64,000 bases of DNA from Marsupella aquatica (GCA_973895155.1 OZ316897.1:12237832-12301831); one strand, 5' to 3'; numbered from the stretch's first letter, positions 1 to 64,000 are shown. Translations and numbers: made by a program. Notes: a model not told the origin generated them from the letters alone.

Positions 1-2312
1 TCCTTTTTGGCGTTAACCTCAATCCTTACGTTCATGTAATCCACTGTGAACATCATGAAATACTTACCAGCAACAAAGTCATTGTCTGGGACATCTCCAT
101 TATTGAATTCTGGGCTCTGAGCAAGCTGAACCTGAAATCTATGCCACAACGACATTGGTGCTAGAGTCATCTCCTTTTGTTGGTGCTGAATAGAGAAACC
201 CATCACCCACTGCTCCTCTCCATCATCATGTTTGCTTCTAGACTGCCACCCGTCCTCAGGATCCAAATTCCCATCAATAAGAGACGGTATAAACACTTTG
301 TCGTCCTTGCCTTTGTAGCACAATCCCAGCCATAGCAAGATAGCAATCAAATTTTCACAATCTTTGCAACCCCACCTAGCTTCAAAGAACACCTTGAAAG
401 CTCCCATTGAAATAGAACCTGTAGTGGCATCCAGTTTTCTTCTAAAGATATGGTCGCCCTCTGCACGCTCGACCATATCTTCAGACAGGAACATATTTCC
501 TATAATTTCCTCGCAGAACCAGTTCGGATTGAGGATAATAAGCTTTGGAGAAGGGATACCCCATTGAGGAGGAAAGCTCTTGTCAACGTTTATCAGGACT
601 CCAGCTTGGTCCAAATATTTAGTTGCTGATAAAATTATTTCGTGAGGGCAGTTCTCACGTAATTGCTCAACCTTCTCCACAAATTCGTCCCAACCTAGCA
701 CAGGGAACTCCTTCCTTGCCTCACTCCAAATAGGAAGGCTGTGTTGAATGACATCACAGATCATGGGAACAATCCGCTCTTTGAGCAATGTTCTGGAATG
801 TTGTAAGAGACATGTTTTAAAACCATTGACTTCCCCTCTTCTCCTAACATCCACTATAAAGGCATCAGTACGAACATCCAAAAGGCCAGTAAACTTTTTT
901 CTCTTTTCCTTTAGCAGCACCTCCCAATCTTGGCTGTTTCTCTGTACCTGTTTATGTCCTCCCATGTTGTTCAGGACAACAAAGACATGTCGGGTTTGTC
1001 TGGTGGCCTCGTGGTAGCTCGATGCAATGTACCGTAACCAGTAATCAAGCTGTTTCTCGACCTCATTTGGTGGACAGCTGGAATTGCAAACAATGACAAA
1101 TATGGTAGCTGCTCCTTGAGAGATGGTGGAGTTCCCAAATGAGAAACTTAGAGCGGGGAAGAAAGCATTGTGCACCAAATGATAATCTTCCTGTCCCGCC
1201 ATGTCCCAAACCTGCAGTGTTATTGGGTTTTGATTTTTCCACTTGCTACCTTTGCTGCCGATTTTGGAGACATCAATGCCTCTTGTGCGGGCCTCCACGT
1301 GAGGCCTCCTTTCCCATGTCCGTAGTGATCGCCAAAGTGTCCTCTTCAATGTATGACAAAGTGTTGTCTTCCCCATTTTTGGATCCCCACAAAGATAAAT
1401 CTTTCCAAAGGCAGCTGGGACCATGGAAGAGCCTGAGAGCCCCGCTAAAATATCCTTGTATCTGGTATTGCGCTTCCTTAGTTGCTGATATTGGCGTCCC
1501 AAGTCTGGAAACTTCAACGAATCAAGGTTTACTTGGACAGTGAGAGACTTGTTTAGGGCGAACGCAGACAACAAAGCAGCGGCGCCTTCTTCAGAAGGGT
1601 TTGGCACATTAAGGTCCTTTAGTGAATCAAGGCGACCAGATTTAAGGGCCTCGACTAACGACAGCATGCCCACATCTGTGAAACGATTCCGGTCAACATT
1701 CAAAAGATCTAAATTTGGCATTGCGGTGACGTCGCCATATTGGAAGGCGGTTGCAAGTGTAGCCACGTCATCATCACTGATGCCAGTCTCCCAGAGACTG
1801 AGAGTGGTCAACTTCTCCAAATTACCGGATTGAATTGCACGTCCAAGAGCTTCGACGGCTTTGGTTCCTACCGCGTTCCCACCAAAGTCAAGTATCCTAA
1901 AAGATGGAAATTTTGCTGAAGCCAGAGCATTGCTGACTGCCTCACTACGATCGTCCTCTAACCCGGTTTGTTCAAGCGACAAAGCTTCCAATGCAGACAT
2001 TTGACCAGATGCCATAGCCTCGGCAAGGATGAAGTGTCCTCTCCCAATATCCTGAAGGTCTAGGTCGATGACTGTCACTTGCGACAGATTGCCGCGCTTC
2101 ATGGCGTCGCGTAGTTCCACAATACTTCTAATTTGGATCCGACTGCTGCTGCCAGTGCTAGCCGACTCAGGCGCGACATCTTGACGCTCAGCCTGCTGCC
2201 CCGAACCAAATTTATCATCGGAGTGACGAAAGTGTTCCCCTCCTGTTCCCTGCGAGTCTTCTTGCCTAGACTCTCCACCCGTCACTCCATTCGCGCCCTC
2301 TCTTCGATCCAT
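1..2312 (-). CDS. TRN1-like: TORNADO1-like LRR-Roc-COR (Roco) protein, copy 1; 3' end lies beyond the left window edge
   Basis: Manual translation from ATG at 2312 gives MDRREGANGVTGGES..., RI-type LRRs, P-loop IYLCGDPKMGKTT and G3 WDMAGQEDY, colinear with 21256..24936. No stop was found, and the ORF track lists no terminated ORF in this frame, so it is open to the edge. Confidence 0.9.
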   Translation of the reverse strand, partial: MDRREGANGVTGGESRQEDSQGTGGEHFRHSDDKFGSGQQAERQDVAPESASTGSSSRIQIRSIVELRDAMKRGNLSQVTVIDLDLQDIGRGHFILAEAMASGQMSALEALSLEQTGLEDDRSEAVSNALASAKFPSFRILDFGGNAVGTKAVEALGRAIQSGNLEKLTTLSLWETGISDDDVATLATAFQYGDVTAMPNLDLLNVDRNRFTDVGMLSLVEALKSGRLDSLKDLNVPNPSEEGAAALLSAFALNKSLTVQVNLDSLKFPDLGRQYQQLRKRNTRYKDILAGLSGSSMVPAAFGKIYLCGDPKMGKTTLCHTLKRTLWRSLRTWERRPHVEARTRGIDVSKIGSKGSKWKNQNPITLQVWDMAGQEDYHLVHNAFFPALSFSFGNSTISQGAATIFVIVCNSSCPPNEVEKQLDYWLRYIASSYHEATRQTRHVFVVLNNMGGHKQVQRNSQDWEVLLKEKRKKFTGLLDVRTDAFIVDVRRRGEVNGFKTCLLQHSRTLLKERIVPMICDVIQHSLPIWSEARKEFPVLGWDEFVEKVEQLRENCPHEIILSATKYLDQAGVLINVDKSFPPQWGIPSPKLIILNPNWFCEEIIGNMFLSEDMVERAEGDHIFRRKLDATTGSISMGAFKVFFEARWGCKDCENLIAILLWLGLCYKGKDDKVFIPSLIDGNLDPEDGWQSRSKHDDGEEQWVMGFSIQHQQKEMTLAPMSLWHRFQVQLAQSPEFNNGDVPDNDFVAGKYFMMFTVDYMNVRIEVNAKK

Positions 2313-4030
2313 TGGATTAGCTCGATATCGTACCCTCCGACAGGTTCCCTCCTCTACATCGCACAAGCAGCTCTGTCGCCAATTGGTCCCAGGAAACCCA
2401 AGCGGATCAGTTTGATCCAGCCAGTCAATTGCCGCACTCAAATCACCGATGGTCCTTGGTACCTGGTGATCGCACCTCCCACCAGGCCTTTTTTATCCTC
2501 CAGAATGGTGAAATAGCTAGAGCAAATTGATTCAGTTCGATGCCTCTCGAATCCCCGACTGTTGCCAATGCTGATTGGACCGGAGCAGGCCTTTTCTCCC
2601 ACCAAGGTGTTGAGGAGAGTACAGAACCACCAGTAGCGCCTGAAGCCAGCTCGATTGGAACATGCAAGTCAATGTAATCGTCATTGATGTCGTGTTTCCA
2701 ACGCTTTTGATTTCTGGCAAACGCTGGACTCTTCATTTGCATGAGACAGACCTTCGACACTGCATTCGTGAAGACGTTTGGATCTGACTCAAAAAGAGGA
2801 CAAAAGTTTGGGCTAGCAGCATTGATCGTGTAGACAAGGATTGTTTCAAGATGTTGTGAATGATCTATTGAAAATTGACCTACTACGCAAGCAGTTATTA
2901 ACATATTTAATCCTACGACAGAGGGAGACTTGTCTGATTACCGAGACGTTACTGACGCATGCTTTGCCGATTCGAGTAAGCTGAAATGGAACGATCCTGA
3001 TCCCGGCATTGTTTCTGCCGCACAGGATGATCAACCAAAGAGTACAATTAATCAGCGGTGAAAATGGGAAATTGAAAGCTAAAATTCTCCAGGGGAATGT
3101 TGAGAGCTTTGTGGAGGCGCAGTTGGTGATGGGGGAAACATTAATCAAACCGAACTATCAAAGTTTAGTCATGATCGTTCTACCTAGGACACAGGATGTA
3201 AATAGAATCTATAGATCGAGAGGATGACGACCCAATCCACAGGCCGGGTCCTTCTTAATAATTCAGATTCGCAAGACAGATTAAACATTCAACATAGACA
3301 AGATGACTTACCTGAACGAGCAACATACTCGAGGAAATTTTCATCCGGGTTTTCATCCAGTCAGGTTGAAAAACCAAAGCTTGCCTGAACACTGGCAGCA
3401 GCATTCAACTCGGAATGAGTTCACGCCTACAACCAAGCACATGGTGGCCGTATAGGAAGTCACTGCACAAGGAGTGGATGTGTCATGGAACCTTTCGTAG
3501 TCTTTGCGAATTGATTTTGGCCATGGATGTGTGCCATGGATGTTGTACTTAACACATTTCCTTGCTGATATGACTGTATATACAACCTAAGGGACAACTG
3601 ACCCGCAAGCTTTAGAGACTTTGCTTCTGTTTATTGAAGAGATCAATGTGAAATACCCGTTGCTTGATTCTGATAACTTCTCAGGCTGCCTTTTAGATAC
3701 AGTCATTTTACACCACTGGACTAGCGAAGCCACAGTCCCGTCTCTGGAAGCCCGTGATGCGTTTGTTGCAGAACAATACCCGATTTGGGGTTCAGTGACA
3801 AAGGCGATCAAAAGAGTGAAGCGGCAGTAAGTTGCCCGATTTGCAACCAACAGAACTAACTATTCCTCGACTTCAAAACTTCAGAGAACTTCAGGGGACT
3901 CCTTCCATTCTGTGAACATTATAGTAAGAGACTTCTCTACTTCTGATGAGAATAGCTCGTCACAACAGTGATAGAGGAGGGTATGTCTACACTTCTAGGA
4001 GTAGATTCGATGTGAACGCCAAAATAATAT
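2313..4030. repeat. 5' flank of Roco copy 1, duplicated as the 5' flank of copy 3 (about 44404..46130)
   Basis: Near-identical sequence. Matching spurious ORFs: 2443..2904 vs 44534..45001, 2846..3148 vs 44937..45239, 3621..3830 vs 45706..45915. Confidence 0.9.
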
Positions 4031-4513
4031 TCGAACCGATGGTGTTGACCGAGCTATCCACGAGCTCACGAAGGACCTGTCCTTAATGATTGTGCTCCCG
4101 AACAGTAGTTCCAGACTTGCAGGCGCCCTCCGAAGATTTCGCTGTCTCTTAAGGGTCGCATTTTCCGAGGAGCCAACATGCGAGTTGGCTCTTAGGGTGA
4201 GAAGTGAGGATTTCAACAATTCAACTGGAATTATCCTATCGTCTTGCACGTACCTCTGTCAACACGTTAATAAGAAGCGCGGGACCCCACAGTTAAAAAC
4301 GCTAGAATGGTGGGCTCCGGAGACAACTTGCCAGGTTACTGTAGGGCCTCGCAAGTCACGAATGATGACCAAAAAGGTCACCGGTGCTTAGGTTGATTGG
4401 GCCCGGTGGAATCTAAAGGAGATGGGTGACGAAGAGCCCTACGGTAGGGTAGCAGCATGATTCTACCTAGTCTTCAGGGGGCAAAGTACTAACAATGGAG
4501 GGATTTGCTTAAT

Positions 4514-5275
4514 CAGCTTTTTATCAACCTGTCCCCTCCCCCTAACTTGCCTAAATCTCTAAGGTGTCCCGGAACCAAATTTACTTGCTTCCCTGCCCCC
4601 CATATAGTATACGGGTTAGTACTAACCCAACTTTGGGTTCCCAATGTGTGATTGGCCCAGACTAACCTGCCTGAGTTAAGCTTCTCCCTCCCTGTGGCAG
4701 CCCGTTATGGAAGTGGGCTTCGCTTCGCTTCAGACCCAGGAGGAAGCACAGCCCAAGTACGCAGCCCTTGCGAAATGCAGCCCACCCCACTTTAACGCAG
4801 CCTGAGCACACAGCATCGACTTCCCGGCTCTGTTTTTACAAAGGAAACGCCAGCCCCATTATTACAAAGGAAAGATTGTCGCAAATGTTTACACATTATT
4901 TTGCCTCCCCACTTTTGGCAGTGTCATACCTTCACTCTCGATCTTTGAGCAGTTGCAACCTTCGCCCCCAGGGTTTACACACACAGGCCCAGCAAAGTTG
5001 TCACTCTGTACCTCATTTTCCCTGCATTTTCTTGCCCTGTTTTTTACAAAGAAACAAATGTCGCAAATCAAAACGGGCCGCCACAGGGAGGGGGAAGCTT
5101 AACTTGGGTGGGTTAGTCCGGACCAATCACGCCTTGACATCTGGCGGCGGGGATCCGACATTGTGTTAGTACTAACCCATATACTGTTGGGGGGGCAGGG
5201 AGTGAAGCAAATACATTTGTTTGGGGACACCTTAGAGATTTTGGCAAGTTAGGGGGACAGGCTAATAAAAAGCCC
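4514..5275. mobile_element. Non-autonomous Mutator-like (MULE) foldback element
   Basis: Imperfect terminal inverted repeats of about 200 bp (4514..4707 vs 5071..5275, e.g. ccccctaacttgcctaaatctctaaggtgtccc / gggacaccttagagattttggcaagttaggggg). Flanked by the 10-bp direct repeat TTTGCTTAAT (4504..4513, 5276..5285). Confidence 0.8.
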
Positions 5276-5985
5276 TTTGCTTAATAGACCTCTTCCTTCC
5301 TGGAGATATAGTTTGCTTGATCAGCCCCTGGAACCCTTTATGCCTCAATCATATCCCTCTTGATGATCCCTACTGAATGTTCTTCTATATAGGTTCTTAT
5401 AAGATAAATATTTGGGTTAGAAGCACCAAACAGGGTGAATTAATTGTGACTGTATGCCTCAACCACAAACAATGCAAATATTTGAAAGTGAACCACGCCC
5501 GGTACCGGGGCTCAAACTGAGTGCAGGCGACGTTGTGGAGACATGTCAATCCTTTTTGTGTCGTCTGTACATTGACATTATGGCTATTCGAATTTGAAGA
5601 CATTGACGTGAATGTCTTCACTTTGTAAACATCATTCTGTGTTTTGCAATATTCTCTCATTACGTCGTTTTCATCCACGCAAGAATGGCAACAAGTTTTC
5701 CCGAGGTGCAAAAATCTGCCAGATTCAATTGCACAAGAAAGCAAGGTACTCTTGTGCAGATGGTTGAAAAAGTGTGGTGAGAAGACATTGTACACAATGT
5801 CTCCCGAAACCACCAATGGCAGCCATTTACCCCCGCCCAAATGGCATGGGCGACCAAATATACTTTGGCTGGAAATAATGCTAAGTGTGGTGAGAAGACA
5901 ATGTCCACAATGTCTTCTACATCAGGAAATTGGGGTGCTAGTTATTTGTTGTATAATCATTGTTGAAAAAACCTGTGCAGGGTAC

Positions 5986-6406
5986 TGTTGAGCATAGACG
6001 ACGATCGCAACGGCAAGCCCATGAACCATCCAACGCACAATAGTCGACACAAGAGATACGTGGTTCACCTCCTTGAGGCTACGTCCACGGGAACACACAA
6101 GAGAGCTTTACTGAACTCTAAGCCCGTCGGCTATACCGAGTCTCCACAGTGTAAGCTCTCCCTATCTCTCAAGTGGCTCCATAACAATGAGCCTTGGTTC
6201 TACCTCTCCAAGCACACATGCCTCTTATGATATAGTGTGCAACTTAGTTGTACCTAACCACATAGTTGTACCTAATCACGTAGTTGTACCTAACCACATA
6301 GTTGTACCTAATCACGTAGTTGTACCTAACCACATAGTTGTACCAACCCACGTTGTTGTACCAACCACGTCATACCTAACCTAGACGTAAGAGTAAATAC
6401 CCAACA
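5986..6406 (-). repeat. 3' LTR of Copia-A (421 bp) with about 7 copies of an 18-bp tandem repeat
   Basis: Matches 12062..12518 except for 2 substitutions seen by eye and 36 bp (two repeat units). Confidence 0.95.
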
Positions 6407-6596
6407 ATCTTCCCCTTGACTCTGGTCTAGGGGAGAGTAATACTGCCAATGTATATGATCCCTCAGCGGGAAGTTCTGGATAAAAACCAAACTGGTTTCC
6501 CTCTCTAACTAGAGCAAACCAGAACTAAGCCGTAGCCTAATACATAGGAATGAGGAAGAGCATATATCAGTAATTACAATGAATGTTAAGAAAACT

Positions 6597-9500
6597 CTAC
6601 TTGTGATGCAATTGCAAAACCTGCAATACATCACGGTGTCTAGAGAAACTCTCCAAATGAATCACTTTGGTAAATGCGTCAGCCGGGTTGAGTTTACCAT
6701 CAATCTTGACTAGCTCAAACAAATTATCAGACACAGCCTGCCTGATAAAATGGTACCTGACGTCAATGTGCTTCACTCTGCTGTCCATCACCTGGTTCAC
6801 AGCAAGGTGGAGCGCACTTTGACTATCACAATGGAACTTCACATTCCCCTGTGGCAATCCCATTTCAGTGATAAGTCTATCCAACCAAATCGCTTCCTTT
6901 GCTGCTTCCGCAGCTGCAACATACTCCGCTTCTGTAGTAGACTGAGCAATACACTTCTGCAAAGTAGACCTCCAACTTATGCATCCACCGCCAAGTGTGA
7001 ACACGTATCCTGTTGTTGATCTCCTTCGGTCCAAATCTTGTCCATAGTCAGAATCAACATAGCCAATCAATGATTTAGCATTCTTTGCATTCGCATCAAA
7101 TAAAAGACCATGATCCACGGTACCCTTCAAGTACCTGATAATCCACTTCACTGCTTCCCAGTGTACCTTCCCTGGATTTGACATGTACCTGCTTACCTTG
7201 CCCATAGCCATGGCAAGATCAGGTCTAGTGCAAGTCATCAAATACATGAGACTCCCCACTGCCTTGTCATACGGAACCTTTGACATCAACCCCTTCTCTG
7301 TGTCATCCGTAGGACAGAACGCTGATGATAACTTGAAGTGTGGAGCCAACGGGGTACTTACTGGCTTGCTATTCCCCATGTTGAACCTTGCAATTACCTT
7401 CCTCGCATAACTGCTCTGCGTCAACCATAGCTTGCCAGCCTCCAAGTCCCTAGTGATCTCCATACCCAAAATCCTCTTAGCTGGCCCTAAGTCCTTCATC
7501 TTAAACTCTGCACTAAGCAGTGCCTTGAGCTTAACAATCTCAGACCTATCCTTGGCTGCAATTAGCATATCATCCACATAAAGTACTAAAACAATGAACC
7601 CAAATACAATATTCTTTACCGATTTCAAATACACACAAGGGTCAAATACACTTCTGTGAAAACCTTGTGACCAAATCCAATCGTCAAACCGCTTGTTCCA
7701 CTGTCTTGGTGACTGCTTCAACCCATACAAGGATTTCAGCAATCTGCAAACCAATTCCTCCTGTCCTCTCTTCACAAAACCTAGCGGTTGTCTCATGAAG
7801 ATCACCTCTTCCAATGTGCCATAGAGGAAAGCTGTGACAACATCCATCTGATCTAGCAGCAGACCAAACATTACAACAAGTACACACAATAGTCGTATTG
7901 TAGAGTACTTAGCAACTGGTGAGAAGACCTCATTGTAATCCACACCTTTCTCTTGTGTGAATCCCTTTGCTACCAACCTAGCCTTGTAGACCTTCGATCC
8001 ACCTCCTATGGAATTATCCTTCAGCTTGTAAATCCACTTGTTGTCCACCACTTGCTGACCCTTAGGCAGCTTAACAAGCTCCCAAGTTTTGTTGTCCTTT
8101 AGTGACTGCATCTCCGTTTGCATTGCTGCAGTCCACTTTTGCTTCTCCTTTGAAGCACTTGCCTCATGAAATGAAGAAGGTTCCCCTTCTTCCAAAATTA
8201 ACGCATCACCCTCATCATCAGCTGCAAAATCATTTTCTTGCAGTTGAGATGAATCAACCCACTGTCCATACCTTGGTGGAGCACGTACAGTGCGACCAGA
8301 TGTTCTTCTAGCCGATGACTTCGGTTGATCTGCGTGTGCTGGTACAATTTGAAGCTCAACAGCATCCACTTGCTGCTCACCAGCATCAACAAACTCCTCT
8401 GGTTCCTCTGGCACAGGAACCAGCTCCATAATTGGAGCAACTCCTTCTCTCCGGTCATGCACCTCATAACCAATCTCCCCCTCAACGAGATCCGGGATAG
8501 GAGATTTTCCTTTGTCAGTACGGGAGACCTGAGTATTCTCCCCCTCCTTCAATAATCTGGATTCATTGAAGGAAACATCCCTACTGACAACGAGCTTACA
8601 GGCAATAGGATCCCATAGCCTATAGGCTTTCACACCACTCTGGTACCCAAGAAAAACACATTTCTTGGAGGTAGGATCCAACTTGGTCCTATTCTGCTTC
8701 GGTGTGAGAGCATATGCATCACTTCCAAAAACTACCAAGCCATGATAGTGTGCTTGCCGCTTATAGCGCATCTCAAACGGCGTTTTGAAATTGATAGCAC
8801 TAGAAGGAGAAAGATTTACCAAATAAGCTGCGGTATTGACAGCTTCTGCCCAAAATTCTTGTGGTAAATCTGATTGGCTCAACATACTCCGTGACCGCTC
8901 CAACAGTGTCCGATTGAGCCTCTCAGCGACACCATTCTGCTGCGGAGTATAAACTGTGGTGAGATGGCGAGTTATCCCCTGTTCTGAACAGTACTCTTCA
9001 AATTCCATTGAAGTGTACTCCCCGCCGTTGTCTGACCTCAGACTCTTCACCCTTGTATCCAAACACTTGATCGTGTTTCCAGTCTGATTCTCCACCTGGG
9101 CCTTCCACTTCTTAAAAATGGACAAGACATCAGACTTATGCGTCATGAAATAAATCCACACAAATCTTGAGTAATCATCAATAAATGATACATAGTACAA
9201 CTTTCCAGAGTGTGAGGGAGTCGGGGATGGACCCCACACGTCACTATGTATGTACTCAAGAACCACTTTGGAACGATGAGTTCCAACACCAAAAGCACGA
9301 CGATGCTGCTTTCCAAGAATGCAATGCTCACAAAACTCTAATTTACAAGATTGCAAATCAGAAATGAGTCCATTCTTCCGTAAGATAGCCAAACCCTTCT
9401 CACTCATGTGGCCTAGCCGTGAATGCCACAGTTGAGTCATCTCCTTGTGAGACTTGGTTACATTGGCCTCTCCACATACAGTATTGCCCTGTAACACATA

Positions 9501-9866
9501 CAAATTCTTTTGTCTACTCCCCTTCAAAATCACTGTCTCTCCCGACCTGACTTGAAGTTCACCATCAATAACGCTCCATTGATGACCATTTGAATCCAAC
9601 ACACCGAGTGAAATCAGATTCTTACGCATGCCAGGTACATACCTGACTCCGGACACTGTGCGCACAGCGCCATCAAACATTTGAATCTTCACAGACCCAA
9701 TTCCCTCAATTTGACAGGAGTGATCATTTCCCATCAGAACTGAACCGTTTGAAATAGAGTAAGAACTGAAAAACTCACGAATGTAACAAATATGAAAAGA
9801 GCAAGCACAATCAAGAATCCACACATCATCTGCTCTCCTAGACGTGCATAGGGCATACCCCCGGCT
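6597..9866 (-). CDS. pol: Copia-A Pol (protease, GAG-pre-integrase, integrase, RT, RNase H), in frame with gag behind a single TGA
   Basis: WILDCACSFH (protease; DCA rather than DSG/DSA), HSRLGH..CEHC, DVWGP..SDNGGEY..VAERLNRT, YKARLVAKG, LYVDDML, KHIDVRYHF, ADAFTK. Confidence 0.93.
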   Translation of the reverse strand, partial: SRGYALCTSRRADDVWILDCACSFHICYIREFFSSYSISNGSVLMGNDHSCQIEGIGSVKIQMFDGAVRTVSGVRYVPGMRKNLISLGVLDSNGHQWSVIDGELQVRSGETVILKGSRQKNLYVLQGNTVCGEANVTKSHKEMTQLWHSRLGHMSEKGLAILRKNGLISDLQSCKLEFCEHCILGKQHRRAFGVGTHRSKVVLEYIHSDVWGPSPTPSHSGKLYYVSFIDDYSRFVWIYFMTHKSDVLSIFKKWKAQVENQTGNTIKCLDTRVKSLRSDNGGEYTSMEFEEYCSEQGITRHLTTVYTPQQNGVAERLNRTLLERSRSMLSQSDLPQEFWAEAVNTAAYLVNLSPSSAINFKTPFEMRYKRQAHYHGLVVFGSDAYALTPKQNRTKLDPTSKKCVFLGYQSGVKAYRLWDPIACKLVVSRDVSFNESRLLKEGENTQVSRTDKGKSPIPDLVEGEIGYEVHDRREGVAPIMELVPVPEEPEEFVDAGEQQVDAVELQIVPAHADQPKSSARRTSGRTVRAPPRYGQWVDSSQLQENDFAADDEGDALILEEGEPSSFHEASASKEKQKWTAAMQTEMQSLKDNKTWELVKLPKGQQVVDNKWIYKLKDNSIGGGSKVYKARLVAKGFTQEKGVDYNEVFSPVAKYSTIRLLCVLVVMFGLLLDQMDVVTAFLYGTLEEVIFMRQPLGFVKRGQEELVCRLLKSLYGLKQSPRQWNKRFDDWIWSQGFHRSVFDPCVYLKSVKNIVFGFIVLVLYVDDMLIAAKDRSEIVKLKALLSAEFKMKDLGPAKRILGMEITRDLEAGKLWLTQSSYARKVIARFNMGNSKPVSTPLAPHFKLSSAFCPTDDTEKGLMSKVPYDKAVGSLMYLMTCTRPDLAMAMGKVSRYMSNPGKVHWEAVKWIIRYLKGTVDHGLLFDANAKNAKSLIGYVDSDYGQDLDRRRSTTGYVFTLGGGCISWRSTLQKCIAQSTTEAEYVAAAEAAKEAIWLDRLITEMGLPQGNVKFHCDSQSALHLAVNQVMDSRVKHIDVRYHFIRQAVSDNLFELVKIDGKLNPADAFTKVIHLESFSRHRDVLQVLQLHHK

Positions 9867-10907
9867 TCATAAAACATACTCATCATTGAGTAAATCAGCT
9901 TCTCCATCAGCCTTAGCCACATTTGCCGATGAAGTTTCCGCTGCCTTTCCCTTACAGTCTCGCTTGAAGTGTCCAACTTGGTTGCACTTCCAACATGTCA
10001 CCTGCCTCCTCTGAGGGGATTTACCCTTGGACTTAGATCTGGATTTAGATCTAAACTGGGTTCTACGGTCCCCAGTTGGTCGCTGCATACCCCTCCCATG
10101 GTTAACATTGAGGGCAGCACCAGATGATGAAGGCTGTGATGTGATGTGCATCTTCTGCTGAAGATCATCACTAAGCAGAGAACTTACCACGTCATTGTAT
10201 GAAATGGTATCCCTATCACGATGCAACAACACTCGTGATAGGGACTGGTAAGATGGAGGCAATGAACTAAGAAGCTGCAGAGCCTTCGTCTCATCATTCA
10301 AAGTCTCCCCAAGGTTTTCCAAGTCAACGACCATGTCGTTGAAAGCATCCACATGGTCTTGCAACTTTGTACCGGATTCCTTCATCCTGAAACTCATGAG
10401 TTTGTAGGAAGTGTAGAGCCGGTTCGACAACTCCTTGCGGTGATACTTGCTCTGCAATTCCGCAAACAAGGACATGCAATCCTTATGTGCACCCAACTGC
10501 TTGATGATGGGAGGCATGAGATAGAGTGTAACACACCACACTCCCTGCTCCTGCATGCGGTCCCATTGTTTCTCATCAACATCGTCTTCACGAGGGCTCA
10601 GCAGTTGGCCCATCCCTGACGCATAGAGCACTCCCTTCACCTGCTTCTCCCATAGCAAGTAGTCAGAGCGCCCATCATACTTTGTCACTTCATACTTGGG
10701 TCCCCCAAGCTTGAAAGTCCCCATCTTCTTCTTTGGCACTACCGTGAGCTCCGGTAGTAGTACTGCTTCCTCCACCACACGCCGCACCGGTGATGGTATC
10801 GGTGTCACGTGCTCTTCCTCCTGCTCCTCTCTCTGCCCCTGAAACCTCCGCGGTGATCCTCGTGCTTCAAGTTCCACGTCTTCGAAAAACTCCTCCGAAT
10901 CACTCAT
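9867..10907 (-). CDS. gag: Copia-A Gag with CCHC zinc knuckle
   Basis: 346-aa ORF with KYDGRSDYLLW, LLSSLPPSY and CWKCNQVGHFKRDC. Confidence 0.93.
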   Translation of the reverse strand: MSDSEEFFEDVELEARGSPRRFQGQREEQEEEHVTPIPSPVRRVVEEAVLLPELTVVPKKKMGTFKLGGPKYEVTKYDGRSDYLLWEKQVKGVLYASGMGQLLSPREDDVDEKQWDRMQEQGVWCVTLYLMPPIIKQLGAHKDCMSLFAELQSKYHRKELSNRLYTSYKLMSFRMKESGTKLQDHVDAFNDMVVDLENLGETLNDETKALQLLSSLPPSYQSLSRVLLHRDRDTISYNDVVSSLLSDDLQQKMHITSQPSSSGAALNVNHGRGMQRPTGDRRTQFRSKSRSKSKGKSPQRRQVTCWKCNQVGHFKRDCKGKAAETSSANVAKADGEADLLNDEYVL

Positions 10908-12047
10908 ATGAGAAAATCACAAAAAATGTTGTTTTTCACAACTTCTTAAAAAACTCGAAACTCAACACCGCCGCGTAGCCCACAAAGCTAGGAGTCCAAT
11001 ACTGAAAACCGAAATCAAAATCGAAATTTGACGGAAAAGTTATTCAAATTTCGGTCGAGGTGGGTAAAACCTTGGGAAACTCCCCCGTTTTGACCACCTC
11101 AAGGAATAACCAAAATACCAAGTACAACCCGTTGTCGGAATTGCGATGTGATTGGTGCGCCGCGTTGCCAACTTCAATGGCTACGACCTCGCCGAAAAAT
11201 AACCAAAAAAGTTACCGTTCGGCGGATGAAATCTTTGTCGGACGGTCAAAAAATAGCTCTCTGGTTTTTTGGAATATTCTATGACCCTTGTACAAGCCCT
11301 GTGAGAATTTTGGAAGAACAATCGAGGGGCTAACACGTGTCCTCGAACCCCCAAAACCCCCTACCACCCTTCGTCGTCGAAATCTGGTCGCGCGCGCAGA
11401 AAATACACACGGCAGAATGTACCCCTCGACACCAAACGCAAGATATCTCACTCGGGTTTTGACGAAATCAAGATCTGATTTCAGATTTGGAAACTAAACT
11501 CCGAGGCGGTGAAGATCGATATAAGAAGCACCCAAAACGAGGAAATAACGAGAGAGAAAAAAATTGGTAAAGATGACAGATTTCTCTCAATTGCCATAGC
11601 CAATTTCGAATCAGTTTTTCAAAGAGAAAAAAATGGTACCTTGTCAACAACGAATGTTGATCAATTGCACTTGGTGCCGTCACCAAGTCCAACAAGGTAA
11701 TTGATTTTTGCTTAGCCTTCCTCTTTGCATCAAAGAGCCAATCCCGGACTCAAAACAATCGTCTTGCCTCAATCTCTCCGTTGAGTCAAAACACTTGACG
11801 CTTCTCCCTCCGAGTCGATTGCCAACTTTCTTCACAAAATCCAGAACGACGAAAACTTAGATCTCTCTGCACCACGAGCTCCGTTCAGCGATTTCTTCAC
11901 ACCGTTAGAAAGCTCTTGCCCTGATCTATCCGTTGAGCCAATAAACTCCAAGTTCCATGCGACGGAACTCTGGGAAATCCACCGACACTCAACGCTGGAA
12001 AAACCGTCATGAAATCCCATCACGAACACACATCACCTCCCAAGCAT

Positions 12048-12059
12048 GCTCTGATACCA
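12048..12059 (-). promoter_or_regulatory. Primer-binding site (tRNA-iMet 3' end) of Copia-A
   Basis: gctctgatacca on the plus strand equals TGGTATCAGAGC, 2 bp from the 5' LTR. Confidence 0.92.
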
Positions 12060-12061
12060 AT

Positions 12062-12518
12062 TGTTGAGCATAGACGACGATCGCAATGGCAAGCCCATGA
12101 ACCATCCAACGCACAATAGTCGACACAAGAGATACGTGGTTCACCTCCTCGAGGCTACGTCCACGGGAACACACAAGAGAGCTTTACTGAACTCTAAGCC
12201 CGTCGGCTATACCGAGTCTCCACAGTGTAAGCTCTCCCTATCTCTCAAGTGGCTCCATAACAATGAGCCTTGGTTCTACCTCTCCAAGCACACATGCCTC
12301 TTATGATATAGTGTGCAACTTAGTTGTACCTAACCACATAGTTGTACCTAATCACGTAGTTGTACCTAACCACATAGTTGTACCTAATCACGTAGTTGTA
12401 CCTAACCACATAGTTGTACCTAATCACGTAGTTGTACCTAACCACGTAGTTGTACCAACCCACGTTGTTGTACCAACCACGTCATACCTAACCTAGACGT
12501 AAGAGTAAATACCCAACA
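12062..12518 (-). repeat. 5' LTR of Copia-A (457 bp) with about 9 copies of the 18-bp repeat
   Basis: TG..CA termini, adjacent PBS, and TSD GGTAC after 12518. Confidence 0.95.
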
Positions 12519-13904
12519 GGTACAACAATGAAACAATGTTGTGACATTGTGCCTATCATGTTGACCAGTCATCATTGCTTATCTGAGTATTACATGTTAA
12601 TCATTACCTTGTATTTTTCCTTGATTGCATCAACAACTATTCATTGTATTCTTTGTTCTTTCATTGCTACAATAATATGCAATGATTTCATGATGTTTCA
12701 TCATTGTTAGATCAATGTTATTTCCCTGAAACAACATTGAAAATTCATTGCATAATGGATGACACCATTTGAAATACTCAAGGATACACCATGAAATATC
12801 ATTGAAATCAAAGCTTTTCAACCACTCTAACATACTGATTCAACAATGTAACAACATGGATGTCCACTCCATAACCGTTGACACATACAACTGAAAGAGA
12901 CACATAGAATATATACTTTACCATGAAAAGGGGCCAGAACATATAGTTCTCCAAAGTAAAATAGACGAGGAACATAACCACCTGACACACCAAGTGACCA
13001 GTGGTGGAGGAAAAGAGCGCTACTTAAAGAGTGGTCCAAATCTGAATTAAACACCCCGGGTAGCAGAAAGTGACTTAGAATGGAAATGACTGAACTAGAC
13101 CGGCATGCAGTTGATGGAGAGAACAGGATCAACTGATTCCTGACAATATCTCAGTGGAACGCCCACACATGTCAAAGTGACACGGAACTACCCAATCAGA
13201 CAAATTAATCCAGCAACGTTGACATCAAAACATAAATTAATTGAATGAACTTTAAGCCACGCATGTGCTACTCTGGCTCAAACTTTGACAATCATCATTC
13301 CGGATCAAGTAGCATTTATTTAGACAATCAAACATCATGCTTGCATCATCACCACCTTCAGGTAACAATCGATGACAAAGGAGGCAACCGTTGGATTTGA
13401 CAGAAATATTAACTTCCGTTTGCATCTAAGAGGAGCGAATCTTGCTAGTACGTTTGTGGGACATCACCAATTTGCTCGATATTAGATAACGACAAAGGAT
13501 AGGATGTCGATGGTCAAAATTGGCTCCTGTCCCACAATATTATAACCCTCATGTTGTGCTTACTATGTACATGAACGCAGTCAATTTTTATTATAACGAG
13601 TTTCTACTGCCAAGAATGAAAGACTCCGTTGTTTCTTGTTCTCCACGTCAAGTGCTAATCCCAGATTCAAAACAATTGTCTCGCCACAAACACTCCGCTG
13701 AGCCGTAGCACTTTGGGTTTCTTCCTTTGAGTCAAACGTGATAAAGATAAGCCCCAATTCATGCAAGACCAAAAAACCAGAACGTCTCTTTTGCTTGTCC
13801 CGATCTACAAGCGGAGCTATAGCATGTGACGTCTCCTTCGCCACAGAGCTCACACCGCCAAGAAAAAGAACTCTAGTCCCTCCTCCAAAAAACCATCAAA
13901 TACA

Positions 13905-14502
13905 AATCTTGTCAACTTTCTTTATAAAATCCAGAGCGACAAAAACTTTGATCTCTTTGCACCACAAAATTTGTTCAAAGATTTCTACATACGCACCGTT
14001 GGAAAGCCCTTGCCCCAATCTATTCAATGAGCCCATAAACTCCAAGTTCCATGCAACGGAACTTTGGGAAATTCATCGACGCTAACCGCTAGAAAAACCG
14101 TCACAAAAACATGTCACAAAAACATGTCACCTCCCAAGCATGCTCTGATACTAATTGTTGAGCATAGACGACATTTACAATGGTAAGCCCATGACACATT
14201 CAATGGATAAGTAGTCAACGCAAGAGATATGTGATTTACCTCCTTGAGACTACATTCACGGGAACACACACTAGAGCTTTACTGAACTCTAAGTCAGTCG
14301 GTCATACCAAGTCTCTATAGTGTAAGTTCCCCTCATTTCTCAAGTGGTTCCATAACAATGAGCCTTAGTTCCACTTATCCTAGCAAACACAGCTTAGGAT
14401 ATAGTGTGCAACTTAGTTAACCTAACCATGTTTTGACTATGGTTAGCCTAACTATGGTTACATGTAGTAACCCTAGACGTAAGTCAGAGTAAATACCTAA
14501 CA
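13905..14502 (-). mobile_element. Truncated, older relative of Copia-A (5' LTR 14156..14502, degenerate PBS and part of the 5' UTR)
   Basis: Colinear with about 11820..12518 (gagcccataaactccaagttccatgc; caagcatgctctgatactaattgttgagcatagacgac; gagtaaatacctaaca). The left boundary is approximate. Confidence 0.85.
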
Positions 14503-15637
14503 CAATCCCCCCCTCCTTCACATGCAAGGGTTATGGAGAGTGTGTGCATGTGTGTGGATGGGTATAGTGGTGAGAGTCCTAGAGTAGTTTCTCTTCAGCC
14601 CTTGAACCCCAATTTAAGGAATATTGAAGTATTAGATTAATTCCAGTTTTATCTAAATATTATTAGTTAATGAATGATCAACCCTCTTTCACATTTTTTG
14701 GGATACTCAAAAACCTCAAATGTTTTGTTGCAAGATTTTTATAAAAATGCATCACTAAATGGCATCAAGTACCTCTTGATCCGGTCACAAATCCTCTATG
14801 TAAATTGGGGTGGCACTAATACACATTATTAATGACATTCTCATCTTTGGTTGGCTACCCTGCTTTGGGGCTCTAGTTCAACCCTCTTTGACTCCCTCCT
14901 AGTTTAATTGGGTCCATCTCAGATCCCGAGGTATGACCCCCTTGTGGTTACCTTATAGAGGTGCATGCTCCGGAGATGGTTGTCTATCCTCTGTTGGATG
15001 GGTCAGCTTTTCATTGAATGATAACCATTTTATAAATTTTGTTCCCCCGCGAAAAGCCCCACGGGAAGGGTGAACAAACAGGCAGAAGGGCCCAAAAGGC
15101 AACACACAACAGGACCGCAGTCCAACACACACACACACTGACACATAGAATAGGCAAGGGTTCATCCCTTACCCCACGCCCCATCACCAGCACAGGGCAC
15201 CAATGGGAGGGCAACCACACAATGCCACTAATAACAGGGCCAGTCCAATTTTGAGAGAACAAGACAGAAAAGGCAGCCATCAAAAGAGTCAACTCCCGGA
15301 AGTGATACATCTCCCACCACCGCCTAGCCATCCTCTACGAAGACTATCTATCTAGGATTTTGCTTGTAGAAGTTGGGTGCACTTCATGCCTGGGGGGAAC
15401 GCCTACTAATGTTCAGCAAATAAGCTGTCTGCTGCCTCAGACAAAACGAGTCCCAAATCAAACACCTGTCTTGCCCCCGTCTGGAACATATGTGTGTTTT
15501 GTCCCATCAAGAGCCTCCAAAGAATTTGATGCAAGACAAACATCTGAGCCACCTGGACAGACTCCTTCCCACAGCCCTGTCAAGCAGGGCCAACAACCCG
15601 AGTCCAATTGGCATATTTAAAGCGCTCAACAAATCCT

Positions 15638-15934
15638 TGTTTGGGATAATCCCTATCCCGAGACACCATGCACATGAGAACACCATACAAAGTAGTCGAT
15701 ACAGCGAGTACGTGGTTCACCTCATGACCGAGGCTACGTCCACGGGAAAGCAAGAGACCTTTAAATACTTCTCTCTTGCTCAACTCCAACAATGAACTGA
15801 AGATCCACCAGGGACTGGCACCAGCCCTGGCTATATACACAACAACACTACCGCTAACCTTAGCTAAGTCCTAACCTGAGTTAGCCTAACTGTGGTTAGC
15901 TCAAGAGTCACAAGACTAAGAGCAATACATAACA
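15638..15934. mobile_element. Solo LTR of a copia family related to Copia-A
   Basis: TG..CA termini and 5-bp TSD ATCCT (15633..15637, 15935..15939). Shares tacgtggttcacctc..gaggctacgtccacgggaa with the Copia-A LTRs. Confidence 0.85.
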
Positions 15935-16227
15935 ATCCTGACATAGGTTCCAGTAGCAAACAACATGTGGGCAAAGGAAAAAAAGGTGAGGGATAGATTC
16001 GAGGATGGGTCAGCTTTTGGTTTCAAGACAAAAAAAGAAGTCTGCTAGAGCTTGTTTGAAAGGAATAGTTAGTACATTAAAATAATAATAACATCATGGC
16101 ATTCTGTACTATAGTCCCCAAAAGAACAAATTAAAGACATAGTTGAAGTTTTGTATCTAAAATCTGTAGTGTACATTCTTGTCACCAAAAATACAAAGCG
16201 GAAAATAGGTAAGGGCATTAAGTACTA

Positions 16228-16603
16228 CACTGTTCAGTGTAATTAGTGTGACTAACACTAATTTGAGAGCACTCATTTTCAGGGTCTACTCCCAAATTAG
16301 TGTTAGTCACACTAATTTTGTGCTAACACTATTTGCGTGCACATGAATTAGTGTTATTATGGTCTCAAGAGTGAAAAATAGAGGGAAAAACACTATTTTG
16401 AAAAATACACAACAAATACTGGTACTTTTGGACTCAAGATAGTCCATTTTTTACTAACAATATAAACAAAAGTGGAAGAAAACTGTTCAAAAAAACCTAC
16501 AAAAATTAGTGTTACTTGGACTCAAAATCATTTTTATCAAAAATAGTAACACTAATTTTGTACTAATGCTAATTCTTGCATACACTAATTACGGTGAACA
16601 GTG
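16228..16603. mobile_element. MITE with CACTG..CAGTG termini (CACTA/EnSpm-like, non-autonomous)
   Basis: TIRs cactgttcagtgtaattagtgt / acactaattacggtgaacagtg, flanked by TA on both sides. Multiple subterminal taacactaatt/aattagtgtta repeats. Confidence 0.75.
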
Positions 16604-17029
16604 TAATAATCATTGCCTTTGAATATGATAATGTATTGGTTAGAGGGCATTATTCTCATAATGCTTGTAACTAGGACATCAACATAAGTAAAAATGAGTG
16701 ATTTTTTGATAACAGACAAGACAAGTTCATCTTTGAAATATAAAATTGAAATTAAAGGGCCCTGCAAGAAGTGGTTGCTATGAAACTGACCTAAAACATG
16801 AAAGAAGTTTAAAGCAAATCTTGTGATCTTTCTTACAATTATGGTGTTTTGCATAATCTTCTCCTCAAAAGAAGGGAGATTTGGAATATTAATGCACTCA
16901 AAAATACAAACAGAAAAATCAGAAACCCCCCCCTCAAAAGAAAGGAGGTTGTATGGAAAATTAATGCACATTGAAAATTAATGCACTCACAAATACAAAG
17001 AGAAAAATCACAAATCTATTTCCGGTATT

Positions 17030-20000
17030 GGGAGATGATGTCTATCAAAAGGCACCCGTAGTGGGGTCGGATCTAGGTGCACACAACTTCTCTTTACGAC
17101 AAACCTAATACTCTGGATAGACGCTAGTGGAACTTGACTATGCCTAGTTTATGTATTCTGTCTCAAATAAACTAACTGGACCCCAAGACTGCAGGTGAAG
17201 AAATCTACACGCTAGTGGAACTTGACTATGCCTAGTTTATGTATTCTGTCTCAAATAAACTAACTGGACCCCAAGACTGCAGGTGAAGAAATCTACGAGA
17301 GAGAGACTCTACGAGTTTGCATTGAGTCTAACTAAGTAACTGGACCCCAATACATGTCAAGAAATTTACCAGAAAGACTTGTCTTGACCAGATTCTAGAT
17401 TGAGTCTTGGCTGCCAACTTTCGTGCCAAGTTATGAAGATATCACAGTTACTTACTCTGCATCATCTTCGCATCTACAAATACTACAGTACGTTTTTCCA
17501 CTTTGGCCAACAGATACTGATCAGGGCAAGAAACATGATTTGATCATATATTTTTCTTTGACTTTCCATCCATGCTGTAAGATGATGATGCAGCTTCGAC
17601 AGTCGTGTCCAAGTGGGTCCAGGACATGCACAGATGGAATCAAAATACAGGTTCCTTTCAATTACTCAAGTGAAGGAGACACCCTCTTCTTCCTTTTTCT
17701 TTGTGGAGCGGAAAGTCGAAAGAGAAAGCACGTGTACTGCATGGGAGGAGGAGAATCAGAGCTGGGGTTTGGTGGTGGGGACGTTAGTAAACTTCTCAGT
17801 GTGAGCCCAAAATTTTGAAGTCCAGCAAAGGGCAAGAAGCCTGCCTTGGGGAGACCTTAGTTTCCCCCAGATTTAAATTCCCAGCGAACTACTGTAAATA
17901 TATATAGGCAATAGATTTCTGGATATTTCTGACAAATTTCAGGACCCCGGCCGGTTCCATTGGAGATGCTCAACAGACTGAAGTCATGAGCCGTGGAGCC
18001 ACAAGAGTTCAGCGGCAGCCCATATTACAAATATCAACCGACTCTCATGTTGTGTGACAGTCTCGAAGTGTCCACTCTGGTACAACAAACGTTGATTTCC
18101 TTTCTTTTGAAGCAAAAAGGAGGGCGGATGTATGCTGTTTTTTTGGATGGAATTCAAAAAGATTTTTCAAGGAAAAAAAAAGGAAAAAAAAAGGACGGAT
18201 GCAAACAATCAAAAGCTACTGTACATGGTGGGCTCTCGGCACGACTTGCCAAATTACTGTAGGGCGTCGAAAGTCACTACTGGTGACCGAACAAGGTCAC
18301 GGATACGTAAGAGGGATCACTGGGCCCGTGCAATCTAAAGGGGATGGGAGCAGGGTTGCAGCATCACTCTACCTAGTCTTCAGGGCGAGAAAATATGGCT
18401 CCCATGGCAACAAATCGTCACTAATTGAAAGATTTTCTCTTTTCAGTTGCGTTTGACAAATTTGGTACTCAGTTGAAAGCTTCCAGGTAGTTATCAGCTT
18501 CGAGAAGACTGGTCTTGGCCAATAGATTGTGATAGATTGTGAAGACTCTGCAAGGATTGGATTGAATAGAATGATGATATCTTGTTCTTTATTTTACATG
18601 CCAGTGACCAATCCCAAAAACGATTTCCGTTTGGAAGTCCCGCCTCCGTGGGTCCAGGACATAGTGCCTCCCGCCATCTCACCTACTGGCTATGCAACAA
18701 TTACCCTGTAATCTAAAACTTTCCGACGCGGTCGTCACTACAAACTGCAGATACAGAGTGTCCAGAAATATGCTTTTTCTTAATCTAATGCAACATCAGA
18801 GTAGACCCTCCTCCAGAATTTCCAGCTAAAACCAATCCCAAGAGAAGAAACGAAAGATTATACCCAGCCTTGACGAATAAAAGGCTCGCGAATACGAAAC
18901 ATTTTCTTGGGTTTTGTCTGTACAAAACTTCCCACTACAGAGATAATCGAAGTCTCTTCTCCTAATAATTGGAGAGCCTCTCTGGGAGAAATAATATTCA
19001 AAGGATAAAAATTCTGAAGCGACTCAATGGCTTTATGTTCAGCTTCGAAGTTCGGTTGGTCTAAGCACACCCTGGCAGTAGTCAATTGTGCAACAAAATA
19101 TGACTTCCTATTCGTGATGCAGAAAATGGTGCGACTAACTTTTTTAGCGGCGAACCATGAGACCGTGGACATATCGACGCTAGGCAGCATTTACTCAAGA
19201 AAAAACGAGGACGGCAGCCAACTGAACAACATTTACCTCAATTGGTCAAAAAGCCTCTCGGAATATCAACTGGGAAAAACTTTGATGCACATCTGCACGA
19301 GAATTCCGCCAGGAAAGGAAAGTTCAAATTTCAATCAAGCCCGACTTACTATAGCTCTGCCTGGCTCTGTCTTCATTTGCTTATCTCAACGGTTTGAGTA
19401 TTTTCTCCTTTTCTCCTTTTCATTTCTTCGATTGCAGCCAAGAATTTGGTCGTTTCGGGAAAAAGGAATGAATTATGTACTTCAAGAGAAACAGGCAGTT
19501 ATCACGTATACATCTGCCCTTGCGTCGAAAGAACAAGATTAGGATCATCGAGAATGAAACTCACTAATCCGGATATTCCAAGTATAAATATGTCAAGCCC
19601 GATGGAGAAATCTGTGCGGACGAATGCGCGTGCTCGGCAAATAATGAATCCCGATCCTTTCAGCTGAAGAAACCAAATCCTGGGGAACTAGATTAACCAA
19701 CTGTGCTAAATAAATTCTCCAGAATCTCGCTATTCGAAGGAGAAATATGTCAAGCATTTGACGGGAAGCTATGACGTTCTGATCGTCCAGGGACAGCAAA
19801 TTTGGCACTTATAAAATATGCAAAAGGATCTGCTTCCTAGCCTGACGCAATAGACGAAGATACGACTTGCTACTTTAACAGAGATCGATAAGACAATGGA
19901 AATAGAATCCAGACACAAATTATTGAAGGAAAAACAAGGACAGCAACCAAGTGAACTCACATGTCGGTGCCGTCCACGAGTACGTAGGGTTCGCAGGGCT

Positions 20001-21255
20001 TCATGACAGCTTCTCCCATTGGCAATTACATTTCATGATTGTCCAATTGACCTCTCGGCATATCATTTCGAGAAACATTAATTCAGCAAGTCTGCCACCA
20101 AAGGACCGTCCAATAAAGCCCCGATTACTAAAGCTTTGCTTGGTTCTAAACTACATGTAGTTTGTCTAGACCATATAGATTAAGACCGATCATTCTTTGC
20201 ATTGGATTCCTCACTCTCCAAATCACAATGCTTTTCCCAAAACCATCGACCTAAGTGGGGTTCCCTGGATTGTGCGACAAAAACTGCGTAAAGGCTTGTA
20301 TTTGCATCCCAGGTTGATCGTTGTCCAGTAATGAAGAGCATGTCACATTGGGGAAGGGGGAAATCGAAATTCCTGTTATTAGCAATGAGCAATTTCCTCC
20401 ATTGGCTCCACCTATTGCCACTCGCGCCTGAAGCACCTGAAAGAGTTGACCGAGGTAATGGTAGTTACTGCTTGTTTGATTCACATAATAAAACAATTGT
20501 AAAGCACTCTGGAATTTCAGAAGCCACGCAATCATTCAGATGAGAAAAACACTGGCGGCTCCATACTCGAACTCACGGAGGCGTCGTCGTTGTGCTCAAT
20601 GCTGTCGTCAATTCCTTGAAGCGACTAAAAATATATAAACCAGACAATTCGTAGGATGGAATGCAAATAAATGTCTTCGCAAGTCAGATCTAGTTGAAAC
20701 CGTCGGCCAAAACTCGAAGTTAGAGAATCAAACGAAATGCTCATTCAAATCTCCCCAGATCACTTACAAGGGCAATCTTTCTTCGCTTCATCATTGTCTC
20801 TCGACATGAGCAAGCTCCCTGAAAACAAGGTGAACGATAAGGGTAGTCGCTTCACGGTTACAGTCAACACTTCTAGCTGGACAAAACAGAAACACGCAAT
20901 TTGCTGCATGTAAAAATGCTCAGCATTGTCCGCAAACACGGAGTATGCTCCAGAAATCGGGGGTCTAGTAGACGGACATCCTGCCAACAAAACTCCTTCC
21001 ACCAAGTGGATGCCAACCACTCACGACAACTAGAAAATGGAAATGAGAATGTCTGAGGGTTGCTCGAGCTCTACCTCACCACATCAAGTTCTTCTGGGTA
21101 CAGTCCACGCGCTGAACGGTAGACTTCTAGCTGTACCAATTTTGGCCCGAAAAGTCATCTGTTCAGAGAGCCTCTCATACCACTTACACCAATGCGCTGC
21201 TACATCCTTGACAGGCAGGAAGCAGTTGTGAGAATCTCTCAAGATCGATCACGGT
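17030..21255. repeat. 3' flank of Roco copy 2, duplicated as the 3' flank of copy 3 (about 31759..34605, which lacks about 18030..19220)
   Basis: Colinear similarity. Paired spurious ORFs: 19446..19667/32811..33074, 19951..20160/33322..33522, 21037..21231/34387..34722. Confidence 0.85.
17121..17296. repeat. Perfect 88-bp tandem duplication
   Basis: acgctagtggaac...gaagaaatctac at 17121..17208 and 17209..17296. Present as a single copy in the paralogous flank near 31848..31938. Confidence 0.9.
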
Positions 21256-24200
21256 TTACATGTCGTTAACCAGATTAGACTTCCTGAACTTCTGATGACA
21301 TTCGGTGCAGATCCAAACAACACCATGGAGAGAACCATCGTTGTACGCCAAACACACCTTTCGAAGTCCTAACTTCTCCTCGTAGGCCTCTGCTGTCAAT
21401 TTTCCTACTAAATTAGTGATGGCTGCTCTACTCTTTCCATACAAATCCTGAGGGTTCAAAGGGGGACCAGTAGGATCAAGTCCCATGCCCTCAGTCATCA
21501 GCTTGTCTAATTCTGGCATTGAGTACTCGGTGGCCCAGACGATTCCATCCAACACTGATTTTCCTTGCTGTACTTGCTGGAAGTCGGGCAGTAGCAAACC
21601 CGCCCCAGGGGCTACGACATTCGCTGCAATTTTTGCAGAGATTAAGAGAACTGTGAGTGACACTTTGAGCCACGGGACAAGTGTTTTCAGGGCCGGCTTG
21701 AGGTCTGAAACAACCAGGCCCAACTGGTCCTTGACTTGATGCGGTGTGTAACTATTGTACCTGGCCTCACATGCAAATTGCAAACGAACATCGACACTTG
21801 GTGACAAAGCCTCCTTCAATGTAGCCCTTACACCAGAATCTCGTTTCCCCAAATAGATGAGGTTTGGGCAGGTTCTGTCCTTGTCTTCTTTCAGAAATCT
21901 GTCAGTGTCTTGAAGCTTCCGAAACACCCTTTTCTGCTCCTTCAAAACCTCTGCAAATCCCTCCACAAGCATCCTTTCAACATTCTTCACCTGCTTGTAG
22001 ATCTTATCCTGGCTGTTCATAATCTTATCCAGCTTCTCATCCATATTGTGCAGCTTTCCGTTAACAGTTGATAATCTTTGCATCTTCTCGGCAGTTGGGC
22101 TTGTAGGTGGATTCGCCATTTCAATGCCATCCGATGCCAGTGCCGGCTCTTCCACCTTGTCCCCGTCTGTTGAGATATCCCACTCTTCAGTTAAGTCGGG
22201 TGGATAGATTCCCAGGGTGACAGCTTCCTGTAATCCTTGCCTCAAAACATTCAGGTCGTTCTTTGCTGACATAATCACATACTTTTTGTCCTTGGTGGAC
22301 AGCAGCTGATCTTCTGTTATTGCAGAGTCAAAGCCGACACGCCACTGCATTTTTCTTCCCATGCCATGCACTTGCACACACCTCTTCACTTCAGCCACTT
22401 CCACATTTCTGTGCTTCATGTACCCTTCTTGTTTAGACTGGGAAACAGGCCAAGGCCAAACCACTTTCTGCACGTACTGAACCCCTCCACAAACCTCATT
22501 CCACAGGTCCAGGAGTATATTGACCAGATCATCAGCGAGGTTCACTTGGCAGTTTTTCCTTTGGATTACATCCATCTCGTCTTTCCTGAATTGGGGCTTC
22601 ACCAAAATGCTGATTTCATCAAATGTGGGAGAGTCGTTTTTGGCGTTAACCTCAATCCTTACGTTCATGTAATCCACTGTGAACGTCATGAAATACTTAC
22701 CAGCAACAAAGTCATTGTCTAGGACATTTCCATTATTGAACTCTGGGCTCTGAGCAAGCTGAACCTGAAATCTATGCCACAAGGACATTGGTGCTAGAGT
22801 CATCTCCTGTTGCTGGTGCTGAATAGAGAAACCCATTACCCACTGCTCCTCTCCATCATCATGGTTGCTCCTAGACTGCCACCCATCTTCAGGATCCAAA
22901 TTCCCATCAATAAGAGACGGTATAAACACTTTGTCGTCCTTGCCCTTGTAGCACAATCCCAACCATAGCAGGATAGCAATCAGATCTTCACAATCTTTGA
23001 GACCCCACCTAGCTTCAAAGAACACCTTGAAAGCTCCCATTGAAATAGAACCTGTACTCGCATCCAGTTTTTTTCTAAAGATATGGTCGCCCTCTGCACG
23101 CTTGACCATATCTTCAGAAAGGAACATATTTCCTATAATTTCCTTGCAGAACCAGTTGGGATTGAGGACAATAAGCCATGGAGAAGCGATACCCCATTGA
23201 GCAGGAAAGCTCTTGTCAACGTATACTAGGACTCCAGCTTCGTGCAAATATTTAGTTGCGGATAAAATTATTTGCTCAGGCCAGTCCTCCTGTAATTGCT
23301 GAACCATCTCCACGAAATCTTCCCATCCTAGCACAGGGAACTCCTTCCTTGCCTCACTCCAAATAGGAAGCCTCTGTCGAATGACATCACAGATAGTGGG
23401 AACAATCTGTCCTTTGAGCAAAGTCATGCAATGCACTAACAGACTCGTTTTAAAACCATTGACTTTCCCTTTTCTCCTAACATCCACTATAAACGGATCA
23501 GTGCGAACATCCAAAAGGCCAGTAAACTTTTTCCTCTTTTCCTTTAGCAGCACCTCCCAAACTTGGCTGTTTCTCTGTACATGTTTATGTCCTCCCATGT
23601 TGTTCAGGACAACAAAGACATGTCGGGTTTGTCTGGTGGCCTGGTGGTCGCTCGATGCAATGTGACGTAACCAGTAATCAAGCTGTTTGTCGACCTCATT
23701 TGGTGGACAGCTGCAATTGCAAACAATGACAAATATGGTAGCTGCTCCTTGAGAGATGGTAGAGTTCCCAAATGAGAAACTTAGAGCGGGGAAGAAAGCA
23801 TTGTGCACCAAATGATAATCTTCCTGTCCCGCCATGTCCCAAACCTGGAGTGTTATTGGGTTTTGATTTTTCCTCTTGCTACCTTTGCTGCCGACTTTGG
23901 AGACATCAATGCCTCTTGTGCGGGCCTCCACGTGAGGCCTCCTTTCCCATGTCCATAGTGATTGCCAAAGTGTCCTCTTCAGTGTATGACAAAGTGTTGT
24001 CTTCCCCGTCTTTGGATCTCCACAAAGATAAATCTTTCCAAAGGCAGCTGGGACCATGGAAGAGCCCGCGAGCCCCGCTAAAATATCCTTGTATCTGGTA
24101 TTGCGCTTCCTTAGTTGCTCATATTGGCGTTTCAATTCTGGAAACCTGAACCACTCAAAGTCTACGTGGACAGTGAGAGACTTGTTTAGGGCGAGTGCAG

Positions 24201-24936
24201 ACAATAAAGCAGTGGCGCCTTCTTTAGAAGGGTTTGACACATAAAGGTTCTCCAGTGAATCAAGGCGACCAGATTTAAGGGCCTCGACTAACGACAGCAG
24301 GCCCACATCTGTGAAACGATTGCCGTCAAGAAACAACCTTTCTAAATTTGGCATGAGGGTGACGTCGCCATATTGGAAGGCGGTTGCCAGCGTAGCCATG
24401 TCATCGTCATTGATGCCAGTCTGCCAGAGAATGAGATGGGTCAACTTCTCCAAATTACCGGATTGAATTGCACGTCCAAAAGCTCCGACGCCTTTGGTTC
24501 CTACCGCGTTCCGATGAAACCTAAGTGTCCTCAAAGATGGAAATTTTGCTGAAGCCAGAGCATTGCTGATTGCCTCACTACGATCGGCCTCTAACCCGGT
24601 TCTCTCAAGCGACAAAACCTCCAATGCAGACATTTGACCAGATGCCAGAGCCTCGGCAAGGGTGAAGTGTCCACTCCCAATATCCTGGAGGTCTAGGTCG
24701 ATGACTGCCACTTGCGACAGATTGCCGAGCTTGATGGCGTCGCGTAGTTCCTCCATACTTCTAATTTCGATCCGAGTGCTGCTGCCAGTGCTAGCCGCGA
24801 CGTCTTGACGCCCAGCCTGCTGCCCCGATCCAGATTTATCATCGGAGTGACGAAAGTGTTCCCCTCCTGTTCCCTGCGAGTCTTCGTGCCTAGACTCTCC
24901 ATCCGTCACTCCATTCGCGCCCTCTATTCGATCCAT
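21256..24936 (-). CDS. TRN1-like: TORNADO1-like LRR-Roc-COR (Roco) protein, copy 2, intact 1226 aa
   Basis: RI-type LRRs, Roc P-loop GDPKTGKTT, TRGID, WDMAGQEDY, COR (LHEAGVLVY..LNPNWFC..VFIPSLI), coiled coil, and a C-terminus (LQFACE..PHQVKDQLG..LVPWLK..KLGLRKV..WICTECH) matching the TORNADO1 C-terminal pattern. Confidence 0.93.
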   Translation of the reverse strand: MDRIEGANGVTDGESRHEDSQGTGGEHFRHSDDKSGSGQQAGRQDVAASTGSSTRIEIRSMEELRDAIKLGNLSQVAVIDLDLQDIGSGHFTLAEALASGQMSALEVLSLERTGLEADRSEAISNALASAKFPSLRTLRFHRNAVGTKGVGAFGRAIQSGNLEKLTHLILWQTGINDDDMATLATAFQYGDVTLMPNLERLFLDGNRFTDVGLLSLVEALKSGRLDSLENLYVSNPSKEGATALLSALALNKSLTVHVDFEWFRFPELKRQYEQLRKRNTRYKDILAGLAGSSMVPAAFGKIYLCGDPKTGKTTLCHTLKRTLWQSLWTWERRPHVEARTRGIDVSKVGSKGSKRKNQNPITLQVWDMAGQEDYHLVHNAFFPALSFSFGNSTISQGAATIFVIVCNCSCPPNEVDKQLDYWLRHIASSDHQATRQTRHVFVVLNNMGGHKHVQRNSQVWEVLLKEKRKKFTGLLDVRTDPFIVDVRRKGKVNGFKTSLLVHCMTLLKGQIVPTICDVIRQRLPIWSEARKEFPVLGWEDFVEMVQQLQEDWPEQIILSATKYLHEAGVLVYVDKSFPAQWGIASPWLIVLNPNWFCKEIIGNMFLSEDMVKRAEGDHIFRKKLDASTGSISMGAFKVFFEARWGLKDCEDLIAILLWLGLCYKGKDDKVFIPSLIDGNLDPEDGWQSRSNHDDGEEQWVMGFSIQHQQQEMTLAPMSLWHRFQVQLAQSPEFNNGNVLDNDFVAGKYFMTFTVDYMNVRIEVNAKNDSPTFDEISILVKPQFRKDEMDVIQRKNCQVNLADDLVNILLDLWNEVCGGVQYVQKVVWPWPVSQSKQEGYMKHRNVEVAEVKRCVQVHGMGRKMQWRVGFDSAITEDQLLSTKDKKYVIMSAKNDLNVLRQGLQEAVTLGIYPPDLTEEWDISTDGDKVEEPALASDGIEMANPPTSPTAEKMQRLSTVNGKLHNMDEKLDKIMNSQDKIYKQVKNVERMLVEGFAEVLKEQKRVFRKLQDTDRFLKEDKDRTCPNLIYLGKRDSGVRATLKEALSPSVDVRLQFACEARYNSYTPHQVKDQLGLVVSDLKPALKTLVPWLKVSLTVLLISAKIAANVVAPGAGLLLPDFQQVQQGKSVLDGIVWATEYSMPELDKLMTEGMGLDPTGPPLNPQDLYGKSRAAITNLVGKLTAEAYEEKLGLRKVCLAYNDGSLHGVVWICTECHQKFRKSNLVNDM

Positions 24937-25365
24937 TGGATTAAGTCGATATCGTACCCTCCGACAGGTTCTCTCCTCTTAATCGCACAAGCAGCTCTGT
25001 CGTCAATTGGTCCCAGGAAACCCAAGCGGATCAGTTTGATCCAGCCAGTGAAGTGCCGCACTCAAATCAAAGATGGTCCTTGGTACCTGGTGATCGCACC
25101 TCCCACCAGGCTTTTTTCATCCTCCAGAATGGTGAAACAGCTAGAGCAAATTGATTCAGTTCGATGCCTCTCAAATCCCCGACTCTTGCCAATGCTGATT
25201 GGAGCTGAGCAGGCCTTTTCTCCCACCAAGGTGTTGAGGAGAGTACAGAACCACCAGTAGCGCCTGAAGCCAGCTCGATTTTCCCCCAGATTATATTTCC
25301 CAGCGAACTACTGTATATATAGGCAATAGATTTCTGGATATTGCTGACAAATTTCAGGACCCCTG

Positions 25366-28300
25366 TTCAATTGGGATGCTTTCATGTTGTGTGACAGTCT
25401 CGAACTGTCCAGTCTAGTACAGCGAGGACGGGCCCAAACAATCAAAAGCTACTGTAAATGGTGGGCTCTCGGCACGACTTGCCAATTTACTGTAAGGCGT
25501 CGAAAGTCACGACTGGTGACCGAATAAGGTCACGGGTAGGTAAGAGGGATCACTGGGCCCTGTGGAATCTAAAGGGGATGGGAGCAGGGTTGCAGCATCA
25601 CTCTACCTAGTCTTCAGAGTGGAAAAATACGGCTCCCGTTGCAGCAAATCGTCAAAGATTTTTCTCTTTTCAGTTGCGTTTGACAAACCTGGTACTCAAT
25701 TGGAAGCTTCAAGGTAAGTGTCAGCTTCAAGAAGATTGGTCTTGGCCAATCGATTGTGATAGATTGTGAAGACTCTGCAAGGATTGGATTGAATGGAATG
25801 ATGATATCTTGTTCTTTATTTTACATGCCTGCGACGAACCCCCCAGCGACGAACCCCAAAAACGATTTCGTTTGGAAGTCCCGCCTCCGTGGGTCCAGGA
25901 CATCGAGTACAGTAGTCGAATCAAAGTTTTCTTGCACTAACTCCTGTAGGCAACAGGGACATCCTCTGAATAGCCCCTTATCTGATGGAATGAGAAACAG
26001 ACTAGTCAAGATATCTGCCAGGAAAGACTCTACGAGAATTTTAGATTGAGCCTTTGCTTCCAACTTTCCTGGGAAATATGAAAAAATCACACTTCCGTAC
26101 TCTGTCATCTCGCGTCCACAAATCCTAAATGTTTTTCACCTCGGCCAATAGATTGTGAAGAGTTTGTAAGGAATATGATTTCACATATGGTTTTCTTTGT
26201 CCTTCCATGCATGCAGTAAGATGATGACGTGCTTTGGCAGTCGTGTCCCAGTGGGTCAAGGACATGGGATGGAAGCAAAATACAGGTTCCTTTGAATTGC
26301 TCAAAGGCGAAGGAAACACCCCTTTCTTCCTTTTTCGTTGTTGAGCAGAAAGTTGACAGAGAAACCATGTGTACTGCATGGGAGGAGGAGAGTCAACGTT
26401 GGGGGTCGTGGTGGGGACGCGAGGAAGATTCTCAAGTAGAGTCCAAATCTTCGAAGTGAAGCAAAAGCCAACAAGCTTGGGGAGACCTTTCAATTCCGGT
26501 TTGGACTTGTCGGACAAATAGGAGGATTTGGGACGACAAATGACATATGTCGTCCCGGTCGATCCCGGTCCCGGAAAAATCACTGTCGCCATGGCCTCGC
26601 CAGTCAACATTGGTGACAGAGGGACCATTTGGCCCGGTGGATCTAAAGGAGATGGGTGACAATTGACAAAAGAGCCCTACGGTAGGGTGGCAGCGTCATC
26701 TATCTAGTCTCAAGGCCGCAAAATGTTGAATCTCATGGTAACAACCGTTACTGAAGGATTCTCGCTTATCAGTTCCGTTTGACAAAGTTGGATACTTGAT
26801 TGGAAGCTTCAAGGTAACTATCAGCTTCCAGAAGACCCTGCAAGGATTGGATTCGATTGGTGACTAATCAAGTTGTTCTGTACTTTTCATGCCGGCGACC
26901 AAAAGATGACGCGGCTTTGGGAGTCGCGTCCCCGTGTAATCGTTGTGTTGCGATAACTCTTGGGGTCTTTCTCAGTAGAATGGCGCTGGACTGCGTTTGA
27001 ACGTCTGGCTCAAGTTTCCTCGTGTCCAAATTCAGCTCTCGGCTCAAAAGAATTTGTCCTGGACTTTGGATGTCTGTGAGAGAGCTTTGTTGTTGATTGC
27101 ACAAGACGGAAAAGGAATGCTTCAGTGTAAAACGAAATCCTACAGGTGAAATACAGCCAAAAATTGAATGAAGGGCATCAGGCACGTATTGTTCTCGTTG
27201 TTAGATACCGCCCGAGACTATTGATTGTGGTACCCTTACAGCTGTGGTATACTTCCCTCCCCTTCAGACCATATTCAGCTCATGAGTTTTGGATTGATTC
27301 TCACTGATATCATTTCAAACTGTTGCCAGCCTTCGCAGAACTTTAACTGCGTAGTTTCAATGGAGTTGGGGACGGGAATAGAGACAGAAATTTCAGAGCC
27401 ATAGTGGTCCGTTCCTTCTTTGAATTACTTTCGTTGAATCAACTGCAACAGCAGAGCCAGCCAAGGTGGCCGGAGTAGTGTTACCGCGTCCCTTTCAGCT
27501 GAAGAACCAAATCCAGGGGAACTTCATTACCCCAACTGTTGCAGAGAAATGATGCAGCTAGAGTCAAAGTCTCTAATCCGGATGTTCGAAGGAGAAATAA
27601 CTACCCTTCTCCTGAAATCGTGGAGCAAAATGGCACTGGAAAAGAGAAGCATGAGTGGAATGTGAGCAAAATGGCACAGGATGGGAGAAGAATGAGTGGA
27701 ATGAAAAAAAAAATTCTTCGACATTTCCCCCTTTTATATGGCTGGTGGCGTTGTAGGTGGAAAGGAGACTGAGTGCAAAAGAAACATTCATTTGGGAAAA
27801 ACATTGTAGGTCCTAGGGTAGAGATGAGGGAGAGGAGAGCTTAGACACCAGGGAAGAGGGGAGGCCAATGCAAAGGATAGTGATGTGCTGGAGTTGGGGT
27901 GAGAGCCTGGGCAAGGTGCAACCGTGTGTCAGGCAAGCAAGCAAGCCAAAATATACTTGGAGGAAAGAGAGACACAAAAACAAACTTGGGCAGGAAAATA
28001 ATTTATGTAGCAGCAAAACAAGGATAAAAGCAAAAGAACATAATCATGGCAGAAAACAAATTCCAAATGATGCCAAGAACATCAGAGAACCAAATAATTG
28101 GGTGGAGGCCAAAGCAATGCAAAGGTGAGATGGTGTGGCTAGGTCTAAACAAAATCCTGGAAGAAAAATAGACTAGGAAAACTCTGGCCACTTGGAAAAG
28201 TATGGAACAAATAAATAGCTTTTGGCCATTTCAGATATATTGCAAAACCATCTTACGACTACACTCTGAAGAGATCTCTGCTATCATCTTAGAGGGTCCA

Positions 28301-29118
28301 CAATCCTATGTCTTTTATACTTAAAGCTATATCAGGCCCTTTGTCTGAGGTTAGATTGGCAGACAATCTTCAAGCTCAGGCAATCGGGTCTTTTACACAA
28401 TAAGCAGACACCTTTTGGGCTGATGTGCGAAGAATTATTGCAAGAAAATGATTTCTTTATCCTAGTACTAGGTGTTCGGCACATAAAAAACAAAGCAACC
28501 CTATTTATTATTTATGAAACCATGTATTTGGCATGTAGAAAATAAAATAACTATACAGTACTAAATATCAGACAAATACAAAATACAATGTGTACTATAA
28601 TTAAAAATATAACCATATATTAACATGGTTGCTGTATTTTGTGTAAGTCTTCTTGTTGGTGATAGGATAAGAAATCATTTTCTGACAATAATTATTTGAT
28701 TTAAACCCTCCAGTGTTTGTCATCACAACATTCTTTAGACAAGTGTGTCTGTTGCTCTTCAGCCTGTTGCTGTTCAGCCGGCTCAAGCATTCACTGTTCT
28801 TAGTAACGGTGAGACAGCATTTGAACTCTCCTGTTTGGAATAATCCAGGTTGGTGTTAGGGCTCCTGGTCAGATTCTTTTGCTTGACCCTCCTATGCAGT
28901 TCCACATAGTTCTACAGTTCTACACAGGTAATGTTTTGGTCTTTTTCTTTCCCATTTTGGTTGGCTTTTGCCAGGTCCCTTGGGCTCTTTGGCTCCTTGG
29001 TTCACTCCCCTGGATTGGGTCTTTATTTTGGGTGATCATGTCTCCTAGATGGTCGCTTTTTTTTGTGGCAATTTGAGATATTCAACTAGAATTATCCTAC
29101 CATAGTGACATCAATACG
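25366..29118. repeat. Segmental duplication unit, paralogous to 46155..55111 (the latter interrupted by Copia-C)
   Basis: Identical ORF translations at 26105..27185 and 52139..53219. The empty Copia-C target site ctagt is at 26002..26006. Confidence 0.92.
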
Positions 29119-29741
29119 TCATTAAGAAGCGTGGGACCCCATAATAAAAAGCTATGGTGGTGGGTTCCTGAGACAACTGGAACAGGACAGTTAGTGTAGC
29201 CAGGGGCATCGCAAGTCAACACTGGTGACAGAAAAGGTCATGGGTAGAGGGGTTATTAGGTCCGGTGGAATTTAAAGGAGATGGGTGACAAACGAGCCCT
29301 ACTATAGAGTTGGAGCATCATTCTACCTAATCTCTCAGAGCGGCAAAATAACAACTGTGGTGGTAACAAATCATTACGAAAAAAGTCTCTCGTTTCAGTT
29401 GGGTTTGAATAATTGAGACTCAATTGGAAGATTCAAGGTAATTATCAGGTGCGAGAAAGACTCATTCTGGCCAAGAGATTGTGAAGGCACTCTCAAAGGA
29501 GAAAGAACTATAATTTATACGAAAGGGAAAGAAAAAAAAGTACAATGAAGGGTAAAGCAAAAGAGATCCAAAAAAGGATAAACACCAAACCAAAAAAAGA
29601 AGCAAAGCGCAGACCTAGCCAAAAAGAAGAAGAAATGAAAGGAGAATACTTGCCATTGCTTCACTGGTGGGATGGACAAAATGTCTAAGTATATGTAAAA
29701 CAAATGTGACAGAAGCAAACAAATGTGACAGAAGCTAAGTT

Positions 29742-31738
29742 GTACGCTACAAAGCACGTCTGGTAGGGAAGGATTTACCCAACAACCGGGAATTCATTAC
29801 GATGAAACTTACTCACCGGTTATGGATAGCACAACATTCCGATACCTTATCGGATTTGCCATTTTCCATAAACTACAAATGCGACAACTGGATGTTGCAA
29901 CCGCATATCTATATGGAACTTTAGACACTTGTCTATACATGCGATCACCTCCCGAGTTGGAGCAACGTCGCCGAGCGTTAGCTCAAGGCGCTAAATCGCA
30001 TATCCCATATTTATATAAGATTATAAAACAATTATCTCAAGTTACACCTCGTGTGTCATCTACACATGTAACTCATAATAATGACACCGTTGTGTCAACC
30101 GTACGGAATACTCGCCGCGGACTAGCTATCCGCGTGTTTAAGGCATTATATGGCCTAAAACAAAGTGGCAGAGTATGATATCAAAGATTTACTGATGAAA
30201 TGATTACCATGGGTTTTACCCATGATGCAATTACCCCATGTTTATTTATTAAACATATGGATGACGAATATGTCATCGTTTCTATCTATGTTGATGACTT
30301 AAACATATTTGGGACACCCCAAATTACCGAAGATACTATTACTCATCTTAAATCAACATTTGAGATGAAAGACCTTGAACATACAAACTTTTGCTTAGGA
30401 TTACAACTGGAGATCTTACCTACTGGCATGATGCTCCACCAAACCACACAAACCAAAAAGATCCTAAAACAGTTCAATATGAACCTAGCACACCCATTGC
30501 CGTCACCAATGGTAGTACGTTCATTAGAAAACAATACTGACATTTTTTGCAAGCGCGAAGAACATAAACCAATATTAGGACCAGAAACACCGTATCTTTC
30601 TGCGATAGGAGCATTAATGTATCATTCTAGCAAATCAGACACGACCAGACATTACATTTGCAGTTAACTTACTAGCTAGTCATAGTGCAACTCCCACAGC
30701 TAGACACTGGAATGGAGTTAAACACGTATTTAGATATCTACGTGGAACCACTGATACCGGGTTATTTTACCCATTCCTTGCAAACCACGAGCTCATAGGA
30801 TATGCGGATGCCGAATATCTCTCCGACACTGATATCGCAAAATCCCAAACTGGATATGTTTTTACCATAGGGGGTACCGCTTTTTCTTGGAAAAGCGTGA
30901 AACAGACCCTAACAACAACCTCATCGAATCACTCAGAAATCTTAGCTCTACATGAGGCTAGTCGTGAAGCCGTCTAGTTACGATCCTTTATAAACCACAT
31001 CAACACCAAATGCGGCCTACCACCACTAACGAAGCCTACTAACATTTTTGAGGATAACGCAACATGTATACAACAGATCACAAAAGGGTTCATCAAAGGC
31101 GATCGCGTGAAGCATATAGCTCCAAAGTTTTTCTACACCCACAAATTACATGGAAAAGAGATCAACATTTTGCAGATTTCAAGTGCAGACAACTGTGCGG
31201 ATCTCTTCACCAAATCACTATCGCCATCAATTCATCACCGACACTGCCAGGCGATTGGACTGCGGAGCGTGCGACGCATGATGACCGTGGAAGCTACTAC
31301 CCCACATAACGATTGATGCTGCTAATGACATGATGCTGACGACCTAATGTTGAGACAGATGTTAAAACTAGATTTACTATAGCATCTGACTTCATTTAAT
31401 ACTGACATTTATTACGACGATGATTGTTAGGCTGCACTCTTTTTCCTTTAGCACTCATATTTTTTCTCTGCTACACTGATAGAGTTTTTACTAAGCTAGA
31501 GTTGATAAAGGTTTTTTAACGAGGCAATCTACCTTGCTTGTACTTATATCATGTATTTCCTATGAACATGATATAATAAGTATAGTCTATATTATCTATA
31601 TAGTTATCACTATATATCCAAAGGGGAGTGTTAGACTCTACCTCTGACCGGACGACCGGACCAGCCGGTCATCCGATCACCCTATATGTACTCACATTCC
31701 TGACTATACACGGACTCATTCACATTCATACCTTGACA
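29742..31738 (+). mobile_element. 5'-truncated, degenerate Ty1/copia remnant (Bianca-like RT-RNase H, PPT and probable 3' LTR from 31629)
   Basis: YKARLV, YSPVMDSTTFRYLI, LYGLKQSGR, IYVDDLNI, KHIAPKFFYTH and ADLFTK, with frameshifts and stops. PPT aaaggggag is followed by TGTTAG. The right boundary is uncertain. Confidence 0.85.
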
Positions 31739-34605
31739 TAGAAAAAACTTTTGTTGACTGGGAGACGATGTCTATTGGAAGGCACAGGTCGGATCTGGTT
31801 AGCTGCACGCAACTTCTCTTCAAGGCAAACCGAATACTCTGGATCGACGGTAGTAGAACTTGACTACGTCTAGTTTATTTTATTTTATTCTGTCTGGAAT
31901 GGAGTAACTGGACCCCAAGACGGAGTCAAGAGACCTACGAGAAAGACTCTTTAGATTGAGTCTTTTCTGCCAACTCTCTTGGGAAGTTAATACGAGGAGA
32001 TCGCAGTTGCTTACACTGCGTCATCTTCGCATCCACAAATCCTACATATTTCCAACTTGGCCAATAGATTGTGAAGAGTTTGCCAGGAGTATGACTTCAT
32101 CGTATGTTTTTCTTTGTCTTGCTATCCATACAGTAAGATGAGGATGCAGCTTTGGCAGTCGTGTCCTAGTGGGCCCAGGACATGCAGTGACGGAAACAAA
32201 ATACAGGTTCCTTCGAATTGCTCAAGGCGAAGGAGACCCCCTCTTCTACCTTTTTCTTTGTGGAGCGGAAAGTAGAAAGAGGAAGCATGTGTATTGCAGG
32301 GGACGAGGAGAGTCAGCGTTAAGGTCTTGTGGTGGGGAAATTCTCAAGGAGAGCCCAAAATTTTGAAGTCCAGCAAAGGGCACGAAGCTTGGGAGAGACC
32401 TTTGTTTCCCCTAGATTTTATTTCCCAGCGCACTACCCGTAGATAGGCGATAAATTTCTCGATATTTCTGACAAATTTCAGGAGCCTGGGTTACCATTGG
32501 AGAAGCTCAACAGACCGATCTCATGAGTCGTGGAGCCACAATGGTTCAGCGGCAGCCCATATTAGACATATGAACAACATTTACCTCACCTGCTCACAAA
32601 GCATCTCGGAATATCAATTGGGGAAAACTTTGATGCACACCTGCACGAGAATTCTGCCAGGAAAGGAACGTCCAAATTGCAATCAAGCCCGACTTACTAT
32701 AGCTCTGCCTGGCTCTAAACTACACACAGTTTGTCTTCATTTGCTTATCTAAACGGTTTGAGTAATTTTCTCCTTTTCTCCTCTTCATTTCCTCGATTGC
32801 AGCCAAGAATTTGATCGTTTTGGGAGAAAGGAATGAATTATGTACTTCAAGAGAAACAGGTAGTTGTCACGTATACATCTGCCCTTGCGTCGAAAGAACA
32901 AGATTAGGATCATCCAGAATGAAACTCTCTAATCCGGATATTCGAAGTAGAATGTCAAGCCGATGGAGAAATCTGTGTGGTCGCAGGCGGGTGCTCGGCA
33001 AAAAATGGATCCCGATCCTTTCAGCTGGAGAAACCAAATCCTGGGGAACTAGATTACCCAACTGTGCTAAATAAATTCTCCAGAATCTCGCTATTCTGAA
33101 GGAGAAATATGTCAAGCATATGACGAGAAGCTATGACGTTCTGGTCGTCCAGGGACAGCAAATTTGGCAATTATAAAATATGCAAAAGGATCTGCTTATA
33201 GCCTGACGCAACAGACGAAGGTACGACTTACTACTTTACCAGAGATCGATAAGTCCATGGACATAGAATCCAGACACAAATTATTGAAGAAAACACAAGG
33301 ACAGCAACCAAGTGAACTCACATGTCGGTGCCGTCAACGAGTAACGTAGGGTTCGCAGGGCTTCATGACAGCTTCTCCCATTGGCAAACACATTTCATGA
33401 TTGTCCAATTGACCTCTCGGCATATCATTTCGAGAAACATTAATTCAGCAAGTCTGCCACCACAGGACCGTCCAATAAAGCCCCAATTACTAAAGCTTTG
33501 CCTGGTTCTAAACTACGTGTAGTTTGTCTAGACCAAATAGATTAAGACCGGTCATTCTTTGCATTGGATTCTTCACTCTCCAAATCACAGTGCTTTTCCA
33601 AAGTCCATCGACCTAAGTGGGGTTCCCTTGATTGTGCGACAAAACTGCGTAAAGGCTTGTATTTGCATCCCAGGTTGATCGTTGGCCACTAATGAAGAGC
33701 ATGTCACATTGGGGGAGGGGGAAATCGAAATTCCTGTTACTAGCAATGAACAATTTCCTCCATTAGCTCCACCTATTGCCACTCGCGCCTGAGGCACCTG
33801 AAAGAGTAGACCGGGGTAATGTTAGTTACTGCTTGTCTGATTCACATAATAAAACAATTGTTCAGAAGCCATGCAATTATTCAGATGAGAAAAACACTGG
33901 CGGCTCTACACTCGAACTCACGGAGGCGTCGTCGTGCTCAATGCTGTACTCAATTCCATGAAGCGACTAAAAATATATAAACCACACAATTCGTAGGATG
34001 GAATGCAAATAAATGTCTTCGTAAGTCAGATGGAGTTGAAACCGTCGGCCAAAAATCGAAGTTAGAGAATCAAACCAAATGCTCATTCAAATCTCCCCAG
34101 ATCACTTACAAAGGCAATCTTTCTTCGCTTCATCATTGTCTTTCAACATGAGAAAGCTCATTGAAAACAAGATGAACGATAAGGGTAGTCGCTTCACGGT
34201 TAGAGTCAACGCTTCTAGCTACTTGACTGGACAAAACTGAAACACGCAATTTGCTGCATGTAAAAATGCTCAACATTGTCCGCCAAAACGGAGTATGCTC
34301 CAGAAATCGCGGGTCTAGTAGACGGACATCCTGCCGACAAAACTCCTTCCACCAAGTGGATGCCAAGTACTCACGACAACTATTAAATGGAAATGATAAT
34401 TTCTGAGTGTTGCTGGAGCTCTACCTCACCACATCAAGTTCTTCTGGGTACAGTCCACGCGCTGAACGGTAGACTTCTAGTTGTACGAATTTTGGCCCGG
34501 AAAGTCATCTGTTCCGACAGCCTTTCATACCACTTACACCAATGCGCTGCTACATCCTTGGCAGGCAGGCAGAAGTTGTGCGAATCTCTCAAGATCGACC
34601 ACGGT

Positions 34606-37600
34606 TTACATGTCGTTAACCAGATTAGACTTCCTGAACTTCTGATGACAGTCGGTGCAGATCCAAACAACACCATGGAGAGAACCATCGTTGTATGCCA
34701 AACACACCTTTCGAAGTCCTAACTTCTCCTCGTAGGCCTCTGCTGTCAATTTTCCTACTAAATTAGTGATGGCTGCTCTACTCTTTCCATACAAATCCTG
34801 AGGGTTCAAAGGGGGACCAGTAGGATCAAGTCCCATGCCCTCAGTCATCAGCTTATTTAATTCTGGCATTGAGTACTCGGTGGCCCAGACGATTCCATCT
34901 AACACTGATTTTCCTTGCTGTACTTGCTGGAAGTCGGGCAGTAGCAAACCCGCCCCAGGGGCTACGACATTCGCTGCAATTTTTGCAGAGATTAAGAGAA
35001 CTGTGAGCGACACTTTGAGCCACGGGACAAGTGTTTTCAGGGCCGGCTTGAGGTCTGAAACAACCAGGCCCAGCTGGTCCTTGACTTGATGCGGTGTGTA
35101 ACTATTGTACCTGGCCTCACATGCAAATTGCAAACGAACATCGACACTTGGTGACAAAGCCTCCTTCAATGTAGCCCTTACACCAGAATCTCGTTTCCCC
35201 AAATAGATGAGGTTTGGGCAGGTTCTGTCCTTGTCTTCTTTCAGAAATCTGTCAGTGTCTTGAAGCTTCCGAAACATCCTTATCTGCTCCTTCAAAACCT
35301 CTGCAAATCCCTCCACAAGCATCCTTTCAACATTCTTCACCTGCTTGTAGATGTTATCCTGATTGTTCATAATCTTATCCAGCTTCTCATTCATATTGTG
35401 CAGCTTCCTGTTAACAGTTGATAATCTTTGCATCTTCTCGGCAGTTGGGCTTGTAGGTGGATTCGCCATTTCAATGCCATCCGATGCCAGTGCCGGCTCC
35501 TCCACCTTGTCCCCGTCTGTTGAGATATCCGACTCCTCAGTTAACTCGGGTGGATAGATTCCTAGGGTGACAGCTTCCCGTAATCCTTGCCTCAAAACAT
35601 TCAGGTCGTTCTTTGCTGACATAATCACATACTTTTTGTCCTTTGTGGACAGCAGCTGATCTTCTGTTATTGCAGAATCATAGCTGACACGCCACTGCAT
35701 TTTTCTTCCCATGCCATGCACTTGCACGCACTTCTTCACTTCAGCCACTTCCACATTTCTGTGCTTCATGTACCCTTCTTGTCTAGACTGGGAAACCGGC
35801 CAAGGCCAAACCACTTTCTGCACGTACCGAACCCCTCCACAAATCTCATTCCACAGGTCCAGCAGTATATTGACAAGATCATCAGCCAGGTTCACTTGGC
35901 AATTTTTCCGTTGTATAACATCCATCTCGTCTTTCCTGAATTGCGGCTTCACCAAAATGCTGATCTCATCAAATGTGGGAGAGTACTTTTCGGTGTTAAC
36001 CTCAATCCTTACGTTCATGTAATCCACTGTGAACGTCATGAAATACTTACCAGCAACAAAGTCATTGTCTAGGACATTTCCATTATTGAACTCTGGGCTC
36101 TGAGCAAGCTGAACCTGAAATCTATGCCACAAGGACATTGGTGCTAGAGTCATCTCCTTTTGCTGGTGCTGAATAGAGAAACCCATCACCCACTGCTCCT
36201 CTCCATCATCATGTTTGCTCCTAGACTGCCACCCATCTTCAGGATCCAAATTCCCATCAATAAGAGACGGTATAAACAGTCTGTCGCCCTTGCCCTTGTA
36301 GCACAATCCCAACCATAGCAAGATAGCAATCAGATCTTCACAATCTTTGAGACCCCACCTAGCTTCAAAGAACTCCTTGAATGCATCCATTGAAATAGAA
36401 CCTGTGGTTGCATCCAGTTTTCTTCTAAAGATATGGTCGCCCTTTGTAAGCTTGACCATATCTTCAGAAAGGAACATATTTCCTATAATTTCCTTGTAGA
36501 ACCAGTTCGGATTGAGGATAATAAGCTTTGGAGAAGGGATACCCCATTGAGCAGGAAAGCTCTTGTCAACGTTTATCAGGACTCCAGCTTGGTCCAGATA
36601 TTTAGTTGCTGATAAAATTGCTTCGTGAGGCCAGTTCTCACGTAATTGCTCAACCTTCTCCACAAATTCGTCCCAACCTAGCACAGGGAACTCCTTCCTG
36701 GCCTCACTCCAAATCGGAAGCCTTTGTTGAATGACATCACAGATCTCGGGAACAATCTGTTCTTTAAGCAATGTTCTGGAATGTTCTAAGAGACATGTTT
36801 TAAAACCATTGACTTTCCCTCTTCTCCGAACATCCACTATAAAAAGATCAGAACGAACATCCAAAAGGCCAGTAAACTTTTTCCTCTTTTCCTTTAGCAG
36901 CACCTCCCAATCTTGGCTGTTTCTCTGTACCTGTTTATGTCCTCCCATGTTGTTCAGGACAACAAAGACATGTCGGGTTTGTCTGGTGGCCTCGTGGTAG
37001 CTCGATGCAATGTAACGTAACCAGTAATCAAGCTGTTTGTCGACCTCATTTGGTGGACAGCTGGAATTGCAGACAATGACAAATATGGTAGCTGCTCCTT
37101 GAGAGATGGTAGAGTTCCCATCTGAGAAACTTAGAGCGGGGAAGAAAGCATTGTGCACCAAATGATAATCTTCCTGTCCCGCCATGTCCCAAACCTGCAG
37201 TGTTATTGGGTTTTGATTTTTCCTCTTGCTATCTTTGCTGCCGATTTTGGAGACATCAATGCCTCTTGTGCGGGCCTCCACGTGAGGCCTCCTTTCCCAT
37301 GTCCCTAGTGATCGCCAAAGTGTCCTCTTCAATGTATGACAAAGTGTTGTCTTCCCCACATTTGGATCTCCGCATAGATAAATCTTTCCAAAGGCAGCTG
37401 GGACCATGGAAGAGCCCGAGAGCCCCGCTAAAATATCCTTGTATCTGATATTGCGCTTCCTTAGTTGCTCATATTGGCGTTTCAATGTAAACATGAACCG
37501 CTCAAAGTGTATGTCGACAGTGAGAGACTTGTTTAGGGCGAATACAGACAATAAAGCAGTGTCGCCTTCTTCAGAAGAGTATAAATTTCGTACATAAAGG

Positions 37601-38013
37601 TTCTCCAGTGAATCAAGGCGACCAGATTCAAGGGCCGCGACTAACGACATCAGGCCCACATCTGTGAAACGATTGTCATCAAGAGACAACGCTTGTAAAT
37701 TTGGCATGACGGTGCCGTCGCCATATTGGAAGGCGGTTGCCAGCGTATCCATGTCATCGTCATTGATGTCAGTCCCACTGAGCCAGAGAGTGGTCAACTT
37801 CTCCAAATTACAGGATTGAATTGCACGTCCAAGAGCTGCGACGGCTTTGGTTCCTACCGCGTTCTCACCAAAGTCAAGTGTCCTCAAAGATGGGAATTTT
37901 GCTGAAGCCAGTGCATTGCTGATTGCCTCACTACGATCGTCCTCTAACCTGGTATGCACAAGCGACAAACTTGTTAGAAACTCGGGGGTCTCACTGTATG
38001 GATGTCTCCCCAT
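34606..38013 (-). CDS. Potential N-terminally replaced Roco protein (1135 aa) starting at a MITE-derived ATG
   Basis: ORF track 34606..38016. The ATG at 38013 lies inside the MITE, giving MGRHPYSETPEFLT fused to SLSLVHTR.... Expression is unknown. Confidence 0.4.
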   Translation of the reverse strand: MGRHPYSETPEFLTSLSLVHTRLEDDRSEAISNALASAKFPSLRTLDFGENAVGTKAVAALGRAIQSCNLEKLTTLWLSGTDINDDDMDTLATAFQYGDGTVMPNLQALSLDDNRFTDVGLMSLVAALESGRLDSLENLYVRNLYSSEEGDTALLSVFALNKSLTVDIHFERFMFTLKRQYEQLRKRNIRYKDILAGLSGSSMVPAAFGKIYLCGDPNVGKTTLCHTLKRTLWRSLGTWERRPHVEARTRGIDVSKIGSKDSKRKNQNPITLQVWDMAGQEDYHLVHNAFFPALSFSDGNSTISQGAATIFVIVCNSSCPPNEVDKQLDYWLRYIASSYHEATRQTRHVFVVLNNMGGHKQVQRNSQDWEVLLKEKRKKFTGLLDVRSDLFIVDVRRRGKVNGFKTCLLEHSRTLLKEQIVPEICDVIQQRLPIWSEARKEFPVLGWDEFVEKVEQLRENWPHEAILSATKYLDQAGVLINVDKSFPAQWGIPSPKLIILNPNWFYKEIIGNMFLSEDMVKLTKGDHIFRRKLDATTGSISMDAFKEFFEARWGLKDCEDLIAILLWLGLCYKGKGDRLFIPSLIDGNLDPEDGWQSRSKHDDGEEQWVMGFSIQHQQKEMTLAPMSLWHRFQVQLAQSPEFNNGNVLDNDFVAGKYFMTFTVDYMNVRIEVNTEKYSPTFDEISILVKPQFRKDEMDVIQRKNCQVNLADDLVNILLDLWNEICGGVRYVQKVVWPWPVSQSRQEGYMKHRNVEVAEVKKCVQVHGMGRKMQWRVSYDSAITEDQLLSTKDKKYVIMSAKNDLNVLRQGLREAVTLGIYPPELTEESDISTDGDKVEEPALASDGIEMANPPTSPTAEKMQRLSTVNRKLHNMNEKLDKIMNNQDNIYKQVKNVERMLVEGFAEVLKEQIRMFRKLQDTDRFLKEDKDRTCPNLIYLGKRDSGVRATLKEALSPSVDVRLQFACEARYNSYTPHQVKDQLGLVVSDLKPALKTLVPWLKVSLTVLLISAKIAANVVAPGAGLLLPDFQQVQQGKSVLDGIVWATEYSMPELNKLMTEGMGLDPTGPPLNPQDLYGKSRAAITNLVGKLTAEAYEEKLGLRKVCLAYNDGSLHGVVWICTDCHQKFRKSNLVNDM

Positions 38014-38277
38014 CACCTGCGACGTTTTTAGGCCTCGGACCCCCTAAAATGTAAGAATTTTTTTTATTTTTTTGACCCCTATAAAGTTGGAATATTCTTA
38101 GAATATTCTCAAATTTTGGTTATAAAGACCCTAACGTTCTTATAAGTACCAAAATTGGATTTAAAAGACCCTATTGTTCTTCTCAGAAAATTCTTAAGTC
38201 TTCCCTTCGAACCAATAAAATGACCCTATACTTCGTCGCACGTGATATGCCATTTTTGTGGAAGTGAAACCCCCGAG
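37981..38277. mobile_element. 297-bp MITE (TIR CTCGGGGG..TCACT, 8-bp TSD) inserted 9 bp inside the 5' LTR of Copia-B
   Basis: ctcgggggtctcact ... agtgaaacccccgag, with TSD GTTAGAAA (37973..37980, 38278..38285). Absent from the 3' LTR. Confidence 0.92.
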
Positions 38278-38770
38278 GTTAGAAACTGCGTTGTACTCGT
38301 GACGTGACATTAAGGGAGTAATAGACCACTCGCTGTCCTTAGTACTATGAGCTTGACAAGAGCGCATTATGCGCTCCCCACTTACGGTAGTAAATACAGT
38401 AGGTGCGCCCCATGCGCTCCCCACTCTGCTTAGTTAGCGGTGTCTCTTATTACTAGTAGGTCTAGGTTAGTAGCCCAGTCCGTCGATCTCCCTTGATCTG
38501 CGATCTCCTCTCTCTACTTATATGGCCCTCCGCTGCATCTTCAGTATTCAGTCTACTTACGATAGATTCCAACATGGTATCAGAGCCAGGGCTCTGAAAG
38601 ATTAGCTACATCTTCGTAATCTGAGATTAGAACGATAGTGCAGTCATCAGGTAGAAAGTGTCCCTGATTAGCGCACTCTTTAGACAGCTCCTCGTGTAGA
38701 AACGAGATACGTGTAACTACAGTCTGAGTGAGAATTCCTCAAACTGCACTTACACCATCGGTAATCCCAG

Positions 38771-41700
38771 ATGGACCTACTTAGATTATTCTCAGAGAGC
38801 GACAAGCTCGATGGCTCTGTGAATCACATGACTTGGACCATAGTGGTCAAGAATCTCTTGCGAAGAGATGAACTATTTGATGAGCTGAACTTTGGCGTGA
38901 AGCCAGACGCCAATGGTGACATTGTTGACGGAGGTCAGCACCTGACGGCAGCTGAAAAGCAGAAGAAGAAGGTTCGGGCAACTTCAATCTTGGCAGCTAC
39001 AGTCAAGTCCAAGTTCCTGCCCACTATTGACCGATACAATGCTGACCCTGCCAAATGCTGGGCACACTTTCAGCAACGATTCGGAGGCAATCTTCTTCAG
39101 CGACAGTTACTGTTGGAGCAGAAGCTTCAAAGCGTCACCATGAGCAATGGTGGCTCGGTTGAAACGTACATCAACATTGTTAACGAGCTTGCTGGTCACT
39201 TGTCCAGCATCAATGCCGAGACCGATGAGACTCGCCTAATACACATCGTACTTAAAGGGCTCCCAAGTTCCTGGGGTCCCTTTGTCTCTATGTTTGCAGC
39301 TGATCTGTCTCGCACTCCAAAGCCAACCTACTCCAGTCTGGTTGAACGCCTCCAGGCTGAAGAGTATTGGAAGAAGGGGAAGCAGATCGAGGTGACGGAG
39401 GAAGCAATGGCTGTTACACGTCACTTTGGTCGAGGTCGGGGACGCTTTCAGCCACGAAACGATGGCTACAATCAGCCACGAGGAAACGGCAACTTTGGCA
39501 ACTTTCATAATCCACGTCCAAATCCTGCTGGACGTGGCAAGAGGCTCGGGAACTGCAACTATTGCAGCAAGGTAGGTCACTGGGAAGCTGATTGTGACCT
39601 TAAGAAACTAGATGATCAGATTGCTGACCTACAGTTGAAAGCTGCAGGCATTCGCAGGTTCCGTCCCCAGGCCAACATTGCTGAGCTCCTCCCTGAGGCA
39701 GAGGTCGACGAAGAAGACCAGATTGAGTTTGCCACTGACGAAGGCGAACCTATCGAGATCAACTTCACTGAGATCAATGCTCAGCGTAGCTCTAGCGAAT
39801 GGATTTTAGACTCCGGTGCAAGTACTCATGTGAGCGGTGATAATGTTGTGTTCCACAATATCACCCCAGGTGCCCGCTCTGATTCTGTAACCACTGCCAA
39901 TGGCACTCAGCTTCCCGTAGCTGGCCAGGGCAGTGTCTCCGTTGATGAGAATAAAGTTGTCTCCAATGTTTTGTACGTCCCGGGTCTGAAACGTAATCTT
40001 CTATCCATCGGAAATCTAACAGATGCAGGACACCTTATTCTCTTCAATTCTAAGTCCTGTTTCATCTTTGACAAAGATAATCCACGGAAGGTCTTCCTCC
40101 ACGGCACCAGAGATCCTCGGAACAAGCTTTATAAGCTTTGTCAACGACTTCCTATTCTCACTCCTCCCTATTCACCATTACGTGTACAGCTTCGATCAAC
40201 TCCTGCACTGGTTACTGAGGTCTCAACTCCTGATCATGCTGCACCAGTCTCGACCACTGCTACATCGACTTCCGATCAAGTCGAACTCTGACATCGACGC
40301 TTAAGTCACGTCAATTACCAGATGGTACACCATATGTCTAAGGGCTCCTTAGTTACTGGTATTCCGCTGCTACCACGAGTCAAACGAGTTTGCCATACCT
40401 GCACACTTGGCAAACATCATCGAGAGAAGATTCCAAAACATTCCATGACTCGCACTTGTCGCCCTTTGGAACTTATTCACACTGATCTATGTGGACCAGT
40501 CCGAGGTCCTGCCCCTTCCAAGTATATCCTAACCTTCATCGATGATTTTTCCCGTTTCACGTGGGTTTATTTCTTATCCAGAAAAAGTGAGACATTTGAT
40601 ATCTTTAAGGAATTTTGAATTATGGTTGAGAATAAATTCTCCCACAAGCTAAGTTGTCTCCGCTCTGACCGTGGTGGAGAATACATGTCTACCGAGTTCC
40701 TTGAGTTTTGCAGAGAAAATGGCATTCGACGACAATTGACTGTGGCTAATGCCCCTCATCAAAACGGGGTGGCTGAACGGAAAAATCGCACACTTCTTGA
40801 AGGCGCTCGCAGTATTCTCATTGGTTCACACACCCCTCTCTCACTTTGGACTGAGAGCATCCGCACGGCCAACTATATTCAAAATCGTTCAGGCACGAAG
40901 GCCCTCCGTCAGACTACTCCGTTCGAAGCTCTTCATGGTACTAAGCCTGACCTTGGGCACCTTCGCGTGATTGGCTGCACGGCATACGTGCTTCTTCCAG
41001 ACTCACTATGCTCCAAATTAAGTGCTAAGTCTATCCCTACTTTATTTCTTGGTTATGATGAGGAGTCCAAGGCTTATCGATGCTACGACACCGTGCGCCA
41101 CAGAATTCTCATTTCCAAAGATGTTATTTTTGATGAGAATACGATGTGCATCCCTTCCACAGTTCGTTCCTCTGCTGCTGATTTTTTCACCAGACTTCTC
41201 TCAACTTCAGATCTCGGGGGGGTCACTTCCACGGAAGTGACACATCACGTGCGACGAAGTATAGGCCCATTTAAATGGGTGTGGCGGAAGACTTCCAAAG
41301 TTTGGTGGAAGAACACATAGGGCATGTTTTATTGATTGGTCGACTTTAAAGAACACATAGGCCTATTTAATTGCAAAAAATACTTTCTATAAAGTTTTTA
41401 GGGGTTTTTTAATAAAAAATGACAAAATTTTAAGAAAGAAAGGGTTTTGCAAAAAAATATTTTTCACTTTAAAGTTAGGGGGGTCAAACCCTAAAACGTC
41501 GCACGCGATGTATGACCCTCCATATAGTGACCCCCCCGAGCTTCAGATGAGGATCCTCTCGACCAACAACATCGACCTGGGCCTCTCGTCCCAGAGGGGG
41601 AAATTCTTCCTGGACCCGAGCAAGTCCAGCATGGCATCGTGGACCAGGCCAACATCATACCTGCTGATGCTGCTCAACCTGAGCCCGCTACGCCAAATAT

Positions 41701-43453
41701 TCAGCCCAACATTCCAGCAGTTCCTCCTCCACCTCGGCCGGCTGCCACTCGACATTCTCTAAGAGCTCATCGACCACCACCTTGGCACGATGACTACGAT
41801 ATGAGCACCAACTTAGTTGAATCTGCTAGTCCAGAATGTGAGCAGCTATCTCCAGAGGAGGCTCTCAAACATCCTGGCTGGAAAAAGGCTATGGAAGAAG
41901 AGATTGCATCTCTCCTGAATATGGGGACTTGGGAACTTGTGTACCTCCCCGCTGGCAGAAGAGCTCTTACAGCCAAATGGGTCTTTCGGGCCAAACCCGA
42001 CTCCACCCGGTTCCGTCTCAAAGCAAGGTTAGTTGCTCGTGGATTTGAGCAAAAATTTGGTGTAGACTATAATGAAACCTTTGCTCCTGTAGTTAAATGG
42101 TCAACATTGCGCACCATCATTGCCTTAGCTGTTGCCAACGGATGGCCTCTCCATCACATGGACGTTGTCACCGCCTTCCTGAATGGCACCCTTACGGAAG
42201 AAATTTATATGCACCAACCACAGGGTTTTGTCATTCCTGGCAAAGAAGGCATGGTCTGCAAACTACGACGGTCCCTTTACGGATTAAAACAATCCCCCCG
42301 GGCATGGTATGAAGAAATTGACTCTCACTTAAGATCTACCGGATGGACTCGGAGCCTTGCTGACCCAAATCTCTACTTTCGACACCAAGATGGTCAGCTA
42401 GTTATCATCATGCTCTACGTTGATGATCTACTTATCACCGGTAGCTGCTCAGATCAAATTGCTACAGTCAAGGCTCACCTTCATCAAAAGTATCATATGA
42501 AGGACTTAGGCCTGGCACAAAAGTATCTTGGAGTCGAATTTCTTCCCACCCCATCTGGAATGATTCTTCACCAGACGGCTTACTGTGAACAACTTGTTCA
42601 GGAATTTGGCATGCAGGACTCCAAACATGAGCATATTCCGCTCCCAGAAGGACACGTTCTTACTTGTGACACTAGCACGCCCTCTGTGGATGTCACTGAT
42701 TATTGTCATGCTGTTGGCAAGTTAATATTTCTCACCCATACTCGACCCGACATCGCATACGCTGTGGGGATTGTCAGCCGCTATATGTCTTGTCCACAAC
42801 AACGTCACTGGGAATCCGTCAAGCATATTCTTCGTTACCTAAAGGAGACTACCAATTTTGGCATTCAATTTCAGCGCTCTAATACGTCTCTTCTTCAAGG
42901 CTTCACGGATGCTGACTTTCTAGGCTGTCCTGATACTCGTCGCTCCCGAGGTGCCTACCTCATTCAGCTTGCCAATGGACCTATCTCCTGGTCCAGCAAA
43001 CTCCAAACCACTGTATCGGATAGCACTACTGAAGCGGAATACAAAGCGTTATCTGAGGGCACCAAGGAGGCTGTTTATGTGCGACGACTCCTTCTGGAAC
43101 TTAATGATACCTCGGCTATTAAGGTCCCTATTGGTATTTCAAATCCAACCATCCAGGGCAATCTTGCTCAGGCCTCTACTCCTACTTCTTTAGACGTTCA
43201 TTTACATTGTGACAATCAGGGCTCTATCAAGCTGGCCAAAAATCCTGTGTTCCATGCACGCACCAAGCACATCGAAGGAAAGCATCATTTCGTGCGCGAA
43301 AGAGTGCTAGAGGGGGAAGTTACTCTGTCTTACATTAACACAGCTGATAATCCCGCAGATTTACTCACGAAACCTCTTTCGAGACACAAATTCGAAAAAC
43401 ATCGACAATTTATTGGGGTCACTTCGATTTCAGAAGTAGATGTTCAATCCTAG
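38771..43453 (+). pseudogene. Copia-B gag-pol, one reading frame broken by TGA at 40289 and 40616 and by a MITE at 41213..41540
   Basis: ORFs at 38771, 40322, 40622 and 41639 are all in the same frame. Motifs CNYCSKVGHWEADC, WILDSGAS, L*HRRLSH, SDRGGEY, LYVDDLL, ADLLTK. Confidence 0.92.
41213..41540. mobile_element. 328-bp MITE, same family as 37981..38277, in opposite orientation
   Basis: ctcgggggggtcact ... agtgacccccccgag, with TSD CTTCAGAT (41205..41212, 41541..41548). Shares the internal catcacgtgcgacgaagtatagg motif. Confidence 0.92.
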
Positions 43454-43775
43454 TATTGCTGAAATCGATCAGCTCTACCTCCTGTAAAGTCTTATAACGC
43501 CTCACCACTACTCTCCTCCACCAGCTGCATCGACTCACCCGCCACTACTGACAACAAACTACCGGCTCTACCGGCTCTACTGGCTCTTGCATCAATGGAA
43601 TCCACCGTGCCATTATCCGGCAACCGATGTGCAGCACAGTAAAGGCATACCCAAGCATCTCGCAGCTTGCACTGAGACACACTATCAAGATGCCAATGAA
43701 CGACATTTTTTCTCTCTCATCTCGCCGCACTCCGCCTTCTGCACTCTGTTCCTCCCTTACTCACTCGAGAGGGGG

Positions 43776-44068
43776 TGTTAGAAACTGCGCTGTACTCGTG
43801 ACATTAAGGGAGTAATAGACCACTCGCTGTCCTTAGTACTATGAGCTTGATAGGAGCGCATTATGCGCTCCCCACTTACGGTAGTAAATACAGTAGGTGC
43901 GCCCCATGCGCTCCCCACTCTGCTTAGTTAGCGGTGTCTCTTATTACTAGTAGGTCTAGGTTAGTAGCCCAGTCCGTCGATCTCCCTTGATCTGCGATCT
44001 CCTCTCTCTACTTATATGGCCCTCCGCTGCATCTTCAGTATTCAGTCTACTTACGATAGATTCCAACA
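43776..44068 (+). repeat. 3' LTR of Copia-B (293 bp)
   Basis: Differs from the MITE-free 5' LTR by about 3 substitutions and a 5-bp duplication. Confidence 0.95.
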
Positions 44069-47000
44069 AAACTCTCCAGTGCAGAAAATTGACCAGATGC
44101 CACAGCCTCGGCAAGGCGGCGTAACTGTCCACTCCCAATATCCTGGCGGTCTAGCTTGATGACTGCCACTTGCGTCAGATTGCCGCGCTTCATGGCGTCC
44201 CGTAGTTTCTCCATACTTGTAATTTCGATCCGACTGCTGCTGCCAGTGCTAGCCGACTCAGGCGCGACATCTTGACGCCCAGCCTGCTGCCCCCAACCAG
44301 ATTTATCATCGGAGTGACGAAAGTGTTCCCCTCCTGTTCCCTGCGACTCTTCTTGCCTAGACTCTCCACCCGTCACTCCATTCGCGCCCTCTCTTCGATC
44401 CATTGGATTAACTCGATATCGTACCCTCCGACAGGTTCCCTCCTCTGAATTCCACAAGCAGCTCTGTCGTCAATTGGTCCCAGGAAATCCAAGCGGATCA
44501 GTTTGATCCAGACAGTCAATTGCCGGACTCAAATCAACGATGGTCCTTGGTACCTGGTGATCGCACCTCCCACCAGGCTTTTTTTATCCTCCAGAATGGT
44601 GAAACAGCTAGAGCAAATTGATTCAGTTCGATGCCTCTCGAATCCCCGACTCTTGCCAATGCTGATTGGAGCTGAGCAGGCCTTTTCTCCCACCAAGGTG
44701 TTGAGGAGACTACAGAACCACCAGTAGCGCCTGAAGCCAGCTCGATTGGAACATGCAAGTCAATGTAATCGTCATTGATGTCGTGTATCCAACGCTTTTG
44801 ATTTCCGGCAAACGCTGGACTCTTCATTTGCATGAGACAGACCTTCGACACTGCATTCGTGAAGACGTTTGGATCTGACTGAAAAAGAGGAGAAAAGTTT
44901 GGGCTAGCAGCATTGATCGTGTAGACAAGGATTGTTTCAAGATGTTGTGAATGATCGATTGAAAATTGACCTACTACGCGAGCAGTTATTAACATATTCA
45001 ATCCTACGACAGAGGGAGACTTGTCTGATTACCGAGACATTACTGATGCATGCTTTGCCGATTTGAGTAAGCTGAAATGGAACGATCCTGATCCCGGCAT
45101 TCTTTCTGCTGCACAGGATGATCAACCAAAGAGTACAATTAATCAGCGGTGAAAATGGGAAATTGAAAGCTAAAATTCTCCAGGGGAATGTTGAGAGCTT
45201 TGTGGAGGCGCAGTTGGTGATGGGGGAAACATTAATCAAACCGAATTATCAAAGTTTAGTCATGATCGTTCTACCTAGGACACAGGATGTAAATAGAATC
45301 TATGGTTCGAGAGATGACGACCCAATCCACAGGCCGCGTCCTTCTTAAGAATTCAGATTCGCAAGACAGATTAAACATTCAACATAGACAAGATGACTTA
45401 CCTGAACGAGAAACATACTCGAGGAAATTTTCATCCGGGTTTTCATCCAGTCACGAAAAACCAAAGCTTGCCTGAACACTGGCAGCAGCATTTAACTCGG
45501 AATGAGTTCACGCCTACAACCAAGCACATGGTGGCCGTATGGGAAGTCACTGCACAAGGAGTGGATGTGTCATGGAACCTTTCGTAGTCTTTACGAATTG
45601 ATTTTGGCCATGGATGTGCCATGGATGTTGTACTAAGCACATTTCGTTGCTGATATGCCTGTCTATACAACCTAAGGGACAACTGACCCGCAAGCTTTAG
45701 AGACTTTGCTTCTGTTTAGTGAAGAGATCAATGTGAAATACCCGTTGCTTGATTCAGATAACTTCTCTGGCTGCCTTTTAGGTAGACTCATTTTACACCA
45801 CTGGACTAGCGAAGCCACAGTCCCGTCTCTGGAAGCACGTGATGCATTTGTTGCAGAACAATATCCGATTTGGGGTTCAGTGACAAAGGCGATCAAAAGA
45901 GTCAAGCGGCAGTAAGGTGCCCGATTTGCAACCAACAGAACTAACTATTCCTCGACTTCAAAAACTTCAGAGAACTTCAGGGGACTCCTTCCATTCTGTG
46001 AACATTATAGTAAGAGACTTCTCTACTTCTGATGAGAATAGCTCGCCACAACAGTGATAGAGGAGGGTATACCTGGATGCTGTAGAAGTACACTTCTAGG
46101 AGTAGATTCGATGTGAACGCCAAAATAATATTCGATGTGTACGCCAAAATAATATTCAATTGGGATGCTTTCATGTTGTGTGACAGTCTCGAACTGCCCA
46201 GTCTAGTACAGCGAGGACGGGCCCAAACAATCAAAAGCTACTGTAAATGGTGGGCTCTCGGCACGACTTGCCAAGTTACTGGAAGGCATCGAAAGTCACG
46301 ACTCGTGACCGAATAAGGTCACGGGTAGGTACGAGGGATCACTGGGCCCTGTGGAATCTGAAGGGGATGGGAGCAGGGTTGCAGCATCACTCTACCTTGT
46401 CTTCAGAGTGGAAAAATATGGCTCCCGTGGAAGCAAATCGTCAAAAAAAATTCTCTTTTCAGTTGCGTTTGACAAACCTGGTACTCAATTGGAAGCTTCA
46501 AGGTAAGTGTCAGCTTCAAGAAGATTGGTCTTGGCCAATCGATTGTGATAGATTGTGAAGACTCTGCAAGGATTGGATTGAATGGAACGATGATATCTTG
46601 TTCTTTATTTTACATGCCTGCGACGAACCCCCCAGCGACGAACCCCAAAAACGATTTCGTTTGGAAGTCCCGCCTCCGTGGGTCCAGGACATCGAGTACA
46701 GTAGTCGAATCAAAGTTTTCTTGCACTAACTCCTGTAGGCAACAGGGACATCCTCTGAATAGCCCCTTATCTGATGGAATGAGAAACAGACTAGTTATGA
46801 TCAGGAGTATCAAAACGAGGTAAAGTGCACACGGAAGTACGTGAAGAGAATACACGTGAGGAACTCAATGCTGTGAGAATTGGAGACAGAAAATAGTAAA
46901 CATCGAGTCCATGAGTTCCAGTGAAAAAGCTTCGAATCCTCTATTGAATATTGAACTCTGAGTACCCCGAGAATCAAACCGGACATAAGTACTTCAACCA

Positions 47001-47233
47001 AGAGCATTGCTCGCCCGGGGAGAAAAGCTAGTTTGAATTCTTAACAGGATAAACATGAGGATCGAGCATCCACTAGACAGGAGCGGGGAGAGCAGAGCAC
47101 AACACGTGTTGAGTCCCCGCTGTCAAAACACCCCGCGTCCTTTTACATGTAAGGACAGTAAGCGGTGCAGGAAAATTCACAAAACTACAGAAAGAACGTC
47201 GAGACAAAGAACAGTAAAGGGAGAAAATCCCTT

Positions 47234-50200
47234 TCACACACCCCCCGGATCGACGATCTTCTGTGTGTTTGGTGCAGAAGGAAACAAAACCAGACCAAGG
47301 AGTTCAATGAATCGTTGGAAACATATTCCAGCAAGCGGTTTCGTTAAACCATCAGCTGGCATAATTTCAGTAGACAAATATTTGATCTGCACATGCCCTT
47401 GGCGAACCTGTTCACGTACATAATGCCATTGGATTTCAATGTGTTTGGTCCGAGCGTGATGCTCAGGATTGATGGTTAATGCAATTGCCGGTTTATTGTC
47501 ACCATAGATCACAACCGTCGTAATGTCTGAAGTGCAGAGATCGAGCTGCTGTAGAAGCTGCCGCAACCAGATAGCTTCCTTGCAAGCAATTGAGTAGGCG
47601 ACGTATTCAGCCTCCGTACTGCTGGTGGTGATGATTGGCTGTTTCCGAGATTTCCAGCTGATGGCACCGCCTGCTAATTTGAAGAGATAACCAGATGTAG
47701 ACTTTCGATCCACACTGTTATCAGCAAAAGATGCATCACAATAGCCCTGAAAATTCATTGAATGAATTTCAATGCCAGGAGAAGAAACAGCTTCGTACTT
47801 GAGGCCAAGATTAACAGTGCCTCGAAGATAACCAAGAATGTGCCTGACACAACTCTGATGTTCGGAGGCCGGATTATGAGCAAACTGGCCAAGTCGAGAA
47901 CAACGCTCAGAAAGATCAGGTCTCGTCCATACTGCAAGGTACATGAGAGAGCCAATCATGGCTTGATACAACTGCTTCTGATCATGTGTAGCAGGGATTT
48001 CACTTGGGAGCAGGCGATCAGTGCCGCTAGAAGGAGCAGACAAAGGAAGAGCCGACTCCATATGAAAACGAGAAAGAACCTTAAGAGCATATTTCTGTTG
48101 GGCAAGGTAAAGGACACCTTGGCTACGATCACGATAGATGGCAAGCCCTAAATACTCAGTCAGATCTCCGAGCTCATGAACCTCATACTTGGAGGAGAGG
48201 ATGGACTTCATAGACGCACTGCCGCTAAGAGTTTTTGAAACGGTAATAATATCATCCACCCATAAGACAATAAGATCGCCATCAGAATTCTTAAGAACAC
48301 AAGGATCTGAGGGTAAAGGAAAGAAGCCCTGCAAAGCTAAGTATGCGGTGATTTCGATGTACCACAGGCGTGGAGACTGGCGCAAGCCATACAAAGCTCG
48401 TAAAAGCAGCCAAACAAGAAGCTGGCCAAGATGATCGTAGGTTTCGTAGCCAGGAGGTGGTCGAACATAGATTGGAGCTTGACCAGCCATTAGAGCATTC
48501 AAAAAAGCCATAACAATATCATAACACTTAGCCTCAAGATTTAATGCAGCAACATTAGCCATGATAGCACGGAAAGTCTCAGGACGGACCACTGATGCAA
48601 AAGTATCCCCGTAATCCTCCCCTGGTCGTTGTTTATCGCCACGAGCTACGAAACGTGCCTTGTAGATGCCCGTTGCTTTCTGTGTGTACACCCATTTTGA
48701 TGGGAGAAGACGTGCACCAACAGGTAAAGGGATTAAACGTGCAACATTCAACTTCGTAAGTTGATTAAACTCTCTCTTCTCTGCAGCTTGCCATAAATCA
48801 GCATCCGGCCTAGACATGGCCTCCTTGTGTGTCTTAGGCACCTCAGAGGAGGCTGAAAATAGTGCGGCCGAATAAGAATAAAGCAGCGTGGATGGAATGC
48901 GTGTCAGCAAAGAAGTAGAAAATCGAGGCGGAGGGATTCCCCGCGTAGATCGCTCAGAACGTCGAGGAGCTGAAGGTATATTAGATATTGCAGCTGTGAG
49001 GTCTGCTGTCAATTCTTGTGGCGAGATTGCACCCAAAGGGGGAAAGATAGAAGGAATTAAATTGTTATTGTCAAAACATTCCACAGAGTCGAGAGTATTG
49101 GCCGTAGACGAAGGGCCGGATTGTGACTGGCCATCAATGAGAGATGGAACAAATGGAGTGCTCGGCAGAATAGAACCCGCAATTGCAAGTGGAGGAATAA
49201 GAGAAGTAATATCATATGGGACGTCGAGATGAATGAAACTTGAATCAGAAGATGTACTCGCCTCTAATGGAGAGGTGGTGCGTGGCGTTTCATCAATGGA
49301 AACGTATGCAGATACCGCAAACTCATTTGTATCCGGAAACCATATACAGTAATTCAAGCCATCACCGTATCCAACCAAGTATCCCTTCTTAGCTCGAGCA
49401 GCAAACTTCTCACCACGAGGTCGAGTCTCTGGGGGTATATGAACGTAAGCAAGTGCTCCAAAGACGCGTAGATGAGAAATATTTGAATTGAACTGGCGAT
49501 GAAATGGTTCATTCAAGGCAGCAACTGGGGATAAAGAAAGCGTGTTTGCAGTTGTCGGCAAACGATTGGTCACGTACACTGCAGCATTAATAGCCTCTGG
49601 CCAGAGTCGGGGTGGAAGATGAGAGTCAAGCAGCATCGCACGAGCCTGCTCTGTAATGACACCATTAGATCGTTCAGCAATACCACTCTGAGTATGGTGG
49701 TATGGAGCCGAATGGGTCATGGTACACCCTTGGGTTGATAAGAAAGTCAGAAACTGCTGACTGCCAAACTCAGTGCCATTGTCGCAATGAAGAGATGCAA
49801 TGATGGTGGCATAGTGAGTTTGAATGGCCGTAAAAAATTGTTGGACAATAGGGACAGCTTGACTCTTACTCTGAATAGAGTAGACCCAACGAAAACGTGA
49901 GTGATCATCAGTAAGAAGAAGAAAATACTTCTGATTTCGAATGCCAACAGTAGCGATGGGACCACACAGGTCAAGATGGATTTTCTGAAAAGGAGCAGAA
50001 GCCCGAGTGTGAGTTTCGCGAGAAATCACACGAGAAGATTTGGCCAAAGCGCATACTTCACAGGATGGCAAAGTGTGAGAACCAGAAAGCGTAATGTGTT
50101 CCTGTTGGATGATTTTCTGGAGGCCATCAGAATGAAGATGTGCAAATCTTCGATGAAGGAGAGGCAGAGTAACTGTTTGGGCGTAAAAATGGCTCTTATC

Positions 50201-51520
50201 AGGGACACAAGAAGATGTAGATTGAATCGTCAAGACCTTAAGACCATCAAGCCATTTTGCGGTGGCAAATTCGTGACCAGTAACCTGTATGATAAAGCGG
50301 GACTCCCAGCCATGCCAATAGACTCCCTTCTTTTCAAGAAGATGCTCTAAGATAGTATTCAATTCGCTGCTAGGCATGTATCGAACATTGTGTAAACGAA
50401 TATGTCGAAAGGATTGGTCAGTGCATCGTAATGAGAGATCAACAATGCCATATCCAGGAGAAATGATTTGACCAGCACCCGTATTGATGGAAAGCGGATC
50501 GGCAGTGTAGTCATGAAAAAGCTTCTGGTTATTACAGAAGTGATGATTGGCGCCTGAATCTGCAATCCATGTGCCCGTATCAACTGCTTGAAGCTCTGTC
50601 AATTGTGCCGAATGAGAGCACTGCACAAAATTAAAGAGATCAAGATCTGGAGAAGAGTCGTGTACAGGAGCAGAAGAAGGAGAAGCCTGAACATTATTGG
50701 TACCCTGAAGACGCTGTTGAATGCGCTCCATAACAAGTGTATTTGGCTGCCAACCCGGACGTCGCAAGTGTAAATGTTTGTAGTAGCAGGTCTCCTCCTT
50801 GTGACGAGGTAAACGGCAATACTTGCAAATTTCCTTGGAGAGCGACGTCGAAGGAGGCCGGGGATTGGACGTTGTCACATTGAGCTGCATCGGAGTGGGA
50901 GCAATCACAGCCAGATGATATTCGTCCTTGGCTTCTTGTAACAAAGAATCAAGAGATGGAGAAGCGGTTGGATTGCGCCGAAGGTGATCTCGGACATTGG
51001 CTGTCCAATGCTCATAATGCTTATCCAAACTGTGTATGAATTGCATGGTTTGGACAGCAGAATCAACAACAATTCCAACGGCAGCACACCGATCAAGAGC
51101 ATCTCGGTATTTTGTAGTAAAAATCTCCATATCTTCACCACGGTATTGAAGTTTGACGAAAGTCACCCAAGTGTTGTGCTTCTGAATGATGCCTTGAGGC
51201 TGGTATGTCTGCTTCAACTTATCCCAGCAAGCAGCCGCAGTGAGCACAGATGCTAGCGTACTTTGAATGTGTGGTTTGCACGTAGAGAGAATAATCATAC
51301 GAGCATGTGCAGCTTGAGCATTGTAAGATTCTAAACGAGCTTGAAACTGATAGGCCTTCTCGTCCACTTCTTGTACCGGAGGAACTGCAGTACCATCAAC
51401 AAATTTCCACCCGCCTGAAGATGCAAGACTAGAGGAGACAAGTAAATTCCACTGCTCATAGTTCGAGCCTCCTTCAAGTTTAGGCAACAGATGACTAGAA
51501 TCGCGATATGTGAATGCCAT
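47234..51520 (-). CDS. Copia-C Gag-Pol polyprotein, single intact ORF of about 1428 aa from ATG 51520
   Basis: LPKLEGGSNYEQW, CKYCRLPRHKEETC, WIADSGANHH, HRRFAH..CEVC, CDNGTEF, YKARFVARG, LWVDDII, TKHIEIQWHYVRE, ADGLTK. The stop codon lies inside the 3' LTR. Confidence 0.93.
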   Translation of the reverse strand: MAFTYRDSSHLLPKLEGGSNYEQWNLLVSSSLASSGGWKFVDGTAVPPVQEVDEKAYQFQARLESYNAQAAHARMIILSTCKPHIQSTLASVLTAAACWDKLKQTYQPQGIIQKHNTWVTFVKLQYRGEDMEIFTTKYRDALDRCAAVGIVVDSAVQTMQFIHSLDKHYEHWTANVRDHLRRNPTASPSLDSLLQEAKDEYHLAVIAPTPMQLNVTTSNPRPPSTSLSKEICKYCRLPRHKEETCYYKHLHLRRPGWQPNTLVMERIQQRLQGTNNVQASPSSAPVHDSSPDLDLFNFVQCSHSAQLTELQAVDTGTWIADSGANHHFCNNQKLFHDYTADPLSINTGAGQIISPGYGIVDLSLRCTDQSFRHIRLHNVRYMPSSELNTILEHLLEKKGVYWHGWESRFIIQVTGHEFATAKWLDGLKVLTIQSTSSCVPDKSHFYAQTVTLPLLHRRFAHLHSDGLQKIIQQEHITLSGSHTLPSCEVCALAKSSRVISRETHTRASAPFQKIHLDLCGPIATVGIRNQKYFLLLTDDHSRFRWVYSIQSKSQAVPIVQQFFTAIQTHYATIIASLHCDNGTEFGSQQFLTFLSTQGCTMTHSAPYHHTQSGIAERSNGVITEQARAMLLDSHLPPRLWPEAINAAVYVTNRLPTTANTLSLSPVAALNEPFHRQFNSNISHLRVFGALAYVHIPPETRPRGEKFAARAKKGYLVGYGDGLNYCIWFPDTNEFAVSAYVSIDETPRTTSPLEASTSSDSSFIHLDVPYDITSLIPPLAIAGSILPSTPFVPSLIDGQSQSGPSSTANTLDSVECFDNNNLIPSIFPPLGAISPQELTADLTAAISNIPSAPRRSERSTRGIPPPRFSTSLLTRIPSTLLYSYSAALFSASSEVPKTHKEAMSRPDADLWQAAEKREFNQLTKLNVARLIPLPVGARLLPSKWVYTQKATGIYKARFVARGDKQRPGEDYGDTFASVVRPETFRAIMANVAALNLEAKCYDIVMAFLNALMAGQAPIYVRPPPGYETYDHLGQLLVWLLLRALYGLRQSPRLWYIEITAYLALQGFFPLPSDPCVLKNSDGDLIVLWVDDIITVSKTLSGSASMKSILSSKYEVHELGDLTEYLGLAIYRDRSQGVLYLAQQKYALKVLSRFHMESALPLSAPSSGTDRLLPSEIPATHDQKQLYQAMIGSLMYLAVWTRPDLSERCSRLGQFAHNPASEHQSCVRHILGYLRGTVNLGLKYEAVSSPGIEIHSMNFQGYCDASFADNSVDRKSTSGYLFKLAGGAISWKSRKQPIITTSSTEAEYVAYSIACKEAIWLRQLLQQLDLCTSDITTVVIYGDNKPAIALTINPEHHARTKHIEIQWHYVREQVRQGHVQIKYLSTEIMPADGLTKPLAGICFQRFIELLGLVLFPSAPNTQKIVDPGGV

Positions 51521-51581
51521 GAGAAACCTCAAAAGAAGGAAGCCGGGAGAGGTAAAATGATGAGAGTATTGATCAAATAAA

Positions 51582-51592
51582 GGCCCGTAACC
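51582..51592 (-). promoter_or_regulatory. PBS complementary to the anticodon stem-loop of tRNA-iMet (half-tRNA primer type)
   Basis: Minus strand reads ...GATCATA|GGTTACGGGCCT, compared with GGTTATGGGCCC of Drosophila copia and the complement of plant tRNA-iMet GGGCCCAUAACC. Confidence 0.75.
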
Positions 51593-54500
51593 TATGATCA
51601 GGAGTATCAAAACGAGGTAAAGTGCACACGGAAGTACGTGAAGAGAATACACGTGAGGAACTCAATGCTGTGAGAATTGGAGACAGAAAATAGTAAACAT
51701 CGAGTCCATGAGTTCCAGTGAAAAAGCTTCGAATCCTCTATTGAATATTGAACTCTGAGTACCCCGAGAATCAAACCGGACATAAGTACTTCAACCAAGA
51801 GCATTGCTCGCCCGGGGAGAAAAGCTAGTTTGAATTCTTAACAGGATAAACATGAGGATCGAGCATCCACTAGACAGGAGCGGGGAGAGCAGAGCACAAC
51901 ACGTGTTGAGTCCCCGCTGTCAAAACACCCCGCGTCCTTTTACATGTAAGGACAGTAAGCGATGCAGGAAAATTCACAAAACTACAGAAAGAACGTCGAG
52001 ACAAAGAACAGTAAAGGGAGAAAATCCCTTTCACACTAGTCAAGATATCTGCCAGGAAAGACTCTACGAGAATTTTAGATTGAGCCTTTGCTTCCAACTT
52101 TCCTGGGAAATATGAAAAAATCACACTTCCGTACTCTGTCATCTCGCGTCCACAAATCCTAAATGTTTTTCACCTCGGCCAATAGATTGTGAAGAGTTTG
52201 TAAGGAATATGATTTCACATATGGTTTTCTTTGTCCTTCCATGCATGCAGTAAGATGATGACGTGCTTTGGCAGTCGTGTCCCAGTGGGTCAAGGACATG
52301 GGATGGAAGCAAAATACAGGTTCCTTTGAATTGCTCAAAGGCGAAGGAAACACCCCTTTCTTCCTTTTTCGTTGTTGAGCAGAAAGTTGACAGAGAAACC
52401 ATGTGTACTGCATGGGAGGAGGAGAGTCAACGTTGGGGGTCGTGGTGGGGACGCGAGGAAGATTCTCAAGTAGAGTCCAAATCTTCGAAGTGAAGCAAAA
52501 GCCAACAAGCTTGGGGAGACCTTTCAATTCCGGTTTGGACTTGTCGGACAAATAGGAGGATTTGGGACGACAAATGACATATGTCGTCCCGGTCGATCCC
52601 GGTCCCGGAAAAATCACTGTCGCCATGGCCTCGCCAGTCAACATTGGTGACAGAGGGACCATTTGGCCCGGTGGATCTAAAGGAGATGGGTGACAATTGA
52701 CAAAAGAGCCCTACGGTAGGGTGGCAGCGTCATCTATCTAGTCTCAAGGCCGCAAAATGTTGAATCTCATGGTAACAACCGTTACTGAAGGATTCTCGCT
52801 TATCAGTTCCGTTTGACAAAGTTGGATACTTGATTGGAAGCTTCAAGGTAACTATCAGCTTCCAGAAGACCCTGCAAGGATTGGATTCGATTGGTGACTA
52901 ATCAAGTTGTTCTGTACTTTTCATGCCGGCGACCAAAAGATGACGCGGCTTTGGGAGTCGCGTCCCCGTGTAATCGTTGTGTTGCGATAACTCTTGGGGT
53001 CTTTCTCAGTAGAATGGCGCTGGACTGCGTTTGAACGTCTGGCTCAAGTTTCCTCGTGTCCAAATTCAGCTCTCGGCTCAAAAGAATTTGTCCTGGACTT
53101 TGGATGTCTGTGAGAGAGCTTTGTTGTTGATTGCACAAGACGGAAAAGGAATGCTTCAGTGTAAAACGAAATCCTACAGGTGAAATACAGCCAAAAATTG
53201 AATGAAGGGCATCAGGCACGTATTGTTCTCGTTGTTAGATACCGCCCGAGACTATTGATTGTGGTACCCTTACAGCTGTGGTATACTTCCCTCCCCTTCA
53301 GACCATATTCAGCTCATGAGTTTTGGATTGATTCTCACTGATATCATTTCAAACTGTTGCCAGCCTTCGCAGAACTTTAACTGCGTAGTTTCAATGGAGT
53401 TGGGGACGGGAATAGAGACAGAAATTTCAGAGCCATAGTGGTCCGTTCCTTCTTTGAATTACTTTCGTTGAATCAACTGCAACATCAGAGCCAGCCAAGG
53501 TGGCCGGAGTAGTGTTACCGCGTCCCTTTCAGCTGAAGAAACCAAATCCAGGGGAACTTCATTACCCCAACTGTTGCAGAGAAATGATCCAGCTAGAGTC
53601 AAAGTCTCTAATCCGGATGTTCGAAGGAGAAATAACTACCCTTCTCCTGAAATCGTGGAGCAAAATGGCACTGGAAAAGAGTGGAAAAGAGAAGCATGAG
53701 TGGAATGTGAGCAAAATGGCACAGGATGGGAGAAGAATGAGTGGAATGAAAAAAAAAGTCTTCGACATTTCCCCCTTTTATATGGCTGGTGGCGTTGTAG
53801 GTGGAAAGGAGACTGAGTGCAAAAGAAACATTCATTTGGGAAAAACATTGTAGGTCCTAGGGTAGAGATGAGGGAGAGGAGAGCTTAGACACCAGGGAAG
53901 AGGGGAGGCCAATGCAAAAGGATAGTCATGTGCTGGAGTTGGGGTGAGAGCCTGGACAAGGTGCAACCGTGTGTCAGGCAAGCAAGCAAGCCAAAATAAA
54001 CTTGGAGGAAAGAGAGACACAAAAACAAACTTGGGCAGGAAAACAATTCATGTAGCAGCAAAACAAGGATAAAAGCAAAAGAAAATAATCATGGCAGAAA
54101 ACAAATTCCAAATGATGCCAAGAACATCAGAGAACCAAATAATTGGGTGGAGGCCAAAGCAATGCAAAGGTGAGATGATGTGGCTAGGTCTAAACAAAAT
54201 CCTGGAAGAAAAATAGACTAGGAAAACTCTGGCAACTTGGAAAAGTATGGAACAAATAAATAGCTTTTGGCCATTTCAGATATATTGCAAAACCATCTTA
54301 CGACTACACTCTGAAGAGATCTCTGCTATCATCTTAGAGGGTCCACAATCCTATGTCTTTTATACTTAAAGCTATATCAGGCCCTTTGTCTGAGGTTAGA
54401 TTGGCAGACAATCTTCAAGCTCAGGCAATCGGGCCTTTTACACAATAAGCAGACACCTTTTGGGCTGCTGTGCGAAGAATTATTGCAAGAAAATGATTTC

Positions 54501-55589
54501 TTTATCCTAGTACTAGGTGTTCGGCACATAAAAACAAAGCAACCCTATTTATTATTTATGAAACCATGTATTTGGCATGTAGAAAATAAAATAACTATAC
54601 AGTACTAAATATCAGACAAATACAAAATACAATGTGTACTATAATTAAAAATATAACCATATATTAATATGGTTGCTGTATTTTGTGTAAGTCTTCTTGT
54701 TGGTGATAGGATAAGAAATCATTTTCTGACAATAATTATTTGATTTAAACCCTCCAGTGTTTGTCATCACAACATTCTATAGACAAGTGTGTCTGTTGCT
54801 CTTCAGCCTGTTGCTGTTCAGCCGGCTCGAGCATTCACTGTTCTTAGTAATGGTGAGACGGTTGGTGTTAGGGCTGCTGGTCAGATTCTTTTGCTTGACC
54901 TTCCTATGCAATTCTACACAGGTAGTGTTTTGGTCTTTTTCTTTCCGGTTTTGGTTGGCTTTTGCCAGGTCCCTTGGGCTCTTTGGCTCCTTGGTTCACT
55001 CCCCTGGATTGGGTCTTTATTTTGGGTGATCATGTCTCCTAGATGGTCGCTTTTTTTTTTGGCAATTTGAGATATTCAACTAGAATTATCCTACCATAGT
55101 GACATCAATACGCCTGTATTACGGTATGCCATGGAAGTGCGTACACCTGCACCATGGTAAGTGTCTGTTCATGCAAGCCTATTTTGCAGTGCAAAATTTG
55201 CCAAGATCCACCACACTTTATTAAGGTGCTGAGAGACAACGATGGTAGGATAATTCAAGATCTAATCCTCAAATCTGTGCTCGTAGGAATTGGTGCGACT
55301 AACACTGAATGGAGAGTTTGAATTGAACTGGAATGAGGGAACTTCAGCCTTTATGTTCAGACCTAGAAACCCAATCCAGGGCCATTCGATTGAGACCCCA
55401 ACAATTATCTCGTCATTTTCCAATACAACAGCTACTGTAGTTTCTCATCCCATCGAATGAGGGGCCGTCAGAAGGATGTCTCCACTGCAAGACAAACAAA
55501 TTTTTGATTCCGATACTGTACTGATGTCTTTGACCCACGCCCCACGGGGGTAAGATGATACTGTACTGATGTCTTTGATCCACGGGGGC

Positions 55590-56240
55590 AAGCTGAGTCT
55601 GCTCGAAGCCAATAATTACCTGGAAACTTCCAATTCAGTGTCAATTTTGTCAAACGCAACTGAAAGAGAGAAATAGAGAATCTTTTAGTAACGGGCTATT
55701 GTTACTTGTTAGGACTTTGCCGCACTGAAGACTAGGTAGAATGATGCTGCTACCCTACCGTAGGGCTCTTCTTAGATTCCAATACCCATCTCCTTTAGAT
55801 TACACCGGGCCCAATCATCCTCAGAACCCATGACCTTTTCGGTCAATAGTCGTGACTTGCGAGGCCCTACAGTAACTTGGCAAGTTGTCTCAGGAGCCCA
55901 CCATTCTAGCGTTTTTAATTGTGGGGTCCCGCGCTTCTTATTAAGGTGTTCACAGAGGTACATGCCAGACGATAGGATAATTCCAGTTGAAATCATCCAG
56001 ATGGATTATTGCAAGAAAACGATTTTTTAATTCCGCGACTTGACTTGATGTCCTGACCCACGGAGGCGCAACTCACAAGGCAGCATAATCTTGGTGGTTG
56101 GTCGATGGCATAAAAAACAACGAACGATATGTCATCAACGATATGTCATCAATCGAATCCAATCCTGGCAGAGTCTTCACAATCTAATGGCCAAGATGAG
56201 TATTCGAGAAAGTTGATAATTACCTTGAACCTGTCAAACG
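55590..56240 (-). repeat. Inverted copies of the dispersed array flank module
   Basis: 55720..55991 is the reverse complement of about 4220..4480 (ORF 55772..55996 parallels 4086..4391). 56045..56240 is the reverse complement of the 18450..18660-type segment. Confidence 0.8.
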
Positions 56241-56425
56241 TTGGCTCCTTAAAGGAAAGAATCTTCAAACAAAGTTGACAATTAGAGACATATAGTTAAT
56301 GGACCTCCAAAGGGAGGTATTGTATACTGCGAGCAAGGAATTTTGTTAGGGATGAGAGTGTTGTTAGAGAGTCACTAGTGATTTTAAATCTCTTTTGCTT
56401 TTTGCTACCTTTCCTAATTTTTGTG

Positions 56426-57070
56426 TTTTTTTTTGAACCAGATGGCCAGCGCGTTCGCTAGCAAAAAGAGGAGTCCCAAAAATGTATGTTATCAACCATG
56501 TTCTTGTTAGTGAGGCAATTGGAGATAGAAAAATTAAGGGTCATGTGAGTAACACTAACAGTGGAAGTATGATTTCTAGGTGCAGACTTGTCGGTCATGT
56601 CATTGAGATCAGTGAGAGTTCTACTCAAGCAACTTTCTTAGCACTTCTGGTGCGCAAAAGGGTGGCCTGCGCACTGACAGCAGCTCCATGGAGGATAAGT
56701 TGCAGTGGGAAGCGGGTGCGTTAGCATGATAAGTTTGTTGTCATCTTTCCATCCAGATACTGCTTATCATCTGATAAATCAGAATAAAAAAACCTGGGTC
56801 ACGCTTTTGTGAGCGGATGGCAGTGTCGATTTTCCCAAAAAGGAACATCCTTAGCCTTATGCAGCCTGGTTCCCTCAACAATGTGTTCAAGTTGAGTCGA
56901 GCGGGGTCTCAATTTCGGGCAGTCATAGAACATGTGTTCTATAGTCTCAATGTTACCTTGGCATGCAGTGCACATTCCATCACAACATATACAAAGCGGT
57001 GTAGACATTGACAAACATGTATAACAAATGTATTATATTACATACGAGCCCTATGCCAGTGCGTTGCATT
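56426..57070 (-). mobile_element. Degenerate 3' fragment of an L1-type LINE
   Basis: CTACQGNIETIEHMFYDCPK (zf-RVT CCHC motif at the end of ORF2) in ORF 56799..57014. The T-run at about 56426..56434 is a possible poly(A) tail. Boundaries are approximate. Confidence 0.65.
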
Positions 57071-60000
57071 GGGCAAGGAGGGCCGGCCCATATGGAGTCG
57101 GGTCGGGGCATGTTGGGGCAGTGGGAAGCACATATGTGCCCAGGGTATGGTGCACATTTCTTCCATCAATGGTAAGGGAAAATAGCTAATCAATCCAACA
57201 GCCGTGAATCTTTCCCGCCCAGGATCCTTTTCTGTACTGAGATGAAGGACGAAAAAAGACGGGAACCCTTATTATAGTTGTAGATAGATAAACAACTTAG
57301 GGTTTCAAGTAAACCTTGGCATAGAACAAGAAGCCCTAAATGATGAGTAACAAGCCCATACTTTAGGAACTCTAGCCAAAAAATCAGAAAAACAACAAAA
57401 AAGTCAAAAAAAGTGCCAAAATTAGCACCTATTTTAGAACAAAAATATGGAGCAAACAAAATAAGACATAAACTAGCTATGTTTTGACGCCTAAAAATGA
57501 CCAAATTCATTTGAAGTTACATCCCACCAATAAATGATCTCAAATACAACACTATTATCTACAATGGTCTCACAATTACACGAGCTGTCTCTTGAAACAA
57601 CAAAAAATCACCTCCAAAAGCCATTGTCATTTAAAAACCAGAAAATAAATTACTACAACTTAACCTGATACACATTATTTTGAAAAGAAGACAAGGAGAA
57701 TAGAAATGACACCATCTAATTGAATTGAAACACAACCCACTAAGAAAATATTAAACTACAAATTTCTCAAGAAACTTTAACCATGAATTCATGAATAAGT
57801 GGTAAAGGCATTTTGAAAATTTGAAAATTTTCAAGTTATCTATGTTTTTCAATGGTAATGTCATAAAAAATAACTACTTTTCATTACTCAGATCCAGAAG
57901 TCCTCAACTCTTGAAACGAAATATCCCTAGATTTATCTCCTAGCGGGGTTCTAGCTGATCTATTCTCTTGTTCTTGCTCTTTCTCTTCTGCCAAAAAGAG
58001 GATTTGCATACCTTGGAATTTGATTACTTGTGCTAGGAGTCTACCCCTCCTTCGTATGGTAATGCATGTTGCAATTATCGTAAGAAGTAAAACCCATAAA
58101 AATACAATTTGTGGAATGTATTAGAAGATCCGTTGGTCGGTGCCTAATCCAAACTACAACATTTGTTGTCCATTTCTGTATTTACATGAAGAACTTATCT
58201 TTGGAAGATAAGTATTGCATGAAATCAAGAAATAGAAATCTATATGATTAAGAAGTAGCGACATTCTTAATTCACGGATTTGAAGTACCATTGTGGTATA
58301 CTAAATGTGCATTAGTTTTTCTTTGGAATTGCGCATCGCTGAAGAAGGAAACATGTTGCCGGCATTTTAATGACACACTACTATACACACAATCCGAAAC
58401 TTATCTTGGGTTTTGTGAGCATAGACACTTTTTAAACTTAGATTTATGATAGACACCTAGAGAGCAGTTATAGCAAGGTTATATTTGACTTATCAACGTC
58501 TCAAATAATGCCATAGCTCTTTCTTAAGACATGGTGACGGAGTTAAATATTGCTAAACTATACCTCTAAAAGCTCTAAGATTCTGTTATCCAGCAAATGT
58601 CATTTTGTTCTTATTTTGTTAATTGCCTGTGTTTTGTTTAAGATTCTATTTTTCTTATAGATGTTGAGTACCATCTCTAAACCACTCAAAACACTTTAAA
58701 ACATCTTTTCATCCCATTCTTGTTCTTCCACGGGAACGAACACCGAGTTTTTAGAATATATTCGATGATATTTGCTTTTGTTAGCATACGACAATGCATA
58801 TTGGTCAATTGCAAGCTTGAGGGGGGCAAAAAGGTCAATGGAAGGTGCAATCTTCTCCTCAGACACCTTCGGCAGTCCGTTTGGAAGTGTGCCATAAGGG
58901 TTGATTAGGAGTAGTGTCCATTAATGATTCAATGGTTAAGGACAAAAGTACTTTAAAGGAAGTCCAGGTGATAATGAATACCAATGAAATAGGACTTACA
59001 CGTAAATTGAATTTCAAAATACTTATGCATTCATTCCGAATCTCCATTTTTTGCTGGAAAATGCCTGAGTGCGGGTGTTCCCAAATGAATTTTTGCCATA
59101 GAGCCTCGTTTAACTTCCATGGCCTCTTTAACTTAAGAAATATAAAATTGTCTCTAACTTATGAAATATCAAATTGAACTTACGTTCAAAAGCTCATTGT
59201 GTTGTAGGGGCCGCCATCAATTTCTGCGAGATGGCAGCAGTGTGGCACAAAGATGAATCCCAAGAGAACGACGCAATTTTTGAAGGTGAAAGTCATGGTA
59301 TGACCAGCCTATCAGGCAGCAAGAGATCACTGAGCAATTGAGTAGAGGCATTCAACCGAAAGACAAAAGTGAGGGCCTGATTTGTCATGTCAAGCAACAA
59401 GCAGCAAGTTGATCAGTTGCCTCTTCATGCTCAACAGCAAAGTGAGGTGTTATTAACTGCTGCTTAGGAATGAGGCACTTTGCTTACATGGAGAGGCAAC
59501 GGCTCAAGCTGCGTTGAAGCTGCAGAACATCAAGAATCATTGTGCTGAAGGCAAAGAAAAGTTTTTACATTTGCGCTCACTTTTGGCAAAATTAGCTGGG
59601 CTTTTGATTTTAGCCAGTTCCCACCTAGCCACAGAACCAATTACCCAAAACCTGACTTTTAGTTTTAGATCCAAAGGTCAAGATTAGTCTAGAAAAATTA
59701 GATAAGGGATATTCCTAGCATACTCTACTTCACACAGGTGACATTTGCCACCCTTGTGAAAAATAAAAACCTTAAAAGTACGCTGGTCTCCCTCTCTTGC
59801 ACGACATGGACCCTGCTGCACCCTTGTGCAAGGACACCGACAAGAGAAATGGGGAGGAGCGGAGGGGAGGCGAGAGGAGAGGGAGTAAAAGGGGAAATAG
59901 AAAAGACCTTCTCCTTCCCCATAGCGATGCATGATCCCCACTACACCCTATGACACCATGGCTGCCATCAGCTGGCCTGATGCTCTCCCATGCCCTTGAC

Positions 60001-60377
60001 CTCCCAACATTGACCAAAATGACAACATTCTCACAACAACAACAATCACCCACCCAAAATGATGACACTCCCTCAACTCTAACGTGATTGTGTGCCATGC
60101 ATGGGCATTAGGCTCAGCAATGACAACATGGTCACCATAAAATCATGCAATGCAAGGCGTTGGGCTAGTTGACTAGACTATTGGAAATATCTTTTCCAAC
60201 AAATGCAACAAAAAAAACATATCATGACTGTCAAAGTTAGCTGCTCCAAAAAAATTTGAAGGACAAAGTGTGAAGCGTGAGTGATGGAATAATCTTCAAA
60301 AATCCAGAAGTCTCTCAAGTCTTGTGAAAACTAAAGGTAGTAGACCAGTTGGAAACATATATCTTTCCAAGCAACTT

Positions 60378-60845
60378 CTAAGGAGCCCAAGAAGAGCCAA
60401 TGGAGTTGGGTATCAAAGGACATATTGAATGTCAATCTTTACTGAAAACATTTTGGAAACAATAAGGGTGTTCCAAGGAGCCCAATCGAGCAGCATAGCA
60501 AGGGAGCTATTTAATGCCAAACTTTGCTAAAACCTTTATGCAAACAAGAAGGGTGTTCTAAGGAGCCCAAGAAGAGCCAACTGAACTGTATAGCAAGGGA
60601 GATATTGAATCTCAATTTTTGTTCAAACCCTTTTGGAAACTAGAAGGGTGTTGGTTGGAGCCTAAGAAGAGCCAATTGAGTTGGATATCAAGGGAGATAT
60701 TGAATGTCAAATTTTGCTAAAGACATTCTAGAAACGAGAAAGGTGTTCTTTGGAGCTCAAGAAGAGCCAATTGAGTTGGATGTCAAGGGAGGAGTTGAAT
60801 GTCTAACTTTGCCGAAAACATTTTCAAAACAAGAAAGGTGTCAAG
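60378..60845. repeat. Degenerate tandem repeat, about 95-bp unit, about 5 copies
   Basis: Recurring ggagcccaagaagagccaa(t)tgagttggatatcaagggagatattgaatgtcaa...ggaaacaagaagggtgtt at about 60378, 60473, 60558, 60653 and 60748. Confidence 0.85.
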
Positions 60846-61188
60846 CAGTGAAAACTTAAATTTTGGAAACGAGAAAGGTATCAAGGAGTGACGATGTAAA
60901 AAGTGTTACATTCTGCTGTGTGGTAGTTCACTTGAGTTGAGACTCATAGGTCTAGACTTCAAATATTGTGGCTGACTATTCACATTCTGTGCTGTTTCAC
61001 AAATTTCCCCTAAAATGGAAAATAAATAAATAGGAAGTGCTACATTCCATGTGGGCGGCAGAAGTGTTCATGGCTCGGTTCCGAAAAGAGGTTTGCTACG
61101 GCATATAGCTATGGCGTATAGCCTTCATCTTTTACTACTGGGATCTTCGGAGTACGCTGGTAGAGAGTCCCCATTTCGTCGAGGAAGA

Positions 61189-63996
61189 ATGGCAGTTCGT
61201 ACAGAGCAAGACGAATGGTACGAGGCACTCTTTGATGGAGATTGCAAACGGGTAATGGACTGTTTGAAACGCGATAGGAGTCTGCTGGAGGTAGGATGGA
61301 GAAGGGAACCTTCAAGGGCGATTCGAAGACACGATGCATCTGGATGGCGGACACTGAGCTCATGGAAGGGACGCAACGCACTTCACGTTGCTGCATGGAG
61401 GGGATGCGTTGAGCTGGTCGAGCTGGTGCTTGAAAGAAGCAATTTAACAGCGATCAAGAGTTTTTCAAGAGTAGATAAACAAGGCACAGTTGCAGAAAGC
61501 GAAAGTATTGCAGCAAGAACTCTGGGTCATTCGGATCTAGGGGAGAACAAGGGAGGAGAGAGGAATGACCGGATCGTTGGTGGTGGTGACAATCTTTATC
61601 ACTCTCTTCAGAATTTTCGTGAGCTTCTGCTTGCCAAGGATGGATATTTCGGACTCGAACCTCTTCCCATGGCAGCCCTTCATTTCAATGTCGATGTCAT
61701 GGTTCTCCTCGCTTATGCATATGGAGAATGTGGAATCTATCCTCGACCGATTGAAACTGCCCCCCCACCTAGACGTTTGGTGGACGTGGAGGAGTCTGTA
61801 CACAGGGACAACAGGGTCCTACTAAGACAGGCGACGGAGAAAGTCATTGCGAGCTTTGATGATCGTCTCGCTTGGTGCTTGGATCCATACCACAAGCACC
61901 CGGATTTCAATTTTCTCCGCCCAGACGAATACCTTTTCCATTTCTTGTGCTCTTGCGGTAGGACAGAGCCCAACGTTTTAGATGCGTTGTGGAAGGAGGT
62001 CAGGTCGTGTCCTGGCGAACTTTGGCGTTTTCTTTTGGAGCTCCATGATGGCCAAGGAAGAACTCCGGCTCATGTTGCGCTCGACTCTGGGAGCTTGGAG
62101 AGGTTTCTGTTAACACTTTCTGATGGTGATGATCCGAGGAACGTACTACATTGTGCAACTACGGCACTTGACGGAGCTTCGAGGACGCTTGCACACAGGG
62201 CAGCTGCAATCGGTGCACTCGCCAATGGACTTGCCCTTCTTGTAAAATTCTCCCGTGGATTTCGTGAAGTCTCCACCACCTGCTATGCTACATCGAAGTT
62301 TTCTGTGGCAGCAGCGGCGTTCCGCTCGAGGAAACCGTCAAAAGAGTTCAACGCTTATCTCACACTTGCCACTTCTATCATGGAGCTCTACACCCGTGAC
62401 AATGGCTTCCGATTGCAACGAAGTCCCAAGCCCCTTCACGCAGCAATTCTTACTAAGAACTATGACTGTGCAAAGGTTCTGATGGAGTCGCTTGCATTTC
62501 CCTGGAGCGATGTTCCCTATTATGAGGCTGTGTTTGAGGATGGGACTATGATCGAGCTGGACACAAAAAAATTTGCGTGTCTTGCAGGGGCTGATGTTGA
62601 GCTCATCAACTCTATCAAGGTATGTCCAGACACCCTGAACACGAGGCCTTCATTTCAAAAGGCCTTCAAGATATGCAACTTGATATGTAAAAGAAGATAT
62701 CTCAAATATTGGTTTGATCTGTTATTTCAGATAATTGATGATGAATTGATGGAAATTTTGAAATCCGATTTTCACAAATAGACAAGCTCATTGTATGAAA
62801 CACAGAGTACTGTTCTACATAAGAAATTATGTGAGTTTTTTTGTTTCCTGCTAGGTGATGAACTATCGGATGTAGATTTGGATGACACAAATTTTCATGC
62901 ATTTTGAAGCTGGGTTTTTGATTTGAGATGTGTGTATAAATCTTGACAGGCGCAGAATGTAGCAACATTGAAAGGGAGTCTGAAGCGGGTAATAGGGAAG
63001 GAATTTCCTACCCTTCATATTGTTGCATCTTCAGGGAATTATGAACTATTAGCATTTCTCATAGATGATCCTCAATGCAATCCCTTTGTTGAAGATGTTG
63101 AAGGTAACACGGCACTTCACCACGCTTTGGGGGCTAGAGAGTTCAAGTTTAGGCCATACTTCCTAGATTATGTAAGTTGTCAACATTTTCAAGAATGTCC
63201 ACTAAGGGCAGAAATGAAACGTCGGGAAAACTTACCATTGGATGATCAGAAGACTTGGGAGTTGCCATTGGAAGACAAGAAGACATGGGATGAAAACCGA
63301 ATTGTGGAGAGGCAGGGATGCATCAATCTATTGCTACAAGCAGGATGTGATGTTTTTAAAGTTAACAAAAAAAAACAAGTTCCATATCCCAAAGGAAGTT
63401 TGAGTCGCAATGCTAAATTCCGTTCTTGGTGGTATGAAAAACAAGAGAAAGAGTTTGCATCAATCCAGAACAATCTCAATTTTGCAGCGAATGCAATTTC
63501 TGTCACTGCAGCATTGGTTGCAACAACTTCTTACATTGGGCCATTGCAACCTCCTATGGGCTACATTGTGGATCCAACATCAACTTCAAATCAGATCCAA
63601 GATCAAAATTCTTGGGTTCTAAGCTTCATTGTTTGTGACACATTCTCATTTTACTTGGCAATTGCTGCCATCACGTTTTCCTTGATCCCCTCTCTTCCAA
63701 TGCCTCAACAATCCATGGCGGGTGAGCTACTCCGGACCCGGAGAATGGTGACACTGGCAGTTGCCATTCTATTCCCAGCAATCATTTTTGTATTTTTAGC
63801 ATTTGCTTCTAGTGCTTTTGCAGTAAAAAGTGCTAGTATCACTTCATCAACTGGTGGAAGTCTTATGATAGCTACTGCCACTGTTGGAGGCCTTATTTGC
63901 CTAGGAGGATTCTCTATGTTCTTCATGAGACTCCTAGCATTTTGTTTCCCAAGAAACACTTGGGTCAGATACTTCTATGATCATTCACCCATTTAG
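61189..63996 (+). CDS. Ankyrin-repeat / PGG-domain transmembrane protein (ACD6/ITN1-like), 2 exons: 61189..62619 and 62950..63996, about 825 aa (alternative ATG at 61111)
   Basis: Ankyrin motifs GRNALHVAAWRG, GRTPAHVA, PLHAAI, PTLHIVASSG and GNTALHHA. PGG-like TAALVATTSYIGPLQPPMG followed by several TM helices. The phase-0 intron AAG|GTATGT..TTGACAG|GCG (62620..62949) joins ORFs 61051 and 62968 in frame. Confidence 0.88.
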
Positions 63997-64000
63997 CTCT

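Follow-up and report, generated by a model that had tools for sequence, protein, structure and literature searches.

Resistance loci of the NLR and RLP types are rich in transposable elements (TEs), hold mosaic genes, lose copies and show an arms-race pattern in which non-synonymous exceed synonymous changes (dN > dS) on the binding face. Among the Roco proteins of plants, TORNADO1 (TRN1, also LOPPED1) is to our knowledge the only characterised member, with a developmental function. Two further descriptions set the frame for our locus. Where PMC11378527 turns to plants, citing Cnops 2006, it describes them with one or two Roco genes and gives TRN1 a role in development. In brown algae (Ectocarpus and Saccharina), LRR-ROCO proteins are candidate non-NLR immune receptors (Zambounis 2012; PMC11378527), which diversify through shuffled 72-bp single-LRR exons and alternative splicing (PMC11378527).

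We analysed a 64-kb window (the whole stretch of DNA studied) from Marsupella aquatica, in which a sequence-only reading had proposed a tandem array of TORNADO1-like genes in TE-rich DNA. Using tblastn and ORF reading, we found three neighbouring, intronless LRR-Roc-COR (Roco) paralogues, all on the minus strand, with copia elements in the same window, in agreement with the proposed array. Copy 1 (3–2312) is truncated by the window start; its 770 N-terminal codons cover the N-terminal tail, the LRR (about 1503–2078), Roc and most of COR, and the stop-free translation is 85% identical to copy 2 over 769 aa in a single frame (tblastn). Copy 2 (21259–24936, stop codon at 21256–21258) is a complete ORF without introns, 1226 codons long, and alone among the three is demonstrably intact within the window. 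Copy 3 lies in two pieces: an upstream one, which begins with the start codon and breaks off in the second LRR strand (44069–44403; 80% identity to aa 1–106 of copy 2 by tblastn), and a downstream one, which resumes in that strand and ends with the stop codon (34609–37971; 89.5% identity to aa 105–1226 by tblastn). The two are separated by a young Ty1/copia LTR retrotransposon of 6097 bp (37972–44068, plus strand), inserted in the coding sequence of the second LRR. This element has TG..CA ends, ORFs for Gag, Pol_BBD, integrase/SH3 and RVT_2, and LTRs at 38278–38574 and 43777–44068, and is flanked by the 5-bp target site duplication AAACT (37967–37971 and 44069–44073). Once the insert and one copy of the duplication are removed, copy 3 reads as 1231 stop-free codons. 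The two LTRs share 97% identity over 297 nt (99% over 272 nt without gaps), so the break in copy 3 dates from long after the copies diverged. The insert also contains, at 37972–38277, a further element of 306 nt whose ends are short and inverted.

The paralogues share the domain order LRR, Roc, likely COR and C-terminal module, which we mapped on copy 2. Its LRR domain (24133–24711, minus strand; aa 76–268) comprises seven RI-like repeats and an N-terminal cap strand and is the hypervariable region. It gave a Pfam match to LRR_4 and a confident AF2 model (pLDDT 91.7) in which eight strands alternate with helices; the best Foldseek matches were the LRRs of animal NLRP1, NLRP9 and NOD2, with RNase inhibitor and RanGAP also among them. 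The Roc GTPase domain (23647–24036, minus strand; aa 301–430) matches PF08477 (E=1.4e-10), with 41.9 bits in copy 2 and 41.9–42.7 bits across copies 2 and 3 at a cut-off of 27, and phmmer matched copy 2 to Roc and Roc-COR of LRRK2 (E about 1e-5). The P-loop (GDPKTGKT in copy 2) and DMAGQ are intact, GDPK.GKT and DMAGQ being present in all three copies. The guanine-specificity motif G4 is non-canonical, with NNMG in the copies and NCFD in Marchantia, where [NT]KxD or THxD would be expected (THYD in TRN1), and GTP switching is for this reason not assured. The following region (22912–23352, minus strand; aa 529–675) resembles COR-A: it aligns with the COR-A/COR-B stretch of Ipomoea TRN1 and with residues 1328–1607 of the LRRK2 Roc-COR, and PF16095 is precomputed on the Calypogeia fissa family member P0006. 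Judged by these alignments, the region is likely homologous to COR, with a Pfam COR-A score of its own (22.6 bits) below the threshold of 35.3. Three elements make up the conserved C-terminal module (21259–22614, minus strand; aa 775–1226): a helix predicted to be long, a second, hydrophobic helix and a tail reading WIC..C.H. The C-terminal ends of TRN1 and of the Marchantia proteins align with this module, which AF2 modelled with low confidence (pLDDT 60.7). None of the known executioner domains, such as TIR, CC or RPW8, was detected by a Pfam search of the copies. Nor did any copy match NB-ARC or NACHT in Pfam, the NTPase being Roc.

This architecture places the copies close to two receptor systems, with clear differences from each. 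Like NLRs, which pair a STAND NTPase with an LRR in plants and animals, they would combine a sensor LRR, a nucleotide switch and a conserved output domain; unlike NLRs, they lack NB-ARC/NACHT, the switch would be a Roc GTPase of the Ras-like type joined to a likely COR dimerisation domain, and their LRR is N-terminal and much shorter. With the brown-algal proteins they share the LRR-Roc-COR arrangement and membership of expanded families, in which, in the algae, sites on the concave face are positively selected. The two groups nevertheless come from unrelated lineages and have different C-terminal domains. Moreover, the copies are intronless, with an LRR fixed at about seven RI-like repeats of 28–33 residues, and they diversify by point substitution and by sequence exchange among the tandem genes. 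We also considered the shuffling of single-LRR exons seen in brown algae and rejected it, as copy 2 is an uninterrupted ORF and the number of repeats is equal in all three copies.

The sequence-only reading had quoted strings from the LRR strands and the cap, and all of them were recovered in a three-way alignment. In the order copy 1/2/3, they include EALSLEQ/EVLSLER/ESLSLVH, RILDFGG/RTLRFHR/RTLDFGE, TTLSLWE/THLILWQ/TTLWLSG, DLLNVDR/ERLFLDG/QALSLDD and KDLNVPN/ENLYVSN/ENLYVRN. The copy 3 string ESLSLVH spans the copia insertion, with 'ES' at 44069–44074 and 'LSLVH' from 37966 downwards, a detail that had gone unmentioned. Variable columns made up 25 of the 35 x positions of the xxLxLxx motifs (71%), 37 of the 156 remaining LRR columns (24%) and 90 of 575 outside the LRR (16%); the exposed x positions differed from the remaining LRR with P=1.7e-7 (Fisher). 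Variation is thus concentrated at the x positions rather than spread evenly. In the AF2 model, strands sit on x3-L4-x5 in six of the seven motifs, the seventh being moved by two residues, and a hand recount after this structure-guided correction of the register gave 26/35 and 36/156. Framework L/N positions beside the variable x positions varied in only 6 of 34 cases. Across 12 family members from the window and C. fissa, hand-mapped on the AF2 model, none of 48 invariant or near-invariant LRR columns fell on the 35 x positions, compared with about seven expected (P about 5e-4).

Rates of substitution, obtained as pairwise Nei–Gojobori counts on three non-independent paralogues, followed the same division: dN/dS was 1.23–3.27 in the LRR across pairs, 0.45–0.53 outside it and 0.19–0.23 in the C-terminal modules of copies 2 and 3. 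At exposed sites, dN was 0.44–0.57, four to seven times the gene-wide dS of 0.08–0.10 (P 1e-7 to 1e-13), although local dS at these codons was also raised (0.13–0.37) and higher than in the remaining LRR. With local dS, the excess was individually significant only for the LRRs of copies 2 and 3 (dN/dS 3.3; Nd=63.3, Sd=6.7; P(dN>dS)=0.0013). Replacements thus outpace silent changes on the predicted concave face of the short RI-like LRR, where the earlier reading had seen the differences pile up; the column counts, the excess of dN over dS and the strand register of the model agree on this point. That reading had also called the helical backs conserved, which holds relative to the exposed sites; in absolute terms, non-exposed LRR positions are about neutral (dN over gene-wide dS 0.66–1.12), as is the N-terminal tail (dN/dS about 1). 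Outside the LRR, the low ratios show purifying selection that keeps the GTPase, COR and C-terminal parts of the predicted proteins.

The near-neutral stretches could point to a decaying cluster, whose copies would be redundant or pseudogenes and whose excess of LRR replacements would reflect relaxed constraint instead of adaptive diversification. The copia insertion in copy 3 fits such decay, as does copy 1, whose completeness is not demonstrable in the window, and some replacements may reflect relaxed constraint because copy 3 is disrupted and copy 1 incomplete there. However, relaxation cannot lift dN above dS, as seen in the LRRs of copies 2 and 3 and at the exposed sites. Nor does decay sit well with the conserved L/N framework, with purifying selection on Roc, COR and the C-terminal module (0.2–0.5), with the youth of the break in copy 3 or with reading frames that run without stops or frameshifts over 770–1231 codons in all three copies. 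We therefore regard decay as a quite improbable explanation.

Exchange between paralogues deserves a separate assessment, because dS is patchy along the gene (0 to 0.39), which marks the copies as mosaics. Their relationships switch from segment to segment: at about codons 481–600, copy 1 is near copy 3 and copy 2 is distant, and the near-identity noted by eye at the C-termini of copies 2 and 3 proved to be two residue differences in the last ~230 aa. Clustered differences could be imported by exchange with more diverged paralogues, of which many are potential donors. If gene conversion or unequal crossing-over of this kind were the main source of the pattern, short, old and diverged LRR tracts would have been brought in, and pairwise dN set against gene-wide dS would overstate selection; the raised dS at exposed codons is in line with this. 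In the LRRs of copies 2 and 3, on the other hand, local dS is low (0.05) and dN is 0.16, which argues that no old tract was imported there. Furthermore, conversion redistributes variation and does not create it, so the donors must already have changed at these x positions without loss of the framework. This pattern is seen across the family and still calls for selection that is diversifying or strongly position-specific. As the main cause, such exchange appears improbable to us.

The closest relatives of the copies form a clustered family in C. fissa (P0001–P0014 and P0161), at about 60% identity (range 43–68%), with several members per contig and at least one tandem pair. The family is thus expanded and clustered in that species, not small and stable. 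The C. fissa proteins and the Marchantia/Riccia Roco proteins (Mp5g10940, Mp3g18490 and Mp2g10020) have the same end-to-end architecture as the copies; full-length identity to the Marchantia proteins is about 30%, and BLASTP aligned copy 2 with Mp5g10940 from end to end. Marchantiales, by comparison, have few and very diverged Roco copies, with 35% identity in the best pair between M. polymorpha and M. paleacea, and on present sequences the large recent expansion seems confined so far to a Calypogeia-like lineage.

The label 'TORNADO1-like' stands for the architecture only. The copies share with TRN1 of Arabidopsis and other angiosperms an RI-like LRR (LRR_6), Roc, a likely COR-A/COR-B stretch and a C-terminal module specific to plants; aa 284–1121 of copy 2 align with aa 478–1268 of Ipomoea TRN1 by BLASTP, with the motifs PN..Y and CE.R and that of the hydrophobic helix in the aligned stretch, and PF27087 is precomputed on both TRN1 and the C. 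fissa family member P0002. Yet the liverwort proteins rank well ahead of Ipomoea TRN1, which matches at E=3e-24 with 27% identity over Roc-COR and, in a longer alignment, with 21% over 911 aa. We rejected orthology with TRN1 because identity reaches only 21–27%, the liverwort proteins being far closer. Unlike TRN1, the liverwort family is multi-copy and tandem; its LRR is shorter and shows dN > dS, and its G4 is non-canonical.

The whole-length architecture shared with TRN1 would also suit an endogenous role in the cell or in development, like that of TORNADO1, in which the paralogues sub-functionalise as their LRRs adapt to different, co-evolving host partners, or a role in recognising self and not microbes (for example gametophyte or clone compatibility); RI-like LRRs occur in the non-immune RanGAP and RNase inhibitor as well. 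True TRN1 is, however, highly conserved, at no less than 68% identity among the angiosperm homologues listed, unlike the liverwort family. By analogy, recent tandem copies, dN > dS on the binding face, TEs, mosaicism and copy loss would fit an arms-race locus better than co-evolution with partners, and we consider an endogenous role rather unlikely. The likeness to NLR loci extends to tandem clustering amid TEs, birth-and-death, mosaicism and an excess of dN over dS at exposed LRR residues. The traits of a resistance cluster found here (tandem genes in TE-rich DNA, dN > dS at LRR residues exposed to solvent, mosaicism and the loss of copies) describe, as far as sequence can tell, a mode of evolution and are no proof of immune function.

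The window would hold one part of a longer tandem array. Our preferred reading, which we hold with about even confidence, is that its genes, members of an expanded family of cytoplasmic LRR-Roc-COR proteins specific to liverworts, may serve as a diversifying sensor repertoire, most probably for biotic ligands. The LRR would be the ligand-binding sensor undergoing diversification of specificity, the Roc-COR pair would switch with the bound nucleotide, and the C-terminal module, being invariant, would provide an output common to all. Together, the proteins would form an intracellular receptor repertoire for variable ligands, most probably from a pathogen, symbiont or other non-self source, as functional analogues of NLRs built on a Ras-like GTPase instead of a STAND ATPase. 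More tentatively, leafy liverworts of the Calypogeia lineage might possess a second intracellular receptor repertoire on a TORNADO1-type Roco, with a hypervariable N-terminal LRR that senses molecules of pathogens or symbionts, a Roc-COR switch replacing the STAND ATPase and an invariant coiled-coil and hydrophobic-helix module as shared executioner, a more specific proposal that we regard as possible but doubtful. If true, it would be a case of convergence with NLRs and with the LRR-ROCOs of brown algae, and it would point to sensing as an ancestral role of Roco proteins in plants.

The noncoding surroundings document how the array itself changes. The 3′ flank of copy 2 (19900–21258) is duplicated beside copy 3 (33262–34608), with a mean column identity of 96% over 1368 columns, and served as a noncoding yardstick. 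The 5′ flank of copy 2 (24937–28785) is duplicated as well: its first 344 nt match the flanks of copies 3 and 1, and the sequence beyond matches 46155–46795 and 52032–54829 upstream of copy 3, with 95–100% identity in these matches. LRR-coding DNA is only 88–89% identical, against 95–100% for the duplicated noncoding flanks. Two other copia elements, both young and on the minus strand, are present. One lies between copies 1 and 2 (5986–12361); its direct repeats, 300 nt at either end, are 99% identical, and ORFs for Gag, integrase and RVT_2 occupy 6597–10907. The other sits in the duplicated 5′ flank of copy 3 (46796–51892; 300-nt terminal repeats, 100% identical; gag-pol ORF of 1472 aa), with homology to the copy 2 upstream region resuming at 52032. 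Three processes shape the array: a unit of ~13 kb is duplicated, copies exchange sequence, and copies are lost when retrotransposons insert in them. About 1.4 kb is common to the upstream flanks of copies 1 and 3 and absent from that of copy 2.

An ORF listing, Pfam and a tblastn comparison of the Roco ORFs with the window that contains them located three minus-strand LRR-Roc-COR (Roco) paralogues, c1 to c3. c1 (3–2312) is truncated by the window start, leaving 770 codons counted from its start codon; c2 (21259–24936) is an uninterrupted ORF of 1226 codons; and c3 lies in two pieces (44403–44069 and 37971–34609) with an insertion between them. The duplicated unit takes in the flanks, with a c2-to-c3 register of 13,350 bp: the 3′ flanks of c2 and c3 are ∼96% identical, and the 5′ flanks of the copies are 95–100% identical, indels and a copia insertion aside. 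Approximately 1.4 kb of 5′ flank is common to c1 and c3 (2313–3900 and 44404–46795, ∼97% identity) and absent from c2 (24937–26300). All three copies keep the 344 nt directly 5′ of the start codon, where the promoter and 5′ UTR may be located. Retrotransposon fragments excepted, a search for further genes between the copies returned small ORFs without a Pfam family. A search for sequencing runs returned no RNA run. Contigs from four runs covered c2 only in pieces of 95–315 nt with many variants, a picture to be expected if a multicopy family has been collapsed; they carry no information on transcription or alleles.

In c2 and c3, Roc passed the Pfam threshold and LRR_4/LRR_6 matches accompanied it, and phmmer against the PDB matched the Roc and Roc-COR region of LRRK2; COR-A in c2 scored under the Pfam threshold. 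Every copy has an intact P-loop and DxxGQ; the x positions of the P-loop vary between copies (KM/KT/NV). Their G4 guanine-specificity motif reads NNMG (NNMGGH; c2 aa ∼444–450, window 23600–23650), in contrast to THYD in the angiosperm Roco protein TORNADO1 (TRN1) and NCFD in Marchantia, and the canonical Asp is missing. For the C-terminal module the AF2 model was poor (pLDDT 60.7); a wide structural search matched a single long helix only (Z ∼6, uninformative), the ESM Atlas gave no usable match, and Pfam returned only a sub-threshold DASH_Duo1 coiled-coil match.

The copies differ above all on the predicted concave face of the LRR. For alignment only, c3 was joined across its insertion, while database searches used uninterrupted sequences only. 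Seven xxLxLxx motifs were set by the canonical LRR pattern, and each alignment column was scored as variable or invariant among c1, c2 and c3. The exposed x positions were variable in 25 of 35 columns (71%), compared with 6 of 34 (18%) at framework L/N positions, 31 of 122 (25%) in LRR helices and loops, and 90 of 575 (16%) outside the LRR (exposed versus remaining LRR, Fisher P = 1.7e-7). The pile-up of differences at x positions proposed in the sequence-only reading is thus borne out, and all the motif strings it gave were recovered in the alignment. The c3 string ESLSLVH straddles the copia insertion, a point absent from that reading. In the AlphaFold model of c2 aa 55–300 (pLDDT 91.7), eight short strands alternate with helices in a predicted ribonuclease-inhibitor-type fold, and the best structural matches were the LRRs of NLRP1, NLRP9 and NOD2, RNase inhibitor and RanGAP. 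Six of the modelled strands correspond exactly to x3-L4-x5 of the set motifs; the last is offset by two residues from the seventh motif, and a hand recount in that register gave 26/35 versus 36/156.

Pairwise Nei-Gojobori counts, limited to three related sequences of which c3 is broken and c1 incomplete, gave dN/dS of 0.70–0.72 for the whole gene, 0.40–0.96 for Roc, 0.37–0.48 for COR, 0.19–0.23 for the C-terminal 450 codons, and 1.23, 1.32 and 3.27 for the LRR. At the 35 exposed codons dN was 0.44–0.57 against a gene-wide dS of 0.08–0.10 (ratio 4.2–7.1, P 1e-7 to 1e-13). Local dS at these codons was also raised (0.13–0.37), probably because the method divides codons with several changes between silent and replacement paths. 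Non-exposed LRR positions changed at about the silent rate (ratio 0.66–1.12); the helical backs, described earlier as conserved, are therefore so only relative to the x positions. Measured against the duplicated flanks, which serve as a noncoding reference, the LRR-coding DNA has diverged more than any other part of the unit (88–89% identity versus 95–100% in the flanks). Relaxed constraint on the LRR would be one account of the replacement excess, but it cannot produce dN>dS, and the framework residues are conserved and the reading frames intact; we consider it unlikely.

Divergence is patchy along the gene, with dS per 60-codon window ranging from 0 to 0.39. Over codons ∼481–600, c1 and c3 are near-identical at silent sites and c2 is distant, whereas it is c2 and c3 that are near-identical over the last 230 codons (dS 0.03), with two residue differences over the last ∼230 aa, in agreement with the earlier count by eye. 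The copies thus exchange sequence, so that no single divergence time is applicable and setting exposed-site dN against gene-wide dS makes an imperfect test. The c2–c3 LRR, for which local dS is itself low (0.05), offers a cleaner one: Nd was 63.3 over 434 sites and Sd 6.7 over 139 sites (one-sided P = 0.0013). Conversion does import old tracts in this array, and diverged tracts brought in this way might account for the pattern; however, conversion does not explain the c2–c3 LRR, and it merely moves variation that must have arisen elsewhere at the same positions. We regard this explanation as improbable.

The pattern extends beyond the window. When 1.8 billion representatives were searched exhaustively with HMMER, close relatives (43–68% identity) came only from the leafy liverwort Calypogeia fissa, followed by full-length proteins of Marchantia and Riccia (∼30% identity) and then by mosses. 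Among 12 family members, 48 LRR columns were invariant or near-invariant, many of them framework and helix positions; mapped by hand from the printed alignment and invariant-column list, none fell on the 35 x positions (∼7 expected), indicating that the concave face is hypervariable family-wide. Of nine C. fissa homologues listed, four share a single 8-Mb contig and two share another, and a second LRR-Roc gene stands 5 kb upstream of the family member P0001 on the same strand. This neighbour (2436–6218 of L001, the DNA around P0001 on CBCUJL010000034.1) consists of two same-strand gene calls, one of 820 aa with LRR and Roc followed by one of 377 aa without a Pfam match, which may represent a single Roco gene that a frameshift or an annotation break has divided. 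Two further C. fissa members, P0002 and P0161, carry in the alignment a second, duplicated LRR block N-terminal of the usual one, so LRR-domain duplication occurs in the family too.

The label 'TORNADO1-like', given to the array at first, fits the architecture and not orthology. An Ipomoea 'Protein TORNADO 1' appeared in the HMMER search at E = 3e-24, its BLASTP match to c2 spans Roc to the C-terminal hydrophobic helix at 21% identity over 911 aa, and Pfam PF27087 is precomputed on both TRN1 and one C. fissa family member. Marchantia Mp5g10940 aligns with c2 end to end (BLASTP, 29%). Proteins of M. polymorpha and M. paleacea were tried as a conserved-orthologue control and dropped, being only 35% identical. 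Among the listed angiosperm homologues TRN1 identity stays at 68% or more, in sharp contrast to the liverwort family. Land plants are described as having one or two Roco genes per genome, with TRN1 acting in development (PMC11378527). An endogenous TRN1-like role of the liverwort genes with co-evolution of a partner, or a role in self-recognition, is conceivable given the shared architecture, and we hold it to be rather unlikely.

The copies pair a fixed seven-repeat scaffold of RNase-inhibitor-like type, diversifying on its concave face, with a Roc-COR core that is conserved and a C-terminal module that is strongly so. The Roc-COR of characterised Rocos switches between a monomeric and a dimeric form as its nucleotide state changes. 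By extension, the LRR would bind variable ligands, binding would be coupled via the Roc-COR switch, and the C-terminal module would act as a common output. By analogy with NLR/RLP loci and brown-algal LRR-ROCOs, whose concave LRR sites are reported to be under positive selection (PMC11378527), pathogen or symbiont molecules would be the most economical guess at the ligands.

No paper dealing with an expansion of Rocos, or with Roco immunity, in a liverwort or another land plant turned up in our full-text literature search, and the Marchantia pangenome paper makes no mention of Roc or GTPases. NLRs are the receptors credited with intracellular immunity in plants. If the immune-receptor-like reading is true, this would be the second, independent case, after brown algae, of LRR-Rocos evolving in this way, and the first in the green lineage. 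The novelty lies in the Roco family, not in the single window, whose own contribution is a quantitative dN>dS signal placed on the modelled concave face. A land-plant lineage would have multiplied a Roco scaffold into genes that are clustered, TE-embedded, recombining and marked by dN>dS on the LRR binding face, providing a testable entry to Roco GTPase ligands and to the role of the TRN1 C-terminal module.

The insertion splitting c3 is a Ty1/copia LTR retrotransposon (37972–44068, 6097 bp, ORFs on the plus strand) with TG..CA ends, gag, integrase and RT ORFs, a 5-bp target duplication (AAACT) and LTRs of 97–99% identity. Once the element and one target-site copy are taken out, the c3 frame is stop-free over 1231 codons, and the break is therefore recent. 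Two further full-length copia elements (5986–12361 and 46796–51892), one with gag-pol as a single 1472-aa ORF, have terminal repeats 99–100% identical, and together with the element in c3 show very recent copia activity in the cluster. An RT fragment lies at 30200–30667. At the low end of the element in c3 sits a 306-nt element (37972–38277) with short inverted ends (CTCGGGGG...CCCCCGAG). An 11-nt direct repeat, TGTTAGAAACT, flanks this element and also forms the first 11 nt of the LTR. The element resembles a MITE-type insertion at the LTR edge, and the start of a listed ORF (34606–38016) falls within it. Near the window end, two adjoining plus-strand ORFs (61051–63996) carry ankyrin repeats, the second also a PGG domain (Pfam), which is the domain combination of plant ACD6/ITN1 type; together they probably form a single ANK-PGG membrane protein gene that contains an intron and is truncated by the window end.
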